Shown here one piece after another: positions 1-64,000 of a stretch of 64,000 bases of DNA. The stretch spans positions 6,277 through 70,276 of the forward strand of contig JAKSOW010000001.1 of the NCBI GenBank assembly GCA_024405395.1, in the 5' to 3' direction. The translations under genes and the position numbers were made by a program. Source of the stretch: Kiritimatiellia bacterium. GTDB lineage: Bacteria; Verrucomicrobiota; Kiritimatiellia; RFP12; UBA1067. Positions within the stretch are counted from its first letter, which is position 1; each line of letters begins with the position of its first letter. The notes under the pieces are model-generated. The model was not told where the DNA came from. It ran no database searches and saw only the letters and a program-made list of their open reading frames with translations.

Positions 1-126
1 TCCTATAACTCTGTACCGCATCGGCAAAAAGCGCTGGATCCTGTATTTTGTCCCATGACGCATAGACGAAGATTGCGGCAATCCCAATTCGCAACACGCC
101 CTCAACAACAAGAACAAGCTTCTGCT

Positions 127-318
127 TCATGGCTCATCTCCTGTTTCGGACTCTCCGCTCTGGTGTGTTTCCGGTCCCGTCCACGGTATGCGTTGCTCTT
201 CGTAGACGCGCAGATTGTTGGCGATGCCCAAAAGCATCGCCAACACGATAATCGCAACCACAACAATCCAATTGAATCGCCACCCCCAAAAAGAAATTTC
301 CAGCCTGCTCATGCGCAT
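127..318 (-). CDS. possible small single-pass membrane protein (63 aa from internal ATG of track ORF 127..375)
   Basis: The ORF has a clear hydrophobic helix (WIVVVAIIVLAMLLGIANNL). The internal ATG at 318 avoids overlap with the protease gene stop at 333. No recognisable family and a weak RBS. Confidence 0.25.
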   Translation of the reverse strand: MRMSRLEISFWGWRFNWIVVVAIIVLAMLLGIANNLRVYEEQRIPWTGPETHQSGESETGDEP

Positions 319-332
319 ATTCCGGGACGACT

Positions 333-1982
333 TCACTTCACCACCACGGGCCAGGACATTGCGGGTTTCTTGCATACGGCAACACCTCGACCAACGCCAT
401 CAACAACAAGCCCATTCACCGTAAATTTGTACTTCGCAAGTTTGGTGCGGCCATTATTCGTCTCTAGTGCATAAATTGTGAAAGTGCCCTTGAATATTCC
501 CGTCTTGGCCGCGAACGAAAGCTTCACACCCGCATTGTTCTCAGCTTCTGGATCATACTGAAGCTCCATCTCCTGGGTTTCGCGATTCTTTGCGTATTTC
601 ACCTTACCGGCCTTGGGGAAGGTCCACTTGGCGCCCGCGACATCAAAGGCCGTTCCGTCTGGCGTCAGGCTAGACAACCAATCAAATCCCTCAGAAGAAG
701 ATGCGTCAACGGAAAGGATCGCCGTACCGTTTTCCAATCCTCCGACAATTGCCTTCTTGACGGAATAACCTTCCGTGTGCAAACCATCGCTTTCAAGCAC
801 ATATCCCTGTGCCGGATCATAGTCCACAACAATCGCCACATCGTTCACTGGCGCCTTGAACGAGAGCAGGCCAGAGATTCGATTCCCCTTCGGAGTGAAA
901 GACTTGGCCTTGGCGGCAACCTTCTTGCCATTGGGCAGAATGATGGATCCGGACACCTTGACTTCATTCTTCTTCTGGTTGTATTTCCCAAGCTTCAGCT
1001 GTACAATTCCCGCAACTTCATCACCCGCATCAATGAGAGCGCCCGAAACGGTCACAGCCTTGGTGTAGGCTGTCGTCACGTCAGGAATCGGCGCAGGCGT
1101 GGGATCGTCCTTGGGATCCTGCGGATCTTTGGGGTCAACCACAGGATCTTTCGGCTTAACACTCTTGCGAAACGCCGCAACAATCGCAAAATTGTCCTTG
1201 ACGGTCTTGGCGTTGTTGTGATTGGCGTCACCCATCGGCACACCCTCGAAATCAATGTCCGGATTGGAGAAATAGGGGATCGTCTGCCAAATTTCAGAGC
1301 TTCCGGGTTTTGGCGTATAGGCAAGCAATGTCGCATAGTTGCCGCTTGACGTCGACAGATAGAATGCCGAGGAATAGGCATCATGGCAGGGGCCATCTGT
1401 CCCATCACCATCTCCATATGTGGAAACATCCGCATGACCCGCCCCCAAGAGATGCCCTATCTCATGCGGGACGACATAGCCATCCTCATGGGCAGCAGCC
1501 TCAACACTTGCGATACAGTAGGCATACGTCGAATATAGACTGGGGCTGGGCCACCCCGCATCAAACTCCCAACCAATACCTGCAGCCCCAGCGGCAATCC
1601 GCGTAAGCACGCAAACCACATCAGCACCCACTTTTTCACGGTACTGATGAACCTTATCCCAGTCATACCCATCTCGGACATGACCTTTTCCTGTATTGTC
1701 GCACACCACATCCGTCAGCATCGAAACGACGTCGCCCGTACCCGAGGACGGCACCAGCAATTCGCCTACCGAACGAAAATCACCTGCAGAAGAGATTCCA
1801 GAATTCGCCATGACGCGGTTGAGCTTCTCTACCGAACTGGCCGTAAGCTCCGAAGGCGACACGCCAGCATCACTTAGCCAATCCTGAGCTGATTTGTCGT
1901 ATACAAACAATACGTCAATTGTTGCGGCCATGGTTATGCCTGTTGCCATCAGGATCCATGCCGCCATTATCATTTTCTTCAT
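333..1982 (-). CDS. secreted zinc metalloprotease, metzincin-type (HEIGHLLGAGH = HExxHxxGxxH) with C-terminal Lys-rich Ig-like (He_PIG-like) modules
   Basis: The track ORF is 333..2015. The likely start is Met12 (MKKMIMAAWILMATGITMAA signal peptide), which overlaps the stop of the upstream gene as ATGA. The HEIGHLLGAGH zinc-binding motif is present. The C-terminus repeats KLSFAAKTGIFKGTFTIY / KLAKYKFTVNG motifs shared with neighbouring genes. Confidence 0.8.
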   Translation of the reverse strand: MKKMIMAAWILMATGITMAATIDVLFVYDKSAQDWLSDAGVSPSELTASSVEKLNRVMANSGISSAGDFRSVGELLVPSSGTGDVVSMLTDVVCDNTGKGHVRDGYDWDKVHQYREKVGADVVCVLTRIAAGAAGIGWEFDAGWPSPSLYSTYAYCIASVEAAAHEDGYVVPHEIGHLLGAGHADVSTYGDGDGTDGPCHDAYSSAFYLSTSSGNYATLLAYTPKPGSSEIWQTIPYFSNPDIDFEGVPMGDANHNNAKTVKDNFAIVAAFRKSVKPKDPVVDPKDPQDPKDDPTPAPIPDVTTAYTKAVTVSGALIDAGDEVAGIVQLKLGKYNQKKNEVKVSGSIILPNGKKVAAKAKSFTPKGNRISGLLSFKAPVNDVAIVVDYDPAQGYVLESDGLHTEGYSVKKAIVGGLENGTAILSVDASSSEGFDWLSSLTPDGTAFDVAGAKWTFPKAGKVKYAKNRETQEMELQYDPEAENNAGVKLSFAAKTGIFKGTFTIYALETNNGRTKLAKYKFTVNGLVVDGVGRGVAVCKKPAMSWPVVVK

Positions 1983-2011
1983 GTCTTTATCCTTTCTTTC
2001 CCTGCTTGTGA

Positions 2012-5000
2012 TCATTTTGCAAACATGTTAAACGGAACCGTAGAAGTCATTCGCTTCCCATTCACTTCTGTCTTGTAGCTGAAATAGCCGCTCGCAAAAG
2101 GCCGTTCTGCAAACTCTCCTGGAAAACTCTCTGCTATACACCCGCAGTCGATCCATCCAGGCGTCAATACTCCGCTAAAGTTCCCTTTGACTTCCTCTTC
2201 TCCAAAGTTAAATGTGGCTTTCCCAGAAACCAAACCTGAAGATGAATTTATCCGGCAAATTGCATCGGGGACTTCTTGACCCATGATTGAACAAACTACG
2301 GATTTCAAATCAAAAAGTCCAAGCCACGATTCAAGGGTAGTACGCTTTGCATAATATATGCCATAGCAGTCCAAGTCGGATGTAAATGCATCAAACTCAC
2401 CCACATGCCGCCATCGTGCGGCTACTCCTCTCACTGGACGAACAACCCGAGCAGTGGTCTCGTCTGCATAGTACTTTTCTCCGTTAGCATGAATTCGCAA
2501 TAAAGCCGAAAGAGAATCTCTCCTTTCCGCATGCAGAATCGGCAAGATTGCGTATTCCGAATCCTCTGGATCAATTGCCAACATTGATTTCGCGCTAAAT
2601 CTCGTACCTGAAGGAAGCGACCCCTTCAACCTAACAGTGCCAGTCTTCGAAACCGAAATCATTGCATATCCGGAACCTGTGAAATTACCGCCTGACACAT
2701 TTTCCACTCCAAATGCCATCGTGTAGTAACCAGCAAACGACCTCAGCTCTCCCATTGCCGAAGATCCAGAGGCACCACCAAACTCAACGCTCAAAACACC
2801 ACTGGCAGATAAGATCAACTTGAGGCTATGTTTGGGGGAAATGAGTTGCGCCGACGCCTCTCCTGAATCAGTATTCATGTATGACCAATAACCACTGAAG
2901 AACTTTGCTTGACTCGATAATTCAACAACCTTGGCCGAAAGTTTACCCGATTTGCTTTGTTTTAGGGTTACCATTCCCACCACATCCGAAGTTCCGTCAC
3001 CTGATGCCTTCACAAGAGGCACCGTCCACAAGCCGCCAACGCCAACAAATTGATTAAACTCACGTGGATCCATGATAGTTACCGTAACCGCCACAACGCC
3101 CGAAGGAATATTGGCATTGCCAATCTTTCTCGTCACCTCATACGAGAAATCAAATATTCCCTTTTTCTTTGCCTGGCCACGCAAACACACGGCTCCCGTC
3201 TGCTCATCAACGTAAAGCCTAAGCCCATTTGGCAATTGCCCCGATTTCTTCTTTACCGTAACCCGAGAGCAACCGTCAACCTCAACAGTTTCTAAAATGC
3301 ACTTCGTTTGGAATCCAACGTACGCGGAGGCCTCCTCATTACCGCTCCCTGGGACAAATTCACAGCTCACCTCCGCTGCATAACAAGAGGAGCCTCCCGC
3401 CACACGAGCAGGCATAGTTCCAGTCAATTTCAATACCGGTCGTAGTGATTGTGCATGTGATTTTCTAACTGCAAATTCCAGGGAATTAGTTCCACAGGCC
3501 ACCACAACTCCGTCTAAGACCAGAGATATCATCACGTCATGCGTGGAAGACACCGACACCGAGAAACTACCTGTTGAGAATCCCCGCAGAATAAACGCTT
3601 CAGCAGCATCACAGATTTGGAAATCAACTTGGGCTCGTCCCCCCGCTACCGACAGCTCCCGTCTAGTTGTGGAGACATAATCAGAAGACTCATCAGCACG
3701 ATTAGCCAATTTCAGAAGATCATCAAGCCGGGCGATGTTTTCCTCTGGATCATAGTAGCGAACATCAGAACCTATTTCACCATTACGGTCTCGCCATGTT
3801 GAGCAACGACCAACAACACGTCCCTTTCCGTCAATCAACAACAGCGTTGGTGTGCTGAGACGAGTCGCAGATGTTTCTGGTGCCTTCCACTCAGAAACTG
3901 AATTTCTGACACTTCGTTCGTGGGCGGCTAACACCAAAGGATCATCAGCATGCAACCCATGGCGAGACAAATATGCAGCACCACTAACCATCTTTCTTTC
4001 ATTCCCTGTATGGATGTGCTCCAAACCCGCGGCATAGGAAAGAAGATGCCCTGCATCTGCGTAAGTGTCGCTCTCTGAGAATGCCTGATCAAACAACACC
4101 AACTGTACCCGATTGTCCTCAAGCCAATCTCGGAATAGATCCGACGCAAAAAGTGATTGTTCCATCCCTTTACAATAGGGACACCATAAGACTCCTGAAT
4201 AAATCGCCAGGATTGCTTTAGCTTTACCCTCGACGACCTTACGACACGCAAGATCATAATCAAGTGTCCAATCCGAATACCTCAACTCCTCTATTGTGCT
4301 TTCCCCCACAAAATATGGATTTGTTGGCGAATTCACCTGGGCATCAACGCAATGCACAAATGAAGAAGAGACCACATCCCCCTTAGAGTCAATAAGAGAC
4401 AGCTCTATGCTCTTTCCTGTGGGAAACTCACATCCCAGAAACTTTTCAAGCGAGAGCGATACGATGGCATTCGTCTGTCCCATTGCCCAATGAATCGCAT
4501 TTGTAACTGGGGGCAGAACATTTCCAGGCCATGCAGCAACCAACAGATTATCGTCGGCAACACCTGGAAGACGCTTCAACGGAATATCAACAAACGACGT
4601 ATTCGACTCTATCTCAAGGCGATCACCCTCTCCGTCTGAGCATTGGAAACCAGCAACTGTACGATTTGTGGTGTAGGACCCGCAGAGTTTCTGAATGCTC
4701 TGTTCCAATTCTATCGCCAACAATTCCAACATTTCTGGATCATGCTCCGCAAGCGCGGAAAGAGACATCGCGGGGTCACGCGGCACAAGCATGCGTCCAG
4801 ATCTTCCAACAAAGCTCTCAGCCAAAGTCTCAACCCCATTCTTTGGCCACCATACACAGATGAACGGGAAACTGGTGAGCCAATTTCCTACAGATTTCGT
4901 GAATCCGGCACTACGAGCGAAATCACAGGCGCCCGTCCCCTCATTTACTTCAATATCCGCGCCAGAGGTACCTTGCACATAACAATAGACATAATCTGAA

Positions 5001-5260
5001 TGCTTCGTTTGCCAAGTGCGAAACGACTCGAGATTGACTGCCGTCTCAAGCTTTTCACACTCGCCACAAGAGGAATTAGCCCAAAACAACACCAGTGGAG
5101 CCTTAAGACTCTGTGCCAGGTTGGTAGCCGCGGTGAACGACTCAAGCCAAACGCCAGTCCTAGTTTCGTTCGAAACCTGGACTGGCGAATCAGCCTGCGC
5201 ATCCAGCGCCACCAAGGCGACAGTCACTGACAGTATCAGCGTGCCGATTCTTGAATGCAA
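2012..5260 (-). CDS. large secreted protein with two thioredoxin-fold CxxC domains (FWANSSCGECEKL and LWCPYCKGMEQ) plus beta-rich/Ig-like regions
   Basis: The track ORF is 2012..5419. Its first 53 codons overlap the upstream gene in another frame and contain no ATG. A TTG at 5260 immediately precedes a good signal peptide (HSRIGTLILSVTVALVALDAQA), so the start is uncertain. There are two CxxC thioredoxin-like motifs, paralogous to the genes at 6640 and 10192. Confidence 0.7.
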   Translation of the reverse strand: MHSRIGTLILSVTVALVALDAQADSPVQVSNETRTGVWLESFTAATNLAQSLKAPLVLFWANSSCGECEKLETAVNLESFRTWQTKHSDYVYCYVQGTSGADIEVNEGTGACDFARSAGFTKSVGNWLTSFPFICVWWPKNGVETLAESFVGRSGRMLVPRDPAMSLSALAEHDPEMLELLAIELEQSIQKLCGSYTTNRTVAGFQCSDGEGDRLEIESNTSFVDIPLKRLPGVADDNLLVAAWPGNVLPPVTNAIHWAMGQTNAIVSLSLEKFLGCEFPTGKSIELSLIDSKGDVVSSSFVHCVDAQVNSPTNPYFVGESTIEELRYSDWTLDYDLACRKVVEGKAKAILAIYSGVLWCPYCKGMEQSLFASDLFRDWLEDNRVQLVLFDQAFSESDTYADAGHLLSYAAGLEHIHTGNERKMVSGAAYLSRHGLHADDPLVLAAHERSVRNSVSEWKAPETSATRLSTPTLLLIDGKGRVVGRCSTWRDRNGEIGSDVRYYDPEENIARLDDLLKLANRADESSDYVSTTRRELSVAGGRAQVDFQICDAAEAFILRGFSTGSFSVSVSSTHDVMISLVLDGVVVACGTNSLEFAVRKSHAQSLRPVLKLTGTMPARVAGGSSCYAAEVSCEFVPGSGNEEASAYVGFQTKCILETVEVDGCSRVTVKKKSGQLPNGLRLYVDEQTGAVCLRGQAKKKGIFDFSYEVTRKIGNANIPSGVVAVTVTIMDPREFNQFVGVGGLWTVPLVKASGDGTSDVVGMVTLKQSKSGKLSAKVVELSSQAKFFSGYWSYMNTDSGEASAQLISPKHSLKLILSASGVLSVEFGGASGSSAMGELRSFAGYYTMAFGVENVSGGNFTGSGYAMISVSKTGTVRLKGSLPSGTRFSAKSMLAIDPEDSEYAILPILHAERRDSLSALLRIHANGEKYYADETTARVVRPVRGVAARWRHVGEFDAFTSDLDCYGIYYAKRTTLESWLGLFDLKSVVCSIMGQEVPDAICRINSSSGLVSGKATFNFGEEEVKGNFSGVLTPGWIDCGCIAESFPGEFAERPFASGYFSYKTEVNGKRMTSTVPFNMFAK

Positions 5261-5265
5261 TACCG

Positions 5266-6048
5266 TCAATCCATCACAGCCTTGACATACGCCGGGAAGG
5301 TATACGCTTCCGTGATTTTGGTTGCCTTCTGCAACTTGGCGGATATTTTCTTGTTGTACTTGATCTTCCAAGTTCCGAATGCCGAAGACCCTTGATTCAG
5401 CGAGCAAGTCTCCCCACACTCCAGACAGATAGGCCAGCCAGGTGCCGTAGCAGTGACGGCCTCCGTTCCCTCAATCTTCTCACACCAGTTGCAAGTCCCT
5501 GAAGTGGCTTTAGTGGTCACTACCGCACCCGGCAACATCCATCCGGCGAAGCTACCGCTGACAGGTGAAATGATTGAAGAAAGGAGCGTGCATGTATTCT
5601 TATCCTTGAGCACATTGTCCTTCAGAGACCCAAATCCTGATCCAACAAGATAGAATGTACCATCTTCTGAACTCAGAATCCATGTCAGTTCACATTTGGC
5701 GGCGCTTTTGTCAATACGATTGGCAATTGGCCACTCAAGCTTGACGTTCAAAGGTTTCTGACTGGTCACATTCCAGAAGAAGTAACCAAAAGCATTGGTG
5801 CTGCTCGTATAGGGCTCACCTTTGATCAACGTATCGCAGTCACATCCCCAGATCACACCCTTGATTGTGACAGATCCCTGTTTACGATACAACGTACTCT
5901 GATCAGTACGCATATCGCAAGCAACCATCTTGGGAGTTCCCGACTGCGTAACCGTAGTCTTAACCTTAATGTCTACTTCGTAGAACTGAGCATCTGCAGA
6001 AGCTGCTCCACAAAGCAGGAGCGCAAACAACATTACGATTGTCTTCAT
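5266..6048 (-). CDS. secreted Cys-rich protein (paralogue of 13779..14657), unknown function
   Basis: It has a signal peptide (MKTIVMLFALLLCGAASADA) and about 12 Cys. The C-terminal motif AFGTWKIKYNKKISAKL...AYTFPAYVKAV is shared with the 13779 gene (AYGTWKLKYSKKIANGTKGVAAYMPAYAK). Confidence 0.75.
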   Translation of the reverse strand: MKTIVMLFALLLCGAASADAQFYEVDIKVKTTVTQSGTPKMVACDMRTDQSTLYRKQGSVTIKGVIWGCDCDTLIKGEPYTSSTNAFGYFFWNVTSQKPLNVKLEWPIANRIDKSAAKCELTWILSSEDGTFYLVGSGFGSLKDNVLKDKNTCTLLSSIISPVSGSFAGWMLPGAVVTTKATSGTCNWCEKIEGTEAVTATAPGWPICLECGETCSLNQGSSAFGTWKIKYNKKISAKLQKATKITEAYTFPAYVKAVMD

Positions 6049-6078
6049 TGTCTTACATCCTTTTTCAATTTTACTAGC

Positions 6079-6612
6079 TTAATCAATGGAGAACTCGGAT
6101 GTCCCAAGTTTGCTGGAGGAAGCTGTACCATACCCCTCGCTGCCGTCAAACGTACCACTGATTTTGACCGTGTACTTTTTGAGCTTCATCTTGGTGACAC
6201 CCTTCTTGGTTTCATATTCCTGCACACCATAGACCTTGAAGGATCCCTTGACTGTTCCCTTCTTGCGGTTGTAGGAAAGCTTAAGACCGGCATAATTAGA
6301 GCTTTTGTCCGAATCCTTGAGCACCAACTCGTAATCCCCATCAACCTTTTTCACTTTGACAGAAAGGGCCTTATCGGTTTTCAACTTCTTGCCTGTGAAA
6401 TAGACAGGCTCGCCATCCGGGAAAAGATCAGACTGAATTTCGATTTCATCATCCGAAATATCAAATCCATCATCCAGTGTGAATGTGAATTCGGAATCCT
6501 CATAACTCTCATCATCTTTGTCCTTATTTTTGGCAAAAGCCGAAGAGATCGGCGCAAGCACCAATCCTAACGCCAAAACACCAATTGCTGTCTTTACCCA
6601 TTTCCTGTTCAT
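6079..6612 (-). CDS. small secreted protein with acidic linker and two Lys-rich Ig-like (He_PIG-like) modules
   Basis: It has a signal peptide (MNRKWVKTAIGVLALGLVLAPISSAFA). The motifs AGLKLSYNRKKGTVKGSFKVYG and KLKKYTVKISG are clearly homologous to the C-terminus of the protease gene (333..1982). Confidence 0.7.
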   Translation of the reverse strand: MNRKWVKTAIGVLALGLVLAPISSAFAKNKDKDDESYEDSEFTFTLDDGFDISDDEIEIQSDLFPDGEPVYFTGKKLKTDKALSVKVKKVDGDYELVLKDSDKSSNYAGLKLSYNRKKGTVKGSFKVYGVQEYETKKGVTKMKLKKYTVKISGTFDGSEGYGTASSSKLGTSEFSID

Positions 6613-6639
6613 GATCAGTTCTCCTTTTTTTGTAAGAAA

Positions 6640-7719
6640 TCAATCTTCAGCCCTTTTGGCTTCTACCACCAATTGAAACTCGCGAACTACCTTGGTTGCC
6701 GCCACATCTCTCCCTTCAGCGGTCACGGTAATATTATAACATCCTTTTCGCCAAAGTGTACCAGAAAAAACACCTTCTTCTGAATCCAGCGAAAGTCCGA
6801 ATGGCATACCCTCTGCGCTGAATTTCATCGGCCGCGTTGCCTCTTCAACTTCTAACCGGAACTTGAATTTCTTCCCTACCTTCGCAATGATCGGTTGTTC
6901 TGGAACCGAAAATACCGGCGGCCTACAAGCAGATACATTCCTGAAATTGGCTGTATAGGTTCCCTCAGTCATACCAGAGTCAATGACTAGCTTACGAGCA
7001 TAACCTACACACCTTCCATTAGGATCCATCCATCCCCAAAACACGCTACCAGAATCATCGGCAATTGCCGTGATTACAACTGTACCACGTTCATCCGCAA
7101 GCTCCCCAGAGACTGGATCCATCTCAATTTTTCCACTCCCTCCTGTTTGAGTGAATTTGAAATACTTTGAGTCAGGACTATGCAATATCTCTTTGGGATT
7201 GGATAATTTTGCCGTATAATCAATCAAAATCTTGTCCAGAGCGGAAATCAATTCCATCTGAAGAAATTTATGTCGAATTCCAGGCATCGTTCCACGACGA
7301 CCAGAGAAAGTCCTTTTTACCTCTGTCCCGTCTTCTTTCTTCCAATATACGCAAACTATCGGTATACCAGTTACCTCCTTGAACCCCTCTCGTTGAAAAG
7401 CTTCTGTTTGCTTGAACTGAGGATTCTTGTCATTTATATGTACCATAAAAATCTTACGGTCATCTTGCCACATCTTGAAATCCGTACTATTCATGGATTT
7501 GTTCAAGCGATAACAGAAACTACATTCAGTTCCAGCACTGATAACTAGAATCGGCTTATGAGCTGATTTCGCAACCGCTAGTGCATTAGTGAAATTATCG
7601 CTCCATACACCTGGCGTAACTTCATGTACGATAGGTATTTTGGCGCTTACTTCATCCCGTCCATGACACAAGGCTGTTACTAATAAAAAAATGAATACCA
7701 CGAGCTTACTCATCTTCAT
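6640..7719 (-). CDS. secreted thioredoxin-fold protein (CSFC active-site-like motif) with C-terminal putative-Ig (cadherin-like He_PIG) domain
   Basis: The track ORF is 6640..7752. The likely start is Met12 (MKMSKLVVFIFLLVTALCHG), overlapping the upstream stop by 1 nt. The thioredoxin-like motif is ILVISAGTECSFCYRLNKSM. The C-terminal FSAEGMPFGLSLDSEEGVFSGTLW is the classic putative-Ig motif. Confidence 0.8.
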   Translation of the reverse strand: MKMSKLVVFIFLLVTALCHGRDEVSAKIPIVHEVTPGVWSDNFTNALAVAKSAHKPILVISAGTECSFCYRLNKSMNSTDFKMWQDDRKIFMVHINDKNPQFKQTEAFQREGFKEVTGIPIVCVYWKKEDGTEVKRTFSGRRGTMPGIRHKFLQMELISALDKILIDYTAKLSNPKEILHSPDSKYFKFTQTGGSGKIEMDPVSGELADERGTVVITAIADDSGSVFWGWMDPNGRCVGYARKLVIDSGMTEGTYTANFRNVSACRPPVFSVPEQPIIAKVGKKFKFRLEVEEATRPMKFSAEGMPFGLSLDSEEGVFSGTLWRKGCYNITVTAEGRDVAATKVVREFQLVVEAKRAED

Positions 7720-9551
7720 TAATTCCCTTCTTTCGTAACCAAATCTAACCAATTCGGTATGTAGAGTTCTGCCCCTGGAACCTGTTCAACCCAAGAAGGT
7801 GGCAAATCATAATCAGAAGACAACCGCCCTGCCAGACGACCAAGAATAACCCGCACCTCCATTTTCTTCTGTAAAGACTCATCTATTTTTTTCCATGAGA
7901 ATGGAGGAGAAAGGAAAATCAGTTTTTCAGGGATGCAGAGACCATGATCCTGACGGTTAAACGTTTCAAGGTATTCAGCACCTCTCCATCCAGCAAGTAC
8001 TAACGTTCGTGTCTTATCTGGCAAAGCCGAAAGTTTCCGCACGAACGCAATTGCTGGGGCATTAGTATGGGACTGGAAAAACTGTCGCATCTCCTTGCCT
8101 TGATAAATCTGATATCCGCCATCAAGAACTGCGTCATCGCCTACAATCCACACTTTGGGATCTTCTCCGTTAAGCAAAACGTGATCTGGGAATCCCTTTA
8201 TGGATACCAACTGTCTGCAATTCCTTCCCCATATACCTACCACTACAACGGCACCAAGAGAAATAACCACAGCCATACATACAGCCACCAAAATCACCCG
8301 CCGTCCAAAAGGTCTAAAATCTTTGAACCCAGAAACAAGTGAAAATATCGGCAACACCCAAAGAAGTGGCTCCTCCAACTCATGTGTGAAACAGGCTGAT
8401 ACACCAAAAGCCACAAAGACCGCAAACGGCAAAGATTTCTTGTCGCGAAACGCCCACACCGCAAACAGGAACATGAAAAACAGCCAAGCAAACACATAGC
8501 CAACACGCTCCATACAACCCATCTCTACAAGCCATGTCAAATGGCTATTCTGCAGCTCAGACACCGCCAACGGCGTATCAAAGGACTGATACCAGTCAAC
8601 ATAGGCACGACCCCCATTACCATAGCCCCAACCTGTGGGAGCATCCGCCATCATTCTCGGTACAGCAGCCCACATTGTTCGCCGATCGGTGCGGGGGTCT
8701 TGGGCAAGAAAACCGCTGGTAAACCTAGTTCCACCAAACTTAAATGCAATGCCACCAAGGGCAACCAGCAGCAACAACGCTACCAGAATTCTGCGGAACG
8801 AAAATAAATCCTTGAATTCCCTAAAATGTGGTACAATAAGGGAAACAATACCCAAAACGAATCCGAGAAGACATCCCCGCGACTGCGTAAGGAACAAGAA
8901 GACCAATGACGCCAAGAAAGGGATGACGGCAACCATCCCGAGAATTAACCGACGACCATGAAACAACACCAATGCCACGGATAGGAACATCACCGACAAC
9001 ATCATAAAGATGGCTGCCGTCTTGTTTGGATTGATGAATTCCCCAAAAGGAATCCGGAACCGACCTGATTCTTTCCAGATGTCTACAGAAGTGACATCAT
9101 CCAACATTCCTCTTTGTTTCTGCTCCCAAAGCTTAGGTATGGCTTCATCCGACTGTACAGGCTTGATGCGCTTAACAACCATCTGCTCCCGATCGAAGGT
9201 CATCTTGCGCAACGTTCCATTATAAAACTCAAATTCCGTCTGTCCCCCAGTAAAGTCATCACGCGTACGAACGGTTGTCCGCCCATATTCAGAATAACCT
9301 TCCCACGGATCTTGGGCGAGTAAACGGGAAGGATTCTCCCGATCACGATACAAATAGCGAACCGTTTGGTCGGGTTGGGTCAATCGGCAAACCTCATAAT
9401 TTATCGGGACGAAAGTGGATTCAACTACATTAGTACCCCATTTAGTTGGGTCAGTTCGAAACCCATAGTAGGCGAATGACACCCATGACTGCAACAGAAC
9501 TATTGCAATCATAAAAATACGACGAATTGACCATGACTTAAACATATTCAC
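7719..9551 (-). CDS. polytopic membrane protein of the O-antigen ligase / Wzy_C family with sizeable N- and C-terminal soluble domains
   Basis: About 10 hydrophobic helices occupy the central 250 residues. FLFLTQSRGCLLGFVLGIV resembles the Wzy_C/WaaL signature (TxSRGA). Soluble domains of about 180 aa (N-terminal) and about 170 aa (C-terminal) flank the helices. The start codon sits 2 nt after the upstream stop. Confidence 0.6.
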   Translation of the reverse strand: MNMFKSWSIRRIFMIAIVLLQSWVSFAYYGFRTDPTKWGTNVVESTFVPINYEVCRLTQPDQTVRYLYRDRENPSRLLAQDPWEGYSEYGRTTVRTRDDFTGGQTEFEFYNGTLRKMTFDREQMVVKRIKPVQSDEAIPKLWEQKQRGMLDDVTSVDIWKESGRFRIPFGEFINPNKTAAIFMMLSVMFLSVALVLFHGRRLILGMVAVIPFLASLVFLFLTQSRGCLLGFVLGIVSLIVPHFREFKDLFSFRRILVALLLLVALGGIAFKFGGTRFTSGFLAQDPRTDRRTMWAAVPRMMADAPTGWGYGNGGRAYVDWYQSFDTPLAVSELQNSHLTWLVEMGCMERVGYVFAWLFFMFLFAVWAFRDKKSLPFAVFVAFGVSACFTHELEEPLLWVLPIFSLVSGFKDFRPFGRRVILVAVCMAVVISLGAVVVVGIWGRNCRQLVSIKGFPDHVLLNGEDPKVWIVGDDAVLDGGYQIYQGKEMRQFFQSHTNAPAIAFVRKLSALPDKTRTLVLAGWRGAEYLETFNRQDHGLCIPEKLIFLSPPFSWKKIDESLQKKMEVRVILGRLAGRLSSDYDLPPSWVEQVPGAELYIPNWLDLVTKEGN

Positions 9552-9553
9552 GA

Positions 9554-10195
9554 TTATTCGTCATCCTCTTCTTCTTGATTTTCCTCAAGCCATTTCTGAG
9601 CGGTGGCAACATTTTTCCAATCATCACCCGTCACGTATTCATAAGCTTCTTTCGCCGCCGCACGCGCAACACCATTACTGCTGGCAATAAGATGAACGAT
9701 GATATCAATAGACAAAGTAGGACGCAGATCGTTCAGTTGAAATGAAATTGATTCCATAACTTCACGATCACGAACCAACATCATGGTCTCCTCAATGAGT
9801 ACACCCTTTTCATGTTCATCCTCAATATCATTAATTGCCGAATCCCATTGATCCTGTGCCTCTGATCTAACGTCTTCATCGCGGTCAAGCAAAAACGGCA
9901 TCAACGCCCGTACAGATTTTTTTCCAAACCAGCCAATGGATTCAACACAACGCAAGCGAACTACTGCATTTTTCGAATTCTTGAGCTTTTCTACATAAGA
10001 CAATGCCTCCTGAAAATCTTCCTTCTCTACAGCATTCTCAAGATCAGAAACCTGCTTCTCTTCGCTAACCGTACATTCTGATGTCTCTACAACATTCTTT
10101 TGCATTTCCTTATCGGGTTCAGACTTGCCGCAACCGCTAAGTAGACAAACAACAACAGCAATACCGACTATATTCTTCATTTCTATCACCTTCAT
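9554..10195 (-). CDS. HEAT-repeat lipoprotein (PBS-lyase HEAT-like), paralogue of 11688..12614
   Basis: The track ORF extends to 10342. The real start at Met50 gives an ATGA overlap with the upstream stop, verified in the sequence at 10192-10195. Lipobox LLSGCG is present. HEAT motif VRLRCVESIGWFGKKSVRALMPFLLDRDEDVRSEAQDQW. The C-terminal tail is acidic. Confidence 0.75.
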   Translation of the reverse strand: MKVIEMKNIVGIAVVVCLLSGCGKSEPDKEMQKNVVETSECTVSEEKQVSDLENAVEKEDFQEALSYVEKLKNSKNAVVRLRCVESIGWFGKKSVRALMPFLLDRDEDVRSEAQDQWDSAINDIEDEHEKGVLIEETMMLVRDREVMESISFQLNDLRPTLSIDIIVHLIASSNGVARAAAKEAYEYVTGDDWKNVATAQKWLEENQEEEDDE

Positions 10196-11685
10196 GGCAA
10201 TGAGGCCAGAACTGTAACGTTGCCTTGACCCTGAATTTTTATTGTTCCTGTGATTTTGCCAGAATTCAAATCCAGACTTAACAAACCGATGACCACATTT
10301 TTCCCAGATTTCCTGAAAACAGGCAACCAGGTCGTTACGCAATCGGTACTCTCAACCAACACACTCTTGGTATTGATGCGAAGTCTATTTGGAAACGTTC
10401 CCTTTATTGAAACTACACCTGTCTTCGCTGCCGCCTTCTTCATTACCAACTGTAGTTCTGTTTCATTTTCAAGGATAATCTTACGGTCCATAACATAAAG
10501 ACTCGCAGGAGACTTTGCTGTCCAAAGTGTATGAGAGAAACAAATTCTACGCGACACACCATCTGTAGATATGAAATTTCCTATCAGCTGCCCTTCGGAT
10601 GTAACAGCTAACAAAAATGAACATCCCACTCCCGTTCCTGAAATTTCCAATATACCATCCGATGACAAACTTTTCCACCCTTTAGAAACCGCCTTCAACT
10701 TGTTATCGACACCATCATACTGGATTTTTGCCTGTCCTTTCTCCGAGAGTGTTAAGGATATTATTCCTTGCATCTCGCCATCCTCTGACAATATAAATCC
10801 ACTTGTCTTCACCGACTTTGTGATCGTGAAGGCAGAACAGACTTTAGAAACTGGAACCACAGTAATCGTTAGGGTAAATGTCTGACTGCCCTTCTCTATT
10901 CCTACATCGCGTTTTTCAGCCAGAATCCAAGAACTGGTAAACGTACCTGCTTTAGTTGGATTTCCTTTAAACAAAACCCGTTTAGAGACAGAATCATAGG
11001 ATACCTTTATTCCCGAAGGGAGTCTTCCAGAAGCCTTCTTTACCTGCACCATCCCACCTACCGTATTGGTTACTTGAAAGTATTCCTCAAAAGGAATATG
11101 CTGAACTGACTCAACAGTTGCATTCCGAAGCGCAAACGCCGGCATTGGCTGATCCATAGGTGCCGATGGTCTAGGAGAATCTAAAGTAGAGGAAAATGCA
11201 AAGCCCGAATCAACCAAAACCTTCTCAACTGAACTAGTCAACTGCAACGCTAGGGGCCCAAGTTTCACCGGCATGTATCCATCGCGACCAACAAAAGCTC
11301 TCTCAATTATCGTTCCATCTGTTTTTGGCCAATAGATGCAAAACAACGGCAACTCATTAATCCACGGATTAATAGATCGTATGAATTTAAGTCCTGCTTT
11401 TGCATCTGAATCGCCATCATGACATACGCTCATTATTATGCGGTGGTCATAAAGCCATTCCTGAAAATCAGCACTATCTAGTGCTGACTTCATCTGATTG
11501 CACATTGGACATGAGCTACGTGCCCACAATAACAACATAGGAGTGCATGTCTCGTTAGCATAGCTAAGACCCTTGGAAAACCCCGCATTCCACTCACCTA
11601 AACATATCTCTCCCCTAGAAAAAGAAAAAGCCCATACACTGAAAACTAGAATGATATTAAAAGACAGTACCAAAATTTTTTTCAT
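10192..11685 (-). CDS. secreted thioredoxin-fold protein (CPMC motif) with putative-Ig domains
   Basis: Signal peptide MKKILVLSFNIILVFSVWAFS is present. The thioredoxin-like motif is LLLWARSSCPMCNQMKSAL. The He_PIG motif is RLPSGIKVSYDSVSKRVLFKGNPTKAGTFTSS. The C-terminal AAKTGVVSIKGTFPNRL matches the module shared with the protease and the small Ig protein. Confidence 0.8.
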   Translation of the reverse strand: MKKILVLSFNIILVFSVWAFSFSRGEICLGEWNAGFSKGLSYANETCTPMLLLWARSSCPMCNQMKSALDSADFQEWLYDHRIIMSVCHDGDSDAKAGLKFIRSINPWINELPLFCIYWPKTDGTIIERAFVGRDGYMPVKLGPLALQLTSSVEKVLVDSGFAFSSTLDSPRPSAPMDQPMPAFALRNATVESVQHIPFEEYFQVTNTVGGMVQVKKASGRLPSGIKVSYDSVSKRVLFKGNPTKAGTFTSSWILAEKRDVGIEKGSQTFTLTITVVPVSKVCSAFTITKSVKTSGFILSEDGEMQGIISLTLSEKGQAKIQYDGVDNKLKAVSKGWKSLSSDGILEISGTGVGCSFLLAVTSEGQLIGNFISTDGVSRRICFSHTLWTAKSPASLYVMDRKIILENETELQLVMKKAAAKTGVVSIKGTFPNRLRINTKSVLVESTDCVTTWLPVFRKSGKNVVIGLLSLDLNSGKITGTIKIQGQGNVTVLASLP

Positions 11686-11687
11686 TG

Positions 11688-12614
11688 CTACTCTCCTTCA
11701 GAATTTTGCCCTTCTTCTTTTGAAATCGTTTTATCAAAATTTTTTCTCTCTGGTATATCGTACTCTGTGTCGTTTATGATTTTCATACCAGAAATATCTA
11801 TTTCTGGGTCAAATACCTCTGGGTGAAGAGATGCTCGATAGACTGGTATGTCATCAGATTCTTCTGACAAATCAATGTTCTCATTGACCCAGGCTTGTGC
11901 AGCCTCAAACGTCGTATACTCCTCCCCTGTTAGAAAAGAATAAGACTCAAGTGCTACATCCACAACATCTGGATTCTCACTATTAATCAAGGCTACCACT
12001 GACTCAATCGCCGTAAAAGTTGATAGTTCATTCAAATTAAAAGCGATATCTTCCAACATATCACGGTCTTTAATCACACCCATTGTAGCTTCAATAATTG
12101 TAGCCTTAACACGCTCATCTTCGACTTGACCTAAAGCAGATAACCAAAGATCTTGTGCAGCATCACGAACATTTTCATCCTGATCAACAAGAAAAGGCGT
12201 CAACTCAGGAAGGGCTTCCTCATTAAACCAACCAAGTGCCTCAATGGCTCTAAGGCGAACAATCTCATTTGTGGAATTTCCCATTAGTTTTGCAAGTTCT
12301 TGAACTGTAGTGAAATCCTCGGCATTAAGAGCTTTATCAACTTCATCAAACAACCGTCGATCCTGTGGCGAAACCTCATCAGGAATTTGAGATCGATCAA
12401 CTTTTCGTTTTTCCCGCCTTAATGTATTAACTTTAATGCTCGTATCCCTTATCTCAACTAGTTGCTTAACATTTGCCGGTTTGCGCCTTGATATACGCAT
12501 TCCAGTTCCAGATCTATTAGTTTGCCCCTCAGTCTCTTTATTGGTTGAAATATTGAAAATGAAAATGGCTATCGTGAATAAAATTACTGAAACTAAAAAA
12601 ATCTTAATTTTCAT
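11688..12614 (-). CDS. HEAT-repeat protein with N-terminal membrane anchor, paralogue of 9554..10195
   Basis: The track ORF extends to 12659. Met16 (MKIKIFLVSVILFTIAIFIF) starts 2 nt after the upstream stop, verified in the sequence. HEAT motif VRLRAIEALGWFNEEALPELTPFLVDQDENVRDAAQDLW is nearly identical in pattern to the gene at 9554. The C-terminal tail is acidic. Confidence 0.75.
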   Translation of the reverse strand: MKIKIFLVSVILFTIAIFIFNISTNKETEGQTNRSGTGMRISRRKPANVKQLVEIRDTSIKVNTLRREKRKVDRSQIPDEVSPQDRRLFDEVDKALNAEDFTTVQELAKLMGNSTNEIVRLRAIEALGWFNEEALPELTPFLVDQDENVRDAAQDLWLSALGQVEDERVKATIIEATMGVIKDRDMLEDIAFNLNELSTFTAIESVVALINSENPDVVDVALESYSFLTGEEYTTFEAAQAWVNENIDLSEESDDIPVYRASLHPEVFDPEIDISGMKIINDTEYDIPERKNFDKTISKEEGQNSEGE

Positions 12615-12615
12615 T

Positions 12616-13692
12616 TTACTTCTTCCTTTTACGCGTTGGGAAAACGATACCTTCTCCATAAGGATATTTGATAATCGCTTTCTTACGCAAATCGCGAATA
12701 GTATTCCCGATAACCTCTTCCTGTCGTTCCTTAATCAATTCACGTTTTATGAATTCAGGATCCTCGTCAAATATTATGGCTGTTCGCCAAACAATGCGGG
12801 CAAGATGGCGAGCAAATACTGTTCCATCACCATTCACATCTTCTTTATCGCCCAAAAATTTTACTATCTCTATCCCATCATCGGTTGTCATAACATCTGT
12901 AATCTCACCAGGCTTTAAACATACTATGCTCTCCCAATAAACTGGGGCTTCCATTGAGAAGTCATCAGCCGTGCAAAAACCCAAGTCACCTCCTGGATTT
13001 TTTTCTTCATCCTGTGAAAAATCATCAGCCAGCTCAGAGAAATCTGCACCAGCCCTTGCCCTTGCCAAAACGTTAGTTGCTTCTGCATAAATGTGAATAT
13101 TTGTCTGCACCATACGCGCATTGTATGCAATCGTTTGCGCCACTTGATTTGAAATTGCTTCGGCAGATACCAGCATTTGAGTTGCCAATGCCGTCTTAAT
13201 GTAGTGCTGGCTCCATAAATCCAGCTCTAGCATCTCTTCAATCACATGACAATTAACACCTTTATCAAAGGAACAAAGTTGTTTGAAAGACATTCCTTTT
13301 TTACCATAGCTTAACGCATATTTTTCCTGAAGCTTCAACCTTTCTTCTTTTGTTGGCACAAAATTCATCCGTTTTGCTTCACTTGCCAACAATGCCATCG
13401 GAAAAAAGTTTTGATATTCTTTCTCCCGAAACCGCGTCTTTAGCATTTGAAACTTATGATCTGCTATAGTACCGACTTTCGCTTTGGCAAAACTCAATTT
13501 TGCCATAATTTGACCCTCATATTGTCCCTTGGTCAACTTTATACCATTGACTTCTACAAGCACCGAGTCAGAGTTGAGGCTACTATATGTTTCTCTCGTG
13601 CCTTTCGCACCATAAACATTGTTTATCCCGAAAGTAAGAAACAACAAAACTATACGAACAATTTTAAATGGAGTATAAGTTTTCATTTCCAC
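12616..13692 (-). CDS. periplasmic chaperone/peptidyl-prolyl isomerase, SurA-N-like domain plus PpiC (parvulin) domain
   Basis: A signal-peptide-like N-terminus is present. The parvulin motif region is FSELADDFSQDEEKNPGGDLGFCTADDFSMEAPVYWESIVCLKPGEITDVMTTDDGIEIVKFLG. Confidence 0.8.
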   Translation of the reverse strand: MEMKTYTPFKIVRIVLLFLTFGINNVYGAKGTRETYSSLNSDSVLVEVNGIKLTKGQYEGQIMAKLSFAKAKVGTIADHKFQMLKTRFREKEYQNFFPMALLASEAKRMNFVPTKEERLKLQEKYALSYGKKGMSFKQLCSFDKGVNCHVIEEMLELDLWSQHYIKTALATQMLVSAEAISNQVAQTIAYNARMVQTNIHIYAEATNVLARARAGADFSELADDFSQDEEKNPGGDLGFCTADDFSMEAPVYWESIVCLKPGEITDVMTTDDGIEIVKFLGDKEDVNGDGTVFARHLARIVWRTAIIFDEDPEFIKRELIKERQEEVIGNTIRDLRKKAIIKYPYGEGIVFPTRKRKK

Positions 13693-13778
13693 TGCTATCT
13701 CAAATGTAAAAAGCGGGAGGAAGCACTTTCATGCATCCACCCGCCTTGTCTCAATTATTCGCCCTTCGGCGAATAACC

Positions 13779-14657
13779 TTACTTAGCATACGCAGGCATA
13801 TAGGCAGCAACACCCTTAGTACCATTGGCAATCTTCTTGCTGTACTTCAGCTTCCACGTACCATACGCAGCAAGCAGTTCAGAACCAGCAGATTCGGTAA
13901 GATCGTCACAAACCGCACCGAAATCATCGCAGATACCAACAAGACCAGCCCAGTGATAGTCACACTCACGAATGGTAGGATCACCCGTCACCGAACCGGC
14001 AACACTACCAGAAACGTTCTTGACAACACCCTTCTTGACATCAAACGAACCAAGACCAGCGAGCTTAAGGTCGTAATCACTGAAATCAGCCGTTTCAGCA
14101 TTAAAACCACCTGCCCCATCCGAGACATTACGCCAAGCATAGTCAATCCAACCCATGTCACCATTCTCATCCTTGGCGTACACCTGCTCCTTACCAGCGA
14201 AGTCCCAGACCATGGAAACCTTGTTGGCCTTCTTCTCGTAACGATAAACCTCATCGCCAACAGCCGACTTGAAGTCATTAGCCTTGTATTTCTCAACAGT
14301 CTTACCGCCTTCGACAACAGTCTCCGTAGTGAGGTAATCACCAATCACGTGCTGGAAGCCCTTATCGGTACGCCAAATCACGTACTGGGCACCATCAAAA
14401 TCGCAAGCCGACTTGCAGTTCCAAATGATACCCTTCAGCGTACGCTTACCATTCTTGTAGTAGGAGACACACGTTTTCGTCTCACCCAAGCACGCACTAC
14501 CACCCTTGCACTTAAGGGTCTTGGGAGCGAGCGTCTTAAGCTTGATCGTAAGATCATAAGCCTGACAATCCGAACTCGGATCAATCGTGCAGAGGTCACC
14601 TGCAAAAACACCAATACCAGCAGCTGCAACAGCGGCAGCAATCATCAACTTCTTCAT
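13779..14657 (-). CDS. secreted Cys-rich protein (paralogue of 5266..6048), unknown function
   Basis: The track ORF extends to 14750. The start at Met32 (MKKLMIAAAVAAAGIGVFAG signal peptide) was verified in the sequence. About 16 Cys. The conserved C-terminus GTWKLKYSKKI...AYMPAYAK is shared with the 5266 gene. The overlapping plus-strand ORF 13731..14732 is low-complexity antisense. Confidence 0.75.
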   Translation of the reverse strand: MKKLMIAAAVAAAGIGVFAGDLCTIDPSSDCQAYDLTIKLKTLAPKTLKCKGGSACLGETKTCVSYYKNGKRTLKGIIWNCKSACDFDGAQYVIWRTDKGFQHVIGDYLTTETVVEGGKTVEKYKANDFKSAVGDEVYRYEKKANKVSMVWDFAGKEQVYAKDENGDMGWIDYAWRNVSDGAGGFNAETADFSDYDLKLAGLGSFDVKKGVVKNVSGSVAGSVTGDPTIRECDYHWAGLVGICDDFGAVCDDLTESAGSELLAAYGTWKLKYSKKIANGTKGVAAYMPAYAK

Positions 14658-15055
14658 TTTTTTTCCTTTTTTAACCGGGTAGAATCCCGTGCCTTTACGA
14701 CGGTCGATCGTTTCCCAGATGAAAACCGCTGAGATATTCGGCCGGGCCACACTAGTATACCCGTACTTTTTTACAGGAGCTACCCTGATCTCTCACGCTT
14801 CGGGGCTGCATTCAGTAGCCCAGCACGTAACAATCTTTCGACCATTACTCCTAGGGTACTGGACTAATCCAGCCACCCTTCCACGGGAGAAACGCGCATA
14901 TCATATCAAAAGTCGTTTTGCCTTGCAAGTGGGAAATCAATTTTTTTTTCATTTTCTTTGTCACAACGCCACCAGGTGGATTTGCCTTGTAAGACTATTT
15001 AATGAGCGCACCATACACAATGCAAATGCAAAACTCTCTTGTTCATAAACAGAAC

Positions 15056-15077
15056 AGCTCGTCGGTTGACGAGCTGC
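15056..15077 (-). terminator. perfect 9-bp hairpin (CAGCTCGTC-GGTT-GACGAGCTG) followed by a U-rich tract on the minus strand, downstream of the bS22-like gene
   Basis: The inverted repeat was read directly. The minus-strand flank UUCUGUUUAU is U-rich. Confidence 0.45.
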
Positions 15078-15119
15078 TTGTTGATTGATGCCTTGAAGCA
15101 TCTTATCCTATAATAAGGA

Positions 15120-15209
15120 TTACTTGTTTTTGTGGCGCTGCGCCTTCATGCGCTTGTCGTATTTGTGCTTCGACATTTTTTTCCGCCGTTTTTTCTTGAT
15201 CGAACCCAT
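15120..15209 (-). CDS. 29-aa highly basic protein MGSIKKKRRKKMSKHKYDKRMKAQRHKNK, ribosomal protein bS22-like (AURKAIP1/COX24-type)
   Basis: Not in the ORF track because it is under 60 aa. Hand translation shows a strong RBS (AAGGAG 6 nt upstream). The MGS(I/V)IKKRRKRM-type N-terminus is characteristic of bS22. A terminator hairpin follows. Confidence 0.65.
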   Translation of the reverse strand: MGSIKKKRRKKMSKHKYDKRMKAQRHKNK

Positions 15210-15279
15210 TTTGTTCTCCTTGGTTGAGGGTTTAAAGCAACTGAGGCCCCTTAGCCCAGATGCCTATTGGCCCGTTGCT

Positions 15280-16149
15280 TTAGAAGATGATCTTGTTGAG
15301 CGGCAGCTCAATGATGCCAGTAGCGCCCGCCGCGCTCAGAACCGGAATCAAATCGCGCACCTGCTTCTCCTCGACAACCGACTCCACCGCGAACCAGCCT
15401 GCGTCATTGAGCTTGTTCACCGTGGGCGCGTGCAACGCCGGAAGCGCCGCCACAATCTTATCGAGCTTCTTCTCAGGCGCGTTGAGCTTGATGAGCACGC
15501 GCTTCTGGGCTTCAAGCGCCGCCACAAGCAACATCTTGATCTGCTCGATCTTCGCACGCTTCGCCTTGTTGGCCCACGCCTTCTTGTTGGCGATGAGGCG
15601 CGTCGTCGACGTAAGGATCGTGTCGACGATGCGAAGGTTGTTCGCACGCAGCGACGAACCCGTCTCGGTAAGATCGACGATTGCGTCCACCAGCTCAGGC
15701 GCCTTCACTTCCGTGGCGCCCCAGCTGAATTCGACATCGGCCTTGACGCCGTTCTTCTTCAGATAACGCTTCACGATGCCCAGGGCTTCCGTGGAGATGC
15801 GCTTGCCCTGAAGATCCTTCACGCTCTTGATCTTGGAGTCGTTCGGAACCGCGAGAACCCAACGAACCGGATTGGACGTGGCCTTAGAATAGTTGAGCTC
15901 GCAGACGTCCTCGACGTCCGAACCATTTTCGTACACCCAGTCCCAACCGCAGATGCCCGCATCCAGGAGACCCATCTCAACATAGCGGCTCATTTCCTGC
16001 GGACGGAGCAGGCGGCACTTGATCTCCGCATCATCAATCGTGGGGAAATAGGAACGCGACGAGCAGGAAACATTAAACCCTGCGCGCTTGAAAAGCGCGA
16101 AGGTCGATTCCTGAAGGCTACCCTTCGGCAGACCAAGAACAATTGCCAT
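15280..16149 (-). CDS. hisG: ATP phosphoribosyltransferase, long form with C-terminal regulatory domain
   Basis: 289 aa with typical HisG-long conservation throughout. The antisense track ORF 15124..16347 is rejected. Confidence 0.95.
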
Positions 16150-16247
16150 TTACAGTATCTCCATTTGTTCGAAAGCACCCATTATAACATAAAGTGCCTT
16201 GAACCGCAAGTAGTTGCGTTTACAGAATTTTCAGGCGGCAAAAATGG

Positions 16248-16829
16248 TCAAAGAGCCTGCAGCGAACGAAGCTCCGCCATTTCCGCACGACGTGCGCGTG
16301 CCCAAGCCGCCACATCGACTTCGGGCGGCAATGTGGGCGTCACATAAGGCATGCCGCATGTTGCGCAGCAGGCACCTTTGTTCAGCGGAGCACCACAAGA
16401 GGGACATCTCGTCTCAAGCACTTCGCCACAAATGGCGCACCGCTTGGCACCCACGAATGGCGCAGCCATGCCGGCAATCGGGCGGAGAAAAAGACGCCCC
16501 TCCAGCACATAGGGTGCATTCGAAAGGCAATGTGCGGACGGACAAAAGCCAATCAGCGCATCCGCAGGCAAAACCATGGAAGGCAAGGCGGGCATTGCAT
16601 TCTGGACTGCATCAGCCACTTTCTTGGCCGCGGGTTCCAAAGACACGCCCACTTTCTCGGCAAACTTCTTGATTACCTCTTCCGAGAGTTTTGTACCGTC
16701 TCCAGCTTCGAACATTGAAATGGCCGGCTGTTTGCAGCCAAGTTCACGCGCCAACGCGGACTGGGAAATACCCTGTTCGCGGCGTGCCTGGCCGATGCTG
16801 CGGCAAATCTCTGGAGAAATGTTCTTCAC
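16248..16829 (-). CDS. XRE-family HTH transcriptional regulator with C-terminal Cys-rich zinc-ribbon domain
   Basis: The HTH is GISQSALARELGCKQPAISMFEAG. C-terminal CxxC pairs (CAICG, CPSCG, CATCG) are present. Confidence 0.85.
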   Translation of the reverse strand: MKNISPEICRSIGQARREQGISQSALARELGCKQPAISMFEAGDGTKLSEEVIKKFAEKVGVSLEPAAKKVADAVQNAMPALPSMVLPADALIGFCPSAHCLSNAPYVLEGRLFLRPIAGMAAPFVGAKRCAICGEVLETRCPSCGAPLNKGACCATCGMPYVTPTLPPEVDVAAWARARRAEMAELRSLQAL

Positions 16830-16894
16830 GTTACGTCTACTTTCGTCGGACGGCTAATAGTATGCTCTTTTTTCCGCCCAAAAGCAAGCATGAG

Positions 16895-17001
16895 TTATAA
16901 ACAGTTATAAACAGCCTTATAAACAATATGAGTTATAAACAACCTTTCATAACCATGTTTATAACCTACTTATAAACAACTGTTTATAACCTTGTGTATA
17001 A
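16895..17001. promoter_or_regulatory. array of eight DnaA-box-like 9-mers (5 direct TTATAAACA, 2 inverted TGTTTATAA, 1 TGTGTATAA) in 107 bp; candidate oriC box cluster or operator array of the adjacent XRE regulator
   Basis: The boxes are at 16895, 16905, 16917, 16933, 16956(rev), 16970, 16981(rev) and 16993(rev). They match TTATNCACA at 7-8 of 9 positions. The array lies 1.4 kb beyond dnaN and 65-170 bp upstream of the XRE gene start. Confidence 0.5.
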
Positions 17002-17035
17002 GTTGTATATCCTTTGTTGGCTAAGCAATAACAAT

Positions 17036-17063
17036 GGGGCACATCTACTTGAGATAGTGCCCC
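17036..17063 (-). terminator. 7-bp stem hairpin (GGGGCAC...GTGCCCC) downstream of the methyltransferase gene
   Basis: The inverted repeat was read directly. The 14-nt loop and moderate U content in the flank make it weak. Confidence 0.25.
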
Positions 17064-17112
17064 AATGCGTCCAAAAAAGCCAGACGCTACAGTTTGTGCC
17101 AATCAAACCGGC

Positions 17113-18375
17113 TTATTCGCCTTTGGCCTTGCAGCCTGGATACACAAAGAGTCTGCAATCGATCGGTCCGTTGAAGAACGGCACGCGCGCAATGTAATAG
17201 AGTTCCACAAGCTTCGCAAGATCCGGGTTTCCGGTGATCAAGCCGCCCGTCATTCCCGCACACTTGTCATGCATGAACGTGCCAATGCGCGTATAGATCG
17301 GCTCCAGCTCGGCGGCATCGCCCAGACGAATGCCATACTCGGGATTGAAGAACACCACTCCGTTGGGTGAACTCTTGGAACAGTCAGCCTCAGGGTTCGC
17401 CAAAGGCGGCACTGGCGTGTCGCCAAAATCGCAGGCCTTGAATGTGATGTACTCGTTGACGCCCGCTGCGTGCGCATTGATCTGCGCATTCTGAACCGCC
17501 TCGGGAGAGATGTCCGTCGCGTAGATAGGCGGCAGATTGTCCGTCTTCTCGTTTTCGGCGGCCTCCAGGACCATATCCTTCCAGATTTGCTCGGGCGTGA
17601 CGCCAAAACGCTGACGCGGAGCCGAACGCGGAGCCGTTTCGCCGGGAATGATCTGGTTCCACCCCTTTATCGACATGAAGGCAAAACGGCTGCGCAACGA
17701 GCCCGGCGCACGGCCGATGGCGGCCAGTGCCGCCTCAATGGCCGGCGTGCCGGAGCCGCACATCGGGGAAATGAAAGGCGTCTTGCGATCCCACTTGAGC
17801 GCATCGATGCAGGCGGCCGCCAAGGTCTCCTGCATAGGCGCCGAGCCCGGAATCTTGCGGTAGCCGCGTTTGGAAAGCGGGGAACCGCTTGTATCCAAAT
17901 AGATGATCACACGCCGATCTTCCCAATGCACGAAAACGGCGGCACCAAGGTCATAGTCGGGACCCGAGTCCGGACGCCGCCCCACCTTGCTGCGGATTCG
18001 GTCGGCAATGGCGTCCTTGGTCACAAGCGCCGGCAGACGCGTATCGCGCACGGTGTCATTATGGACAATCGACGAAACCGAAAAATAGCCATCCGCATCA
18101 AAGAGGTTTTCCCAGTCAATGGAGGCCACCTTGTCGTACAATTCGCGGATATGGCGGCAAGTCCCCCGCAGGAGCGGCACCAGGACACGGTGTGCCGTGC
18201 GCAGACGAAGATTAAGGCGCAGCATATCCCGCATGGCACCGCGAACGACAACGGTGTTGTCACTCTTGTCGATCACCTTGTATCCCATGCCCTCAACTTC
18301 CTGAATCGTCCAGGGAGCCAGATGCTTGGCGCACGAAATGATGATGGGATAGTTCTTATCTGTCCACAGTTTCAT
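17113..18375 (-). CDS. THUMP-domain class I SAM-dependent RNA (m2G) methyltransferase, RlmL-N / Trm14-like
   Basis: The track ORF extends to 18528. Met52 (MKLWTDK) follows a perfect RBS AGGAG, verified. The SAM-binding motif is SPMCGSGTPAIEAALA. The NPPY-type catalytic motif is FFNPEYG. Confidence 0.85.
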   Translation of the reverse strand: MKLWTDKNYPIIISCAKHLAPWTIQEVEGMGYKVIDKSDNTVVVRGAMRDMLRLNLRLRTAHRVLVPLLRGTCRHIRELYDKVASIDWENLFDADGYFSVSSIVHNDTVRDTRLPALVTKDAIADRIRSKVGRRPDSGPDYDLGAAVFVHWEDRRVIIYLDTSGSPLSKRGYRKIPGSAPMQETLAAACIDALKWDRKTPFISPMCGSGTPAIEAALAAIGRAPGSLRSRFAFMSIKGWNQIIPGETAPRSAPRQRFGVTPEQIWKDMVLEAAENEKTDNLPPIYATDISPEAVQNAQINAHAAGVNEYITFKACDFGDTPVPPLANPEADCSKSSPNGVVFFNPEYGIRLGDAAELEPIYTRIGTFMHDKCAGMTGGLITGNPDLAKLVELYYIARVPFFNGPIDCRLFVYPGCKAKGE

Positions 18376-18423
18376 GGTATCTCCTACTAAAGGGCACCCT
18401 TTGGCCCGATATTTTGGACAAGA

Positions 18424-18456
18424 GGCATTCCAGAAGCGTTTTTCTTCCAGAATGCC
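18424..18456 (-). terminator. strand-specific 13-bp stem hairpin downstream of dnaN (perfect with two G-U wobbles on the minus-strand transcript, two C-A mismatches on the plus strand)
   Basis: GGCATTCCAGAAG-CGTTTTT-CTTCCAGAATGCC was read from the sequence. The downstream U-tract is weak. Confidence 0.35.
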
Positions 18457-18479
18457 CTTTATTTCAGCGAATATTACTA

Positions 18480-19574
18480 TCAGCTGATGCGCAGCGGCAT
18501 CATAACGTACAGGAACGGCACCGAACACTTGATCAATGCCGGCGAAGAGCCGTTCTTGAGCTCGATGTAGACTTCATCCTCGTCAATGGCCTTCAGCGGA
18601 TCCATCACAAACTGGGGATTGAAGACAATCTCGATCGTCTCGCCGTCATACTTGATCGGCACCGTATCACGGGCCGCACCCACATCGGCGGCGGCTGACG
18701 CCACGGTGAGGCGATTGGACTCAAACGTGAGACGCGTAGAATTGGACTCATCCATCGTCATGACGCTGACGCGGTCAAGGGCCTCCAGCAGAAGCTTGCG
18801 CTCCACGGTGACGCGCTCGGTGCAGCCGGTGGGGATGACCTGACGATAGTTGGGATAGACATCATCCAGAAGCTTCGAGTAGATCTGCGTGTCGCCCAGA
18901 TTGAAGGACACCTGCGAGCGTTCCACGGTGACGCGCACATCGCCATCGGACGAAAGCGAACGCTGAAGCTCGGAGACCACCTTCGTGGGGAGCACGATGT
19001 CCTTCTCCGCATCGGCGGGGAATTCGACCTCATGCTCGACCAAGGCCAAACGCCGCCCATCCGTGGCCACCATGGTGAGCTTCGCGTCCTTGAAGCTCAT
19101 CAGAACGCCCTTCAGGGTCTTGCGCGTATCGTCCTGCGAGGCCGCGTACGAGGTCTTGCGCAGCATTTCGCGAAGCGCCATCTGCTTGATGATGTAGGCA
19201 AACGTGCCGGAATCCTTGGGGAGCTGCGGGAAGTCGGCGACATTCATGCCGGCGATGTTGAACACGGCGGAACCCGCCGACACAACCGCCTTGTCCTCCG
19301 CATCGGTCTCGAGCTCAACGGGGCCTTCCGCCGCCTTGGCGATCGTGGCCGCCAAAAGCTTCACGGGGAGCGTGGTCGCGCCTTCAGCCAGCACTTCGCA
19401 GGGAACGACGCTGCGGATCGAAATGTCAAGATCCGTGGTGGTGAGGAAGAGCTGCTTGTCCTTCGCCTCGATCAGCACATTCTGGATGATCTGCAGTGTA
19501 CCCTTTGACACCACGATGTTCTGAACCTTCTTGAGGCCTTCCAGAAACTTGGAACGTATAATCCTGATTTTCAT
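18480..19574 (-). CDS. dnaN: DNA polymerase III beta sliding clamp
   Basis: 364 aa with a typical three-domain clamp sequence, immediately downstream of dnaA. Confidence 0.95.
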   Translation of the reverse strand: MKIRIIRSKFLEGLKKVQNIVVSKGTLQIIQNVLIEAKDKQLFLTTTDLDISIRSVVPCEVLAEGATTLPVKLLAATIAKAAEGPVELETDAEDKAVVSAGSAVFNIAGMNVADFPQLPKDSGTFAYIIKQMALREMLRKTSYAASQDDTRKTLKGVLMSFKDAKLTMVATDGRRLALVEHEVEFPADAEKDIVLPTKVVSELQRSLSSDGDVRVTVERSQVSFNLGDTQIYSKLLDDVYPNYRQVIPTGCTERVTVERKLLLEALDRVSVMTMDESNSTRLTFESNRLTVASAAADVGAARDTVPIKYDGETIEIVFNPQFVMDPLKAIDEDEVYIELKNGSSPALIKCSVPFLYVMMPLRIS

Positions 19575-19860
19575 TGCATGCTCCTGACACCATTTCGCCG
19601 GACAGTCCCGCTGTCAGCGATTCCTAAGATTGTACCTAATATTCCTTCTAAAGTAAAGAATGAATAATACTAATATTAGGTTGTTCAATAACTCCAATAA
19701 CTTCTTCAAGTACTGTAAAATCAAGGCCTGCGTGACTTTTCAGCTGTTCATTTCCCATTCAGTCGGATGTTCAGCGCTGTTGATGATTCGGCGGGCTTTA
19801 GACAACTGTCCACAAGTGGATGGGTTCTGCACAACTTCTCTACAGGGGATGAACAGATTA
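19575..19860. promoter_or_regulatory. AT-rich dnaA-dnaN intergenic region with DnaA-box-like elements (CTGTCCACA / inverted TCCAC-AA-GTGGA) and an AT-rich possible unwinding stretch
   Basis: The stretch taatattccttctaaagtaaagaatgaataatactaatattagg is very AT-rich for this genome. TGTCCACAAGTGGA lies at about 19800-19815. Confidence 0.35.
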
Positions 19861-21297
19861 TCATTCGAGGACGTCGGAGATCTGGCGGCCCAGCTTGGAC
19901 ACAATCTGGCCGATTTCCTGCTTGAGGTCGGCCTCGACGCTGATGCGCTTCTGGATCTGCTGCGAACCGTAGAAAATCGTGGTGTGCTTGCGGTCGAAGG
20001 CCTTACCGATCGTCGGCAGCGAATCCGTGGTGAGCTTGCACGCCAGGAACATCGCGACTTGGCGGGGCTGGACAAGGGCCTGGGTGCGTCCGGGCGCCTT
20101 GATGTCCTTCACCGTGACGCCGTAGTGCTCCGCCACCGCATTGATGACCGCTTCCGGCGTAATGCTCTTGATTGTCACTTCCTCCTCTATCATGTCCTTG
20201 AGGAGATATTTCGAGATCTCGATGGTGAGCGGCGTATCGGGATTGACGTCCATGAAGGTGGTTACCCGGTTCAGGGCACCTTCAATGGCCCGCACATGCG
20301 AACGGATGTTTTCCGCAATGTAGTTGAGGATATCGTCCTGGATCAGACGATGGCGGGCCTGCATCTTGGACCTGAGGATCGCCAGACGCGTCTCATACGA
20401 GGGGGATTCGATTTCCACCACCATGCCCTGCTGGAAGCGCGAGATCAGCCTGTCCTCCAGACCTCCCTGGAGCTCCTTTGGCGCCTGGTCGCAGGTCATG
20501 ACTATCTGCTTGTTGTACATGAGCAGACTGCTGATGGTGTTGAAGAATTCCTCCTGGAAGCTCTTCTTGCCGACGATGAACTGAACGTCGTCGATGAGCA
20601 GAAGATCGTATTTCCTGTAGCGGGCGCGAAACGCGGGAAGCGCCGCCCCGGCGAGCGCATTGACGTATTCGTTGAGGAACGTCTCGGACGTGATGTAGCA
20701 AACCGACGCCTCGGCATTATGCTTCATGACATAATGGCCGATGGCCTCCATCAAGTGCGTTTTGCCCAGACCTGTGCCGCCCCAGATGAAAAGCGGATTG
20801 TAGGCGGTCCTTCCAAGCCCCTTCGCAACGGCGGTAGCCGCAGCATGGGCGAAGGAATTTGACGGGCCCCTCACGAAGTTCTCGAACGTATAGTTCTCGA
20901 GGAGCGGCAGAGTGGAAGGCAGTACACGCGCACGCCGAGGCGTCGGAGCTTTGGGAGCCGGCTTTTCCGAATTGGTCTGAACGGGAAGAACGGGCGGAAC
21001 CTCTACGGTTTTCTTGGTTTCCTCTTTCTTGATGACCTCAAAGACCACTTTGATGCCATCCCCCAGACCTGCCGCCCGAATCGTCTCCTCCAGAGCCTTG
21101 GCGTAGAGCCCCGTGAACCAATCCCTCTTCATCTCCGTGGTGACGCCGATCCTGAATTCGCTGCCCACCAGACTCTGAGTGAGGAACTGAGGAGAATGCA
21201 GTTCCCAGCGATTGATTTCCTCAGTCGTTTTCAGGCTCATTCTGTAGCTGGAAGCGATGGCTTGCCAGACAGATGTAAGGTTGCTTGTTTCTGACAT
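19861..21297 (-). CDS. dnaA: chromosomal replication initiator protein DnaA
   Basis: Walker A GGTGLGKTHL, AAA+ sensor motifs and the C-terminal DNA-binding domain are present. The antisense ORF 19660..20862 is rejected. Confidence 0.97.
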   Translation of the reverse strand: MSETSNLTSVWQAIASSYRMSLKTTEEINRWELHSPQFLTQSLVGSEFRIGVTTEMKRDWFTGLYAKALEETIRAAGLGDGIKVVFEVIKKEETKKTVEVPPVLPVQTNSEKPAPKAPTPRRARVLPSTLPLLENYTFENFVRGPSNSFAHAAATAVAKGLGRTAYNPLFIWGGTGLGKTHLMEAIGHYVMKHNAEASVCYITSETFLNEYVNALAGAALPAFRARYRKYDLLLIDDVQFIVGKKSFQEEFFNTISSLLMYNKQIVMTCDQAPKELQGGLEDRLISRFQQGMVVEIESPSYETRLAILRSKMQARHRLIQDDILNYIAENIRSHVRAIEGALNRVTTFMDVNPDTPLTIEISKYLLKDMIEEEVTIKSITPEAVINAVAEHYGVTVKDIKAPGRTQALVQPRQVAMFLACKLTTDSLPTIGKAFDRKHTTIFYGSQQIQKRISVEADLKQEIGQIVSKLGRQISDVLE

Positions 21298-21435
21298 GAT
21301 CTTGTTGTCCTAGTGGACACTATTTAACCATATTTCCCGAACAAAACCACGCAAAAGAAATGAAAAGAAATGAACAAGTTGTGAACAGATACCTGTTCAT
21401 AGCTTAATGCAGGCTTTGCCTATCTGACTTGCGGA

Positions 21436-23775
21436 TCAGTGGAAGAACTTCCGCATTTCCTCTTCCGTGTGGCAGGCGAGCAGATCCTGAGCCCCATTTT
21501 CGCTGCGAAGCTTCGAGCTGATGTAGGCCATCAGCTGGAGATAAGGCGACTGGGCCGTCTCAGGCGCCAAGGTCAGCACAATGATCTGAATGACCGAATG
21601 ATCAATGGTCTCATAGTCCGCGATGATGCCGTTTGAGTTCTCCGTGTTGTCCACGATGGCCACTGCACCAACGATCTCGTCCACGGCATCGGTACGGCCA
21701 TGCGGCACGGCAATGCCATGGTCCAATCCTGTTCCCATGGATTCTTCACGTGAGAAGACGGCCTCCTGGGCAGTCTGCACATCCTTGACGTGGTTCCCCG
21801 TTGCGTTCTTGACGGCCAGAACAAGTTCCTCAATTGCCTCACGCTTCGAATTGGCCTTGAACTTGGGCAGCATCACGAAGTTCTTGAGGTTCTTGGCGGC
21901 AGATCCAAGCACCTCCTTCTTGTCGTCCTGCTGGATGATGAGCTTTTCGATTGTGCCCTTCTCCTGCACAGGCTTGGAAATAACCTGAGCCAGCTTGTTC
22001 ATCTGCGAGACGACTTCCATCCAGGCCTGACGCACGACCGCCTCTTCCTCCGGCGTGCAGAACACCTGGATCTCCTTGCCCGTGCGCGTAATGGAAATCT
22101 CAATCGAATCCATCGACACTTCCCAGATGTCAAGATTGATTTCACGCGCCAGACGGCAGGTGAAGAAACCTTCTCTACGGAATTCGTCAACCAGCTTTTT
22201 GGCCATGATGGCGGCGACCTGCATGTCAGGCAGCTCGAAGATTACCGGACGCGACTCCTGCATGTTTTCCTTCTGCTTGCGCACGCCCTTGCGGTCGCTC
22301 TTGAAGAGCGCCACCAAGGCAGGCGGGGCAACAACGGTCGTGATGAGCGTCATGAGGATGCCGATGCCGAAAATCTCCTGCGACAGATAGCCGTTCGAAA
22401 GACCAAGGCCGGCGATGATGAGCGCCACTTCGCCACGGGGAATCATGCCCGTGCCAATGCGCACGCCGCCCAGCAGATTGAATCCGCAGAACATGGCGGG
22501 AATGGCACAGCCCGCCACCTTGGCGAAGACGGCCAACACGGTGTAGATGGCGCCAAAGTAGAGAACCGGCTTCGACATCAACGCCGAGCAGTCCACCATC
22601 ATGCCCATGACGCAGAAGAACACGGGAACGAGGAACGTGTAGACGGGAGCCAGCGTTTCCTGGATCATGTGCTTCAGGTCCGTGCGCGAAAGGGCCAGAC
22701 CCATGACGTAGGCGCCAATGATCATGGCCAATCCCATGAACTCGAAGAACCCGGCGAGAATCAGCGAGAGACCAAATGCCAAGGTGGCGATGGCCTGCGG
22801 ATTCTTGAAGAGCTTGAGCAGCCAGGAGATCTTGCGGGCGAGAAGCACGCCCACCAACGTGGCGCCCAGCCAGACGCCGAAGGCCTTGATGGCGACAATG
22901 CCGATGGCGCCCCAATTGACGCCGGCACTGGCCTCTCCGCCCTTTGCCGCCGCAGCCATCGTCGCCGCGATGACGCCGTTGCCGATGGCCAGGACAATCA
23001 GACCCAGAACGTCGTCAATCACAGCACCGGCCATGATCGAGACGCCCTCTTCCGAATCCATCTTCTTGCGCTCCGAAAGGATGCGTGCGGTGATGCCCAC
23101 CGAAGTGGCGGTCGACATGATGCCCATGTACATGGGGGCCGCATCCATCATCGCCTGAGCCAGCGGCATGGAGGAAAGCGCACCGAACTTAGCCGGGAAG
23201 AACTGCGGCAGCAGATAGACGGCACAGAGGTCGCCGAACAGGAACGACACGATAACGCCGCCCAGGCCAACCATCAGGCCGACGAACGAATACTTGAGGA
23301 AGAGCTTGAGATTGGTCTCAAGGCCCGAAAGGAAAAGAAGAATCACGGACGCCAAAGTGGCGATGCCGTACAAGGCGGGGCTTGTGGCGTCGAACATGAC
23401 GTTGTGGCCAGCCATCGTGCCGAACATGGCCGTGGCCGCCCCACCCGCCGCCTCGTTCATGGCCCGCAGAGCGGCACCGTTGAAGAGACCGTATTTGAAG
23501 AGACCATCGCCAAACCCGATGCCGCCCAATGCCCACGGGCCAATGACAATGCCGGCGGCAAGTTCGCCAAGGATCGACGGCAGCTTGAAGAAGGAGATGA
23601 GGGTGCCGCCGAGTTTGGCGGCGAAGATGATGATGCCGATCTGCAGCACCAGGAACATCATTTCCTCTACACGGGGCAAACCAAAATTCGGGTAAGCGGG
23701 AGCAGCCTCATGCGCAAACACGCCCATCGCAACCAGTGAAAACGCGATGGCAAAAAACAGTTTCTTGTTTTTCAT
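21436..23775 (-). CDS. monovalent cation:proton antiporter (CPA2/Kef-like) with long cytoplasmic tail ending in a PTS EIIA(Ntr/fructose-type) regulatory domain
   Basis: There are about 12 TM helices with Gly-rich antiporter motifs. The C-terminal GIAVPHGRTDAVDEIVGAVAIVDNTEN...IQIIVLTLAPE matches the PTS_EIIA_2 fold with a phosphorylatable His. The antisense ORF 21790..23739 is rejected. Confidence 0.88.
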   Translation of the reverse strand: MKNKKLFFAIAFSLVAMGVFAHEAAPAYPNFGLPRVEEMMFLVLQIGIIIFAAKLGGTLISFFKLPSILGELAAGIVIGPWALGGIGFGDGLFKYGLFNGAALRAMNEAAGGAATAMFGTMAGHNVMFDATSPALYGIATLASVILLFLSGLETNLKLFLKYSFVGLMVGLGGVIVSFLFGDLCAVYLLPQFFPAKFGALSSMPLAQAMMDAAPMYMGIMSTATSVGITARILSERKKMDSEEGVSIMAGAVIDDVLGLIVLAIGNGVIAATMAAAAKGGEASAGVNWGAIGIVAIKAFGVWLGATLVGVLLARKISWLLKLFKNPQAIATLAFGLSLILAGFFEFMGLAMIIGAYVMGLALSRTDLKHMIQETLAPVYTFLVPVFFCVMGMMVDCSALMSKPVLYFGAIYTVLAVFAKVAGCAIPAMFCGFNLLGGVRIGTGMIPRGEVALIIAGLGLSNGYLSQEIFGIGILMTLITTVVAPPALVALFKSDRKGVRKQKENMQESRPVIFELPDMQVAAIMAKKLVDEFRREGFFTCRLAREINLDIWEVSMDSIEISITRTGKEIQVFCTPEEEAVVRQAWMEVVSQMNKLAQVISKPVQEKGTIEKLIIQQDDKKEVLGSAAKNLKNFVMLPKFKANSKREAIEELVLAVKNATGNHVKDVQTAQEAVFSREESMGTGLDHGIAVPHGRTDAVDEIVGAVAIVDNTENSNGIIADYETIDHSVIQIIVLTLAPETAQSPYLQLMAYISSKLRSENGAQDLLACHTEEEMRKFFH

Positions 23776-23875
23776 CTATAATGCCTTTTGTTTATGAACC
23801 AATATTTTCCCAAAAAGACGTGATTTTGGCAACCCTTTTATTTGACGCATAACGCATCATGTTCTACGGATCATC

Positions 23876-25843
23876 TTAGTGATGTCCCCTTTTGATGATG
23901 ATGGCCAGAACCGAAATGTCGGCAGGATTGACGCCCGGAATGCGGCCCGCCTGTGCCAAAGTCTCCGGACGATACTTCTTCATCTTTTCCCGGCTCTCAT
24001 ACCTGATGGCCGGACACTTGTCGTAATCCAGCCAATGGGGAATCTTGATGTTCTCGTCGCGCTTGGCCCGTTCGGCGGCAATGTTCTCCTGGCGAATGTA
24101 GCCGGCGTAGTGGTGACGGATTTTCACCTGTTCAACCACAGGATCAGGAACCTGAATGGAAGAGCCGCCGATTTCGATCTCGGCGTTAGGGTTACCGTCA
24201 GGCTGAACAGACAATACGCGTTTCAGCTTTTTGTTGTCCTGCTCGATGGTGTTGATCATATCGGCAAACGATTTGGTTTCCTCCCGAATGACCTTCGGCA
24301 GAATGCCTACCCTTTCCGCTGCTTCCTGCAGGCGGTAGCGGGCATTGTCCTGACGCAGGATCAGGCGGCGCTCGGCACGTGATGTGAACATGCGATAAGG
24401 TTCATCGGTTCCCTTGGTGACCAAGTCATCGATCAATACGCCAATGTACGCATCCTGGCGGCTGATCACAAGCGGGCTTTCATGCTTGACCTTGAAGGCG
24501 GCATTTATTCCCGCCATGATGCCCTGGGCGGCAGCTTCCTCATAACCCGTTGTCCCGTTGATTTGGCCGGCAAAGAACAGACCGGATATACGCTTGGATT
24601 CCAGCGAATGCGTCAGCTCACGGGCGTCAATTCCATCATACTCAATGGCGTAGGCATACGCAAGGAATTCGGCGTGCTCCAGACCTGGAACGGAATGGAC
24701 CAGTTCTTCCTGAACCTGACGAGGAAGAGAGTTGGATAGACCATTAGGATAGATGATCTGCCCTGCACGATCTTCGGGTTCAAGGATGACATGATGACCA
24801 TCAACACCCGCGAATCTGACTATCTTATCCTCAATCGATGGACAATACCTGACGCCCGTTCCACTTATCATTCCACCATAAAGAGATGAATCCTTAAGAT
24901 GCGAACGTATGATTTCATGGCTGATTGGCGTTGTATGGGTTGCCCAACAGATAGCTTTAGCGGAATTCAAAGGCCACGGAGCGAACAAATCCGCATTGTT
25001 CCACGTGGAACAGTCCGTTGAACTGGATTCTGATGCGGAATTGGCATTGTTCCACGTGGAACAAAGACCAGAAATGGGTTCAGATGAAGCTAAATCATGG
25101 TTGTTCCACGTGGAACAATTGATTCCGGGTGTTAAACCATGGGAAAGGAGGTATCTGGTTCTGAGGGAGAAATAAGGCGGATTATCCTCTCCTTCCTGCG
25201 GTGTACACACCGAAAAGTCGCAGCTTGATGCCTTTAAGCGTGGCGGTGTACCTGTTTTAAGCCGAATAAGCTGAAAACCGAGTTTGGAAAGCGAATCGGA
25301 TAGCTGATTGACGGCTGGCCGCCCATCTCCGCCAGATTCCGTGCATTCCTTGCCAATGAATATCCGCCCTCGCAAAGCCGTTCCGGAGGTTATCACCAAA
25401 GCCTCACAGTTGATCAGTCCGTTCTTCTCGGTTCTGATTCCGGTTACGGTGTCATGATTGGTTATCACCTCAAGGGCGGCATCCTCGATCACGGTCAGGT
25501 TTTTGGTGCTGTTGACAACCAACTGCATGCGCCGTGTGTATTCGCTCTTGTCGCATTGTGCTCGTGTTGCCTGCACGGCTGGACCACGGCTCAAGTTCAA
25601 TGTCTTTTCCTGGAGCGAAGTGAGGTCGGTGTTGAATCCCATTTCGCCGCCCAACGCATCCAACTCAAACACCAGATGACTTTTGGCAAGTCCGCCAATG
25701 GAAGGATTGCAGGGCATACGCGCAATGGCAGACTTGAGCCCCGTAACCAAAAGGGTGTCAATGCCCATGCGTGCAGCGGCCAATGCCGCTTCGGCTCCGG
25801 CATGGCCTCCACCAACCACAACAATTGAAAAATCTGTTTTCAT
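23876..25843 (-). CDS. mnmG: tRNA uridine 5-carboxymethylaminomethyl modification enzyme MnmG (GidA), carrying an in-frame insertion of about 55 aa
   Basis: The FAD-binding N-terminus is [20 protein letters not shown]. The insertion encodes CSTWNN three times (see the repeat feature). Confidence 0.95.
24996..25118. repeat. three copies of the 18-bp perfect palindrome TTGTTCCACGTGGAACAA (E-box CACGTG core) spaced 50 and 54 bp apart, inside the mnmG coding sequence
   Basis: Read directly at 24996-25013 (last base G), 25047-25064 and 25101-25118. Each copy translates on the coding strand as CSTWNN. Confidence 0.8.
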
Positions 25844-25936
25844 TGCAGATATTATAACATGCTTTAAGACAAAATATAAGAGATAACAGATAAAAGATAA
25901 ACGAGGGCCTCTGCTTTTCTCGATGAAATCTTTAAG

Positions 25937-26176
25937 ACAGGATTTACAAGATTAACAGGATTTAGAAGCCTGACCGATTGAGATAATTAATGTGGCGATT
26001 GCAAGTCGTGGTCGGTGGGTTCATTGAAACCAGTCCTGTCTGTTTAATAGGCGTAGGTTCAGGTAGGACAACATTGACGATGCCGCCGCTAATGAGATAT
26101 TGCAGTATCCTCAATAAATAAAGCAACATCGGGGAAATCCTGTTAATCCTGTTAATCCTGTCGGAAATCAGGATCT
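25937..26176. repeat. imperfect 28-bp inverted repeats (GACAGGATTTACAAGATTAACAGGATTT / AAATCCTGTTAATCCTGTTAATCCTGTC) flanking about 170 bp in the mnmG upstream noncoding region
   Basis: Read directly. The right arm contains a tandem ATCCTGTTA x2 and an extra ATCCTG/CAGGAT hairpin. No ORF lies inside. Confidence 0.3.
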
Positions 26177-27191
26177 GCTCTGTCAGTCCAGTTCTCAGTT
26201 AGTTTCCGTTAAGATTTTGACTGAAAAGCCCGCCAGTAGAATTCATCAGTCAAAAACCTGAATCGCCTAAGCAATCAAGGAAAGGGGCTGGAAAAATCCC
26301 GGAATCATGAGCGTCATATTCACCTCGACAAAGGAGTGCGTGATTTGAGAATTGAGGGCTAAAAGGCGAATGTGTCTTGTCCAATCATATCGAAAACATC
26401 GCGATTGAATTGTCCGGAAGGGTTCATTCTCAATCGTTTTCCGTGGCCGCCAGATGGCGGTTTCCGTGTCCTTCCATGGTCTTCTACCTGGCGAAACAAC
26501 ATTATTCAACATATCAAATAACTTCTGGCTTTTTGGGAAAATGCAGATGCATTTGCCATACTGGAGATCCTCTCGTTCCGCTAAAACTTCAATGATCAAA
26601 TGATCCGATGAGATTCACTATCAACAGTTATTCACATTTATGAAACGAGCGATTATGCGACAAACAGAAGAGGCCCAAGTACGGGAAACCTTGATTTTAC
26701 GGGCTTTTATGCTTGTGCCGAAAAAGTCAACAGAAAGATATGCAAAATACTGTCATAATTATGAACTACTTATGAACAGGTTTTAGGCAACGGTTCAGAA
26801 CTATTGACAGGTGATTTCTGCAATGTAATTCACATTATCGGCCCATAAGCATGGAAGGGCCGAATGTTATGACGGAAACGGAAAGGAAACCCCTTATGAT
26901 CTGGGGTGTGGTCGTCAAAACGGAACTCACCGTAGAGCATCATCCCCTGCGGCAAGGCTCAGTACCTGAAGCATGGGGATTTGGTATCAGAAGCAGGAAT
27001 TCGTAGTATCTGAGTCAAATGAAACGGTATCTGAGATGAATTCCATTGTCTGGGTAGGATTGCAGTACATGTTCCATGACTGTTTCATTTGGAATGTCGG
27101 AAAAGGGGCTGAAAGCGTCTCATCTCAGAGTGTAATGCGTTATGCGTCAAATTGGCGGCAACGGAGCAGTTGCGAATACAACAAATTAAAA

Positions 27192-27221
27192 TTGTATACA
27201 TATTAAAGGATATGCTATACT
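27192..27221 (+). promoter_or_regulatory. putative sigma70 promoter TTGTAT-N18-TATACT for the beta-helix gene; RBS AAGGAGGAAAG at 27239
   Basis: An AT-rich stretch sits at the GC transition. The hexamers were read from the sequence. Confidence 0.3.
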
Positions 27222-27252
27222 TTAAGCATCGTCAACCGCAAGGAGGAAAGAA

Positions 27253-28620
27253 ATGGGTCTTGTCAATAAAGTAGCTTGCATGGCATGCGCCATGTTGGGA
27301 GTCGCCGTGACCGCAGAAGCTGCGGACATCTATGTTTCGTTGGATGCCGGAAAGAACAAGAATCCCGGAACGAAGGAATCTCCGCTCAAGAATCTCTGGA
27401 AGGCGCTCGAGAAGGCGGAACATGGCGATGTCATCCATGTGGCCGAGGGCATCTATCCCGGCAAGATGAAGCAGAGCTGGTTCAAGATCGACAAGGCCGT
27501 CTCCATCATCGGCGGCTATGCGAAGGACTTTTCGGCCCGTCAGCCGCTCGTCCACAAGACGATGTTCCAGGCGCTGAACGACAACAACGACAAGAAGGGC
27601 AATGGCCTTGGCGTGTTCCACGTCGAGTTCGACCACACCAAGCCCGAGCCCGACGGCGTCAACATGGTTTTCGACGGTCTCATCTTCGATGAGGGCTTCG
27701 CGAATTCCTACCATGAGACCAAGGGCAAGCCCGAGGGGTTCGACACCGGCATGTGGCTGGAGGGCCCGGCATGGAACAAGAACCGCGACAAGTTCCCGTC
27801 CCCCAATCGCTATCTCGTCTATTCGGCTACGCAGAACCGTGCCACGGGCAATGTGACGTTCAAGAACTGCTCGTTCGTCAACTCCGGCAACATTGCGCTC
27901 AACTTCACGTGGTACAAGGGCAAGGTCACGGTCGAGAACTGCGTGTTCTGCAACAACCGCATGATTGGCGCCAACGTGCTCTGCTCGTCGGCGGTGCCGA
28001 TGGACGGCCCCAACAAGCCTCGTGCCGGCTGGAAGCCCGTCGTCGAATGGGAGTTCGCGCACAACACGGTGCTCTTCACCTGGAGCCGCCTCAACGATCT
28101 CGGCGACATGGGCTTCGGCATCCGCAACAACACGGGCGTCAAGGCCAACATCCATGACAACGTGATCGGCCTGAACGTCCTCACGGGCTTCGACAACACG
28201 AAGGGTGCCGGCAAGACGAAGATCACCAACCTCGACAACAACATCTTCTTCCTCAACCGCGAAAGCGATGTCCAGATGACGGTCTCGCCTTCGATCGCCA
28301 AGGTTCGTGTGGATGGCTTCGAGGATCTCGAGGGCACGGATGGCATCGAGTCCATCGAGGACAATGCGGACCTCAAGGATCCGTCCGTGTTCAAGGGCCG
28401 CCTCAATGCGAAGTACCTGAATTCCTTCCTCTCGATGAAGTACTCCGAGAAGACGAAGCTCGACGAGGGCAAGTGCAACGGGCTCCGTTCCGTCCTGGGT
28501 CTGCCGCTGCAGGGCACGATCACGACTAAGTGCGACATGTTCTGCAACCGCTATCCGCTTGAGGATGCCCTCAAGCTCTTCGGTGCGATCGCCGGCAAGG
28601 GTGCGCAGGACATCAAGTAA
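27253..28620 (+). CDS. secreted right-handed parallel beta-helix protein (pectate-lyase-fold, DUF1565-like N-terminus)
   Basis: The signal peptide is MGLVNKVACMACAMLGVAVTAEA. SPLKNLWKALEKAEHGDVIHVAEGIY is typical of the DUF1565 beta-helix N-cap. NxxFxN-type repeat rungs are present. The antisense ORF 27232..28968 is rejected. Confidence 0.85.
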   Translation: MGLVNKVACMACAMLGVAVTAEAADIYVSLDAGKNKNPGTKESPLKNLWKALEKAEHGDVIHVAEGIYPGKMKQSWFKIDKAVSIIGGYAKDFSARQPLVHKTMFQALNDNNDKKGNGLGVFHVEFDHTKPEPDGVNMVFDGLIFDEGFANSYHETKGKPEGFDTGMWLEGPAWNKNRDKFPSPNRYLVYSATQNRATGNVTFKNCSFVNSGNIALNFTWYKGKVTVENCVFCNNRMIGANVLCSSAVPMDGPNKPRAGWKPVVEWEFAHNTVLFTWSRLNDLGDMGFGIRNNTGVKANIHDNVIGLNVLTGFDNTKGAGKTKITNLDNNIFFLNRESDVQMTVSPSIAKVRVDGFEDLEGTDGIESIEDNADLKDPSVFKGRLNAKYLNSFLSMKYSEKTKLDEGKCNGLRSVLGLPLQGTITTKCDMFCNRYPLEDALKLFGAIAGKGAQDIK

Positions 28621-28765
28621 GATGGCGGGAATGTCCTTCACGAACGCCGCCCATTTCATTTGAGTTGTGCAGTGGGCGTGACGGCTGCCCGTCGGGGCAG
28701 CCGTCAACAGTTTGGGGTCGTGGAGATAAAGCGCATGAGGGCGCAATCCCCAAGAGGATGGCGAG

Positions 28766-30853
28766 ATGATAGTAGACAAAGTGAAATGGGGCGCAGGCTG
28801 TCTCATTGAAATCGCCGTGCTGCTGGCGGTTAGCGTGGTGTTCACCCAGGAGCAGCTGAACGCCTGCATCAGGTTCATGGTCATCCTCGCGATTCCGTCG
28901 TGGCTGCTGCGGCACTTTCTCTTCACGGAGCGCACGCCCGATTGGCTGCGCATGCTGTTCGGTCCCATGGGGCTGCTGCTGTGCGTTGTCCTGGGCTACT
29001 TCATTCCAATCTCGGTTTCGAACGCGGCGGATCCCGAAAACGTGGGCGGCAAGGCGGCGGAGACCGTCGAAACCAAAAAGGATGCCGAGCCGCCGGAATC
29101 GGCCGAGGCTGTGCTCGCCCAGCTTGATGATCTCGTTGGCCTTGAGGGCGTCAAGGCCGAGGTGAAGAAGATCGTCAATCTCGTCAAGATCAACGAAGCC
29201 CGCAAGGCCCAGGGCCTCAAGGTGCCGCCCATGACCTACCACATGGTCTTCACCGGCAATCCCGGAACGGGCAAGACCACGGTGGCTCGCCTCGTTGCGC
29301 GTGCGTTCGTGGCGTTGGGCATCATCGGAAACAGGACGATCGTCGAGGTTGACCGCTCGTCGCTGGTCGGACGCTACATGGGCGAGACGTCGGTGAAGAC
29401 GAACCAGAAGATCGATGAGGCCATGGGCATCAGGCCCAGGTTCGACAAGTCCGGCAAGCCCGTCGAGCTGACGGCCGAGCAGCGCATCCGCGAAACGGAA
29501 AAGGCCCCGGGCGGCGTGCTGTTCGTCGACGAAGCCTATCAGCTCGTGAACGGCGACAACGACGACTACGGCAAGGAGGCGATTGCCACGATACTCAAGC
29601 GGATGGAGGACAACCGCGACAAGCTGATCGTGATCGCCGCCGGCTACACGGATGAGATGCGCGACTTCCTGGACGCGAACTCCGGTCTTCGCAGCCGTTT
29701 TGCGCGCACGATCGAGTTCGCCGACTACACGGCCGTCGAACTCGCGAAGATCTTTCGGTCGATGGCCAAGAAGAACCAGTTCACGCTGGCGGAGGATCTG
29801 GACAAGGGCCTGGGGGCGGCCATCGAGAAACTCACGAAGAAGCGCGACCGCACATTTGGCAACGCCCGTTTCATCCGTCAGCTCTTCGAGGACGCCACGG
29901 GCCGCCAGGCCAACCGGCTGGCCGAGGCGGGGAAGATGGACGCCGCTGCGCTCACCACGCTCACGCTGGCCGATCTTGGTCTGAAGGAGAAGAAGGAAGA
30001 CGTGCGTGCGCCCACGATCGAGGAAGTGCTGGCCGAGCTCGATTCGCTCACGGGCATGCAGCCCGTCAAGGACGAGATTCGCCGCCTCATCGCCTCCTGC
30101 CGAGCCAACAAGCTGCGTGAGGAGAAGGGCGTTGAGGGCAATGTCACGATGAGCTACAACTTCGTCTTCACCGGCAACCCCGGCACAGGCAAGACCACCG
30201 TGGCCCGCATTCTCGGCAAAGCGTTTCGCGCCCTGGGGATTCTTGATCGCGCAAACTTCGTGGAGACGGATCGCTCGGGACTCGTCGCCAAGTACGAGGG
30301 GCAGACGGCTCTGAAGACGAACCGCCTGATCGATTCGGCCAAGGGCGGCATCCTGTTCATCGACGAAGCCTATCAGCTGAATCAGGGCGAGAACGACCAG
30401 TTCGGCTCCGAGGCGGTCGCCACGCTCCTCAAGCGCATGGAGGACTCGCGGGGATCGATGGTCGTGATCATCGCCGGCTACAAGGAGGAGATGAAGAAGT
30501 TCATGGCGATCAACTCCGGTCTCGAAAGCCGGTTCAACCGCACAATCGAATTTCCCGATTTCACCACCAAGGAGCTGGGCACCATCTTCCGCAGCATGGC
30601 CAAGAAGGGGAAGTACAAACTCTCGGCGGACGTGGAACACTGGTTGAATCCCTACATCGCCATGCTCACGAAGAAGAAGAGCAAGGCCTTCGGCAATGCG
30701 CGCTGGGTGCGCAATCTCTTCGAGAAGTCGGTCGAGCGCCAGTCGCTGCGCATCGTCGACCTGAAGGATCCCTCGGCCGAGGAGCTCGTCACGTTGCGTC
30801 TGAAGGATGTTGGCATTTCGCTCAAGGATCCCAATGCCTCGGCTGAGGACTAG
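28766..30853 (+). CDS. membrane-anchored tandem AAA+ ATPase of the CbbX/SpoVK/EccA-type (two complete modules)
   Basis: The N-terminus has 2-3 TM helices. Two modules each carry Walker A VFTGNPGTGKTTVAR, Walker B VLFVDEAY / ILFIDEAY, and the arginine-finger region GLRSRFARTIEF / GLESRFNRTIEF. The RBS is AGAGGA. The antisense ORF 28613..30640 is rejected. Confidence 0.9.
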   Translation: MIVDKVKWGAGCLIEIAVLLAVSVVFTQEQLNACIRFMVILAIPSWLLRHFLFTERTPDWLRMLFGPMGLLLCVVLGYFIPISVSNAADPENVGGKAAETVETKKDAEPPESAEAVLAQLDDLVGLEGVKAEVKKIVNLVKINEARKAQGLKVPPMTYHMVFTGNPGTGKTTVARLVARAFVALGIIGNRTIVEVDRSSLVGRYMGETSVKTNQKIDEAMGIRPRFDKSGKPVELTAEQRIRETEKAPGGVLFVDEAYQLVNGDNDDYGKEAIATILKRMEDNRDKLIVIAAGYTDEMRDFLDANSGLRSRFARTIEFADYTAVELAKIFRSMAKKNQFTLAEDLDKGLGAAIEKLTKKRDRTFGNARFIRQLFEDATGRQANRLAEAGKMDAAALTTLTLADLGLKEKKEDVRAPTIEEVLAELDSLTGMQPVKDEIRRLIASCRANKLREEKGVEGNVTMSYNFVFTGNPGTGKTTVARILGKAFRALGILDRANFVETDRSGLVAKYEGQTALKTNRLIDSAKGGILFIDEAYQLNQGENDQFGSEAVATLLKRMEDSRGSMVVIIAGYKEEMKKFMAINSGLESRFNRTIEFPDFTTKELGTIFRSMAKKGKYKLSADVEHWLNPYIAMLTKKKSKAFGNARWVRNLFEKSVERQSLRIVDLKDPSAEELVTLRLKDVGISLKDPNASAED

Positions 30854-30932
30854 GCTCGTTGTGCGATAGGATGAATTTTAATAGTTGAAAACAAATCGGC
30901 ATGCGGTCATCCGCAGAAAGGCAGAAAGAAGA

Positions 30933-32099
30933 ATGGCAGTTACAGAAACGACAACCGTGTCCTGGGGTTCACGGCTTGGAAGCTCCATCAAGGGCGTGCT
31001 CTTTGGGTTGGTGCTTTTTGGCGTGGGCTTCCCCGTCCTCTTCTGGAACGAGGGCAATTCGGTCAAGACGGCCAAGGCGCTGGACGAGGGCGAAGGCGCC
31101 TGCATCCCCGTCGAGTCGAATGCGAAGATCGATGCGGAGATGGAAGGCCAGCTCGTGCACATGACGGGCATGGCGGACACCAAGGACGTGCTGACGGACG
31201 ACGCCTTCGGCATCTCCACGACGGCCATCGCCCTCTCCCGTGAGACGGAGATGTACCAGTGGGAGGAGGAGAGCCACACCACCGAGAAGAAGAACATGGG
31301 CGGCAGCGTCACGAAGACCACCACCTACACCTACAAGCAGGTGTGGTCGAGCCGGGCGATCGACTCCAGCAACTTCAAGGAAGCGGGCCACGACAACCCG
31401 GGCTTCATCGAATTCCCCTCCGAGGACAAGCGGGCGGCCAACGTCTCGTTCGGCGCTTTCCAGCTGAACGAAAAGCAGATCGGCCGCATCGGCTCCGCCC
31501 AGGCCTATCAGCTCCCCACCGGCTTCGTGTGCAAGGTTGCGCGCGTGCAGTATCAGGGGCAGTACATTCTCGTGCCGAACAAGGCCACCCGCGAGAACGC
31601 GCTCAACAACCGTGACGTGGCGTCGCAGCCGCGGGTGGGCGACATGCGCGTTTCCTTCAAGGTGATCCAGCCCCACAAGATCTCCATCGTCGCCAAGCAG
31701 CGGGGGAATTCCTTCGTGGGCTATCTGGCGAAGACGAAGAAGAAGGTGGACCTGCTGCAGGATGGCGTCGTCGATCTGCCGGAGATGTTCGAGGCGGCCC
31801 GTGATGCGAATGCGCTCCTGACCTGGCTGCTGCGTCTGGGCGGATTCCTCCTGATGTATGTCGGCCTCAGCATGGTCTTCAGGCCGCTGTCGGTTCTGGC
31901 GGATGTGCTGCCGATCCTCGGCGACATCGTTGGCATGGGCACGGGTCTCGTGGCCGGCGTCATCGCCCTCGTCTGCGCATTGGTGACAATCGCCATTGCC
32001 TGGATCTTCTACCGTCCCGTGCTGGCGATTGCGCTGCTCGTGGCGGCGGGTGCGCTGGTCTTCTTCATCATCAAGAAGAAGGCCGGGGCCAAGAAGTAG
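30933..32099 (+). CDS. TMEM43 (LUMA) family membrane protein, bacterial homologue (DUF1625-type)
   Basis: The track ORF begins at TTG 30885; the ATG at 30933 is more likely. Block-by-block similarity to human TMEM43: [15 protein letters not shown] vs [24 protein letters not shown] vs [19 protein letters not shown] vs [37 protein letters not shown] vs [36 protein letters not shown] vs [19 protein letters not shown] vs [26 protein letters not shown] vs WLFYRPLWALLIAG. One N-terminal and three C-terminal TM helices. Confidence 0.88.
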   Translation: [388 protein letters not shown]

Positions 32100-32130
32100 T
32101 CTGCGTCTGTCGCAGCATAAGGACTGATGG

Positions 32131-34035
32131 ATGTCGATCCGTTCCTTTAGGCGACTGATCATGGTGCTGGGCCTCGGCGTTTCTGCCGGGGCCCTCTCGC
32201 TCCACGGAGAGGTCGTAATCGAGAATGCCGCCTGCCGCCTGGTCATTTCCGATGCGGCGGAGGCCACTTCCCTTGTCGTGAAGGCCACCGGCGAAGAGTG
32301 TCTGGCGACGGATGTCGCCATTCCCTTCGCGTCGATTCTCCAGAACCGGCCCTACGACAACGAGCTCAAGCTGATCTACCCGGCCAAGTCTTGGCGTGTC
32401 CCCGCCAATCGGGTGACGCAGGAGGGCGACCTGCTCAAGCTCCGCTTCCGCGATGAGTTCTTCGTGCTGAAGGTTCGCGTGCGCCTCACGGATGACTACA
32501 TCGCCTTCACGCCCGAGGGCACCGACTACGAAGTGCCCGACTTCGGCGACAAGCGGCCGACGGAAATCGACGGCATCGAGTTTCTTCGCCTGCCGATCCG
32601 CTCGCGCACGCGCTATGGCAAATGCGCCAATGTCGCCTGGGACGAAAAGGCGGCGCTTGCCGTGATGGCGCTTGATCCCGCCACGGAAGTTTCGGGCGAC
32701 GTTCCGGAGGGCACGCGCAACTGGCGGCGGTTTGCCGCAGGCGCCGATGCGCGCATCGGCCTCTGGGAACATGGTGCCGCGCTTTTCGCCTGCCGTTCCG
32801 CGGAGTTCCTCGATCACGTTGATGCGCTTGAGCGCGACTACGATATGCCCAGGGGCGTGAAGATGCGCCGCGACCCGCTGCATCGGGCAAGCTACTGGTT
32901 CATGTCGGACATCTCACCTGCCAACATGCAGGAGCACATCGCCTGGATGAAGAAGGGCGGCTTCCGTCTGGGCGTCATTTCGTACACGGCCTTTGCGCGC
33001 ACCTGCGGACACTTTGACTGGCGAAGCTCCTACCCGAACGGAATGGATGACCTGAAGCGCGTGACCGGCGAAATGCGGAAGGCGGGCATCACGCCCGGCA
33101 TTCACATCCACTACTGCAAGGTGTCCACCAACGATCTCTACGTCACGAATGGCCGCCCGGATCCGCGGCTGGCCACGGCAAGTGAAGTCACGCTGGCGCG
33201 TGCCGTCGGCCCGGGCGACACGGAGTTCTTCGTGGAGGGCAATCCCGACGTCCTGCGCATGGAACGCGGGCGGCGGCTGATTCTCTTCGGGAACGAACTC
33301 GTCTCCTACGAAGGCGTCTCCTCGACACGCCCCTATCGGCTGACGGGCGTGGTGCGTGGTCTGCATGGCTCGCGGGCTGTGGCGCACGCCGCCCACGAAT
33401 ACGGCCGTCAGCCCGACGTCGATGATTGGCCCTATTTCATCCGCATCGATCCCCGGACGGATATCCAGGACGAAATCGCCGACCGCCTGGCCGCTATCAT
33501 TGACGGTGCTGGATTCGAGTTCATCTACTTTGATGGGGCGGAAGATGTGCCGCCGCCTTTCTGGCACTATGTCCCGATGGCCCAGCAGCGGGTCTGGAGC
33601 AAACTCAAGCGAAAGCCGCGGGCGGCCGAGGGCGCGCTCAAGAGCCATTGGGGCTGGCACATGCTCAGCCGCGGCAACGCCTTCGACTCCTTCATTCCGG
33701 AGCGGACGCGCAATGCCGCCGAGACCTACATCATCCCCTGCGCACGCGATGGGGCCGACGACTTCTCGGCGGTGAACTTCGGTTGGGTGCGGCCTTACTA
33801 CCCTGGTGAACGTCTCTGGCATCCGGCCACGAGTTTCCTCGTGAAGAATGCGCCGGTCAGCGTCACTCGGGGAACGACGGCGGAGGATCTCGACTACTTG
33901 TGTCAGGCGGCCGAACAGTGGAAGTGTCCGCTTTCGGTGAAGGGCGTATTGGGCGTCTTCCGGCAACATGCCGAGGCGGATGCACTCATGTCCGTGCTGA
34001 AGAAATGGGAGGACGAAAAGTGGATCACAAGGTGA
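32131..34035 (+). CDS. secreted hypothetical protein, possibly TIM-barrel glycoside-hydrolase-like
   Basis: The signal peptide is MSIRSFRRLIMVLGLGVSAGALS. The start is 31 nt after the TMEM43-like gene. No confidently recognised family. Motifs IHIHYCK and GFEFIYFDGAED suggest a hydrolase barrel. Confidence 0.75.
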   Translation: MSIRSFRRLIMVLGLGVSAGALSLHGEVVIENAACRLVISDAAEATSLVVKATGEECLATDVAIPFASILQNRPYDNELKLIYPAKSWRVPANRVTQEGDLLKLRFRDEFFVLKVRVRLTDDYIAFTPEGTDYEVPDFGDKRPTEIDGIEFLRLPIRSRTRYGKCANVAWDEKAALAVMALDPATEVSGDVPEGTRNWRRFAAGADARIGLWEHGAALFACRSAEFLDHVDALERDYDMPRGVKMRRDPLHRASYWFMSDISPANMQEHIAWMKKGGFRLGVISYTAFARTCGHFDWRSSYPNGMDDLKRVTGEMRKAGITPGIHIHYCKVSTNDLYVTNGRPDPRLATASEVTLARAVGPGDTEFFVEGNPDVLRMERGRRLILFGNELVSYEGVSSTRPYRLTGVVRGLHGSRAVAHAAHEYGRQPDVDDWPYFIRIDPRTDIQDEIADRLAAIIDGAGFEFIYFDGAEDVPPPFWHYVPMAQQRVWSKLKRKPRAAEGALKSHWGWHMLSRGNAFDSFIPERTRNAAETYIIPCARDGADDFSAVNFGWVRPYYPGERLWHPATSFLVKNAPVSVTRGTTAEDLDYLCQAAEQWKCPLSVKGVLGVFRQHAEADALMSVLKKWEDEKWITR

Positions 34036-34613
34036 TGGACATCCGCACCATGTTTGCGACGATGACGCCCGAGCAGATTCGGGAAGTGTCGCGTGAACGG
34101 GAACTGGACGAATGGCGTGCGGTGAATCGCTTCTGCGGCAAGTGCGGGGCGGCGATGCAGCCGCATGCCAATCCGGCGGAGCGTGCGTTCGTGTGCCCGA
34201 CCTGCGGGTACATGTCCTATCCCAAGCTCTCGCCGGCGGTGATTGCCCTGGTGGTGCGCGACGACAAGATCCTGCTGCAGCGGAACACGCACTACAAGAC
34301 CGCGAACTGGACGCTGGTGGCGGGCTTCGTGGATCCGGGCGAAAGTTTCGAGGAGGCCGTTCGCCGCGAAATCCATGAGGAGGCGTCGCTGGAAGTTGAG
34401 AACCTGCGCTACTTCGGTTCACAGACCTGGCCATTCCCCTCCAACATCATGGTGGCGTTCACGGCACGTTACGCCGGCGGTGAACTCAAGCCAGACGGTG
34501 AGGAAGTCGTCGAGTCGGGCTGGTTTGACCGCGACCATCTTCCGGCGATTCCCTACAAGGGCTCCATCGCCAGAAGGATGATCGATGCGTGGCTGGCAGG
34601 TGAAATCACCTGA
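34035..34613 (+). CDS. nudC: NADH pyrophosphatase-like Nudix hydrolase with zinc ribbon
   Basis: The zinc ribbon is CGKCG...CPTCG. The Nudix box is GFVDPGESFEEAVRREIHEEASL. The ATG overlaps the upstream stop (TGATG). The track ORF starts earlier (33900) inside the upstream gene. Confidence 0.8.
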   Translation: MDIRTMFATMTPEQIREVSRERELDEWRAVNRFCGKCGAAMQPHANPAERAFVCPTCGYMSYPKLSPAVIALVVRDDKILLQRNTHYKTANWTLVAGFVDPGESFEEAVRREIHEEASLEVENLRYFGSQTWPFPSNIMVAFTARYAGGELKPDGEEVVESGWFDRDHLPAIPYKGSIARRMIDAWLAGEIT

Positions 34614-34646
34614 AAAAGCGGCTTGTCCCAATGGGGAGGATTTTGA

Positions 34647-36392
34647 ATGGCGCACATTGAAAGATGGATTGTCGGGTTGGCGCTTGTGGCATGTGGGATG
34701 GCTCAGGCCATGACGTGTGCCACAAAGGGCGACTATCTGGATCTGATGGAGGCGGCGGTCTCCGCCTATGACGATGCGCACATTGCCGCCTACGTCGAGG
34801 CCGCCGATCGCGATGGCGTGCAGGAGCATGGCTTCCCGCGTCTGGTGGCGAATGTCGGCGTGCTGGTGGCGAACGGACGCCTGTCCGAAAGGCGCGATCT
34901 CTTCCGGCGCATGATGACGATTGCCTGCCGCGATGCGGCGAAGGGCAAGATGCCGCCGAAGTCGGGCGGCAACGAGTTCTCGGTGAAGGAACTGGTGGTT
35001 GCGCTCGTGGCCCTGGAGAAGTCGGGCACGTTCCCCAAAGCCGAGACCGACGCCTGGCGCAAGGCGTTGACATCAGTCGACGCGAAGCGCTGCTATTCGA
35101 AGCTGCCGAAATGCGGGGCGAAGCTCGCCAACAACTGGTGCATCTTCGGCTGCGCAAGCGAACAGGCGCGTCTTGCCGCCCGTTGCGGCGGTGATGCGCA
35201 GCACATCGAGATGTATGTCGCCGACCAGCTGCGTTGGTTTGACGAGAACGGCATGTACAAAGATCCCAATCAGCCGGCCGTCTACGACTTCGTGACGCGT
35301 CTGCAGTTTGCGATGGTTCTCCACTATGGCTACGACGGGCCGTCTCGCGAGAGGTTGGAGGGGCTCATGGCCAAGTCGGCCGAGCCCACGTTGGCGATGC
35401 TGTCGGCCTGCGGCGAGATCCCCTACGGTGGGCGCTCCAATCAGTTCCTCCACAACAACACCTTCTATTCGGCGCTCTGCGAATGGTATGCCGCAGGCTT
35501 CGCGAAACGGGGCGATCTCCGTCAGGCCGCCCGTTTCCGCCGAGCCGCGAAGAAGTCGGTTGATGCGGTGCGCGAGTGGCTGGCCGTCAGGCCGATGCGT
35601 CACGTGAAGAACCTCTATCCGCGGAAGTCCGGCAAGGAGGTCTATTCCAGGGAAGCCGACATGGGCTGTGAGCGCTACGCCTATTTCAACAAGTACATGG
35701 TGACCATGGGCTCCTGGGCGATGAGCGCCTGGCTCTTTGCCGAGGATGTGGCCAAAGAACTTCCGGAGGAGGCCGAGGTCGCGGCGTCTTCGTTCCGGAC
35801 TTCTGACGACTTCCATTTCTTCTTCCTGAAGGCCGGCGACTATTCGGCCCAGTTCGATCCCAATGCCAACAGGACCTACGATGCCGATGGCCTGGGCCGA
35901 ATCTGCCGCAAGGGCGCCCCGGCGGCAATCTGCCTGTCGGTGCCGTGTGCGGTGAACCCGCACTATCGCATCGAGACGCCCAACGACGCTCCGCTCACCA
36001 TCGCCCCGGTTGCGAAGGGCGACCTCCAGCTTTCCTGCACGCGCTTCGGCAACGACGACAAGTCTGCCTGGGCCGACTGGAAATCGGCCGCCGGCGAATG
36101 GAGGAACACCCTCACCGGGCAGGGACTGGAGATGACGCTTGAAGGCGCTGGCCCCGTGGCGCTCGCGTTGCCTGCCTTTGCCTTCGATGGCGAATGCGAA
36201 ACGCGAATCGACTGCAAGGACACGACCCTTGCGATTGCCTACAGGGGCTGGCGCTGCGTGTACACGGTCAAGGCGGGAACGATCGTGGACACGGGACGGG
36301 TGGCCTGCAACCGCAACGGACGCTATCGCCGCTTTGAGTTACGTGGCGATGGACGCGTGGCCGCCTCGGTCACGATTGAGCGCATCCGCTAG
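34647..36392 (+). CDS. secreted hypothetical protein (mostly alpha-helical; possible alpha/alpha-toroid glycosidase/lyase-like)
   Basis: The signal peptide is MAHIERWIVGLALVACGMAQA and the RBS is GGGGAGGA. No family recognised with confidence. The antisense ORF 35073..35963 is rejected. Confidence 0.75.
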   Translation: MAHIERWIVGLALVACGMAQAMTCATKGDYLDLMEAAVSAYDDAHIAAYVEAADRDGVQEHGFPRLVANVGVLVANGRLSERRDLFRRMMTIACRDAAKGKMPPKSGGNEFSVKELVVALVALEKSGTFPKAETDAWRKALTSVDAKRCYSKLPKCGAKLANNWCIFGCASEQARLAARCGGDAQHIEMYVADQLRWFDENGMYKDPNQPAVYDFVTRLQFAMVLHYGYDGPSRERLEGLMAKSAEPTLAMLSACGEIPYGGRSNQFLHNNTFYSALCEWYAAGFAKRGDLRQAARFRRAAKKSVDAVREWLAVRPMRHVKNLYPRKSGKEVYSREADMGCERYAYFNKYMVTMGSWAMSAWLFAEDVAKELPEEAEVAASSFRTSDDFHFFFLKAGDYSAQFDPNANRTYDADGLGRICRKGAPAAICLSVPCAVNPHYRIETPNDAPLTIAPVAKGDLQLSCTRFGNDDKSAWADWKSAAGEWRNTLTGQGLEMTLEGAGPVALALPAFAFDGECETRIDCKDTTLAIAYRGWRCVYTVKAGTIVDTGRVACNRNGRYRRFELRGDGRVAASVTIERIR

Positions 36393-36400
36393 CGTTCCGC

Positions 36401-37756
36401 TCAGAGCTTGACGAAGACGCACGTCACGAAGATCAGCCCGATCAGGATCGGGGCCGCATAGCGCATCAGCACGCGGTAGAGTCCGTAGACGCGGAAGGGG
36501 TGCTCGCCGTCGGCGGTGATTTCGCGGCGAATGAACTCAGTCCCGATCACCCAGCCCACGAAGACGACCGTCAGGAATGCGCAGATCGGCATGAGGATGT
36601 TGTTGGTGACGTAGTCGGCCTTGTCGAGGAATCCCAGCGACCAGGCGCTGGGGATGGCGGCCAGCAGCGTGTAGGCCGCCACGACGAGGGTGCCTTTGCG
36701 GCGGCTCCAGTGCAGGCGGTCGCACACCGAGGCCACGCAGGTCTCGGCAATCGAGATGCAGCTGGTGAGCGCCGCGAAGAGGCAGAGCGCGAAGAACGCA
36801 AGCGCGATGACGCGCGTGCAGGGCATGGCGGCAAACACCTTGGGCAGCGAGACGAACATGAGTCCCGGCCCGGCGGACCGGGCCAGCTCTTCGCCGCCGA
36901 AGGCGAAGGCCGGGGGAATCACGATCACGCCGGCGAGAAACGCCACGAAGGTGTCGCAGATGCCGATGCGCAGGGCGGCCTTGGGGAGATTGGCGCTGCG
37001 GGGCAGGTAGGAGCCGTAGGTGATCATGATGCCCATCGCAAGGGAAAGCGAGAAGAACATCTGGCCCATGGCGGCGAGAATCGTCTTGGCGCACAGGAGC
37101 GGCGAGAAGGATCCGTTCACGCTGAGGCGGCTGAAGTCGGGGATGAAGAAGTACTTCAGGCCTTCGCGGGCGTTGGGCTGAAGGGCGGTGAAGAGGGCGA
37201 TGCCCACCGTCAGGATCAGCAGGGCGGGCATCAGGATCTTGTTGGAACGCTCGATGCCTTTCTTCACGCCCATGAGGATGAACGCGAAGCAGGCCCCGCC
37301 AAAGGCGCAGCAGAAGGAGAAGGCCTGGCCGAAGTCGCCGACGAAGCCCGAGAAGAAGGCGTCGTTGGCCGGATTGTCGGCGGCGGTCTCCGCAAGCGAG
37401 GCGAAGAAGTACTGGGCGAAGTATTTCGTCACCCAGCCGCCGATGACGCTGTAGTAGGGCAGAATGCCGAAGGGCACGAGCGTGCCGAGTATTCCCACAA
37501 TCACCCATTTGCGGTTGAGGGTTCGGAAGGCCTCAACGGGGGAAAGCTTCGTGGCGCGCCCGATGGCGATTTCGGTCATCAGCAGAAACACGCCGAATCC
37601 GAAGAAGAGAATCAGGTAGGCGATGAGGAAGATGCCGCCGCCATAGGTTGCCGCACTGGCGGGGAAACGCCAGAGGTTGCCCAATCCCACGGCCGAGGCC
37701 GCCGCCGCCAGGATGAAGCCAAGTTGCCCAGACCAGTTTTCACGCGTAGAATCCAT
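36401..37756 (-). CDS. sodium-dependent transporter, neurotransmitter:sodium symporter (NSS/SNF) family
   Basis: The hallmark motif GLGNLWRFP is near the N-terminus. About 12 TM helices. Confidence 0.92.
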   Translation of the reverse strand: MDSTRENWSGQLGFILAAAASAVGLGNLWRFPASAATYGGGIFLIAYLILFFGFGVFLLMTEIAIGRATKLSPVEAFRTLNRKWVIVGILGTLVPFGILPYYSVIGGWVTKYFAQYFFASLAETAADNPANDAFFSGFVGDFGQAFSFCCAFGGACFAFILMGVKKGIERSNKILMPALLILTVGIALFTALQPNAREGLKYFFIPDFSRLSVNGSFSPLLCAKTILAAMGQMFFSLSLAMGIMITYGSYLPRSANLPKAALRIGICDTFVAFLAGVIVIPPAFAFGGEELARSAGPGLMFVSLPKVFAAMPCTRVIALAFFALCLFAALTSCISIAETCVASVCDRLHWSRRKGTLVVAAYTLLAAIPSAWSLGFLDKADYVTNNILMPICAFLTVVFVGWVIGTEFIRREITADGEHPFRVYGLYRVLMRYAAPILIGLIFVTCVFVKL

Positions 37757-37853
37757 AGGGGGCGGATTATATCACTAAACAGGGTATCCTGCAAGCGACC
37801 AGACAAAACAATTGCGTCCGCGGTCTGCGATTTGGTATCATTGAAGATGAGAA

Positions 37854-40800
37854 ATGGGAAACTATGGTCTCAAATCCGGTTTGGGTGGCCGCCTTGCGGC
37901 TGCCCTCTGCCTGTTTGCGACGGCGGTGCACGCCGCCTCCGCGACCTTTTCCCATGATGCCAATGCCACGGTGGCCGATTCCCGGCGCCTGACGGAGGCC
38001 ACCACGATTGCCGTCGCCAAGGATGCGCGTGTCGTCTACTCCGGCGTGTTGTCGGGGCCCGGCTCGTTGCGGCTGACGGGTGGTGGCACGCTGGTGCTGA
38101 CGGGCGCCAACACGTTCACGGGCGGCGTCACGGTTGAGGCGGGCTACCTCGTGTGCTCCAACGCCTTGGCCCTGGGCACGGGCACGGCAACCATCATGGG
38201 CCAGCGGGACGACTATTCGGGCCCCTGCGAGATTGGCTTCTGGGGTGTTGGCCCCGGCCGTTCGGATTCGGTGACGTACGCCAATCCGATTCGCGTGACG
38301 GGCTCCTCGACGGCCCTCTATCCGGCGCTCTACTTCTTCGGGCAGAACTGCGTCCTGAACGGCAGCGTCACCGCCGAGCAGGACCTTGTCTTCTACGAAG
38401 ACCACAATGCCGCCAAATCCATCAATAGCGCCAACTGGGACCGTTATCAGCATGTGCTTTCGGCCACCTTCAACGGTCCGGTGACCGCCGCCGGAATGAT
38501 CGGCTATCGCGGCATGACGCGCTGGGCCTTCAACGGCAAGGTCACGACCCCGCTTTTCCACACGGCGCTCACGCGCCCGAAACGTCCGGACGACATTGAC
38601 TCGACTGACGGCAACAACAATGCCCATGGCGCCTTCCTGCTCAATGCGGCCAACGCCATCGGCGAATTCAGGAATGCGCGTTCGCCCGTTTACCTGGGCG
38701 TGGAGAATGCGCTTGCGGGCTCGGTCCTTTCCTGGGAGAAGAACACCTCGCTCTGCACGGTGGGCTTCTTCTACAGTCAGCTTTACGGCGGCAGCTACCG
38801 CAACCAGCGTGTGGCCGGGCTTTCCAGCGTGTCGGCACCCGTGGCGGCCAGCTACGATTGGCGGGTTCATGGCGCCTCTTCGGCGAATCGGTTTGTGCTG
38901 GCGGGCACAGGCGCAGCGGCGGAGACTTTCGCGGCCAGTGCCGCCCTCACGGGATCGATGTCCTTCATTGTGGATGCGAGGCCCGACTACTCGCAGACGC
39001 TTCAAGACCGCCACCACACGTTTTCGGGCACGCTCGCCGTCTCCAACGGAACCCTGAACGTGGAACGTGGTTCGTTCTCCAATGTGACGGCGCTTGTGGT
39101 GGGCGCACACGGCACCCTGCGCCTCGACACGCCGCTCTCGGGCGGGCAGGTCTTCCCCAAGCTGTCTTCGCTGGAGATCGTGAAGGGCGGTGTGCTGGCC
39201 GTGCCCGAAACCATGCTGCTCACCACGAAGACGCTCATTGTGAACGGCACGAAGAAATCGCCCGGTCTCCATTACGCCGAAAGCGTGCCCGGCTTCACGG
39301 GGGCGGCGATAGTCTGCCTCAATGCCGACGGCTCCATGCCGGTGGTGGGCGATCTGACGGGCGCTCAGACGATCCGCGAACCGTTTGCGGCTCTGGGTGA
39401 CCGCATGTGGCGGCTTGCCGCGGGCGAGACGCTCACGTTTGAGGGAACGCTTCGCCGTGTCGAGGGCATGGTCACGGTGGTGAGCCCCAAGAACACCGCC
39501 AATCCGGCACGCGTGGTGCTCAAGGGCACCAACTCGATCGACGGGGCGCTCGTCACCACGGCGGCGGTGCTGCAGGTCTCCGGTCTGCTGGCGAACTCCT
39601 TGCGTCAGGACCAGGGCCAGGCCGCCAATCGCGGCGGGAGTGTGGTCACGGTGGATGGCTATCCGGGGGGCGGCTATCTTTTCGTCTCCAATGCCGTCAT
39701 CGAAAAGCCGGTCTATCTGCATGGCTCGGGCTATGGCATTCTGAGGAGTGCCGCCGCCACCACCACCATCCTGAAGGGCCACGTCGCCTGGCCCACGCCC
39801 TGGCCCGGCTTTACGGCGGCGAAGGATTCGGAGATCGTCTTCGAGGGCGGCTTCACGAGTGGCCACACCCTGCGCACAAACGGACAGGGCACATTCCGTG
39901 TGCGCAATACGCCGGTGACGGCCACGGCGAGCGTGGGCTGGAACATCGGCGGCGGCACCGTGGCGTTGGATGTGTGCGGCAACAAGTTCAGCTATCTGTG
40001 CGCCGGGCACTACAACGGCGACACGGCGGCGATTGTGTGCAACGCCGATCGGGCCTTTGACGTCACCGCGAACGCGGGCCTGGTGAACGGCTGCTGGTGG
40101 AACGATGGCTACAGCGGATTCTCGGTGATGACGTCTGGCTCCGGAATCGTGGACCTGAAGGGCACGGTGCAGCAGGTGAACAAGTACGCGGGCAGCAGCC
40201 GTTCGACCCTGCGGGGCGAGGCGGGCGCCCGGCTGGAGATTCTCCAGCAGACGCCGGACTCGCGGCTCAAGGCCCCCGAGCTCTACTTCGCGTCCGCGAT
40301 CGAAGGCGAGGTGACGGTGGCGATGTACGGCCCCGGCAGACTCGTCCTCACCAACCGCGTATTTGAGACGACGGGCGGATTGGAGGCCACGAACGGCATT
40401 GTGGAGATTGCCCGGGGGGCGCGTTGGCTGGGCACGGGTGACGTGACCTTGCGTGGCTCGGCCAGGCTGGTGCTGCATGAGCGCGACCAGCTGGCCCCCT
40501 CGGTGCATCTGCGGATCGGTGAGGCGGCGAAGATCGAGATTCCCGCCGGCACGTCCCTGACGGTAAAGACCGTGGACGTGTGGGATGGCACGGGCTGGCT
40601 GCCGCTGAAGACGGCCGGCAGCCATGCGGCGGGCGACGGCGGTATGCTTGCGGGATTCATCACGGGCGGCGGCACGCTGAACATTGTTGGCGAAGAGGTC
40701 GCCGCAGGCGTGGCGATGCCGCTGGAGTGGAATGTCACCTATCCGGTGGATGTGCCGTATGAGGTGGAGATCGACACGGCCAAACTTCATGCGCTGGGCG

Positions 40801-43800
40801 GCATTGCCGCCAACACGGGCTTCCGTGTGTTCGCCACCGTGGCGGGCGCCATGCGCGAAGTGGGCGTCAGCTGTCTGGCGGGACGCGTCCCCGGCAGGGT
40901 CGCCCTGCGCTTCTCGGTGCCGGCCGGGACGACGGCCCTGACGTGTCGGGCGGGCGTGGGGCGGCTGGAGCTGCTGGACGCACAGACGGCCGACAATCTC
41001 TTTGCGGGCGTGTTGGCGTCCGCCACGGGATGGGTATGCGACAAGACCGTTTCCTGTGCTGTGCGCACGAATGGTCTGTCCATCGCCTCGACGGGTGCGG
41101 GCAACTATTATGCGAAGTGCAGCGTGCCCGTGCCCGCCGATTGGCGGGGCAAGAGCGTGCGCCTGGAAATCGACGCCACGAGCGAGAGCGTGCTGCCGTG
41201 GGGCGGCTTCATCCGCCTGTGGCAGTATGACGCCAACGGCACGCGCCTGCCCGAGAGTGTCTCCGATGTGCGTTGGACGAGTCACATGCGCCCGCCGGAG
41301 AAGCTCGCCCAATATCGCGAGAATGGCCGCATCCATCCAGACTGTGCCACCGTGGAGGCGCGTTTCGAGGTGCGGGGCACGTCGACGGCCTTTGACCTCT
41401 ATGGTCTGCCGCTGGCGGATGAGGAGGACACGAAGGCCCGCCTGCTGGTTTCGCGTCTGGTGCTGCGGCGGGCGGCGGAATTGCCGTTCCCGAAATATGA
41501 CGACCGCTTCTTCTCCGCGGGCGTCTCGGGGGATGCGGGCGATACGGCGCTTCGCCTGGGCGGCGAAGACCACAACGGCTTCTTCTACGCCACGCACAGC
41601 CAGGCGGTTTGGAGCGAGGGAATGGATTCGCGTGATGAGGCGCAGAATTTCTTCCCGGCGGGAGATGGCACCGTCGAGGCGTGGTTCAGGGCCGATGCCT
41701 GGCCAAGCAAGGAGACGTATCTCTTCCAGGGGTTCCAGGGCTACTCGGCCCAGAAGTCCGCCAATGGGCGAAGCGAACTCTTCTCGTTGCGGTACACGCA
41801 TTCCTCGAAGCGCCTTTACCTTTATATGAAGGATCGGCAGAACACGGTGTTCTCAGCGCAAGCCACACAGGCGCTGCCGGTGGGCGAGTGGGTGCACATC
41901 GCCGCCCAGTGGAGCGTCAACGGCCAGGCCAGGGTCTTCGTGAACGGCAAGGAGGCGCTGGCACGCGACATCACGGGCTTCAGGCCGGTTGACCTCAGTG
42001 CCGAGCAGTATCCCGATGAGGAGATTGTGACGGAGTTCTTCCTTGGCTCGACTTCCGCCTCGGCCCGCAACACCGAAACGGCGGAGAATGCGGGCGCGCC
42101 TTTCTTCCAGGGGGCCGTGGATCAGCTGCGCGTCTCCACGGGCACGCGCTATGCGGGCGCGTTCACGCCGGCCAGACGTCATGTGCCGGATGCCGCCACA
42201 CGTGCGCTCTTCGCGTTCGACCGATCCTACGATGGCGAGTCGGGCGGCGGATGCCGATTCATCCGCGGTTCGATCCGCTCGTTTGCGGACCGTGTGCGGC
42301 ACACGCTTGACCTTGGCGGCAATGAGGTTCCGTACTGGCCCGCCGAGATCCTGCCCGAGAACGACCACCGCCAGGTCCTGAACATCGACAACTATCCCGA
42401 TCTGCCGACGGTGGACGAATTCCTCTCGGCCCGCCGAGCCACAAATGCGGTCTTCGATGTCTCCCCGGGCGCCACGTTCACGTTGAATCTTCCGGGCACG
42501 GTCTACCGCGACTACGTGGAGATCGCGAACACGGGAACATCGCCGCTGCTCTACCCCACGGTCGTCAACGCCGGCGAGATCGATCCCCGCAGCTTTGGCG
42601 ACATCCGCGACACGCTGGGGCTGGCCGAGCTGGATGATCGGGCATGCGCCAACAAGATTTTCCAGTTCGTGCTGGGCGCAAGCGACTACTTCATGAACCA
42701 CAGCGCCTTCTTTGCGCCCGGCACCGACACGCCGGGCGATGTGGAGTACCAGGCACTCATGATGCTCAACGGCTACTGCGGCTTCGAGTGCGGCCCGCTG
42801 AACAGCATGACGAAGAATCTCTTCACCTGTTCGGGCGGGCTGCCCTCTTCGCAGACGGGCGGCTATGGCCACAGCTTCGAGCAGGTGTTCTATGACGGCA
42901 AGAACCACATCTACGATCTGTCGGCCCAGAAGTTCTTTCCCGCGATGGACAACGAGACGGCGGCCTATCTTGAGGAAGCGGGCGATCAGCCGGGCATCTT
43001 CCACCGGATCGGCGGCAATCCCGACCACTTCATCCGCAAGTCCCGCCGTGGTGCCGATGCGTCTTCGCCGTCGTTCAGCGAGAAGGTGGCGATGAGCCTC
43101 AATCCTGGCGAGCGCCTGCGCGTGTGGTTCGACAATGACGGCGAAGGCAACGACCTCCAGTGCAGCAAGAGCTCCGTGCAGAACGATTCCGCCCTCCACA
43201 AGGAGAACTACGACGACCGCTGCCATGCCGTTGCGGGATCGGCCGGCAGCATCTGGCGTGTGCACCGCCACTTCCCGCACTACGGCAATGGATTCCTCGT
43301 GTACGAAGGACCGGTGGATGTGGCGAATCCCGCCTTTGCCGCCTCGACGAAGTCCTCTGCCGTCTATGCGGTGAAGAGCTGCTATCCCATCACCGCGGCC
43401 GAGTACTCGGCCAAGCTGCAGGATGGCACCTATGCGCCAATGCAGCTCTCCACCGACAGGGGCGCAACCTGGCGTGCGCTGCCGGCTGGCAAGGTGCGCT
43501 ATCCCGTGCGTGCGCGCACCGAATACCTTGTGCGGGCGATGGCAGATCCCGCGAAGGTCGTGCGTTTCTCGGCCATCACCGAGGTGCAGGTGAACGTGCG
43601 CATCTTCACGGGCGGCGTGCACGCCGGGGCCAATGCCCTGACCTTCAAGGCCAATGGCGGAGAGGCGGCTCGCGTCACGCTGGGCTGGCGTGAGCCGGCG
43701 AAGCGCCTGGAGATCCGGGGCGGCGTCTATTCGGGCACGATCCCCGGCAGCGAACGGCAGCTCGTGCTGCTTGATCCGGCCAGCACGCTGACGCTTGACG

Positions 43801-46800
43801 TGGCGGGGGCCTCCGAGCAGGCGGTTGTGCGTGCCTATGGCGGACTGTCCGCCACGCTGGCGGATGGGCGGCTCACGCTGGCGGCCGGAACGTTGGCGCG
43901 TGGCTTCGGGGCCGTGGACGTGATCGACGGCGATGCCGTCAAGCAGTTCACCGTGCTGGTGCTGGCGAATGCGCGCCTGGCCACGGCGGCGAATGGCGGG
44001 CTTGTGCCCGCGGGCACGACGCATCTGCTGCAGCCCGATGTGGAGCGCGTGCAGCCCTGCCTCAACTTCACGAACGCGGCTTCGTCGGCCACCGTCGGCT
44101 TTGCCGAATTGCCGGCGGGCAAGTACGCGGTTCTGCCGCTCGACCGTTTTGAAAGCCATCCGGCCGTGGTGGGGAGCGCACCCCTGCTTGTGTCGGTGCC
44201 GGGCATTGCCGGCAGCTTCAAGATGAGCTATGGCGCCAACGGCACCTGCACGTTCCTCAAGGCCCAATACGGCAAGGCGGGCGTCACGAAGCGCGCCAAC
44301 TTCAAGTGGGGACACGTCACCACGACCGAAGGCAACTCCTACTACTCGGGCCAGATGCGCGTGTTCGACGTGCCGCAGGCGTTCTCGTCGTTGGCGGTGT
44401 CGTGCAATGCCACGGTCACGAACGGCGTTGAGCTGGCGGCCGTGCTGGTGGCGCCCTGCGACAGGGCGGGCGAAACCGAAGAGCTCTACTGCGATCTCCT
44501 GAAGGTGCTCTGCGGCTACAACTGTCAGCCGTGGCGCGTGAACGCCGGCACAGAGGCGGCGAAGGGAACGCTGACGCTGCACCCCACCTACGTGAACTGC
44601 AGCGTCGACTTCGAGTACGCCGAGGACATCGCGGGCCTGGCGGTCGAATACCGGGCCGCGGGCGCGAACGCCGCCTGGAGCCGTGCGCCGCGCTTCCCGC
44701 GCTTCACCGACAAGTGCGAGAACCGCGGCTCCATCCTTGATCTTGCCGAGGACACGGCCTACGAGGTGCGGATCGTGACGCCCGGCGGTGCCGTGCTGGC
44801 GCACGACACGTTCCGCACCTGGCGGAGCGACGTGCCGGTGGCGCGCACGGTGACGATCGACCCCGCCACCAGCTCGGTGCCGATCACGATCTCCGCCCGT
44901 GGCACGGAAGACGGTTGGATCCGCTATGTGCTCAAGCCCGGCAGCGTGCTCACGAACAGGACGGTCTCGGTTGGCGGCAGTTCGGCGGCGGTGACGTTTG
45001 ACGTGACGGGCGCAAGGAACGTGCTTCTCGACGACATGCGGCTGGTGGGCGGCGCACGCTACGTCATCCGCGTCACGAATTCGCAGGGCGTGCGGATCCG
45101 CAACTGTGACCTCTCCGGCTGGGGACGCGTGGGCGTGCCGCGATATGATCTGCCGGAAGGCGGAAAGTTCTACTACGACTACAACGGCACGACCAAGGCA
45201 ATCAACGGCGACCCGGCCATCTACATCGGATCGGGCGCGTCTGCGGTCACGGTGGAGCGCTGCTATGTGCACGATCCCCGTGGGCACGCCAACAGCTGGT
45301 ACTACTCGCATCCGGCCGGTCCGCAGGCGGTGATGATGTTCCGCCCCGACCATTCCGTCGTCTTGCGCTGGAACGACTTCTGCGGCGGCGATTGGCACCG
45401 CTACAACGACGTCGTTGAGGGGGATGGAAACTTCTTCGCCAACGGCGGCTTCAACCGCGATGCCGACGTCTACGGCAACTACATGGCCTTCTCGCAGGAC
45501 GATGCGATTGAGCTCGACGGCGGACAGCGGAATGTGCGCTGCTTCGACAATCGCTTCGAGTACAACTACTGCGGCGTCTCCGTGCAGGGCTGCATGACGA
45601 GCCCCTCCTACGTCTACCGCAATCTGTTCTCCGGGATGTGCGACGTCTTTTCGCTGAAGGGCCAGACCCTGAAGACCTCCACCAACACCTCGGGCGTGGA
45701 CGCCGTCACCTACGTGTGGGACAATTTCATGTGGGGCGGCGGATCGGGCACGTCCTTCCCCAATGCGAGCAAGTACGACTGGACACTTGAGGTGACGGGC
45801 AATGTGCTTTGCGCCAACCAGAAGATCTCCAACTTCGGGATTGCGACCGCCCGCAGCGTGAATGAAGGCAATGTTGAGGGTGCCCAGGTCAACGAAGGCC
45901 AGCTCGACGCCTCCTTCCCCAGGCGCAGTCTGCCGTTCGTCCTTGACCGTGCGCGCCTCACGGGACCGCGGGTGGTGGGCGGCAAGGCGGGGGCGTCGCG
46001 GCCCCTCGGGTCCGTTGACGTCGGGGCGGCGGTGTTCCGGTGGGAGGGCGCGAATGGCGTGACGTCGCACTGGCCGTTTGTCTGCACCGCCCCCGTCGCG
46101 ATTTCCACCAACGCCGTCTGCACCTACGATCTGCGGCGGGATCTCGTCTTTGCCGCCGATGTCTCCTCTGGGCCGTTGCCGTTCGTCAAGACGGGCCCGG
46201 GCGCCATGGTGCTCGCCGGCGACACGGATGGCACGGCCTTCAGCTTCGGCACTTCCCAGACGGGCAATGGCTATCCGGCGTTGCCGGGCTATGCGACGCG
46301 CTTCTTCCTGCCCGCGGACGGCTCCATGCCCACCACGGGCTTCGCCGGGATCTTCTCGCTGATGGACGGGCGGTTCGTCGTGAACCGCGGGCGCATGACG
46401 GTGAAGCAGACGAGTTCGCGGGCGTTCATCGGCGGCTGGACGGCCGATGCCGGCGAGACGGAGAAGGATGTGGCCTTTGAGGTGAATGGCGGCAGGGTGG
46501 ACTTCAACACCATCGTCTACCTCGGCCATCGCCACGGCCTGCTCAACTTCAATACGCCGAATGGTCCGGCGAAGGCCTGCCTCAACGTCAACGGCGGAAC
46601 GTTCTTCATGGGTTCGTCGAAGAGTTTTGTCATGGGCAGCTATGACGTCCCCTCGGGGCGTGTGCTCAACAGCGACCTTCGGCTAAACGTGGGCCGGGAT
46701 GGCGAGTTCGCCATGTCGCCGCAGTACTATGCGCCGTTCAGCGTTCCGCAGCGTCGTGGACAGGCCGCCGCCATCACCGTGAACGGCGGTCGTTTCCGCA

Positions 46801-48383
46801 GCAACGTGGTGCTTGTGGGCACCGCCGCCAGTGCCGACGACGTCACCGCTCCAGTTTCGGTCACGGTGGCGAATGGCGGCGAATTCCGCTGCGAATCGTT
46901 CACCAACAATCTTCTGCAGAAAACCTCCGCGTCTCCGCTCACGATTGTCGTCGGCGAGGGCGGGGCGTTCCTGGTGGACCACTTCGCGAATCTTCCCGGC
47001 GGCATCGTCGACATGACCGTGGACGGCGGCATTCTGGGCAATGCGCAGATCAACGGGCGGCAGCTGGGCGCGCGCAAGATTCTTGCGGCCGCAAACTTCG
47101 CGAAGCTGGCGGTGGGGCCGAAGGGCATGACCGTTCGGGCAAAGGGGAAGACGCCGGCGGGCGAGGCGATCACCTGTGTGGTCGGCACGCCGCTTTCCGG
47201 CTCGGGCCCGATCACGATTGACGCCGACCGCGGCAACAGGGTGGAGTTCGCGGACGGCAGCGCCTTTGAGGGCCGCCTGGTGATGAACGCCGGTGCGTTG
47301 CGCATTCCGGCGGGGATGACGCTCACGGCCGACGACATCTCCGGGCTGGACGCGCTTGAGCTTGAGGGCACGCTCGTCTGCCAGGTCGCCGATGGCGCCA
47401 AGATCTCACTGAATTGTCCGGTGACGGGTGGCGGCCGGATCGTCAAGACGGGCGGCGGCACGTTGCGCCTGGCCGCCCATGTGGCGGCAGACGTCCTGGA
47501 GGCACGCGAGGGCGTGGTGGAGGTGGGGGCTTCCTTCAATGCCGTTCGCCGGGTGCGCTTCGGACGCGGCATCGTGAAGCTCGCCGCCAAGGAGGCCCTG
47601 TCGCTCGCGGAACTGGAATGGACGGATCCTTTGGCGGCAATGGACACGTGCGCCTATCTGGACCTGAATGGCTTCGCCAACACCAATGGCGTGCTCGTCT
47701 CGGTGACGCCCGCTGCGGCGGACGGACACTTCTGGGTGAAGAACAGCGGGTCCGGTACGGTCGTGTGGACGCTCGTCAATCGTGCACCGGGCACGAATGT
47801 TGCCTATCTGGCCACCGCCGAACGCGTGCGCGTGAACATCAAGCGCGTTTCCGTCCCGAGCCCCCGGGGCACGCAGATCATGAGCAATCTGGTGGTGAGG
47901 GCCAATGGCTATGGTTTCACCGCCGCCTGCGAGAACTATGTGCTGGCGGGCGATTGCCATTTCCCCAACCTTGAGAATCTGCAGTTCAACAGCGGGGCGA
48001 AGACTGTGCTCGAGTTCGCGAACCCGAAGCCAGACGCGTTTCCGTCGCTGCGGCAGATCGTCATCGACAGCCACACGCTCACGCTCAACGACCGGGCCCT
48101 CGCCTCGCTGTATGCCCGGCGGCGGAAGTGGACGTACTCCAGCAATCAGGCCTCCAGCCTTGTGCTGCCGCCGAACAGCCGTCTGGTTGCGGCCGCCTGG
48201 ATCGAGCGTGGCGTCTCGCCCAGCGTGAATCACGCCAAGGGCGTGTACGGCCCCGAACAGTATGCCGAGGGCTGGCCCAATCGCACGCTCAAGCCCGCCT
48301 CGGCCGGCATTCGCGTGCTGTCCTCCGGTCCGGGGGCGGTGACGCTGCCCGACGAGGCCAACTTCATGTTCTTCATGCGATAG
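37854..48383 (+). CDS. giant (3509 aa) secreted adhesin/toxin-like protein: autotransporter-type beta-helical repeats, LamG/ConA-like lectin domain, possible transglutaminase-like Cys-His-Asp core, pectate-lyase-like beta-helix segment
   Basis: Signal peptide MGNYGLKSGLGGRLAAALCLFATAVHAASA is present. Repeats look like GGGTLVLTGANTFTGGVTVEAGYLV. The LamG-like segment is EAWFRADAWPSKETYLFQGF...VHIAAQWSVNGQARVFVNGKE. A candidate transglutaminase-like core is GYCGFECGPL...GYGHSFEQVFYDGKNHIYD. Beta-helix rungs occur around RVTNSQGVRIRNCDLSGWG. An extended -10 TGGTATCAT lies 25 nt upstream. Three long antisense ORFs are rejected. Confidence 0.85.
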   Translation: MGNYGLKSGLGGRLAAALCLFATAVHAASATFSHDANATVADSRRLTEATTIAVAKDARVVYSGVLSGPGSLRLTGGGTLVLTGANTFTGGVTVEAGYLVCSNALALGTGTATIMGQRDDYSGPCEIGFWGVGPGRSDSVTYANPIRVTGSSTALYPALYFFGQNCVLNGSVTAEQDLVFYEDHNAAKSINSANWDRYQHVLSATFNGPVTAAGMIGYRGMTRWAFNGKVTTPLFHTALTRPKRPDDIDSTDGNNNAHGAFLLNAANAIGEFRNARSPVYLGVENALAGSVLSWEKNTSLCTVGFFYSQLYGGSYRNQRVAGLSSVSAPVAASYDWRVHGASSANRFVLAGTGAAAETFAASAALTGSMSFIVDARPDYSQTLQDRHHTFSGTLAVSNGTLNVERGSFSNVTALVVGAHGTLRLDTPLSGGQVFPKLSSLEIVKGGVLAVPETMLLTTKTLIVNGTKKSPGLHYAESVPGFTGAAIVCLNADGSMPVVGDLTGAQTIREPFAALGDRMWRLAAGETLTFEGTLRRVEGMVTVVSPKNTANPARVVLKGTNSIDGALVTTAAVLQVSGLLANSLRQDQGQAANRGGSVVTVDGYPGGGYLFVSNAVIEKPVYLHGSGYGILRSAAATTTILKGHVAWPTPWPGFTAAKDSEIVFEGGFTSGHTLRTNGQGTFRVRNTPVTATASVGWNIGGGTVALDVCGNKFSYLCAGHYNGDTAAIVCNADRAFDVTANAGLVNGCWWNDGYSGFSVMTSGSGIVDLKGTVQQVNKYAGSSRSTLRGEAGARLEILQQTPDSRLKAPELYFASAIEGEVTVAMYGPGRLVLTNRVFETTGGLEATNGIVEIARGARWLGTGDVTLRGSARLVLHERDQLAPSVHLRIGEAAKIEIPAGTSLTVKTVDVWDGTGWLPLKTAGSHAAGDGGMLAGFITGGGTLNIVGEEVAAGVAMPLEWNVTYPVDVPYEVEIDTAKLHALGGIAANTGFRVFATVAGAMREVGVSCLAGRVPGRVALRFSVPAGTTALTCRAGVGRLELLDAQTADNLFAGVLASATGWVCDKTVSCAVRTNGLSIASTGAGNYYAKCSVPVPADWRGKSVRLEIDATSESVLPWGGFIRLWQYDANGTRLPESVSDVRWTSHMRPPEKLAQYRENGRIHPDCATVEARFEVRGTSTAFDLYGLPLADEEDTKARLLVSRLVLRRAAELPFPKYDDRFFSAGVSGDAGDTALRLGGEDHNGFFYATHSQAVWSEGMDSRDEAQNFFPAGDGTVEAWFRADAWPSKETYLFQGFQGYSAQKSANGRSELFSLRYTHSSKRLYLYMKDRQNTVFSAQATQALPVGEWVHIAAQWSVNGQARVFVNGKEALARDITGFRPVDLSAEQYPDEEIVTEFFLGSTSASARNTETAENAGAPFFQGAVDQLRVSTGTRYAGAFTPARRHVPDAATRALFAFDRSYDGESGGGCRFIRGSIRSFADRVRHTLDLGGNEVPYWPAEILPENDHRQVLNIDNYPDLPTVDEFLSARRATNAVFDVSPGATFTLNLPGTVYRDYVEIANTGTSPLLYPTVVNAGEIDPRSFGDIRDTLGLAELDDRACANKIFQFVLGASDYFMNHSAFFAPGTDTPGDVEYQALMMLNGYCGFECGPLNSMTKNLFTCSGGLPSSQTGGYGHSFEQVFYDGKNHIYDLSAQKFFPAMDNETAAYLEEAGDQPGIFHRIGGNPDHFIRKSRRGADASSPSFSEKVAMSLNPGERLRVWFDNDGEGNDLQCSKSSVQNDSALHKENYDDRCHAVAGSAGSIWRVHRHFPHYGNGFLVYEGPVDVANPAFAASTKSSAVYAVKSCYPITAAEYSAKLQDGTYAPMQLSTDRGATWRALPAGKVRYPVRARTEYLVRAMADPAKVVRFSAITEVQVNVRIFTGGVHAGANALTFKANGGEAARVTLGWREPAKRLEIRGGVYSGTIPGSERQLVLLDPASTLTLDVAGASEQAVVRAYGGLSATLADGRLTLAAGTLARGFGAVDVIDGDAVKQFTVLVLANARLATAANGGLVPAGTTHLLQPDVERVQPCLNFTNAASSATVGFAELPAGKYAVLPLDRFESHPAVVGSAPLLVSVPGIAGSFKMSYGANGTCTFLKAQYGKAGVTKRANFKWGHVTTTEGNSYYSGQMRVFDVPQAFSSLAVSCNATVTNGVELAAVLVAPCDRAGETEELYCDLLKVLCGYNCQPWRVNAGTEAAKGTLTLHPTYVNCSVDFEYAEDIAGLAVEYRAAGANAAWSRAPRFPRFTDKCENRGSILDLAEDTAYEVRIVTPGGAVLAHDTFRTWRSDVPVARTVTIDPATSSVPITISARGTEDGWIRYVLKPGSVLTNRTVSVGGSSAAVTFDVTGARNVLLDDMRLVGGARYVIRVTNSQGVRIRNCDLSGWGRVGVPRYDLPEGGKFYYDYNGTTKAINGDPAIYIGSGASAVTVERCYVHDPRGHANSWYYSHPAGPQAVMMFRPDHSVVLRWNDFCGGDWHRYNDVVEGDGNFFANGGFNRDADVYGNYMAFSQDDAIELDGGQRNVRCFDNRFEYNYCGVSVQGCMTSPSYVYRNLFSGMCDVFSLKGQTLKTSTNTSGVDAVTYVWDNFMWGGGSGTSFPNASKYDWTLEVTGNVLCANQKISNFGIATARSVNEGNVEGAQVNEGQLDASFPRRSLPFVLDRARLTGPRVVGGKAGASRPLGSVDVGAAVFRWEGANGVTSHWPFVCTAPVAISTNAVCTYDLRRDLVFAADVSSGPLPFVKTGPGAMVLAGDTDGTAFSFGTSQTGNGYPALPGYATRFFLPADGSMPTTGFAGIFSLMDGRFVVNRGRMTVKQTSSRAFIGGWTADAGETEKDVAFEVNGGRVDFNTIVYLGHRHGLLNFNTPNGPAKACLNVNGGTFFMGSSKSFVMGSYDVPSGRVLNSDLRLNVGRDGEFAMSPQYYAPFSVPQRRGQAAAITVNGGRFRSNVVLVGTAASADDVTAPVSVTVANGGEFRCESFTNNLLQKTSASPLTIVVGEGGAFLVDHFANLPGGIVDMTVDGGILGNAQINGRQLGARKILAAANFAKLAVGPKGMTVRAKGKTPAGEAITCVVGTPLSGSGPITIDADRGNRVEFADGSAFEGRLVMNAGALRIPAGMTLTADDISGLDALELEGTLVCQVADGAKISLNCPVTGGGRIVKTGGGTLRLAAHVAADVLEAREGVVEVGASFNAVRRVRFGRGIVKLAAKEALSLAELEWTDPLAAMDTCAYLDLNGFANTNGVLVSVTPAAADGHFWVKNSGSGTVVWTLVNRAPGTNVAYLATAERVRVNIKRVSVPSPRGTQIMSNLVVRANGYGFTAACENYVLAGDCHFPNLENLQFNSGAKTVLEFANPKPDAFPSLRQIVIDSHTLTLNDRALASLYARRRKWTYSSNQASSLVLPPNSRLVAAAWIERGVSPSVNHAKGVYGPEQYAEGWPNRTLKPASAGIRVLSSGPGAVTLPDEANFMFFMR

Positions 48384-48386
48384 GGG

Positions 48387-49271
48387 ATGCAGACGAGAAT
48401 GAACAGGATCTTCATGATGGTGGTGGCCGCAGTTGGCCTGGCGCATGCCACGGTGGTCGACCCCGGTGCCGGCGTTGCCGTGAACCTGGGCACGCTCACG
48501 GGCATGGAGAACGTGGAGACGTGCTCCGGCATCGTCACCGCCAGGCTTGGCAACGACTTCGGCGGCACGCTGAAGGCCTCGGGCGGCACGTTGGCGCTTA
48601 CGGGATTTGGTGCGCCCACGGCGCTTACGGTGCGAACGAAGTGGACGGATGCCGATGCGCCGCGTTCCCTGCCGTTCACGGTGCGCAAGAATGCGGAGTT
48701 CGACTGGTTTGAGGTGGAGCCCGCGGGCGGCATCCTCTCGCCTGGCACCGAGACGGAGTTCACCGTGCTGCTCAACACGGCGGTGATGACCAATCGCCAT
48801 TTCTATCGCGGGGCGTTCTTCGTGGCGGCCACGAATGGCCTGTCTCGTCCGGTGAGCGTAAGTGTGGAGACGGACTTCGTGCCGCCGTTTCACGCCGAGC
48901 GCCCTGGCGACATCGCCCTCTATGCCGATGTCGCCCATCCGGCTTCCGGCTCGGCCGAGGCGGGAGAGGCGGAATATGCCTTTGACGTCACCGTGGCCAC
49001 GAACTACTATTTCATGATCCACGGATCGGCGATGACAAAGCAGACGATTGCCGCCGCCGTGGACGGCGACTCCTATGCGAACAGCGTACAGCAGGTGATG
49101 TACTATCCCATTTGGACGATGATCGCCCCAGGCAAGGCCTTTGGCGACTACATGCGCGCCTATCCGCTGACGGTCGGGCGCCATGTGATCCGCATCAAGG
49201 CGGACTATGCCGCCTTCCCCTATGACGGGGTGGTGCTCACCACCAATCCCACCTCCTTCGAACCACGGTGA
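48387..49271 (+). CDS. secreted hypothetical protein encoded immediately (3 nt) downstream of the giant gene
   Basis: Signal peptide MNRIFMMVVAAVGLAHA is present (start 48387 or 48399). No recognised domain; beta-rich. Confidence 0.7.
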   Translation: MQTRMNRIFMMVVAAVGLAHATVVDPGAGVAVNLGTLTGMENVETCSGIVTARLGNDFGGTLKASGGTLALTGFGAPTALTVRTKWTDADAPRSLPFTVRKNAEFDWFEVEPAGGILSPGTETEFTVLLNTAVMTNRHFYRGAFFVAATNGLSRPVSVSVETDFVPPFHAERPGDIALYADVAHPASGSAEAGEAEYAFDVTVATNYYFMIHGSAMTKQTIAAAVDGDSYANSVQQVMYYPIWTMIAPGKAFGDYMRAYPLTVGRHVIRIKADYAAFPYDGVVLTTNPTSFEPR

Positions 49272-49335
49272 ACAAATTGTGAATACCGCAAAATCGTTCA
49301 TTATTGTGAACAATGAACCGAAACGGGAGGGCTTA

Positions 49336-49344
49336 TGGTATACT
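49336..49344 (+). promoter_or_regulatory. extended -10 element TGGTATACT about 190 nt upstream of the 2015-aa gene (long 5' UTR)
   Basis: Read directly. The same TGnTATA(A/C)T pattern recurs at 37822 and 56952. Confidence 0.3.
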
Positions 49345-49536
49345 ATTCGAGCTTCTTGGACACGGCATCGGGAGTTGAAGGAAGAAATGTGGTCATATTT
49401 AAGCAGATTACGGAGCTCGGTTCGGGAAATGAACCGTCGGACGAAATCGCACGGAGAACGTGTAACCTTAAGGTGAGACGCACGTAGACAAGACAAAAGG
49501 GCAAATTCAACGATTTAAAGGAAGGCAAGGATCCCA

Positions 49537-52500
49537 ATGAGTTTGACAATCAACGATTTCCGCAATGTCCTCGGCAAGGTGAATGATGGTGACGTCGTCT
49601 TCGGACGGACCGCGGCTGGCCTGGAGGACAAGAACGCCATCGAAAAGGCCAATTACGGCGGCACAATCGCCAAGCTGTTCCGCAACTACCGCACTGTGGT
49701 CTCGGATCCTGCCCGCAACCGCGAGATCCGTCAGGCCTTCATGAGCGCCATCGAGAATTCGCGGGAAGGTCGTGCGGCTCAGGCGGAGACGCTGAACGCC
49801 ATCCGGCAGCAGCTTGGCCTCGAGCCGGCGGACCAAATTGCCGCCCGACCGCTCACCCGACGCGACGTGCAGGCGATCCTGGAGCGTCTTGACGCCGACG
49901 TGAAGGTGCACAAGCTGGTTGTTAAGGAATTCGCCTCGCTCGCCAACCGCGGACTTTATGACGCCAACATGCTGAATGAGGTCACGGCGATTCTGGATGA
50001 ACCCCAGATGCGGACGATCAAGGCCTACAAGTCGCTTCTGCCGAAGAACTATCTGGGCCTGACGTCGGACGCCGCCACCAAGTTCGTCAAGAACAACATC
50101 AACGTGATCCGTGCCAATGTGGCCGGCGAGCTCTACATGCTGCTGCGTGAAGGACGTTTGAAAAATCCCGCCGCCCGTTTGACGCGGTATGACGTCGAAC
50201 TGACCGTCCGCCAGGTCGTACGCGACATCATGAAGGCCTATGCGGCGGGCGTTCCGGCACAGTCGAGCGTGACGCGCCTTCCGAAGGTGCCTGAGCAGCC
50301 GCAGGAACTGGATGCGAATCTTAAGGCGCGTTTCGACGTCCAGCCTGGCGAGGAGGGGGGCGGGACCAAGGCGGTGCCCAAGCTGAAGGCTATTCTGCCG
50401 GTGATTTTCGGTGATGCCGGCGAGGCTCCCGAGAATGGCCTCAGCTACGCCAAGCTGGCGGCCAAGGGGCTCTCGGCCATGCTGATGGACGACCTCTCGC
50501 GTCTGTTGGTGCGCCTTTCCGACGAAAACCACCACAACCTGAATGTCGTGAGCGACCAGGCCAACGCCGTGGCCGGTGGTCTGCTGGGGGTCGATCTCGC
50601 CGAGCTGGCCGCACTTGATCCTGCGGACCTGAAGAAGCTCGGCCGTCGGATTCTGCGTGAACTCGCGGGCGCAGGCGTCGATCTGGCTGCGCTGCCGCCT
50701 GGGGCGCTTCTTCAGCGGGTGGGCACGAAGATCCAGGAGGCGCTCCACCCCGCCGCGACCGACAAGCTGATCGCCGACCGTGTCGCGAACCTCTTCCCGA
50801 ACGCAACGAACGAGGTGAAGGAGAACGCCACGAAGGCGATCAAGGAACGCCTCGCAGGGGCGACGGACATCCAGAAGATGTCGGTGGCGGCCTACCGCAA
50901 GGCGGTGTTCAAGGCAGCTCTGCAGGGCGTGGCGGTGCCCGCCGAGGCGGATTCAAGCGTGCTCGACGAAATCGCACGCGATGTGGAGATGTCGATGAAC
51001 GAGACGGCCGAGACGCGTCGCAATCGTTTCATCGAGATAGGAAGCGACAAGGCCTGCAGCATGTTCTTCGCACTGTTCTCCGTCCACAAAGATGAAACGA
51101 AGGAACTTCTCGGCATGCTGTTGGCGCTCGTGGTGAAGTTCGGCCCAACGCGTTTGTACGAGGCCGGGATTCTTGAGAATGACCAGAGTTTCGGGGTCAA
51201 GGACGTGACAGGTAACGCAGCAAAGGAGGAGTTGTTGGTGTCGCGCATCCGTACGCTTGCCAACGAACTGAGCACCGCCGATGCGCGTTTGGTTGCCGAC
51301 TACGTGAAGTGTGGTGCCGCAGCCGCCGACAGTGGCATCCGCCTTGGCTTCGCCAATGCCTGGACGGACAAGCCGAAAGGGTACATGCCCGTGTTGGAGG
51401 CCTTCCGAGAGGGGCTTATCGATTTCGCGAATCTCAATCCTGTCGCCTGCCGTCGTCTGCTGCCCATATTCGTGAGTGTGTTCGCCGTGCAGGGCGGCGA
51501 AGAGACCAGTGGTTATGTCGAGCGCATTCCTCTGAACGAGTCGGATGAGGCCGTCGCTAATGGCGAAGATGTGGAGACGATCCGCGTGATCTATCCCGAG
51601 GTGCGTACGGCCCAGCTGAAGATGGGGAGCGACCTCTCGCGGTTCAGCATTGGGGAGCCGGAGCCTGATATGCGCAAGCGTCAGCTCTTCAACGCACCCG
51701 GCGCCCGATTCTCGTTGTCGTGCGGCTTCGGAACGGTTGACGTGGCGGCGATTCTGAAGCTTCTTTCGGAATGCGGCATCGATCCAGCTCGCCTCAACGA
51801 GCCTGAGACCTACCGGCAGTTCCTCGTCCTGCAGCATCTGGCGTCCGCCAACGGCTTCCACCTTGAGGGGCTCAAGGAATGGAGCGAGCGCACGGTGGGC
51901 AAGCCGTTTGCCGAGATCCACCTGATTGACATCGCCAAGCTGCTTGTGAAGCAAGGTGACGCGGACGCCGTGATCAAGGACAAGATGGACGACTACGGCA
52001 TCTTCTCCGGCAACAAGCCCAAGGTGGCGAACTTCGTCCGCGGACGCGTCACGCTGCAGGAGGCGAAGCTGTCCAAGGAGGAGATGGTGCAGCTTCGTCA
52101 GGCGCTTCTGTCGCTGACGGGCGCAGACGCCACCGTCACAACAAAGGTGATGGGCTATGACGTTACGCTCAGCCGCAGCGTGAACGGCACGCTGACGGGT
52201 GTCTTCGACGGGATGCCGTTCGCCTATCCGCGTCCGCTGAACGAGCTGGTGGCCGAGATCGAGAACGCGATCGTCGCCCAGGCCGGCGAATATTCGGTGG
52301 ACGACGTGAAGGCCATTCTGCCGCAGATCGAGAACGGCGTGCCTGTGGGGATGCCGATTGGCCGTGCCCGCGAGCTCGCCGTCGGCGTGCTCGCCGCCAA
52401 GCTCGGTGAGCTGCCCGTGACGTTCAGTGCCTTCTCCACGGTCGATCTCGTCACGAAGGCCGTAGCCGCCCTTGATGGCCGCTTCACGAAGGCGAACCTG

Positions 52501-55500
52501 CCGGCCGAACCCTCGAAGGCCTACAACAGCTCCGAAGTGATCGAGCTGCACGCGAAGCTCGTTTCTGCCGATCCGCTGACGCTCGACAAGGTGAAGCTGC
52601 CGTCTCAGCCGGAGCCGCTGTCGATCGCAGTGCGCCAGGCCCAGCCGCCTGCGCAGAAGACCGTCCACGACTTCGTGGCCGACCTCATCCTCAACAAGGA
52701 CACGTGGAGCTTCGACACGGCCGCCGCCGAGCCGGGCGCGCGCCTCAAGTCGGTGCTCAAGGACTATGGCCCCGAGCTTGTGCGCATCACGAAAGATCCC
52801 ACCCTGCTGAACACGCTTCCCGAGCAGATTCGGGATGACGTGAAGGCGATCTTCGCCGATCTCGCCGCCGTGGCGGAAAACATCGACGGCATGACGGCCA
52901 ATCAGCTCACGGCACTGGAGACGAAGGTGGGCGCGCTGATCGAGTCGGCCATGACGAAGCTGCAGGAGGTGGTGCGTGAGCTCTTCACGGCCCAGGCCCA
53001 GGCCAATGTGGGCAATGGCGAGCTGTGGCAGCGCACGTTCTCCGAGATCTCCGGCACCGGCGGCATCGACCCCAACACGGAGAACGGCCGGTTCATGGTG
53101 TCTGTGCTGAATTCGTATTTCACGGGTGCCGATCCCATCGAAAAGCGTGCCATGCTCTCCGCCTTCATCCGCAACACCAACAACGAAAGCTCCAAGGGCC
53201 GTCTGGTGGCGGAGCTGCTCAAGGGAGCCGGTCCGCTCCTGCAGAAGATGCTGCAGGGCCTGCCGCTCGACTCCTTCGGCCCCGAGACGAAGATCGCGCT
53301 CAAGGACATGAAGTCCAAGCTGGCACCGATTCCCGACGAGGTGGTCCGGGCCGAACTGCTGGAGCTCCTGCGCACGTCGAAGGGAGAGATCCTCTCGATC
53401 GAGGTGAAGAAGACGATCGGTGCGGCCACGGTTGGCCAGGCCCTCCTCTGCCACATCCGCACGAAGACCCACCCCGTGGCGGGTGAGGACGTCGTGATCA
53501 AGCTTCTGCGCCCGAATGTCGAGAACGCCATTCAGCGTGAGTTCGTGCGGCTGAACGAAATTGCCGGGCAGCAGAGCCCGGCCATGGCCAAGAGCTTCCG
53601 GGCGCAGTACGAGTCCATCCTCAAGGAACTTGACTTTACGCTTGAGGCCGCCAACATCGACATCGGGCGGACGGCCTACGACATGCCTGCGGACGTGGAA
53701 GGTGAGGCGGTGACGCAGGTTCGCTCGATGGCGCGCAGCACCGCCGTGCCGCCCCGTCGTGGCGTGATGGTGCTCGAGAAGGTCGAGGGCGACACCTTCG
53801 ACGGCTATGCCGAGCGCAGTTCGCGTGAGCTTGATGTGTCGCTCACGAAGCAGGGTGTGCGCGTGGACGTGGCCGAAGATCCGAATGCGCCGGTGAAGAA
53901 GACGATCTCGATCACGCAGCCCGGTCAGTTCCTGAGCGTCAAGCAGGAAGTCGATGGCCGGATTCGGCAGGGTGGCGCACGCCGCGAGAAGCTGGAGAAG
54001 GTGATCTCCGCCTGGGTGGATCAGGCGCTCTTCGGAACCGGCTTCATGCACTGCGACATGCATGCCGGCAACATCATGTGCAACGACGAGGCGGCCACCG
54101 TGATCGACTTCGGCAACGCCATGCGCCTGAGCGCGGCTGACCGTGACCGCCTCTGCGTGCTTGTCCTCTCCAGCCTGATCAGCAACGCGGACCTCTTCGC
54201 CGAACGGATCAAAGATTTCCTGCCGGACGAGGCGAAGGCCGTCTTCGAGGGGAAGAAGGACCTCGTTCTCGCCGATCTTGGGCACGTGCTCGCGAAGGGC
54301 ACGGGCAAGGACGTGGCCCGTCGCCTCCTGTCGGGCATTGCGATTCTCCAGAAGCACGGCATCCAGGTGCCGGCCTCCGTAAACGGCTTCGCGGCTTCGC
54401 TGACCCGTCTGGAGGCGGCGCTCGGTGACTTCGACGAATACCTGCACGACCTCGAGGACCAGGCTCGCGGCATCCAGTTTGCGCCGGAATGCAGCCATGC
54501 GCTGTCCAATCCCGACGAGCTCGTCAAGAAGGCGTTGCCGGTGTTCGGCCTCATCGACCAGGCGCTGCTGCTCCTCAGTGACGGCCAGACGAGAACGCTG
54601 GACGAACTGAGTGAGGCGCAGGGAGATCTGCTCCAGCAGGCGGTTGGAGAAAGAAACGGAATGGTTAAGCAAGAGGCCATTGTCGAACTCATGGAGAAGG
54701 GCGGCATGAAGGAAGCGTTCGCCGAACCGGACCGTGGCGTTGGCCTCCTGGATGCGTTCATGGCCAAATACGGTACGCTCCGGCTCTACAGCTCCTATGT
54801 GGGGTACTATGTGGAGGAGAAGAGCACGCAACTTGAGACGAGCATTGCGGAGTACAAGAGCCATGTGGCCGCAGAGCCCGCTCAGGACGCTCCCGAGCAC
54901 GCCGAATGGACGACGCGCCTGGCGAAGCTCCAGAGGATTCTGGCGGAGAAGATGCTGCGCCATGCGGCTACCCTGGTGTCCTCGACTCTGACCCATATGG
55001 CGGGACTGGGCGAGGTGCGCCCGCAGCGCACGTTCGACAGCCTCGTCTCCTCCACGATCGAAAGCCGCCTCCGCAGCCTGGGTCCCCTGGGGTTGGCCAA
55101 GTTCGTGAAGCTGGGCGTCACGAAGGCGATGGGCGAGGCCATCTTCGACGCACAGGACGATATCGACGCCTACGAGAACCGGCTTGCCGCCGCCGTGGCG
55201 CGTGCCGACAAGGAAGCGGACGCGCTGGGGCAAGACGAGACCGTTCCCTCGAGTGTGCGCCGCAAGCTCGTCAAGCAGGCCGAGGACTTCTGCCTGCCCA
55301 CGGAAGGCTTGCCCGAGGCCGCGACACTGCAGACGCCGGAAGGGCGTGGGCGGTTCCTCGACATCCTGCGCACGAATCTCAGCCGGGTGCGTCTGTCGCT
55401 CGGCAAGGAGGCATTGGCTCCCGCCGAGGCGAAGTACTTGGCGTGTGTGCTGCAGGGCGTGTTGGGCAAGTCGCTCACGACGCTGATGGGGGCGCTCGAC

Positions 55501-64000: not shown

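Follow-up and report, generated by a model that had tools for sequence, protein, structure and literature searches.

Gene content and boundaries

The window (the whole 64,000-nt stretch of contig JAKSOW010000001.1 from a Kiritimatiellia bacterium that was analysed) carries, from position 333 to 14657, 11 open reading frames that all lie on the minus strand and are tiled end to end. Independent gene calls on a Logan contig agree with these frames, so the 11-gene co-directional run described in the first-pass annotation stands. That annotation also described all junctions as overlaps or gaps of at most 30 nt. This holds for most of them (4-nt or 1-nt overlaps, or gaps of 1-30 nt), but not for CysA/Trx1071 and CysB/PPIase, which are separated by 38 and 86 nt, respectively. 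The features of the locus are listed below.

1..130, minus: 5' end of the MauE gene; the remainder lies left of the window, and the 146-aa product is taken from L001:11886-12326
127..375, minus: 82-aa protein with a single transmembrane (TM) segment, called on L001, directly upstream of MauE
333..2015, minus: secreted metzincin-type zinc protease, HEIGHLLGAGH (HExxHxxGxxH)
2012..5227, minus: Trx1071, secreted protein of 1071 aa; its two thioredoxin-like domains carry the CxxC motifs CGEC and CPYC
5266..6048, minus: CysA, 260 aa, secreted and Cys-rich; the family it founds is unnamed
6079..6612, minus: o177, 177-aa secreted protein consisting of the metzincin C-terminal beta module
6640..7719, minus: TrxHePIG, secreted, thioredoxin-like (CSFC) plus He_PIG Ig-like domain
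7719..9545, minus: 608-aa polytopic Wzy_C (O-antigen-ligase family) membrane protein
9554..10180, minus: HEAT-repeat lipoprotein with LLSGC lipobox
10192..11685, minus: o497, secreted, thioredoxin-like (CPMC) plus Ig-like and beta domains
11688..12614, minus: 308-aa HEAT-repeat protein with N-terminal membrane anchor
12616..13692, minus: SurA/PpiD-like parvulin peptidyl-prolyl isomerase (PPIase) with Pfam rotamase domains
13693..13778, minus: two strong hairpins directly 3' of the CysB stop, with a U run after the second; terminator or attenuator
13779..14657, minus: CysB, with which the block starts; 292 aa, secreted, Cys-rich and paralogous to CysA
14658..14928, minus: leader of about 240 nt 5' of CysB, preceded by a promoter-like site (TTGCAA-17-TATGAT with TG)
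15053..15078, minus: intrinsic terminator (11-bp stem, then a T run) that closes the hisG-bS22 unit lying upstream

The low-GC block extends leftwards beyond position 333 through the small TM protein (127-375), MauE and, left of the window edge, a WbaP-like sugar transferase gene. The block is thus larger than was described. Logan contig L001 is 100% identical to window positions 1-12015. The right-hand boundary is the hisG-bS22 terminator, just downstream of which the block begins; the probable origin is about 10 kb away. Assemblies of two further samples have contigs that break off at this boundary (L002 at 15048, L100 at 15131). All products of the block have signal peptides, a lipobox or TM segments, and five paralogous pairs or triplets are found among them.

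CysA, CysB and expression signals

CysA has no match in Pfam or NCBIfam. Its conserved motifs are one CxC and two CxxC, with invariant cysteines at positions 69, 71, 186, 189, 208, and 211. There are 37 homologues at 37-80% identity, all metagenomic, and 246 representative clusters match at E<=1e-3. The AF2 model is all-beta (pLDDT 75.8) and matches no PDB fold. CysB, for which the Pfam search also returned no match, is 26% identical to CysA (E 1e-8) and shares its N- and C-terminal motifs; CysB orthologues head the cluster in L005, L009, L010, and L016.

The CysB leader is predicted to fold with -84.4 kcal/mol (z -3.0) and matches no Rfam family. The hairpins downstream of CysB (-39 kcal/mol, z -5.45) occur at the same place in L016, L005, L009, and L010, although their sequences differ; the leader and terminator around CysB are conserved in position. 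Beyond CysB the remaining junctions are tight. Since CysB has its own leader and terminator, a single transcript of the block is unlikely, and the single operon proposed earlier is too simple a description: CysB is bracketed by a promoter-like site with leader and a conserved terminator-like hairpin. The same arrangement, in which CysB is served by a separate promoter-like site, a long structured leader and a terminator that would let read-through pass, suggests that CysB is probably the abundant product. It resembles the way in which major subunits of S-layers and pili are expressed: CysB comes first, with promoter-like site, structured leader and 3' hairpin, and the accessory genes follow. 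However, no resemblance to known S-layer proteins or pilins was seen, either in sequence or in fold.

Thioredoxin-like proteins and MauE

Four thioredoxin-like CxxC domains are spread over three proteins, namely o497, TrxHePIG, and Trx1071. According to Pfam, Thioredoxin_2 and Thioredoxin_7 score 23-26 bits on block proteins, under the 27-bit cutoff: both are sub-threshold in Trx1071, and Thioredoxin_7 reaches 23.2 bits, below cutoff, in TrxHePIG, whose He_PIG domain scores 32.9 bits (cutoff 24). As for o497, the Pfam search gave no match. Profile comparisons with the thioredoxin domains return thioredoxin-fold oxidoreductases only: DsbH (2ju5; 5.6e-4), then tryparedoxin and DsbA for the middle domain of Trx1071, and AGR3 (9e-5), then DsbH and DsbA for the N-domain of TrxHePIG. 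The N-domain of o497 matches TrxHePIG with E 2e-26, and Trx1071 is paralogous both to TrxHePIG and, through its C-terminal beta region, to o497. The CxxC is present in all thioredoxin-like orthologues and paralogues (one CxxC falls in the aligned region of each of the 12 N-type and each of the 6 or more middle-type domains), with CP[YHND]C conserved among Trx1071 orthologues and CSFC conserved in TrxHePIG. The AF2 model of o497, whose closest homologues are only about 50% identical, is confident for residues 188-497, with 188-277 resembling the alpha-dystroglycan Ig domain, and of low confidence for the thioredoxin N-domain (pLDDT 30-55).

MauE is recognized by Pfam MauE PF07291 with 101.3 bits (cutoff 27) and by DoxX with 33.5 bits. 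Its active-site motif is CGCFG, within EIDCGCFG, and CGC is present in all MauE orthologues, including those of L005 and L016. A CXC active site (X usually Gly) followed by a conserved Phe-Gly marks the MauE proteins shown to replace DsbB, and MauE has recently been described as a DsbB analogue and proposed as a generalist disulfide-forming enzyme (bioRxiv 10.64898/2026.03.05.709764). The locus agrees with this pathway in encoding a four-TM MauE/DoxX protein with CGC followed by F-G, and in placing its gene beside those for thioredoxin-like CxxC proteins of the periplasm and for exported proteins rich in Cys. A further point of agreement is that genes for quinone biosynthesis and ETF-QO adjoin MauE in the closest relatives: in L005 and L016, polyprenyl synthase, UbiE, UbiA and ETF/ETF-QO genes come after it. 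A difference lies in the putative substrates, whose family is new. In contrast to the classical MauE/MauD of methylamine dehydrogenase clusters, the block has no MauA, MauB or MauG, and in place of a small MauD or DsbA the putative partners are large proteins built of several domains (Trx-Ig-beta). Linkage of MauE to the gene set is confined to the window and the clade nearest to it; in loci farther removed the set occurs without MauE. The 82-aa TM protein upstream of MauE has no Pfam match and is conserved in relatives as a 62-63-aa protein (37% identity to the L005 counterpart).

Protease, folding factors and glycan-related proteins

The metzincin, named zinc-dependent metalloprotease by NCBI, scores just above the cutoffs for Reprolysin_3 (26.1 bits, cutoff 22.4) and Reprolysin_4 (22.3 bits, cutoff 22) and is Mep72-like (E 3e-11). 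Its C-terminal beta modules (approximately residues 300-560) recur in o177 and in the proteases that related loci encode; the match of residues 448-554 to residues 61-172 of o177 has E 9e-10. o177 itself has no significant Pfam match and is 71-73% identical to its L005 and L016 orthologues. The parvulin is supported by Rotamase_3 (48.6 bits, cutoff 22.5), Rotamase (40.9 bits, cutoff 21.7) and a weak SurA_N_3 match. HEAT_2 scores 39 bits (cutoff 27.7) in the membrane-anchored HEAT protein and 24.6 bits, below cutoff, in the HEAT lipoprotein, which is 38% identical to HEAT323 (E 3e-41).

The Wzy_C protein, named O-antigen ligase family protein by NCBI, contains long hydrophobic stretches and a Wzy_C domain at residues 212-345 (49.7 bits, cutoff 31.7). 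Orthologues are found in L005, L008, L009, L010, and L013, and sequence search gave no PDB relative. By sequence, WaaL ligase, PglL O-oligosaccharyltransferase and Wzy polymerase activities are not separated for this protein. L009, however, adds WbaP, Wzm/Wzt and a GT8-GT2 protein, and its Wzm/Wzt context argues against a polymerase role; Wzm/Wzt and glycosyltransferases are seen only in that relative.

These features invite comparison with O-antigen/ABC-transporter-dependent and PglL loci. As in such loci, the Wzy_C protein adjoins an initiating transferase that resembles WbaP, L009 also has Wzm/Wzt and a GT8-GT2 protein, and the block has sub-genomic GC, strain-variable content and a shifting position beside housekeeping genes (PMC3715488). 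Unlike them, it is not made up mainly of sugar-pathway enzymes, most of it coding for folding catalysts and secreted proteins, and no wzx/wzy polymerase pair and no nucleotide-sugar genes are seen within the window. In the T9SS of Bacteroidota, where CTD proteins are anchored on A-LPS with WaaL/WbaP, the analogy is one of logic only. Proteases, namely the metzincin of this block and the C10 peptidase of L009, share a C-terminal beta module with further secreted proteins, and a WbaP-like transferase and a Wzy_C protein of the ligase type are encoded alongside. However, neither T9SS genes nor a Por_Secre_tail domain were detected, the phylum is another one, and attachment here is putative.

Base composition

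Composition was compared among the operon, the core genes (hisG..gidA) and the right block (27-64 kb). Sliding GC is 0.39-0.53 at 1-15 kb, 0.51-0.60 at 15-25 kb and about 0.63 at 27-64 kb. Pooled GC is 45.9, 56.6, and 63.2% for the three segments, and pooled GC3 is 44.5, 70.4, and 81.4%, respectively. Per-gene GC3 of the operon differs from either comparison group with p ~3e-5 (Mann-Whitney). Four-fold sites have A/C/G/T frequencies of.24/.17/.25/.35 in the operon vs.08/.39/.34/.19 in core genes. Tetranucleotide z-scores of the operon halves correlate with the rest at 0.05-0.39, in comparison with 0.49-0.72 for other segments among themselves. The AT-richness seen in the first-pass annotation is thus confirmed: the block differs strongly from its flanks in GC and GC3, and its tetranucleotide usage is distinct too. 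Its coding-strand G>C skew of about +0.2 is well above that of its neighbours, and its codon-position GC lies near the Muto-Osawa expectation for a 46% GC genome. The description of the products as Lys/Asn/Ile-rich rather than Ala/Arg/Gly-rich is only weakly borne out: the K+N+I fraction is not raised (0.158 vs 0.168 in core genes), and just the A+R+G fraction is lower (0.200 vs 0.228 and 0.269 in the comparison groups).

Distribution among relatives

The same gene set occurs in more than 10 independent rumen/gut Kiritimatiellae loci, at other genome positions and with near-host GC. The relatives' copies nevertheless lie 3-10 GC points under their own flanks, so part of the GC bias is intrinsic to the locus. 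CysB, PPIase, thioredoxin proteins, Wzy_C, HEAT, and CysA remain linked where CysA identity is only 41-60% and gene order is reshuffled. At 90% identity, 10 of 10 operon proteins are singletons, in comparison with 7-79 relatives for 6 of 8 neighbouring proteins.

The gidA..hisG-bS22 backbone is collinear in another sample (89-93% nucleotide identity), and L100, the closest syntenic relative, ends right at the block junction. The operon lies downstream of hisG-bS22 in none of 42 hisG-bS22 loci. The neighbours of hisG-bS22, however, differ in almost every relative; with synteny this fluid the argument from synteny is weakened, and position alone says little.

In L016, whose flanks are like those of the window, nine orthologues can be compared. 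GC3 of the block's copy is lower in each of the nine, by 0.21-0.36, and amino-acid replacements go 86:35 towards AT-rich codons. The gene-by-gene GC3 profiles are parallel (r = 0.78), and GC3 correlates with identity (r = 0.70), divergence being greatest in the genes richest in AT.

According to a search of 5.8 billion proteins, there is no candidate donor: nothing exceeds 50-80% identity, and the nearest homologues lie in high-GC contexts. As the first-pass annotation had stated for integrase, tRNA and transposase, mobility signatures are absent: tRNA, repeat and domain searches revealed no tRNA, no flanking direct repeats and no integrase or transposase domain, the left edge being outside the available sequence. 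No relatives of the block were found in viral contigs.

Origin of the low-GC copy

The horizontal acquisition suggested earlier is plausible but not proven. The contrasts in composition and placement speak for it: GC and GC3 differ strongly from the flanks, and the relatives' operon lies elsewhere with host-like composition. The singleton operon proteins beside well-populated neighbours, the collinear gidA..hisG-bS22 backbone and the known low GC of surface-glycan loci (PMC3715488) also favour it. The failure to find a donor or mobility signatures speaks against it. Because the set is native to the Kiritimatiellae, any donor would be a lower-GC relative, not a foreign phylum, and most likely this copy came in by recombinational replacement from an unsampled relative of this kind. 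This transfer event is what we infer from the composition and distribution described above.

Alternatively, a vertically inherited locus may have turned AT-rich in place by locus-specific mutation or selection, for example through fast diversifying surface antigens, weak codon selection or little GC-biased recombination, with the singletons reflecting rapid divergence. Such a history would fit the orthologous clusters, all of which are already somewhat below flank GC, the parallel profiles of window and L016, the coupling of AT-richness with divergence, and the lack of both donor and mobility genes. The reason for low GC in wzx/wzy-type loci is moreover itself unresolved (PMC3715488). In-place change accounts poorly, however, for the very large drop (GC3 0.44 vs 0.70-0.81 in adjacent genes), the sharp boundary at the hisG-bS22 terminator, codon positions at equilibrium for a 46% GC genome, the distinct tetranucleotide signature and a block position unlike that of every relative, and we regard it as rather unlikely. 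Far less probable still is an assembly chimera joining two Kiritimatiellae populations at about 14.7-15.1 kb, with the block coming from another, lower-GC organism. The MAG does derive from a metagenome, L002 and L100 break off no more than about 100 nt from the junction, and both sides of it occur together in no other sample. Yet a Logan contig from a different assembler crosses the junction (13337-15161, 100% identity), no repeat is present there to mislead an assembler, and the junction is orderly, with terminator, promoter and leader in sequence.

Proposed function

The locus had been read as a module for extracytoplasmic folding, oxidation or surface decoration, a view that the exported products, the conserved CxxC, the CGCFG of MauE and the relatives' links to WbaP, Wzm/Wzt and glycosyltransferases support and sharpen. 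We consider it somewhat better than an even bet that this is a lineage-specific locus that assembles glycoconjugates and folds and displays Cys-rich surface proteins, with a MauE-thioredoxin arm of its own for oxidative folding, and that it behaves like an O-antigen locus: low in GC, strain-variable and likely replaced from a lower-GC relative. Who oxidises whom, and the glycan acceptor, we infer as follows. Sec would export the probably abundant CysB and, further down, CysA, into which o497, TrxHePIG, and Trx1071 would put disulfides. The CGC loop of MauE would re-oxidise the thioredoxin-like proteins, MauE passing the electrons on to quinone, and the parvulin and HEAT proteins could act as periplasmic chaperones or scaffolds. 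The WbaP-like transferase would start an undecaprenyl-linked glycan, which the Wzy_C protein would move to a periplasmic acceptor, possibly lipid A-core or the proteins themselves. The C-terminal beta modules common to the metzincin and the 177-aa protein may dock both on the same surface structure.

A bolder version, which is unlikely on present evidence, is an undescribed envelope structure of disulfide-rich CysA/CysB beta proteins, oxidised by a dedicated relay of MauE and the thioredoxin-like proteins, and glycosylated or anchored to a glycan by a PglL-like Wzy_C protein. Proteases would dock on it by their common C-terminal module, and the cassette as a whole would pass between lineages as an antigenic-variation unit. 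Such exchange would explain the low-GC singleton version found here, and the protease docking may be a non-Bacteroidota analogue of T9SS/A-LPS cargo anchoring. At the other extreme, the genes may be mere neighbours, with MauE, the thioredoxin proteins and PPIase as general folding factors, Wzy_C as an ordinary LPS ligase and CysA/CysB unrelated to them. The proposed generalist role of MauE, the mostly WaaL-type nature of Wzy_C proteins and the distant loci that hold the set without MauE are consistent with this. We find it quite improbable, however, given the linkage that persists despite low CysA identity and reshuffled order, the five paralogous pairs or triplets inside the block and the C-terminal modules common to proteases and a small protein; general folding factors are also not expected as strain-specific singletons.

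Implications

Kiritimatiellae are abundant, almost uncultured glycan degraders in animal guts, and to our knowledge nothing is known of their surface. The folding and display locus preferred here is a concrete, conserved candidate for a system that assembles surface proteins and glycan. It is also a natural test case for the MauE disulfide pathway, with the three Trx-Ig proteins as candidate partners and CysA/CysB as candidate substrates. As a caution, low-GC 'islands' in MAGs can be cassettes native to the class and not foreign DNA. Composition and distribution together suggest a strain-variable surface determinant, which bears on phage and host-immune pressure in the rumen.

Gene layout and base composition

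The first-pass annotation described an 11-gene, co-directional, low-GC operon, which is confirmed by ORF layout, GC and GC3, four-fold degenerate sites, and tetranucleotides. The window belongs to a Kiritimatiellae MAG (GCA_024500545.1, locus tags MJ240_). ORF calling gives 11 head-to-tail ORFs on the minus strand (333-14657), and a Logan contig from a separate assembly, which matches window 1-12015 at 100% identity, yields the same gene calls. Adjacent genes are joined by 4-nt or 1-nt overlaps or by gaps of 1-30 nt, the exceptions being the gaps that follow CysA (38 nt) and CysB, the first gene of the block (86 nt).

Pooled GC and GC3 are 45.9 and 44.5 for the operon, 56.6 and 70.4 for the core genes from hisG to gidA, and 63.2 and 81.4 for the genes at 27-64 kb, with a per-gene GC3 contrast between the operon and either other group of p ~3e-5. 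Four-fold degenerate sites, C/G-dominated elsewhere in the window, are T/A-rich in the operon. Tetranucleotide z-scores of the two operon halves correlate with the rest of the window at only 0.05-0.39; core and right-hand segments correlate at 0.49-0.72 despite the GC difference between them. Across the window, the operon is clearly distinct on GC, GC3, and tetranucleotide z-scores alike. As for the suggestion that its proteins are Lys/Asn/Ile-rich, the enrichment is only marginal. Transcription-coupled deamination was rejected as the cause of the operon's G>C skew: at four-fold sites C drops and T gains most, yet the gain of A equals that of T, which a plain C-to-T model would not produce.

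Transcript layout

Upstream of the block, the following elements are predicted:

15078-15053, minus strand: strong terminator of the hisG-bS22 unit
14928-14900, minus strand: promoter-like site, next after that terminator
14658-14900, minus strand: CysB leader of ~240 nt (−84 kcal/mol, z −3.0 versus shuffled controls)

Rfam reports no match in the whole window or in the CysB leader, which cannot be aligned with the relatives' leaders (~340 nt) beyond the -10 region. The CysB stop is immediately followed by a pair of hairpins (−39 kcal/mol, z −5.45), and a U run trails the second of them; hairpins of differing sequence occupy the same place in the related loci L005, L016, L009, and L010. Judging from the leader and these positionally kept hairpins, CysB seems to be made from a probably abundant message that is terminated separately, with read-through to the accessory genes, a layout that follows the pattern of major structural subunits. 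One uniform polycistron does not fit it.

Encoded proteins

Every operon product has a signal peptide, lipobox, or transmembrane segments. Pfam supports the metzincin (HEIGHLLGAGH), the Wzy_C protein, the parvulin PPIase, the HEAT repeats, and a He_PIG Ig domain, while its thioredoxin matches in operon proteins are sub-threshold. The thioredoxin assignment is nevertheless strengthened, at the level of sequence comparison, by paralogy, CxxC conservation, and PDB profile matches. Thus, o497 (10192-11685), which lacks a Pfam match, is a paralogue of the N-domain of TrxHePIG (6640-7719; E 2e-26), and Trx1071 (2012-5227) has two domains of the same kind. A single CxxC is kept in all thioredoxin-like orthologues and paralogues at every related locus. 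PDB profile searches with both thioredoxin domain types return thioredoxin-fold oxidoreductases only, the best being AGR3 (9e-5), chlamydial DsbH (5.6e-4), and DsbA.

The block is made up of paralogous sets, namely three Trx-Ig-beta proteins, two HEAT proteins, and CysA/CysB, and a beta module recurs in the 177-aa protein (6079-6612) and at the C-terminus of the metzincin. A relaxed Pfam search with the shared beta modules and CysA/CysB has no significant match and detects no T9SS tail domain. NCBIfam yields only a weak Mep72-like match and a DsbH-like trace among the operon proteins, and PADLOC defence models match none of the 10 operon proteins searched.

CysA (5266-6048) and CysB (13779-14657) belong to an unnamed family that comprises 37 close homologues and, at 50% identity, 246 clusters; all are metagenomic and none has a name. 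One CxC and two CxxC are invariant in this family. The AF2 model of CysA is all-beta (pLDDT 75.8); neither Foldseek of this model against PDB nor a CysA profile against PDB sequences finds a credible match. A phage origin is not supported, there being no CysA relative in IMG/VR.

Left extension of the block

The Logan contig reaches 1.1 kb beyond the window's left end, and the block is larger than stated in the first-pass annotation:

leftward of the metzincin: 82-aa transmembrane protein (gene call on the Logan contig)
start at window 130, rest left of the window: MauE/DoxX protein (101 bits)
left of MauE: WbaP-like sugar transferase (CoA_binding_3 and Bac_transf in orthologues)

A search with the WbaP-like fragment for extending the left boundary gives a best match of 60% identity and does not recover the MAG's own protein. 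MauE proteins substitute for DsbB in E. coli, are probably quinone-coupled, and have a CXC active site, usually CGC, followed by a conserved Phe-Gly (bioRxiv 10.64898/2026.03.05.709764); the sequence found here includes EIDCGCFG. In the closest relatives, polyprenyl synthase, UbiE, UbiA, and ETF/ETF-QO genes directly follow MauE, and this gene order ties the MauE gene closely to quinone metabolism (L005, L016). At L005:10974-17043 and L016:12576-17490, MauE overlaps the polyprenyl synthase start, and UbiE-like, UbiA-like, ETF alpha/beta, and ETF-QO genes come next.

Related loci

The closest relatives (L005, L006, L016, and L017), with CysA 80% identical, have the order CysB-PPIase-HEAT-o497-HEAT-Wzy_C-TrxHePIG-o172-CysA-o63-MauE. 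Trx1071 and the metzincin are absent from their blocks, whose neighbours on either side are a CLC channel gene and quinone/ETF genes, not hisG and WbaP. Reshuffled versions of the gene set occur in 9 GTDB representative genomes, all of them ruminant-gut Kiritimatiellae MAGs. Examples are L010 (CysB-PPIase-Trx-Wzy_C-o177-HEAT-CysA-Trx-metzincin) and L009 (CLC-CysB-PPIase-Trx-Wzy_C-...-HEAT-CysA-HEAT, a C10 peptidase carrying the shared C-terminal modules, and WbaP-Wzm-Wzt-GT8/GT2). The reshuffled loci, together with WbaP-Wzm-Wzt in L009, mark the gene set as an old module, specific to the class and connected with a glycan pathway of the ABC-transporter type. This context suggests that the Wzy_C protein acts as a ligase-type enzyme.

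The hisG-bS22 unit and the rest of the window

hisG and a 29-aa bS22-like gene form a 1.08-kb two-gene unit (15117-16177). In nucleotide and protein sequence, 80 metagenome loci resemble the window only across this unit, with sharp edges (hisG-bS22 metagenome loci are numbered L020-L099 and L101-L106). Nearly all of these loci have unrelated genes on the flanks (secretin/pseudopilin, Peptidase_U32/T2SSF, PglD/DegT, and others), even at 96-97% HisG identity. In L002, whose hisG region is 97.7% identical, positions 1-410, compared with window 16231 onward, hold upstream of hisG not the window's HTH/XRE gene but a 70%-identical relative of the 62.2-62.9 kb gene (window 62569-62900). In L053:1-3600 (hisG 84% identical), the 177-aa module and the HEAT proteins have homologues that lie 3-6 kb upstream of hisG; the operon of the window is on the other side of that gene.

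Within gidA/mnmG (23876-25843, minus strand; GC3 0.57, unusually low for the backbone), the 16-nt perfect palindrome TGTTCCACGTGGAACA occurs three times, 51-54 nt apart (24988-25117), in frame inside an MnmG insertion and each time encoding CSTWNN. The 1.4 kb between gidA and the next gene (25850-27250; GC 0.44-0.49) has no convincing ORF and carries a 33-nt inverted repeat (25931-25963 / 26135-26167) and three copies of AATCCTGTT. It is probably oriC, since the cumulative GC-skew minimum lies at ~23-25 kb; E. coli-type DnaA boxes in the window are not above chance. Further right, a lone low-GC gene (56658-57536; GC 0.52, GC3 0.49) lies within the 63% GC block, and the intergenic stretch right after it (57565-57663) aligns at 80% identity over 99 nt with L027:530-628, part of a hisG locus that is unrelated. 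The same high-GC block holds giant plus-strand ORFs of 3509 aa (37854-48383) and 2015 aa (49537-55584), adjoining AAA ATPase and TMEM43-like genes.

Origin of the block

Horizontal acquisition, suggested by the first-pass annotation, is backed by the compositional contrast but not by a donor or mobility genes; acquisition from a lower-GC relative is plausible, at roughly even odds. In favor of replacement, GC3 of all nine shared genes is 0.21-0.36 below that of the L016 orthologues, the flanks of both genomes being alike. Operon GC1/GC2/GC3 lie close to the Muto-Osawa expectation at a genome GC of 46% and so give no sign of amelioration, and the balance of amino-acid replacements is 86:35 in favor of AT-rich codons (z ~4.6), which argues for long-acting AT pressure. 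All 10 operon proteins examined are singletons at 90% identity, while hisG, dnaN, dnaA, gidA, a transporter, and a HAD hydrolase have 7-79 close relatives each in other samples (0/10 operon proteins versus 6/8 neighbours, Fisher p ~0.0015). The backbone gidA-nhaP-dnaA-dnaN-rlmL-HTH-hisG-bS22 is collinear in another sample at 89-93% nucleotide identity and the same mid-50s GC; that contig ends inside bS22, and the contig of a 97.7%-identical strain ends 70 nt later. An assembly chimera at this junction is unlikely, as a Logan contig, built from the same reads, spans it at 100% identity (13337-15161).

The operon lies downstream in none of the 42 hisG-bS22 loci with at least 2.5 kb of downstream sequence. 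However, neighbours of this unit are unrelated in almost every relative, so a move relative to hisG is no proof of transfer alone. Also against transfer, the databases contain no donor, the nearest versions being 50-80% identical and in high-GC contexts; the relatives' clusters are themselves 3-10 GC points under their flanks; and the gene-by-gene GC3 profiles of the window and L016 run parallel (r = 0.78). No mobility genes were found, and searches of the window agree with the first reading in finding no integrase or tRNA, nor any flanking repeat. O-antigen and capsule loci likewise have GC far under that of the genome, lowest in processing genes, which has been read as transfer from lower-GC sources, the cause being incompletely explained (PMC3715488); the low-GC behaviour of the block matches theirs. 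If there was a donor, it would be a relative of lower GC, in keeping with a variable surface-antigen locus rather than a foreign island.

Functional implications

The proposed folding, oxidation, or surface-decoration module is supported, and sharpened, by the domain matches, MauE, and the Wzy_C/WbaP context, all read from sequence. In domain and motif, the putative oxidative arm matches the MauE pathway, but the block has multi-domain thioredoxin partners and other presumed substrates. T9SS cargo anchoring on A-LPS is a logical analogy only, the block having none of its membership features. The evidence supports a MauE-thioredoxin folding arm and a ligase-type Wzy_C/WbaP glycan arm, which would together serve a new Cys-rich protein family.

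Follow-up and report, generated by a model that had tools for sequence, protein, structure and literature searches.

In a Kiritimatiellia bacterium, two genes for HEAT-repeat proteins alternate with two genes for putative periplasmic folding factors, which raises the question of whether each HEAT protein is the private partner of the factor encoded next to it. The analysed stretch of 64,000 nucleotides (contig JAKSOW010000001.1) is referred to here as the window. A first-pass annotation had read its positions 9554-13692 as two tandemly duplicated pairs, each consisting of a folding factor and a HEAT lipoprotein, with tight coupling as the mark of two 1:1 complexes. The four co-directional ORFs were confirmed, on the minus strand. 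The proposed pairs are slices of a larger unit, since the HEAT genes are part of a conserved minus-strand operon of at least 11 genes (Table 1). It runs from a Cys-rich secreted protein and terminator-like hairpins through a SurA-like parvulin, HEAT2, a TRX-Ig protein, HEAT1, Wzy_C, a further TRX-Ig protein, a small lipoprotein, a Cys-rich protein, a double-TRX protein, a metalloprotease and a small TM protein to MauE, and it probably serves to fold secreted cysteine-rich proteins, to form their disulfide bonds and, probably, to assemble them in a glycan-linked form.

Table 1. Features of the operon in the window, in operon order.
Feature	Position	Strand	Description
u323	13779..14657	-	Secreted Cys-rich beta-rich protein; divergent paralogue of the u260 family
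Intergenic double hairpin	13693..13778	-	Between u323 and the accessory genes; U-run after the second hairpin
Parvulin	12616..13692	-	SurA/PrsA/PpiD-like periplasmic chaperone (probable), parvulin domain; Rotamase_3 E 1.4e-12, SurA_N_3 E 2.5e-04
HEAT2	11688..12614	-	TM anchor, basic linker, 11-helix HEAT solenoid, conserved acidic C-terminal extension
TRX497	10192..11685	-	Secreted; thioredoxin-like (CPMC) N-domain, Ig-like and beta C-terminal domains
HEAT1	9554..10180	-	Lipoprotein (LLSGC), HEAT core, EENQEEEDDE tail; alternative ATG at 10195
Wzy_C	7719..9551	-	Wzy_C-family polytopic membrane protein (E 4.4e-13); extra periplasmic N- and C-terminal regions
TRX370	6640..7719	-	Thioredoxin-like (CSFC) and He_PIG Ig domain
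lip177	6079..6612	-	Small secreted protein/lipoprotein; nearly all a ~115-aa 'CTD' domain
u260	5266..6048	-	Highly conserved secreted Cys-rich all-beta protein
TRX1135	2012..5227	-	Large, secreted; two thioredoxin-like CxxC domains (CGEC, CPYC), Ig/beta domains
MP560	333..2015	-	Reprolysin/metzincin-like metalloprotease (HEIGHLLGAGH), CTD domain at the end
Small TM protein	127..318	-	Single TM, 63 aa; conserved upstream of MauE
MauE	2..130	-	MauE/DoxX-family membrane protein, N-terminal 43 codons; cut by the window edge

Tight spacing does not single out the proposed pairs, as it is a property of nearly every operon junction. HEAT1 is separated from the Wzy_C gene by 2 nt, Wzy_C and TRX370 overlap by 1 nt, the small TM ORF and MauE share an ATGA overlap, and Shine-Dalgarno-like runs are present at the tight junctions. 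A spacer of 1 nt, and not of 2 nt, separates the PPIase stop codon from the start of HEAT2. For HEAT1, an ATG at 10195 does overlap the TGA of TRX497 (ATGA), as had been described, but this is probably not the real start. The HEAT1 orthologues begin at the second Met (MRNL...), the public gene call has 208 aa, and a run resembling a Shine-Dalgarno site, AAGGTGA, stands ahead of the ATG at 10180, so that the start is likely at 10180, 11 nt past the TRX497 stop, as in the orthologues. No terminator-like hairpin stronger than shuffle expectation was found within 9554-13692.

Only the HEAT gene is duplicated, as the parvulin and TRX497 are unrelated to each other. HEAT1 and HEAT2 share the repeat VRLR..GWF / FL.D.DE.VR..AQD.W and acidic C-terminal tails, both reported before, are 37% identical over 164 aa (E 8e-41), and are old paralogues within a family of membrane-anchored proteins with helical repeats that is uncharacterised and confined to Kiritimatiellae. 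Pfam gave generic HEAT matches only (HEAT_2, E 8.3e-10 in HEAT2; weaker in HEAT1 with E 1.5e-05 and 25.6 bits, under the cut-off of 27.7), and neither HEAT protein showed homology to a known co-polymerase or TPR scaffold. The AF2 model of HEAT2, whose orthologues are 46-59% identical, is a confident solenoid (core pLDDT >90), for which Foldseek returned generic HEAT/ARM/alphaRep matches. The description as lipoproteins applies to HEAT1, whose lipobox was placed from orthologues, but not to HEAT2, which carries an N-terminal TM helix; from the positive-inside rule and by analogy with the HEAT1 lipoprotein, the HEAT2 domain is predicted to be periplasmic. The family comprises ~150 clusters at 50% identity (E <= 1e-30), each member combining a ~165-aa solenoid with an acidic tail and with an anchor that is either a TM helix or a lipid, and in an NJ tree its subfamilies track genomic context.

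The SurA/PpiC assignment of the parvulin was borne out by its Parvulin and SurA_N domains, but its role as a folding catalyst was not. An alignment with E. coli Par10 and orthologues shows Glu in place of His84 and no conservation of His8; as both catalytic histidines are missing, the protein probably works as a chaperone and not as a catalyst. It appears to have a cleavable signal peptide and not a TM anchor. The thioredoxin fold proposed for TRX497 matches Pfam weakly (E 0.028) and is backed by a profile of the aligned TRX N-domains, in which the CxxC is invariant and which matched solved thiol-disulfide oxidoreductases in the PDB, namely 2ju5 (best, E 2.4e-07), a DsbC-like protein and DsbA. 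Among proteins of solved structure, the one that the TRX domain matches best in sequence is of DsbH type. Since DsbH is reductive in Chlamydia, the TRX domains may be either oxidative or reductive. TRX497 is paralogous to TRX370 (28% identity, E 2e-27; TRX370 matches He_PIG, E 8.9e-08, and Thioredoxin_7, E 7.4e-05) and to TRX1135.

The N-terminus of the window MauE is 65% identical to MauE of the related locus L003, which matches PF07291 (E 9.5e-26) and contains an SCGCFG motif, and the 63-aa TM protein matches a 63-aa ORF of L003 (tblastn, E 2.6e-11). MauE and this small partner close the operon at its 3' end, both in the window and in L003 and L007-L010, the orthologous loci that reach past the downstream end of the cluster, and quinone-biosynthesis genes come next in relatives. 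MauE is a DsbB-like disulfide generator (bioRxiv 10.64898/2026.03.05.709764), and the active site of the orthologous MauE carries CXC-FG, the motif described for MauE proteins that replace DsbB. In a natural fusion, P0218 (a single representative), MauE is joined through a TM segment and linker to a HEAT domain. The Wzy_C family includes O-antigen ligases, polymerases and O-oligosaccharyltransferases; for the Wzy_C-family protein of the operon no sequence relative was found in the PDB.

The Cys-rich secreted proteins of the operon are candidates for its clients or structural products. u323, for which Pfam and NCBIfam gave no match, aligns with the u260 family (25% identity to u260, E 4e-09) and is likely a structural subunit or substrate. 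The double hairpin that follows it (MFE -41.9 kcal/mol, z -6.1, a stability matched by none of 200 shuffles) has equivalents at the same position in L003, L007 and L008 and looks like a terminator or attenuator, which is expected if an abundant subunit gene precedes accessory genes. u260 has 37 homologous clusters (37-80% identity) with conserved Cys pairs and the motifs CDC, WGCDC, CSWC and CxxC; its AF2 model (pLDDT 78) has long beta hairpins and no fold match in the PDB, and it is a candidate cargo or structural subunit. A local HMM of the CTD domain scored 138 bits in lip177 and 136 bits in MP560. This domain is also found in many secreted proteins of relatives, and none of the 467 database proteins that match it has a name or a Pfam family. 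MP560 further matches Reprolysin_3, _4 and _5 and Mep72 (E 3e-11).

A 9-gene core is syntenic in ~10 related metagenome contigs (L003-L010, L014, L036), and two u260 genes with parvulin, TRX, Wzy_C, CTD protein and HEAT genes recur in reshuffled order in other Kiritimatiellae (L027, L041, L058, L060-L064); most loci derive from closely related rumen populations, and the counts given here and below are not phylogenetically independent. Against this background, two dedicated 1:1 complexes, parvulin-HEAT2 and TRX497-HEAT1, with stoichiometry kept by translational coupling, appear improbable. They would fit the PPIase-HEAT2 spacing, which stays between -4 and +5 nt in every window-type orthologue, the same gene order in L023, the six architectures in which HEAT comes directly after a gene with a TRX(CxxC) domain (window type, L012/46/47, L027, L041, L058, L063; in L012/L046 that gene is a TRX1135 homologue) and the precedent of PpiD-YfgM, an anchored parvulin chaperone with an anchored helical-repeat protein (PMC9643414). 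Yet in the more distant L063 and L064 the parvulin is kept and is followed by Wzy_C and TRX genes, respectively, the L023 HEAT protein falls in a Bac_transf-type clade, HEAT1 lies nearer to Wzy_C than to TRX497, no HEAT gene follows TRX370 or TRX1135, and HEAT and TRX numbers per cluster are unequal. The operon-wide tight coupling argues in the same direction, HEAT genes being equally coupled to Wzy_C and Bac_transf, and many family members, among them those of L011, L013, L020, L053 and L034/L039, have a HEAT gene unlinked to folding-factor genes.

The coupling to Bac_transf, a priming sugar transferase gene that follows HEAT at 1-8 nt in 17 loci and is the commonest tight neighbour of the family overall, favours HEAT proteins as accessory periplasmic subunits of glycan-assembly membrane enzymes (Wzy_C, Bac_transf, exporters), with the folding factors as passengers of the same envelope locus. 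These loci run on into ABC-2 exporter, GT8, GT4 and Lnt genes, which points to envelope-glycan biosynthesis rather than protein folding. Wzy_C adjoins HEAT in both orders (window, L058, L060-62), and rmlCADB, GT4, GT8, GT2, ABC-2 exporter, GDP-mannose dehydratase, cytidylyltransferase and LpxB/LpxI genes are further neighbours, which the HEAT subfamilies track. Such subunits could be scaffolds or chain-length/ligation adaptors, with a function akin to that of TPR scaffolds in exopolysaccharide systems. We consider this unlikely, as Bac_transf enzymes have their catalytic domain on the cytoplasmic side of the membrane and the HEAT domain is predicted to lie in the periplasm, the HEAT match is generic and without homology to co-polymerases or TPR scaffolds, and the model explains neither the fusion of MauE with HEAT nor the recurrent TRX neighbours. 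Very unlikely is that HEAT proteins have no specific partner and are abundant lineage-specific envelope proteins or clients, positioned by descent and general envelope-gene clustering. The multi-copy family does occur in many contexts, including beside UvrC, shikimate dehydrogenase, PurH and AMP-ligase genes, and the sampled populations are related; however, the same rare families recur beside HEAT despite extensive rearrangement, MauE is fused to it, and junctions of 1-6 nt are kept across orthologues of 46-59% identity. We favour, with a probability of roughly 0.45, a reading in which the four genes form the central part of a single conserved operon, from a Kiritimatiellae bacterium of gut or rumen, whose task is to mature secreted cysteine-rich envelope proteins, and in which the HEAT proteins serve as anchored periplasmic adaptors within its MauE/TRX oxidative-folding and surface-assembly module. 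Synteny, the invariant CxxC, MauE at the 3' end, the P0218 fusion and the recurrent TRX-then-HEAT order speak for this reading, and with them the earlier idea of a HEAT scaffold for folding factors survives, without the private pairs deduced from gene order. It is weakened by the confinement of MauE adjacency to the window-type operon, by Bac_transf as the commonest neighbour and by the housekeeping contexts.

Known systems resemble the operon in part. In E. coli, PpiD-YfgM combines a SurA-like parvulin-domain periplasmic chaperone with a small TM-anchored periplasmic helical-repeat protein (PMC9643414), and here a SurA-like parvulin chaperone likewise lies beside an N-terminally anchored helical-repeat protein. 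YfgM is TPR-like, whereas the repeats here are HEAT, Pfam gave no TPR_21/YfgM match among the window proteins, and unlike PpiD the parvulin has an apparent cleavable signal peptide in place of a TM anchor. The parvulin domain of PpiD is catalytically inactive, in line with the loss of both histidines here; to our knowledge, ppiD and yfgM are not adjacent in E. coli. As in MauE-MauD and DsbB-DsbA (bioRxiv 10.64898/2026.03.05.709764), a MauE with CXC-FG is encoded together with several periplasmic proteins that have a thioredoxin fold and a CxxC motif, quinone-biosynthesis genes adjoin in relatives, and Cys-rich secreted proteins are plausible clients. MauD and DsbA types are small, whereas the three to four TRX partners here are large and multidomain (TRX_7, Ig, beta/CTD), and their genes are interspersed with those for anchored HEAT proteins, for a chaperone and for a Wzy_C enzyme. 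We know of no adaptor in DsbB/DsbA or MauE/MauD. Cytochrome c maturation (CcmG/CcmH/CcmI) also brings together an anchored TPR client-binding protein and a thioredoxin-like periplasmic oxidoreductase, as anchored helical-repeat and thioredoxin-like genes are brought together here, but Ccm genes, haem-handling proteins and CXXCH clients are absent from the operon and its repeats are HEAT. AlgK (a lipoprotein), PelB, BcsC and PgaA are TPR/Sel1 periplasmic alpha-solenoid scaffolds in glycan-assembly operons, comparable in their setting, but they belong to synthase-dependent systems with an outer-membrane porin partner; here homology is absent, Wzy_C and Bac_transf would take the place of those partners, and a porin was not seen. 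In type IX secretion of Bacteroidota, CTD cargo is attached to A-LPS. A loose parallel is seen in the diverse secreted enzymes with a ~100-aa C-terminal domain near WbaP-like and Wzy/WaaL-like genes, although the CTD here matched no Pfam family in the CTD-bearing proteins scanned and no T9SS genes were seen.

From the genes, paralogy, folds, motifs, synteny, fusion and recurring neighbourhoods observed, we infer which products make contact, which way electrons flow, which proteins are clients and what the Wzy_C-family enzyme does, as follows. MauE would generate disulfides from quinone and pass them to TRX497, TRX370 and TRX1135, which would act like DsbA/DsbC, while the catalytically degenerate SurA/PpiD-like parvulin would serve as a holdase. 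The Cys-rich u323 and u260 are likely clients or structural products, and the Wzy_C-family enzyme may, through ligation or O-glycosylation, couple this maturation to a glycan carried on a lipid. The lipid-anchored HEAT1 and the TM-anchored HEAT2 would tether soluble factors or clients beside MauE and Wzy_C. Elsewhere in the family, HEAT adaptors would serve the priming sugar transferase, with different subfamilies adapted to different neighbours.

The four co-directional minus-strand genes at 9554-13692, which the first-pass annotation had described as two tandem, translationally coupled pairs of a folding factor and a HEAT-repeat lipoprotein, were present, and every gene from 14657 down to the left edge of the window lay on the minus strand (table below). 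Spacing was tight at nearly all junctions of this operon. The gap between HEAT1 and the gene of the Wzy_C-domain protein is 2 nt, the latter overlaps TRX370 by 1 nt, and the stop codon of the 63-aa ORF and the start codon of MauE form a 4-nt ATGA overlap, which was also found for the same pair in L003, one of the related loci fetched from metagenomes. The 63-aa single-TM protein may be a small partner subunit of MauE. The G+C content of the individual cluster genes was 38-52%, vs 61% in the rest of the window (333-14750 vs 16200-64000), while the same cluster of L003 had 56% with flanks of 61%, the clusters of relatives being only about 5 points below their flanks. Within the window, the cluster borders showed neither a tRNA nor an integrase.

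Features of the cluster and its surroundings (positions in the window)
Order	Feature	Position	Strand	Remark
1	u323, secreted Cys-rich protein	13779-14657	-	
2	86-nt spacer with two strong hairpins	13693-13778	-	second hairpin followed by U-run
3	Parvulin	12616-13692	-	
4	HEAT2	11688-12614	-	
5	TRX497	10192-11685	-	
6	HEAT1	9554-10180	-	after TRX497
7	Wzy_C	7719-9551	-	
8	TRX370	6640-7719	-	
9	lip177	6079-6612	-	
10	u260	5266-6048	-	u323 paralogue, E 4e-09
11	TRX1135	2012-5227	-	two CxxC domains
12	Reprolysin-like metalloprotease	333-2015	-	
13	63-aa single-TM ORF	127-318	-	
14	MauE	2-130	-	first 43 codons only, window edge cuts gene
	CTD (C-terminal domain) sites	6082-6456, 336-698		also in loci L025, L037, L040-L042, L049, L051, L058-L064
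	Promoter-like site	14928-14900	-	
	Bidirectional terminator-like hairpin, 11 bp	15053-15078		
	hisG	15280-16149		confirmed by Pfam
	3509-aa ORF	37854-48383	+	PATR, Laminin_G_3 and beta-helix matches
	2015-aa ORF	49537-55584		ABC1 match only near residue 1500

The hairpin pair separating u323 from the parvulin gene (MFE -41.9, z -6.1) has terminator-like counterparts that keep their position after the u323-type gene in L003, L007 and L008. With only about 20 nt left between the U-run and the start codon that follows, expression of the genes downstream may require read-through. Such hairpins would suit an abundant subunit gene of the u323 type placed ahead of accessory genes expressed at a lower level. 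The 11-bp hairpin separates hisG from the cluster start, and a promoter-like site was noted upstream of u323; a sigma-70 promoter scan gave a result below shuffle expectation and was uninformative. Elsewhere in the window, the 3509-aa ORF probably encodes a giant surface or autotransporter-like protein, and the 2015-aa ORF may be partly spurious in a high-GC stretch.

HEAT2 matched Pfam HEAT_2 with an E value of 8.3e-10, and HEAT1 did so more weakly (E 1.5e-05; 25.6 bits, under the 27.7-bit cut-off). The near-identical repeat motif that had been ascribed to both proteins was recovered within a 164-residue alignment (37% identity, E 8e-41), identifying them as paralogues, and both carry the acidic C-terminal tails described before. 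However, the proposed tandem duplication of a gene pair concerns the HEAT member alone, since the parvulin is not related to TRX497; the operon's other two TRX paralogues are not followed by a HEAT gene. A recent tandem duplication of the two HEAT genes was ruled out, as the identity of their cores over shared columns is only about 28% and each core belongs to an orthologous clade of its own. With a signal peptide ending in the lipobox [LVI][ASTVI][GAS]C as criterion, the description as lipoproteins applies to HEAT1 (lipobox MKNIVGIAVVVCLLSGC; VVGC, VGGC or AAGC in orthologues) but not to HEAT2, which lacks a lipobox and has a TM helix at residues 3-22 instead. Likewise, the claimed ATGA overlap of HEAT1 exists in that an ATG at 10195 overlaps the TGA of TRX497, but translation more likely starts at the ATG at 10180, 11 nt past the stop, because orthologues begin at this second Met, the public gene call is 208 aa long and the codon is preceded by a Shine-Dalgarno-like AAGGTGA. 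Between the parvulin stop and the HEAT2 start, for which 2 nt had been given, the gap is 1 nt. The AF2 model of HEAT2 showed an 11-helix solenoid core with pLDDT above 90, for which Foldseek returned TOG, importin-alpha and alphaRep structures (probability 0.9-1.0); the resemblance is to generic HEAT, ARM, TOG and alphaRep proteins only, and the family profile matched alphaRep HEAT designs (E 2.8e-12).

Members of the HEAT family share an N-terminal TM helix or lipobox, a basic linker, a core of about 165 aa and an acidic tail, which is often very long. Scanning a single genome for each GTDB species found the family in three Kiritimatiellae only, and the HEAT2 sequence is also present in the Kiritimatiellae MAG GCA_024500515.1. 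A metagenome scan yielded 46 loci, mostly from rumen and gut samples, and HMMER, run exhaustively over 1.84 billion cluster representatives, returned 628 proteins at E <= 1e-10, 149 of them also at E <= 1e-30, typically 240-300 aa long with the whole HEAT core covered. A literature search combining Kiritimatiellae and HEAT repeat found no publication. A nine-gene core was syntenic in L003-L010, L014 and L036 with protein identities of 46-80%. In L003 and L007-L010, relatives whose contigs reach past the MauE end of the cluster, the core is followed by the small ORF, MauE, and genes for polyprenyl synthetase, UbiE, UbiA and ETF.

The product of the parvulin gene has a hydrophobic N-terminal signal and a parvulin fold (Rotamase_3, E 1.4e-12; Rotamase, E 4.3e-10), a weak SurA_N_3 match below the 27.2-bit cut-off (E 2.5e-04, 21.3 bits) and, over residues 41-342, a match to NCBIfam PRK00059 that is far below the cut-off of that model (E 3.5e-14). 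In an alignment to E. coli Par10 and to orthologues, the His84 position is occupied by Glu in this protein and three window-type orthologues and by Val in L023, while the His8 position retains His in the window protein only, the other aligned sequences having Leu or Ile there. The earlier assignment as PPIase is thus upheld for the parvulin fold but doubtful for the activity: neither active-site His is conserved, so that a chaperone of the PpiD/SurA-P1 type is more likely than an isomerase.

For TRX497, Pfam gave only marginal thioredoxin and Ig matches (thioredoxin E 0.028, below cut-off). When the N-domains of all paralogues were profiled jointly, the CxxC was invariant in 11 domains and the profile matched solved thiol-disulfide oxidoreductases in the PDB, including a DsbC-like protein and DsbA (2ju5, E 2.4e-07; 4fyb, E 2.2e-05; S. 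aureus DsbA, E 7e-04), which supports the predicted thioredoxin fold. The TRX497 orthologue is shortened in L003 (11001-12341; 446 aa, then a 152-nt gap), and in L005 (2735-4241) it consists of two overlapping ORFs, while the L004 copy is intact (494 aa); this reflects either assembly error or gene decay in some strains. The 43 codons of MauE in the window are 65% identical to MauE of L003, which matches PF07291 (E 9.5e-26) and carries SCGCFG; since only these codons are covered, the CXC-FG motif falls outside the window and was seen in orthologues. As a 2026 preprint shows, MauE proteins can take the place of DsbB in E. coli, contain a CXC motif followed by FG, probably use quinone and are fused to thioredoxin-superfamily domains in about 8% of entries (bioRxiv 10.64898/2026.03.05.709764). 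In the relatives, MauE is followed by quinone-biosynthesis genes. A natural fusion was found in P0218, a HEAT-family database representative known from the representative search alone, in which a MauE domain (residues 8-136, E 1.6e-26) is followed by a TM helix, a basic linker and a full HEAT core.

NCBIfam named none of the cluster proteins except for the parvulin and the protease. The polytopic membrane protein matched Wzy_C (PF04932; E 4.4e-13, 49.7 bits vs a cut-off of 31.7) and is a predicted member of the O-antigen ligase/polymerase/O-OTase family. The u260/u323 proteins, with 50-80% identity among relatives, have a conserved C-terminal FP.YVK.V.E, and the Cys motifs CDC, WGCDC, CSWC and CxxC are conserved in the u260 family. 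The AF2 model of u260 was confident and all-beta with unusually long beta hairpins, and Foldseek found no meaningful match in the PDB (best TM about 0.2). The C-terminal domain CTD (about 115 aa; consensus ..LPDG..TG.KW..PKAGKVKY...NP.GLKLSY.AK.G.FKGSFKVY...KLK..T..VSGV..G.GYG.A) occurs in small lipoproteins such as lip177, in metalloproteases including that of the cluster, in several TRX proteins, and in a C10 peptidase and a Laminin_G/Listeria-Bacteroides-repeat protein. It matched 467 database proteins and no Pfam family; among the 120 matches listed, none was named beyond 'hypothetical protein'. That TRX497, TRX370 and TRX1135 end in a divergent CTD was rejected, as the local HMM was not significant (full-sequence E 0.15-0.67). 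PDB sequence searches with Wzy_C and with CTD gave no match.

Local HMMs built for the cluster components were run on all fetched loci to take a census of HEAT neighbourhoods. A TRX-bearing gene lies directly upstream of HEAT in six arrangements (window type, L012/46/47, L027, L041, L058, L063); for the parvulin, a position directly upstream of HEAT is shared by the window type and L023, but in L063 and L064 the parvulin is followed by Wzy_C and TRX, respectively. In L012 (10747-11829), L046 and L047, of the RUG11875 type, the double-TRX protein gene is followed by HEAT and then directly by a phage-integrase-family gene. The two private 1:1 complexes of a HEAT scaffold with a folding catalyst, as first proposed, therefore appear unlikely, although TRX adjacency recurs. 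At odds with HEAT proteins lacking any specific partnership, which we regard as quite improbable, is the same recurrence; some HEAT genes are indeed surrounded by housekeeping genes, the unlinked situation that was to speak against pairing.

The commonest gene upstream of HEAT ends in CTD and the commonest downstream is Bac_transf (1-8 nt gap, 17 loci), beyond which these loci carry ABC-2 exporter, GT8, GT4 and Lnt genes; in L062 the continuation is rmlCADB. Wzy_C is flanked by HEAT genes in both orders. HEAT proteins could accordingly be accessory subunits of glycan enzymes, the folding factors being passengers, a possible but rather doubtful reading next to the six TRX arrangements and the MauE-HEAT fusion. 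In a rough NJ tree of HEAT cores, subfamilies tracked context (Bac_transf type, after-Wzy type, after-TRX types), and HEAT1 and HEAT2 formed separate, deep clades.

We favor, with a probability of about 0.45, an operon that encodes an extracytoplasmic maturation module with the HEAT proteins as membrane-tethered adaptors, all of whose contacts we infer. In this module, MauE and the several large CxxC proteins would make disulfides, the dead-parvulin chaperone would hold clients, and the Cys-rich u323 and u260 would be candidate clients or structural products. The Wzy_C enzyme would connect maturation to lipid-linked glycan, and the HEAT subfamilies would serve different membrane-proximal partners as tethered adaptors. 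The closest precedents for the redox part are MauE-MauD and DsbB-DsbA, neither of which is known to have an adaptor. More loosely comparable are CcmG/H/I and the TPR scaffolds of exopolysaccharide systems; T9SS-like sorting was considered and retained as a loose analogy only. For an anchored helical-repeat protein next to a parvulin, the closest functional precedent is PpiD-YfgM, in which the parvulin chaperone is paired with a TM-anchored helical-repeat protein (PMC9643414). In contrast to YfgM, HEAT1 and HEAT2 are not members of the YfgM/TPR family, their Pfam matches at E <= 0.1 being HEAT-type only, without TPR_21.

A bolder proposal, which we consider a long shot, is a lineage-specific Kiritimatiellae pathway in which tethered HEAT adaptors physically couple MauE to large TRX-Ig-CTD oxidoreductases and the dead-parvulin chaperone, and also Wzy_C and priming-transferase glycan enzymes, the product being a disulfide-cross-linked, glycosylated surface layer of novel-fold u260/u323 subunits. 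If true, it would be the first case of dedicated adaptor subunits in oxidative folding. The analysis defines three unannotated lineage-specific families, namely the HEAT-anchor family, the u260 family and the CTD domain. Only recently was MauE put forward as the disulfide generator that ranks second in frequency among bacteria, and few of its natural partners and clients have been described. The operon may encode, in compact form, an entire MauE pathway of an uncultured gut and rumen phylum; its candidate parts are the generator, several TRX carriers of unusual type, a chaperone, Cys-rich clients and a hitherto uncharacterised anchored HEAT family. Should the HEAT proteins prove to be adaptors, they would represent a component missing from DsbB/DsbA-type systems and would link oxidative folding to glycan assembly.

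Follow-up and report, generated by a model that had tools for sequence, protein, structure and literature searches.

A probable DnaA-box cluster adjoining the promoter of an XRE/zinc-ribbon gene close to dnaA and dnaN in Kiritimatiellia

A dense array of eight 9-mers lies shortly beyond dnaN in the window analysed here, a stretch of 64,000 nucleotides from a Kiritimatiellia bacterium of the gut or rumen. Its position raises the question of whether it is the replication origin itself, a set of operators for the XRE-type regulator encoded next to it, or a cluster of DnaA boxes with a different role. The original prediction regarded the 9-mers as DnaA-box-like and the array as a candidate oriC, with an XRE operator array as the alternative. 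The reading we favour is that the array is an origin-proximal cluster of the lineage's own DnaA boxes placed on the XRE promoter, with DNA opening taking place in the dnaA–dnaN spacer. Taken as a whole package, we give this reading a probability of roughly 0.55.

The array (16895–17001) contains seven exact copies of TTATAAACA and one TTATACACA, eight 9-mers in 107 bp, and is the site of the highest box density in the window. Box 1 (16895–16903) and box 2 (16905–16913), both TTATAAACA on the plus strand, form a tandem pair with a gap of 1 bp, an arrangement kept in the relatives that were read base by base. Box 1 is the promoter-proximal half of this conserved pair and lies 7 bp before the −35 element of the XRE gene. 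Two further plus-strand copies of TTATAAACA follow, box 3 at 16917–16925 and box 4 at 16933–16941. The latter forms an inverted pair with box 5 (TTATAAACA, minus strand, 16956–16964) at 23 bp start to start, and the spacing of this inner pair is conserved in L001–L005. Box 6 (plus strand, 16970–16978) and box 7 (minus strand, 16981–16989), again TTATAAACA, make a perfect palindrome with a 2-bp spacer, while box 8 (TTATACACA, minus strand, 16993–17001) is the sole array box that matches the classical TTATNCACA exactly. The outer boxes face inward, and the A+T content reaches 78% over 60 bp. An exact scan gives the same numbers as the original prediction, with five of the copies direct and three inverted.

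This clustering is non-random and far above chance expectation. With up to one mismatch allowed, TTATAAACA matches 12 times in the 64 kb, against 3.48 ± 1.53 in shuffled sequences, and eight of the 12 matches fall inside the array. Exact TTATNAACA occurs nine times where 0.72 ± 0.87 matches are expected, a count reached by 0 of 100 shuffles; seven of the nine are in the array, and positions 15040 and 26770 hold the others, both intergenic. Scans of the full window against Rfam and for tRNAs returned no matches, and neither the array nor the 1.4-kb gap upstream of gidA corresponds to a known RNA.

The minus strand of this region carries gidA/mnmG (23876–25843), a Na+/H+ exchanger–EIIA fusion (21436–23775), dnaA (19861–21297), dnaN (18480–19574), a THUMP/RlmL-like RNA methyltransferase (17113–18528), the XRE gene (16248–16829) and hisG (15280–16149). 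These coordinates bear out the context given in the original prediction, in which the array lies beyond dnaN, downstream of the methyltransferase gene and upstream of the XRE gene and hisG; it starts 1.48 kb beyond the end of dnaN. An inverted repeat with an 11-bp stem (17032–17067, minus strand) follows the methyltransferase stop codon. This hairpin, which a strict terminator scan did not call, is probably a terminator separating the dnaN–methyltransferase transcript from the array. Cumulative GC skew falls steeply from 1 to 15 kb, is flat from 16 to 25 kb with a minimum at 23–24 kb, and rises beyond. Computed over a 64-kb window of uneven GC content, the curve cannot separate 16.9 kb from 19.7 kb, and it agrees with an origin in this neighbourhood. 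A reading of the 9-mers as iterons of a plasmid or mobile element was dropped, given that the gidA–dnaA–dnaN synteny is conserved across the clade.

The gene that the array adjoins encodes an XRE-type helix-turn-helix (HTH_3) regulator with a C-terminal double zinc ribbon, whose eight cysteines are invariant or nearly so among relatives. The AlphaFold model of the protein is confident (mean pLDDT 84.8), and a Foldseek search with this model found structures resembling the HTH half only (SinR, HipB, C proteins and MBF1), with no lead for the zinc-ribbon half; no tie of the protein to any known replication factor was found. Its 114 homologues all come from similar metagenomes, and one that is identical to the window protein is annotated from a Kiritimatiellae MAG. 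A putative sigma-70-type promoter for the gene (16859–16887, minus strand) was recognised from the sequence and from aligned relatives. It comprises a −35 element TTGCTT (16887–16882), a 17-bp spacer and a −10 element CATACT (16864–16859), and the form TTGnnn-N17-(C/G)ATA(C/A)T is conserved in relatives. Because a strict promoter and terminator consensus scan of 16700–17200 made no calls, this promoter is proposed from conservation only. The array boxes lie upstream of the −35 element and not over the promoter.

Relatives were collected by a scan with DnaN, which returned Kiritimatiellae MAGs from the rumen and from horse and human gut. DnaN is 71–89% identical in six close relatives (L001–L006), and the others are distant Kiritimatiellia and Opitutae at 38–45%. 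About twenty related contigs share the array, with boxes spelled TTAT-N-(A>>C)-ACA, and it is found between the methyltransferase and XRE genes in L001–L006, L081–L084, L086, L089, L090, L092–L098 and L104. The order gidA, exchanger, dnaA, dnaN, methyltransferase, array, XRE is kept in all six close relatives. Wherever the XRE gene is present in relatives, it lies downstream of dnaA–dnaN–methyltransferase; more distant clade members carry a shorter XRE protein, 44–50% identical, still after these three genes, and the genes further downstream differ.

The coupling between the array and the XRE promoter is strict. In gene orientation, the 3′ end of the array is the tandem TGTTNATAA-N-TGTTNATAA in 17 of the 17 relatives read base by base, and in all of these the last box is separated from TTGnnn by 7–8 bp. 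This gap is unchanged despite an additional gene that separates the methyltransferase from the array (L082, L084), despite 0.3–0.8 kb of GC-rich repeats at the same place (L002, L003, L006) and despite repeat-rich leaders of about 200 bp after the promoter (L086, L089, L096). The distance between the array and the dnaA–dnaN spacer ranges from about 2.6 to about 3.5 kb among relatives, whereas that between the array and the XRE −35 element is fixed. One further contig, L085, whose DnaN is 89% identical, has neither the XRE gene nor the array and retains the dnaA-promoter boxes and the dnaA–dnaN module; after its methyltransferase gene, a convergent dehydrogenase-like ORF stands in their place. 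L085 is a metagenome contig, covered here over 10 kb, so that the XRE gene and the array could sit elsewhere in the genome, or the contig could be chimeric; as it stands, it suggests that the origin core can be kept when both are missing from this place. Given the co-loss in L085 and the fixed spacing, the array thus behaves as a single separable unit with the XRE gene.

The spelling of the boxes points to DnaA as the protein that reads them, and we regard it as highly probable that the 9-mers are DnaA boxes. Among 47 exact TTATNNACA boxes upstream of the XRE gene in 10 genomes, position 5 is A in 27, C in 14, T in 3 and G in 3, while position 6 is A in 42, C in 4 and G in 1. In the window array, seven of eight boxes have A at position 6, and the arrays of L001–L006 are built from TTATAAACA, TTATCAACA or TTATTAACA. 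The array boxes thus share with the classical box a fixed TTAT and ACA and a free position 5, and depart from it in the C at position 6. At homologous array positions in L081 and L082, canonical TTATGCACA and TTATTCACA stand in for TTATAAACA. We read the array boxes as DnaA boxes because position 5 is free and because they are swapped with the canonical box, and as those of the clade because boxes of the same type recur in the dnaA promoter and in the trio-bearing module of the dnaA–dnaN spacer. On these grounds, the DnaA-box part of the original prediction is retained. The clade consensus is best read as TTAT-N-A-ACA, with A replacing C at position 6.

The distribution of the motif follows the same loci in the close relatives. 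All 36 exact TTATNAACA sites in 94.7 kb of L001–L006 fall into four intergenic clusters only, which lie upstream of gidA, in the dnaA promoter, in the dnaA–dnaN spacer and in the array. Upstream of dnaA in the window is an inverted pair (21379–21402) consisting of CTATGAACA (minus strand, 21394–21402) and TTGTGAACA (plus strand, 21379–21387), 15 bp start to start. Relatives keep this 15-bp spacing, with TTATCAACA or TTATGCACA as the boxes: the pair is TTATCAACA/TTATCAACA in L003 and L005, TTATGAACA/TTGTGCACA in L081 and TTATGCACA/TTATGAACA in L082.

The variant box is accompanied by changes in DnaA. In E. coli DnaA, six residues of domain IV, R399, P423, D433, H434, T435 and H439, are reported to contact bases specifically (PMC2533591, PMC7561715). 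[quoted passage not shown] Other motifs in the clade are KTHATVHH, RNHTTVMH, REHTTVLY and KKHATILH, and distant Kiritimatiellia with TTGTCCACA boxes have RNHATVLH. Domain IV is 43–79% identical to that of the window, versus 71–89% for DnaN, and the recognition helix of the clade DnaA is unusually variable. The idea that a single DnaA residue tracks A versus C at box position 6 was rejected, since clade members vary at position 433 among K, T, N and E; the distant relatives that use TTGTCCACA have N there. Because no single substitution follows the C-to-A change, we infer only indirectly that DnaA specificity is altered, with a preference for A at position 6.

Where the DNA would open is suggested by the dnaA–dnaN spacer. 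In an unwinding module, a box or tandem boxes are followed, after a spacer of no more than 16 bp, by three or more DnaA-trios and AT-rich DNA (PMC8287927). In the basal unwinding system, the boxes are in tandem and share one orientation, and a short spacer leads to three or more trios whose middle A is conserved on the other strand (PMC8287927, PMC10721633). A candidate of this kind, recognised from conservation and from alignment with distant Kiritimatiellia, is located at 19656–19700 on the minus strand. Read through on that strand from 19700 to 19656, it is TTATTGGAG-TTATTGAACA-AC-triplets: tandem degenerate boxes TTATTGGAG (19700–19692) and TATTGAACA (19690–19682), with two mismatches each, are followed by the spacer AC, the eight NTN triplets CTA ATA TTA GTA TTA TTC ATT CTT (19679–19656) and an AT-rich stretch. 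Further one-mismatch boxes extend over 19778–19844, namely TCATCAACA at 19778 and TTGTGGACA at 19807 on the minus strand and TTCTGCACA at 19825 and TTCTCTACA at 19836 on the plus strand. The spacer holds five one-mismatch boxes versus the eight boxes of the array, and position 6 of the spacer boxes is A, G or T.

The same design recurs in the relatives. Tandem boxes, a spacer of 2–3 bp and 5–9 NTN triplets are present in seven of ten clade genomes, and the other three have 3–4 triplets when read by eye. The module is TTATCGACA-GTATCGACA-GAC-CTA CTT ATA CTA TTG... in L003, TTATCTACA-GTATGAACA-GCC-CTA ATA TTA TTA TTA TTC in L005 and TTATCAACA-TAATCGACA-GTT CTA TTA ATA CTA... in L006. In distant Kiritimatiellia, the dnaA–dnaN spacer holds a textbook origin that fits the basal unwinding system: three reverse TTGTCCACA boxes and then the tandem ATGTCCACA-CTGTCCACA are followed by the spacer GGAC, by the triplets ATA CTG ATA and by AT-rich DNA. 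The module of the window and clade aligns with these tandem TGTCCACA boxes. When the upstream part of the ten dnaA–dnaN spacers was searched de novo for enriched 6-mers, with the AT-rich end excluded, the search gave GTTATC, TGAACA, TCGACA, TCAACA and AACAGG at 11–21 times background. A relaxed box and trio pattern has about six further matches in the window, mostly intragenic, and because it is not unique there, the case for the module rests on position, conservation and homology. A+T content, at 77% in the trio region, does not discriminate between sites: values of 77–78% are reached in the array, in the trio region and in the AT-rich stretches at 25842 and 27176 alike.

The array flanks, searched on both strands in the window and in L001, contain no module of box, spacer and trios, and the few box and trio matches at the array in other relatives all overlap neighbouring boxes. 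The polarity of such modules, 5′-TTATCCACA-spacer-(NTN)n, is derived from the R1/13-mer region of E. coli. Because the outer boxes face inward, neither flank of the array offers this box-to-trio polarity. As judged from these sequence features, DNA opening most likely occurs at 19656–19700 in the dnaA–dnaN spacer, 2.7 kb from the array, and we think it likely that the spacer and not the array is the place of unwinding.

The notion that the array is oriC proper, with DnaA assembly and opening there, draws on its dense mixed-orientation cluster, its high A+T content and its location inside the plateau of the GC-skew sign change, less than 3 kb from dnaA. The array does have a DnaA-box cluster of its own, but an adjacent unwinding module is lacking; instead, a terminator-like hairpin borders it on one side and a promoter on the other, a canonical and well-conserved module lies at a distance of 2.7 kb, and L085 has no array at all. 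The oriC claim of the original prediction consequently gives way to the conserved combination of tandem boxes, DnaA-trios and AT-rich DNA in the dnaA–dnaN spacer, and we consider an origin at the array itself very improbable. Another proposal is a split origin with the array as an indispensable second (or third) part: DnaA bound at the array and at the dnaA–dnaN spacer would form a loop containing dnaN and the methyltransferase gene, and opening would depend on both parts. Bipartite origins that work in this way, with an oriC1 and an oriC2, are known from B. subtilis, H. pylori and C. difficile, and there are precedents in which one part carries the unwinding element (PMC7561715). This region resembles them in having several clusters, of which only the one in the dnaA–dnaN spacer has trios and an AT-rich unwinding element. 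The array is the region's densest and most consensus-like cluster, the spacer boxes of the window are degenerate, so that a nearby high-affinity anchor is plausible, and the further clusters upstream of dnaA and gidA would suit a multipartite layout. Known split origins, however, flank dnaA and not dnaN plus another gene; here dnaN and the methyltransferase gene stand between the second cluster and dnaA, and only an inverted pair is found on the upstream side of dnaA. The array also keeps its distance to another gene's promoter, the XRE −35, and not to the spacer, and it is absent from one close relative, L085, that has the spacer module. A split origin of this kind is therefore unlikely.

The XRE-based explanation holds that the 9-mers are autoregulatory operators of the XRE/zinc-ribbon protein, their likeness to DnaA boxes being coincidental or the outcome of competition. 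The array and the XRE gene always co-occur, both are absent in L085, and the array abuts the XRE promoter. Palindromes such as that at 16970–16989 are typical of HTH dimers, and the model predicts with confidence an XRE-type HTH fold like those of SinR, HipB and C proteins. Regulators with sites overlapping the DnaA boxes of an origin also exist, for example Spo0A in B. subtilis. The motif, however, is not confined to the promoter of the regulator; it recurs in the dnaA promoter, in the spacer module and upstream of gidA, and it is present even in L085, in which a stretch of 10 kb yielded no XRE gene. Its free position 5 and its interchange with TTATGCACA are hallmarks of DnaA boxes, four tandem direct copies at a pitch of 10–16 bp (16895–16941) would be unusual for XRE dimers, and the boxes lie upstream of the −35 element rather than over the promoter. 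Operators as the primary function are thus quite improbable; what survives of this alternative in the original prediction is the strict physical coupling to the XRE promoter.

The preferred reading, a DnaA-box cluster on the XRE promoter, accords with the finding of dense consensus boxes in an intergene apart from the unwinding site. DnaA would form oligomers on the array, head-to-tail where the boxes are in tandem and head-to-head where they are inverted. Bound at about −44 to −62 and further upstream, it would modulate XRE transcription, which would then track the level or nucleotide state of DnaA. The eight strong sites could at the same time act as an origin-proximal DnaA sink, by analogy with the DnaA-box clusters of B. 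subtilis and with datA of E. coli, while DNA opening itself would occur at 19656–19700 and not at the array.

Several known systems share features with this arrangement. B. subtilis DnaA binds stably at eight clusters of boxes in intergenic DNA, and it regulates sda, ywlC and yydA (PMC2533591). Like the array, these clusters are dense groups of intergenic consensus boxes near the origin that abut the promoter of a non-replication gene. By analogy, local box density and affinity would be expected to set stable binding, and a dual role as DnaA sink and transcriptional switch is likely. The array differs from the Bacillus clusters in the A at position 6, in an XRE/zinc-ribbon gene without a Bacillus counterpart and in lying only 2.7 kb from the presumed unwinding site. 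Head-to-tail box pairs are a feature of datA and head-to-head pairs of the DARS core in E. coli, and the array combines both. The E. coli datA and DARS loci (PMC5742627) are, as the array may be, non-coding near-origin box clusters that act on DnaA and are not the start site; unlike the array, they are not anchored to a promoter. A further mark of datA is a site for IHF among its boxes.

The relation of the clade elements to their classical counterparts is equally mixed. The clade box resembles TTATNCACA in its invariant TTAT and ACA and its free position 5. The clade spacer resembles the basal unwinding system (PMC8287927, PMC10721633) in its tandem co-oriented boxes, its short spacer and its NTN triplets (3′-NAN-5′), and the distance of about 12 bp from the first box to the trios is also similar. 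In contrast to the classical system, position 6 is A in 42 of 47 array boxes, and DnaA has K at D433 and Y at H439.

What is new here is the A at position 6 of the box with the accompanying changes in the DnaA recognition helix, together with the strict coupling of the array to an unstudied XRE/zinc-ribbon gene that travels with dnaA–dnaN across a family-level clade. A full-text literature search for the 9-mers returned unrelated papers only, and a search for Kiritimatiellaeota and oriC gave nothing relevant. For Kiritimatiellota, as for most of the PVC group, replication origins and the control of DnaA are virtually uncharted territory, and the location of a probable unwinding module for this clade should be useful for origin prediction in PVC bacteria. 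Origin predictors that assume TTATCCACA would score the array boxes as two-mismatch sites. The variant box and the natural changes at two contact residues further provide a handle on how DnaA reads position 6.

The XRE family is also a candidate for connecting the initiation of replication to gene regulation in bacteria that abound in the rumen and gut. A tentative and rather doubtful extension of the preferred reading is that DnaA recognition has drifted to TTATNAACA, along with the changes at contact positions 433 and 439, and that the XRE/zinc-ribbon protein is a lineage regulator of replication or the cell cycle, wired to DnaA through the array. XRE expression may then report DnaA occupancy, or the XRE protein may compete for boxes at the array and the origin. 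Such wiring, if true, would constitute a feedback circuit with a logic like that of DnaA–sda or Spo0A–oriC in Bacillus, built from unrelated parts. Should the array be no more than a DnaA sink or a DnaA-regulated promoter of the ordinary kind, it would extend in a routine way what Bacillus and E. coli have already shown.

The third box cluster of the window, upstream of gidA at 26618–26834, consists of six co-oriented boxes on the plus strand: CTATCAACA, TTATTCACA, TTATGAACT, TTATGAACA, CTATTGACA and TAATTCACA. A tandem pair within it is kept in L002 and L006. The AT-rich stretches at 25842 and 27176 are the two ends of the 1.4-kb gap upstream of gidA.

The box array, eight DnaA-box-like 9-mers at window 16895-17001 on the promoter of the XRE/zinc-ribbon gene, varies in its surroundings among related metagenome contigs. 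In a close relative with an 89% identical DnaN (L085, contig JAEEGL015610583.1), neither the XRE gene nor the array is found past the methyltransferase gene in region 6380-10012, where a convergent dehydrogenase-like ORF follows instead; the boxes of the dnaA promoter and the tandem-box/trio module, the candidate unwinding module of the dnaA-dnaN spacer, are both retained. GC-rich tandem and palindromic repeats (e.g. CTTGATTTGTTCCGAACAAATCAAGC) separate the methyltransferase gene from the array in three relatives (L002, 12435-13350; L003, 12419-13000; L006, 12437-12900), and in three others (L086, L089 and L096) the XRE promoter and the start codon are set apart by an inserted repeat-rich leader of roughly 200 bp. 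Neither kind of insertion changes the distance from the boxes to the -35 element of that promoter.

Boxes also occur on either side of this region. Six boxes in the same orientation at 26618-26834 form the window's second-densest cluster and lie in a 1.4-kb intergenic stretch (25844-27231) between gidA (- strand) and a DUF1565 gene (+ strand), within which gene orientation switches; this stretch contains no convincing ORF, Rfam match or tRNA. Upstream of gidA, L002 and L006 likewise carry the tandem pair TGTTCATAA-GT-AGTTCATAA (in the window, 26759-26778 read as the reverse complement) and a TGTCGCATAA element. Three direct AATCCTGTT repeats (AATCCTGTTAATCCTGTTAATCCTGT) and, about 200 bp from them, two inverted copies of ACAGGATTT are also present (26136-26161 and 25939-25963), and these repeats could serve as sites for an unknown DNA-binding protein in the origin region. 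In the spacer downstream of hisG, two boxes overlap on opposite strands at 15040-15051, reading TGTTCATAAACA, that is TTATGAACA plus TCATAAACA; apart from this site, the window has a single further exact TTATNAACA match outside the array.

In this clade, domain IV of DnaA shows an unusually fast rate of evolution. Its identity to the window's protein (gene at 19861-21297) is 43-79% among relatives, that of DnaN 71-89%, and the changed residues include contact positions (D433K and H439Y in the window's protein, and P423Q as well in L001).

The longest ORF for the methyltransferase overlaps dnaN by 49 bp (18480-18528); its actual start probably lies further downstream, because the alignment of most relatives begins only at about residue 52. 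GC content rises stepwise along the window, from 39-53% at 1-15 kb, where GC skew is strongly negative (about -0.2), through roughly 44-60% at 15-27 kb to 56-68% beyond 28 kb, which is unusual within one contig and a caveat on any skew argument. Two very long + strand ORFs in the high-GC part (37854-48383, 3509 aa; 49537-55584, 2015 aa) may be giant surface proteins or high-GC ORF artefacts.

What the first reader, a model, noticed from the sequence alone, without database searches (positions are those of the whole stretch)
24996..25118. Three in-frame 18-bp perfect palindromes (TTGTTCCACGTGGAACAA) inserted in mnmG, encoding a CSTWNN x3 insertion
MnmG here has an insertion of about 55 aa in the normally conserved linker between DNP and RSNL. 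The inserted DNA consists of three copies of an 18-bp perfect palindrome with a CACGTG core at 50 and 54 bp spacing. Each copy is read as Cys-Ser-Thr-Trp-Asn-Asn. Perfect palindromes maintained inside an essential conserved gene suggest a tolerated in-frame repeat or mini-element insertion, or a functional DNA or RNA site such as a dimeric transcription-factor operator array, an RNA hairpin trio or a recombination site.
Basis: seen in the sequence. Interest (0 to 1): 0.65.

Follow-up and report, generated by a model that had tools for sequence, protein, structure and literature searches.

The report
Chromosome centromere sites inside mnmG gene
The three palindromes are classical parS sites, the bacterial "centromere" DNA that the segregation protein ParB binds; in this bacterial class (Kiritimatiellia) they sit inside a floppy extra loop of the tRNA-modifying enzyme gene mnmG next to the replication origin, so the odd peptide repeat CSTWNN is only a by-product of translating DNA kept for another purpose.

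Summary
Three copies of TGTTCCACGTGGAACA lie at 24997-25012, 25048-25063 and 25102-25117, inside a ~56-residue insert of mnmG (23876-25843, minus strand). The 16-mer is identical to the validated Pseudomonas aeruginosa parS2/parS3 centromere site. The gene lies 2.6 kb from dnaA-dnaN, at the GC-skew turning point.

The DNA is under selection, not the peptide.
- All 113 distinct homologue inserts (61-75% identity) carry 1-5 copies at the same loop.
- In more distant relatives the same 16-mer is read in all three frames (CSTWN, FHVE, VPRGT), sometimes within one gene.
- All 28 perfect sites in 11 genomes use exactly the parS codons.
- Linkers are hypervariable and the loop is predicted disordered.

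Each genome carries one site type. TGTTCCACGTGGAACA is ancestral. Derived clades use TGTGCCACGTGGCACA or (T)GTTTCCACGTGGAAAC(A), changed symmetrically in all copies. The last variant also sits directly upstream of parA-parB operons in other metagenomic contigs.

Best explanation: an origin-proximal ParB-loading array embedded in a coding gene. No ParB gene was found in the DNA held, so binding is inferred. parS is well known. Its class-wide housing as an array in an expanded enzyme loop, with switches in site sequence, appears undescribed. I rate it a new variant of a known kind.

The parts
24997..25012 (.). parS site 1: TGTTCCACGTGGAACA, a perfect 16-bp palindrome. It encodes MnmG residues 278-283 (CSTWNN) on the minus strand.
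   Evidence: Identical to P. aeruginosa parS2/parS3 (PMC4368675).
25048..25063 (.). parS site 2: a perfect 16-bp palindrome, also perfect at 18 bp. It encodes residues 261-266 (CSTWNN).
25102..25117 (.). parS site 3: a perfect 16-bp palindrome, also perfect at 18 bp. It encodes residues 243-248 (CSTWNN).
24974..25141 (-). In-frame insert of mnmG (residues 235-290). It is a hypervariable, predicted-disordered loop that houses the parS array.
   Evidence: The HMMER alignment to solved MnmG structures splits at query 234/291. AlphaFold pLDDT is below 50 for residues 238-287. Linker identity is 0.21 against 0.74 for the core. Variable columns are 20/58 inside the insert against 45/605 outside, within one 90% cluster.
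23876..25843 (-). mnmG (gidA), the tRNA U34 carboxymethylaminomethyl-modification enzyme and host gene of the array.
   Evidence: Pfam GIDA and SAM_GIDA_C. 100% identical to NCBI MCQ2389800.1, from a Kiritimatiellia MAG.
19861..21297 (-). dnaA, the replication initiator and an origin marker, 2.6 kb from mnmG.
   Evidence: Pfam Bac_DnaA and Bac_DnaA_C. Synteny is conserved in L081-L083.
18480..19574 (-). dnaN, the beta sliding clamp.
   Evidence: Three Pfam DNA_pol3_beta domains.
25844..27252 (.). 1.4-kb intergenic region upstream of mnmG, at the GC-skew turning point. It is a candidate oriC region (inferred, not shown).
   Evidence: Cumulative GC skew reaches its minimum at 22-24 kb and rises afterwards. 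Large intergenic gaps also lie upstream of mnmG in L081 and L082. Consensus DnaA boxes are not enriched.

Best explanation
The three palindromes are chromosomal parS sites, the centromere-like loading sites for the ParB-CTP clamp. They form an origin-proximal array embedded in the coding sequence of mnmG.

Proposed mechanism:
- ParB dimers recognise each 16-bp dyad, close into clamps and spread over the adjacent oriC-dnaA region.
- This complex is the cargo for ParA-driven origin segregation and probably a loading point for SMC.
- The array sits in a surface loop of MnmG that tolerates any sequence. TGTTCCACGTGGAACA has no stop codon in any frame, so it can be translated through.
- The CSTWNN repeats and the linkers are translated passengers. 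Selection acts on the DNA word.
- The arrangement is ancestral to a large Kiritimatiellia clade. Copy number and spacing turn over quickly. In two derived clades every copy changed symmetrically to a new palindrome, as expected if the sites track a change in specificity of one trans-acting dimeric reader.

Shown here: sequence identity to validated parS, position near the origin, frame-independent DNA conservation, one site type per genome, clade-wise switching, and association of the 18-bp variant with parAB operons elsewhere.

Inferred: ParB binding, spreading, and the roles in segregation and SMC loading in this organism.
For: 1. The 16-mer equals P. aeruginosa parS2/parS3, which are necessary and sufficient for segregation (PMC4368675). 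It also matches the P. putida and M. xanthus sites and fits the consensus TGTTNCACGTGAAACA (PMC7022226).
2. Origin context: dnaA and dnaN lie 2.6-5 kb away and the cumulative GC skew has its minimum at 22-24 kb. The synteny mnmG-antiporter/EIIA-dnaA-dnaN-rlmL is conserved.
3. In 10 of 11 related genome loci, perfect sites occur only inside mnmG and nowhere in the +-10 kb flanks. In L009 (48% identity) three perfect sites lie just outside the gene.
4. Conservation is frame-independent. The same 16-mer is read as CSTWN, FHVE[HQ] or VPRGT, with frames mixed within one gene in L004, L008 and L059.
5. All 28 sites use the exact parS codons. The summed log10 probability, given the peptide and each gene's codon usage, is -74.5.
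6. The constraint crosses codon boundaries. The next residue always has an A-starting codon after CSTWN or CATWH (120/120) and a CA-starting codon after VSTWK (267/273).
7. Linkers are hypervariable (0.21 against 0.74 identity, 7-58 aa) and the loop is predicted disordered.
8. Each of 113 inserts has one motif class only.
9. DNA confirms TGTTTCCACGTGGAAACA x4 in L081 and TGTGCCACGTGGCACA in L082 and L083.
10. The 18-bp class is monophyletic (64/64) and the TGTTCC class is basal.
11. The 18-bp variant lies 61 bp upstream of parA-parB in L134 and between yidC and parA(B) in L101 and L094 (domains confirmed by Pfam). It also lies about 150 bp upstream of a ParA Walker A motif (regex match only) in L123.
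12. Outgroup Clostridia and Erysipelotrichia carry intergenic arrays of TGTTTCACGTGAAACA or TGTTCCACGTGGAACA near mnmG.
Against: - No parA or parB was found in the 64-kb window or in the flanks of 14 related loci plus 32 metagenomic mnmG loci. A cognate ParB in this lineage is therefore assumed. The only indirect support is that ParABS homologues were reported in all 12 OMM12 gut strains, a set that represents five phyla including Verrucomicrobia (PMC10197239).
- Whole genomes could not be searched, so I cannot say these are the only or the main parS sites.
- No binding data exist.
- The 18-bp variant departs from the canonical half-site at a position reported as invariant in P. aeruginosa, so it requires an altered ParB specificity that was not examined.
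- The palindromes also give the mRNA unusually strong structure (z = -5.96), so an RNA-level effect cannot be excluded as an additional function.
Confidence: 0.85

Rival explanations
1. The palindromes act mainly at the RNA level. Hairpins or long inter-palindrome stems in the mnmG mRNA would control its translation, stability or ribosome pausing.
For: The insert RNA folds far better than shuffles (-60.9 kcal/mol, z = -5.96). The symmetric half-site changes in derived clades would also preserve hairpins.
Against: - The centre CCACGTGG, which would be the loop and closing pairs, is invariant and itself palindromic. A hairpin does not need that, whereas a dyad-symmetric duplex site does.
- All copies in a genome are identical, and they switch together by clade. 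Independent hairpins would not need to do so.
- Identical sites occur outside mnmG in L009 and in intergenic DNA of outgroups.
- The 18-mer occurs upstream of parAB.
- The strong fold follows automatically from repeating a palindrome.
Confidence: 0.05
2. The sites are operators for a different dimeric regulator that controls mnmG or the origin region. Candidates are the XRE-family HTH protein conserved nearby (16248-16829, minus strand) or an E-box-type CACGTG binder.
For: An HTH_3 gene is conserved in the same neighbourhood in the window and in L081-L083. No ParB gene was found in the DNA available.
Against: - The full 16 bp, not just CACGTG, is identical to validated parS.
- The same word forms origin-proximal arrays in unrelated phyla.
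- The 18-bp variant sits at parAB promoters.
- Operators placed 700-850 bp inside a coding region, with variable number and spacing, are atypical for repressors.
Confidence: 0.05
3. CSTWN, VSTWKQ and CATWH are functional peptide repeats of MnmG, for example a Cys/Trp motif for metal or partner binding, and the DNA palindromy is incidental.
For: Within the closest clade the motif is always read in the same frame and is invariant, while the linkers vary.
Against: - In relatives the same DNA is translated as FHVE[HQ] or VPRGT, even within one protein.
- There is zero synonymous variation in 28 sites.
- The constraint extends into the first base or bases of the next codon.
- The loop is predicted disordered.
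- L009 has the sites outside the ORF.
Confidence: 0.02
4. The insert is a neutral or selfish repeat, either a miniature mobile element or a slippage-generated microsatellite-like expansion, with no function.
For: Copy number and spacing vary rapidly. L059 shows a tandem 66-bp unit duplication. Degenerate copies exist.
Against: - Perfect 16-mers are kept across lineages whose MnmG cores are only 52-70% identical, while everything between them is scrambled.
- There are no copies elsewhere in the window or flanks.
- There are no terminal repeats or target duplications, and no unit is conserved beyond the 16-mer.
Confidence: 0.02

Closest known systems
Chromosomal parS of Pseudomonas aeruginosa (parS2/parS3), P. 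putida and Myxococcus xanthus; general consensus TGTTNCACGTGAAACA
   Same: The 16-bp sequence is identical (TGTTCCACGTGGAACA). It is clustered in several copies close to oriC, and it is dyad-symmetric for a dimeric HTH protein (PMC4368675, PMC7022226).
   Different: Here all detected copies lie inside one protein-coding gene, in an insertion that exists only to hold them. parAB are not adjacent. Binding is untested.
parS sites inside coding genes, e.g. the Bacillus subtilis site within spo0J (from my own knowledge of Lin and Grossman 1998; not checked here)
   Same: A parS word is embedded in an ORF and translated.
   Different: Those are single sites that fit into existing coding sequence. 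Here an array of 1-5 perfect sites (six counting degenerate copies in some metagenomic loci) sits in a lineage-specific, hypervariable insert of up to several hundred residues. It is conserved across a class-level clade and leaves a visible peptide repeat.
Intergenic origin-proximal parS arrays near mnmG/rsmG/parAB in Firmicutes-type genomes (outgroup loci L032, L055, L070, L071)
   Same: The words are the same or canonical, with 2-4 copies within a few hundred bp, next to mnmG.
   Different: No long ORF runs through them. They are intergenic.
Specificity divergence in the ParB family (parS versus the Noc-binding site; from my own knowledge of Jalal et al. 2020, not read here)
   Same: Symmetric changes in both half-sites accompany a change of reader specificity.
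   Different: Here the switches (TGTTCC to TGTGCC, and to GTTTCC with one extra base pair per half-site) occur within orthologous chromosomal centromeres at one fixed locus. The ParB side was not examined.

Membership tests
Chromosomal parS (ParABS centromere) | 16-bp dyad matching TGTTNCACGTGAAACA or an experimentally validated parS | tested here: met
   There are three perfect TGTTCCACGTGGAACA sites. The sequence is identical to P. aeruginosa parS2/parS3 and is listed for P. putida.
Chromosomal parS (ParABS centromere) | Location in the origin-proximal part of the chromosome, usually clustered | tested here: met
   dnaA and dnaN lie 2.6-5 kb away. The GC-skew minimum is at 22-24 kb. The three sites fall within 121 bp. 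The same synteny is found in relatives.
Chromosomal parS (ParABS centromere) | Conservation of the DNA word itself, independent of local coding function | tested here: met
   Three reading frames are used. Codon invariance gives log10P = -74.5. Sites lie outside the ORF in L009.
Chromosomal parS (ParABS centromere) | A cognate ParB (and usually ParA) encoded in the same genome | tested here: inconclusive
The 18-bp variant is adjacent to parAB in other contigs of unknown taxon.
Chromosomal parS (ParABS centromere) | Specific ParB binding, CTP-dependent clamp loading and spreading; segregation defect when the sites are mutated | not testable with these tools
   This needs ChIP-seq, in-vitro binding and genetics.
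Miniature mobile element / REP-like repeat | Many dispersed copies, with a unit that has defined ends or target duplications | tested here: not met
   There is no further copy in the window with up to 3 mismatches, and none in the flanks of relatives. Only the 16-mer is shared between copies.
Structured cis-regulatory RNA (hairpin element) | Stem covariation with a free loop sequence; occurrence tied to transcripts | tested here: not met
   The loop and centre are invariant and palindromic in all three classes. Copies are identical within each genome. Sites occur in intergenic DNA elsewhere. No Rfam search was run.
Protein repeat motif of MnmG | The peptide is conserved whatever the codons | tested here: not met
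   The peptide differs by frame (CSTWN, FHVE, VPRGT) while the DNA is identical.

The most novel reading that the evidence does not exclude
In Kiritimatiellia the chromosomal centromere has been relocated wholesale into a protein-coding gene. A disordered expansion loop of MnmG serves as the dedicated, perhaps sole, parS cassette next to oriC. It has been maintained since the clade's ancestor while copy number, spacing and even reading frame turn over. The clade also records at least two complete switches of centromere sequence: TGTTCC to TGTGCC, and to GTTTCC with one extra base pair per half-site. These imply co-evolution with ParB, and the state can be read directly from MnmG protein sequences (CSTWN / CATWH / VSTWKQ).
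Probability: 0.45. Interest if true: 0.7.

Novelty: new variant of a known kind. Interest (0 to 1): 0.55.

Why it matters
- parS and ParB are textbook. Why parS sites cluster, how their number and position evolve, and how site and reader specificity co-evolve are stated open questions (Jalal and Le 2020, PMC7333895).
- This clade offers a natural series at one fixed, alignable locus. There are hundreds of orthologous arrays with different copy numbers, spacings and frames, and three centromere words whose order of descent can be read from a tree.
- It shows how DNA-level selection can write a conspicuous repeat into an otherwise highly conserved enzyme. That is a caution for anyone interpreting such repeats as protein motifs or domain insertions.
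- The peptide signatures CSTWN, FHVE, VPRGT, VSTWKQ and CATWH are a cheap way to locate origins and centromeres in fragmentary MAGs of this group.
- Practically, it predicts that MnmG annotation, length filters and HMM-based quality checks will flag these genes as aberrant when they are not.

Tried and rejected
- Consensus DnaA boxes (TTATCCACA, up to 1 mismatch) are not enriched in the window: 7 found against 7.2 expected. oriC could not be pinned down.
- The AATCCTGT cluster upstream of mnmG is enriched in the window but absent upstream of mnmG in 14 related loci. I did not use it as origin evidence.
- Motif and Pfam searches for ParA and ParB found nothing in the window, in related genome loci or in mnmG-type metagenome loci.
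- Literature searches used parS with mnmG, gidA, Kiritimatiellae or Verrucomicrobia. None returned a description of this arrangement. Livny et al. 2007 is not held in the library.
- My first regex for the insert flanks failed and was replaced.
- My early claim that the motif is always read in the same frame holds only for the closest clade and was overturned.
- A CACGTG-anchored scan missed degenerate copies with CACATG, so I redid it allowing mismatches.
- The apparent mixed array in P0131 (CATWH plus VPRGT) is not evidence of mixing, because VPRGT is encoded by both the TGTTCC and TGTGCC words.
- I did not run a fold search on the AlphaFold model, because solved MnmG structures already place the insert.
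Full report
**1. The observation**

The window contains TTGTTCCACGTGGAACAG at 24996-25013 and TTGTTCCACGTGGAACAA at 25047-25064 and 25101-25118. The 16-bp core TGTTCCACGTGGAACA is perfect in all three. Start-to-start spacing is 51 and 54 bp. Shuffles predict 0.05 matches and none reached three. The 64-kb window holds no other copy, even with 2-3 mismatches.

The sites lie in a 655-aa ORF on the minus strand (23876-25843). This ORF is MnmG/GidA (Pfam GIDA 1.4e-139, SAM_GIDA_C). It is 100% identical to NCBI MCQ2389800.1 from a Kiritimatiellia MAG. Each site is read as TGT TCC ACG TGG AAC AAY, which gives CSTWNN. Alignment to solved MnmG structures breaks at query 234/291. About 56 residues therefore replace a 3-10-residue loop (Aquifex 2zxh residues 257-261; E. 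coli 3cp2 chain residues 249-260).

**2. What the sequence is**

TGTTCCACGTGGAACA is the perfect-palindrome parS2/parS3 of Pseudomonas aeruginosa. The paper's title states that a single site from that origin-proximal cluster is necessary and sufficient for proper chromosome segregation (PMC4368675). The same word is listed for P. putida, and M. xanthus differs by one base. The general chromosomal consensus is TGTTNCACGTGAAACA (PMC7022226).

The genomic context fits. On the same strand as mnmG follow a Na+/H+ exchanger-EIIA gene, dnaA (19861-21297), dnaN (18480-19574) and an rlmL-like gene. The cumulative GC skew reaches its minimum at 22-24 kb. The array is therefore origin-proximal. I could not define oriC itself. 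Consensus DnaA boxes are not enriched. A local AATCCTGT cluster upstream of mnmG is not conserved in relatives.

**3. Relatives show that the DNA, not the peptide, is conserved**

Among the 120 best MnmG homologues (61-75% identity) there are 113 distinct inserts. Every one has an insert at the same place, and each carries repeats of exactly one short motif:

| Motif | Inserts | Copies per insert |
|---|---|---|
| CSTWN | 28 | 2-4 |
| VSTWK(Q/H) | 75 | 2-5 |
| CATWH | 10 | 1-4 |

DNA from related genomes confirms what these motifs encode.
- In 10 of 11 Kiritimatiellia-type loci, perfect TGTTCCACGTGGAACA occurs 1-4 times inside mnmG and nowhere in the +-10 kb flanks.
- The VSTWKQ type is TGTTTCCACGTGGAAACA, four perfect copies in L081.
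- The CATWH type is TGTGCCACGTGGCACA, in L082 and L083.

In more distant relatives the identical 16-mer is translated in the other two frames. It reads as (L/M)FHVE(H/Q) in L006, L008, L027 and L059, and as VPRGT in L003, L004 and L006. Frames are mixed within a single gene in L004, L008 and L059. The 50%-identity representatives closest to the query show the same pattern in proteins up to 1169 aa.

Three further measures point the same way.
- All 28 perfect sites in 11 genomes use exactly the parS codons. Given the peptide and each gene's own codon usage, the summed log10 probability is -74.5. The sites are not phylogenetically independent, but synonymous positions are saturated at these distances.
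- The constraint crosses codon boundaries. The residue after CSTWN or CATWH always has an A-starting codon (120/120). After VSTWK it is Q or H in 267 of 273 cases. E and K, common before CSTWN, never precede VSTWK, where a codon ending in T is required.
- Between the sites nothing is conserved. Linker identity is 0.21 against 0.74 for the enzyme core, and linkers are 7-58 residues long. Even inside one 90% cluster, 20 of 58 insert columns vary against 45 of 605 elsewhere, and the motifs stay fixed.

AlphaFold gives pLDDT below 50 for residues 238-287, although two other stretches (74-95 and 462-490) are also below 50 (mean pLDDT 76, pTM 0.79). The three palindrome variants have no stop codon in any frame. 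The canonical TGTTTCACGTGAAACA has TGA in one frame.

**4. Evidence for one trans-acting dimeric reader**

No protein combines motifs that require two different site types (P0131 is explained). On an NJ tree of MnmG with the insert masked, the three classes behave as follows:
- The 18-bp class is strictly monophyletic (64 of 64 leaves).
- The TGTG class is mostly one neighbouring group.
- The TGTTCC class is basal and paraphyletic, so it is ancestral.

All copies in a lineage therefore changed together and symmetrically in both half-sites, while the centre CCACGTGG never changed. That is what a dyad-symmetric duplex site tracking one protein's specificity should do. Independent RNA hairpins would need neither a palindromic, invariant loop nor identity between copies.

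In the 18-bp class, variation concentrates on the two outermost bases, so the constrained word is GTTTCCACGTGGAAAC.

A metagenome scan for the 18-mer returned 80 loci.
- 32 have it in, or at the edge of, an mnmG homologue. In 30 of these, Kiritimatiellia-type at 53-80% identity, it is in the insert, and 22 of the 32 carry two or more exact copies. L123 and L142 are about 38% identical and have a single site outside the gene.
- 48 have it elsewhere. 45 of these are single sites, in contigs of varied composition.
- In L134 it lies 61 bp upstream of a parA-parB operon (Pfam ParB_N, HTH_ParB, ParB_C).
- In L101 it lies between yidC and parA-parB, and in L094 between yidC and parA.
- In L123 it lies about 150 bp upstream of a ParA Walker A motif (regex match only).

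The derived word is therefore also found in the classical parS position beside parAB.

**5. Contrast with other lineages**

In L009, a Kiritimatiellae MAG with 48% identical MnmG, three perfect sites lie just outside the gene. The first is 63 bp past the stop codon. Clostridia and Erysipelotrichia outgroups have 2-4 canonical or TGTTCC-type sites near mnmG in DNA with no long ORF through it. Some MnmG proteins of other phyla (about 45% identity, normal length) carry a single FHVEQ in the same loop, namely P0141 and P0157. The loop may therefore have hosted a site before the array expanded. L059 contains a tandem 66-bp duplication that includes the site. Several loci hold degenerate copies such as TGTTCCACATGGAACA. 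Arrays appear to grow by duplication and to decay.

**6. Mechanism**

Shown here:
- identity to validated parS;
- position near the origin;
- frame-independent DNA conservation;
- one site type per genome, with clade-wise switching;
- association of the variant with parAB elsewhere.

Inferred from established knowledge of ParABS (PMC7022226, PMC7333895):
- ParB dimers load at each dyad as CTP-dependent clamps and spread over the oriC-dnaA region.
- The resulting complex is moved by ParA and probably loads SMC.

MnmG tolerates the array because the loop is disordered and the word contains no stop codon, so CSTWNN is a passenger. The palindromes also give the mRNA a very stable structure (z = -5.96). 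That follows automatically from repeated palindromes, but it could affect translation as a side effect.

**7. The weak point**

No parA or parB was found in the window or in any held flank, and I could not search whole genomes. ParABS homologues are reported in all 12 OMM12 gut strains, a set that represents five phyla including Verrucomicrobia (PMC10197239), but that is indirect. Binding is untested. My confidence that these are functional parS sites is about 0.85.

**8. Rivals**

| Rival | Assessment | Confidence |
|---|---|---|
| Functional peptide repeat | Contradicted by the three-frame reading and the codon invariance | 0.02 |
| Mobile or neutral repeat | Contradicted by perfect conservation amid scrambled linkers and by the absence of other copies | 0.02 |
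| RNA hairpins as the primary function | Disfavoured by the invariant palindromic centre, the identity between copies and the occurrence of sites outside transcripts of mnmG | 0.05 |
| A different dimeric regulator, for example the XRE-family gene conserved nearby (16248-16829) | Cannot be formally excluded without ParB, but does not explain identity to parS over all 16 bp | 0.05 |

**9. Novelty**

parS, its origin-proximal clustering and its occasional location inside genes are known. Full-text searches did not turn up this arrangement. What appears undescribed is a clade-wide arrangement with these features:
- The detected centromere array lives in a dedicated, rapidly evolving insertion of a conserved enzyme gene.
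- It is read in any frame.
- It leaves a diagnostic peptide repeat.
- The centromere word has switched twice, once by adding a base pair to each half-site.

I rate it a new variant of a known kind, with interest 0.55. It bears directly on the open questions of why parS sites cluster and how site and reader co-evolve (PMC7333895).

Noticed in passing
window 25937-26161: Five copies of AATCCTGT lie in the 1.4-kb intergenic region upstream of mnmG. Two are on the minus strand at 25937 and 25955, and three are tandem at 9-bp spacing at 26136, 26145 and 26154. The window holds 7 against 1.35 expected. The cluster is not conserved upstream of mnmG in 14 related loci. These may be species-specific origin or regulator sites.
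   Followed up: partly
window 1-14000 versus 28000-64000: There is a strong composition break. GC is 0.41-0.52 with GC skew of -0.15 to -0.22 on the left, and 0.61-0.66 with weakly positive skew on the right. The break is larger than a replication-strand effect would give. A genomic island or a MAG mis-join is not excluded.
   Followed up: no
window 37854-48383 (+) and 49537-55584 (+): Very long ORFs of 3509 and 2015 aa lie in the high-GC part, with long ORFs also on the opposite strand. The 2015-aa ORF has only an ABC1/APH kinase-like hit at residues 1472-1551. The 3509-aa ORF was not annotated.
   Followed up: partly
L134 1213-1230; L101 508-525; L094 2426-2443; L123 4089-4106: The 18-bp palindrome TGTTTCCACGTGGAAACA sits directly upstream of parA(-parB) in contigs of unknown taxon (GC 0.36-0.60). 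In L094 and L101 it lies between yidC and parA. L134 also has a degenerate second copy about 30 bp upstream.
   Followed up: partly
proteins P0153, P0196, P0197, P0214, P0228, P0260; P0204, P0221, P0247, P0174, P0222: MnmG representatives of other phyla show parS-encoded peptides elsewhere in the protein. MFHV(E/K)(Q/H) occurs at or near the start (residue 2-3; residue 6 in P0228), suggesting a parS overlapping the start codon or a mis-called start. VSRET, VPRGT or FHVEH occurs at residues 461-709. parS inside mnmG may be more widespread than this clade.
   Followed up: no
L059 10905-11052 and the insert downstream: Three parS sites lie at exact 66-bp spacing within a duplicated unit (GEQPRPLFHVEHR...). 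A separate low-complexity repeat (ESAVNA.EGTVQKPE-like) lies in the same 233-residue segment. This is evidence that arrays grow by tandem duplication.
   Followed up: partly
L007 10991 and 11252; L083 2128 and 2335; several 18-mer loci: Degenerate copies have a single change in the core (CACATG or CATGTG) or at the outer bases. The peptide motif is often still intact: for example ACG to ACA is synonymous. These may be decaying or weak sites.
   Followed up: partly
L009 2953, 4883, 4947: A more distant Kiritimatiellae MAG has three perfect parS just outside mnmG. The last two share extended flanks (CCTGTTCCACGTGGAACAATTGTC). Its MnmG still has a long insert with no perfect site. The array may have moved out of, or not yet into, the gene.
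   Followed up: partly
window 16248-16829 (-): An XRE-family HTH_3 gene is conserved in the mnmG-dnaA-dnaN-rlmL neighbourhood in the window and in L081-L083. Its function is unknown.
   Followed up: no
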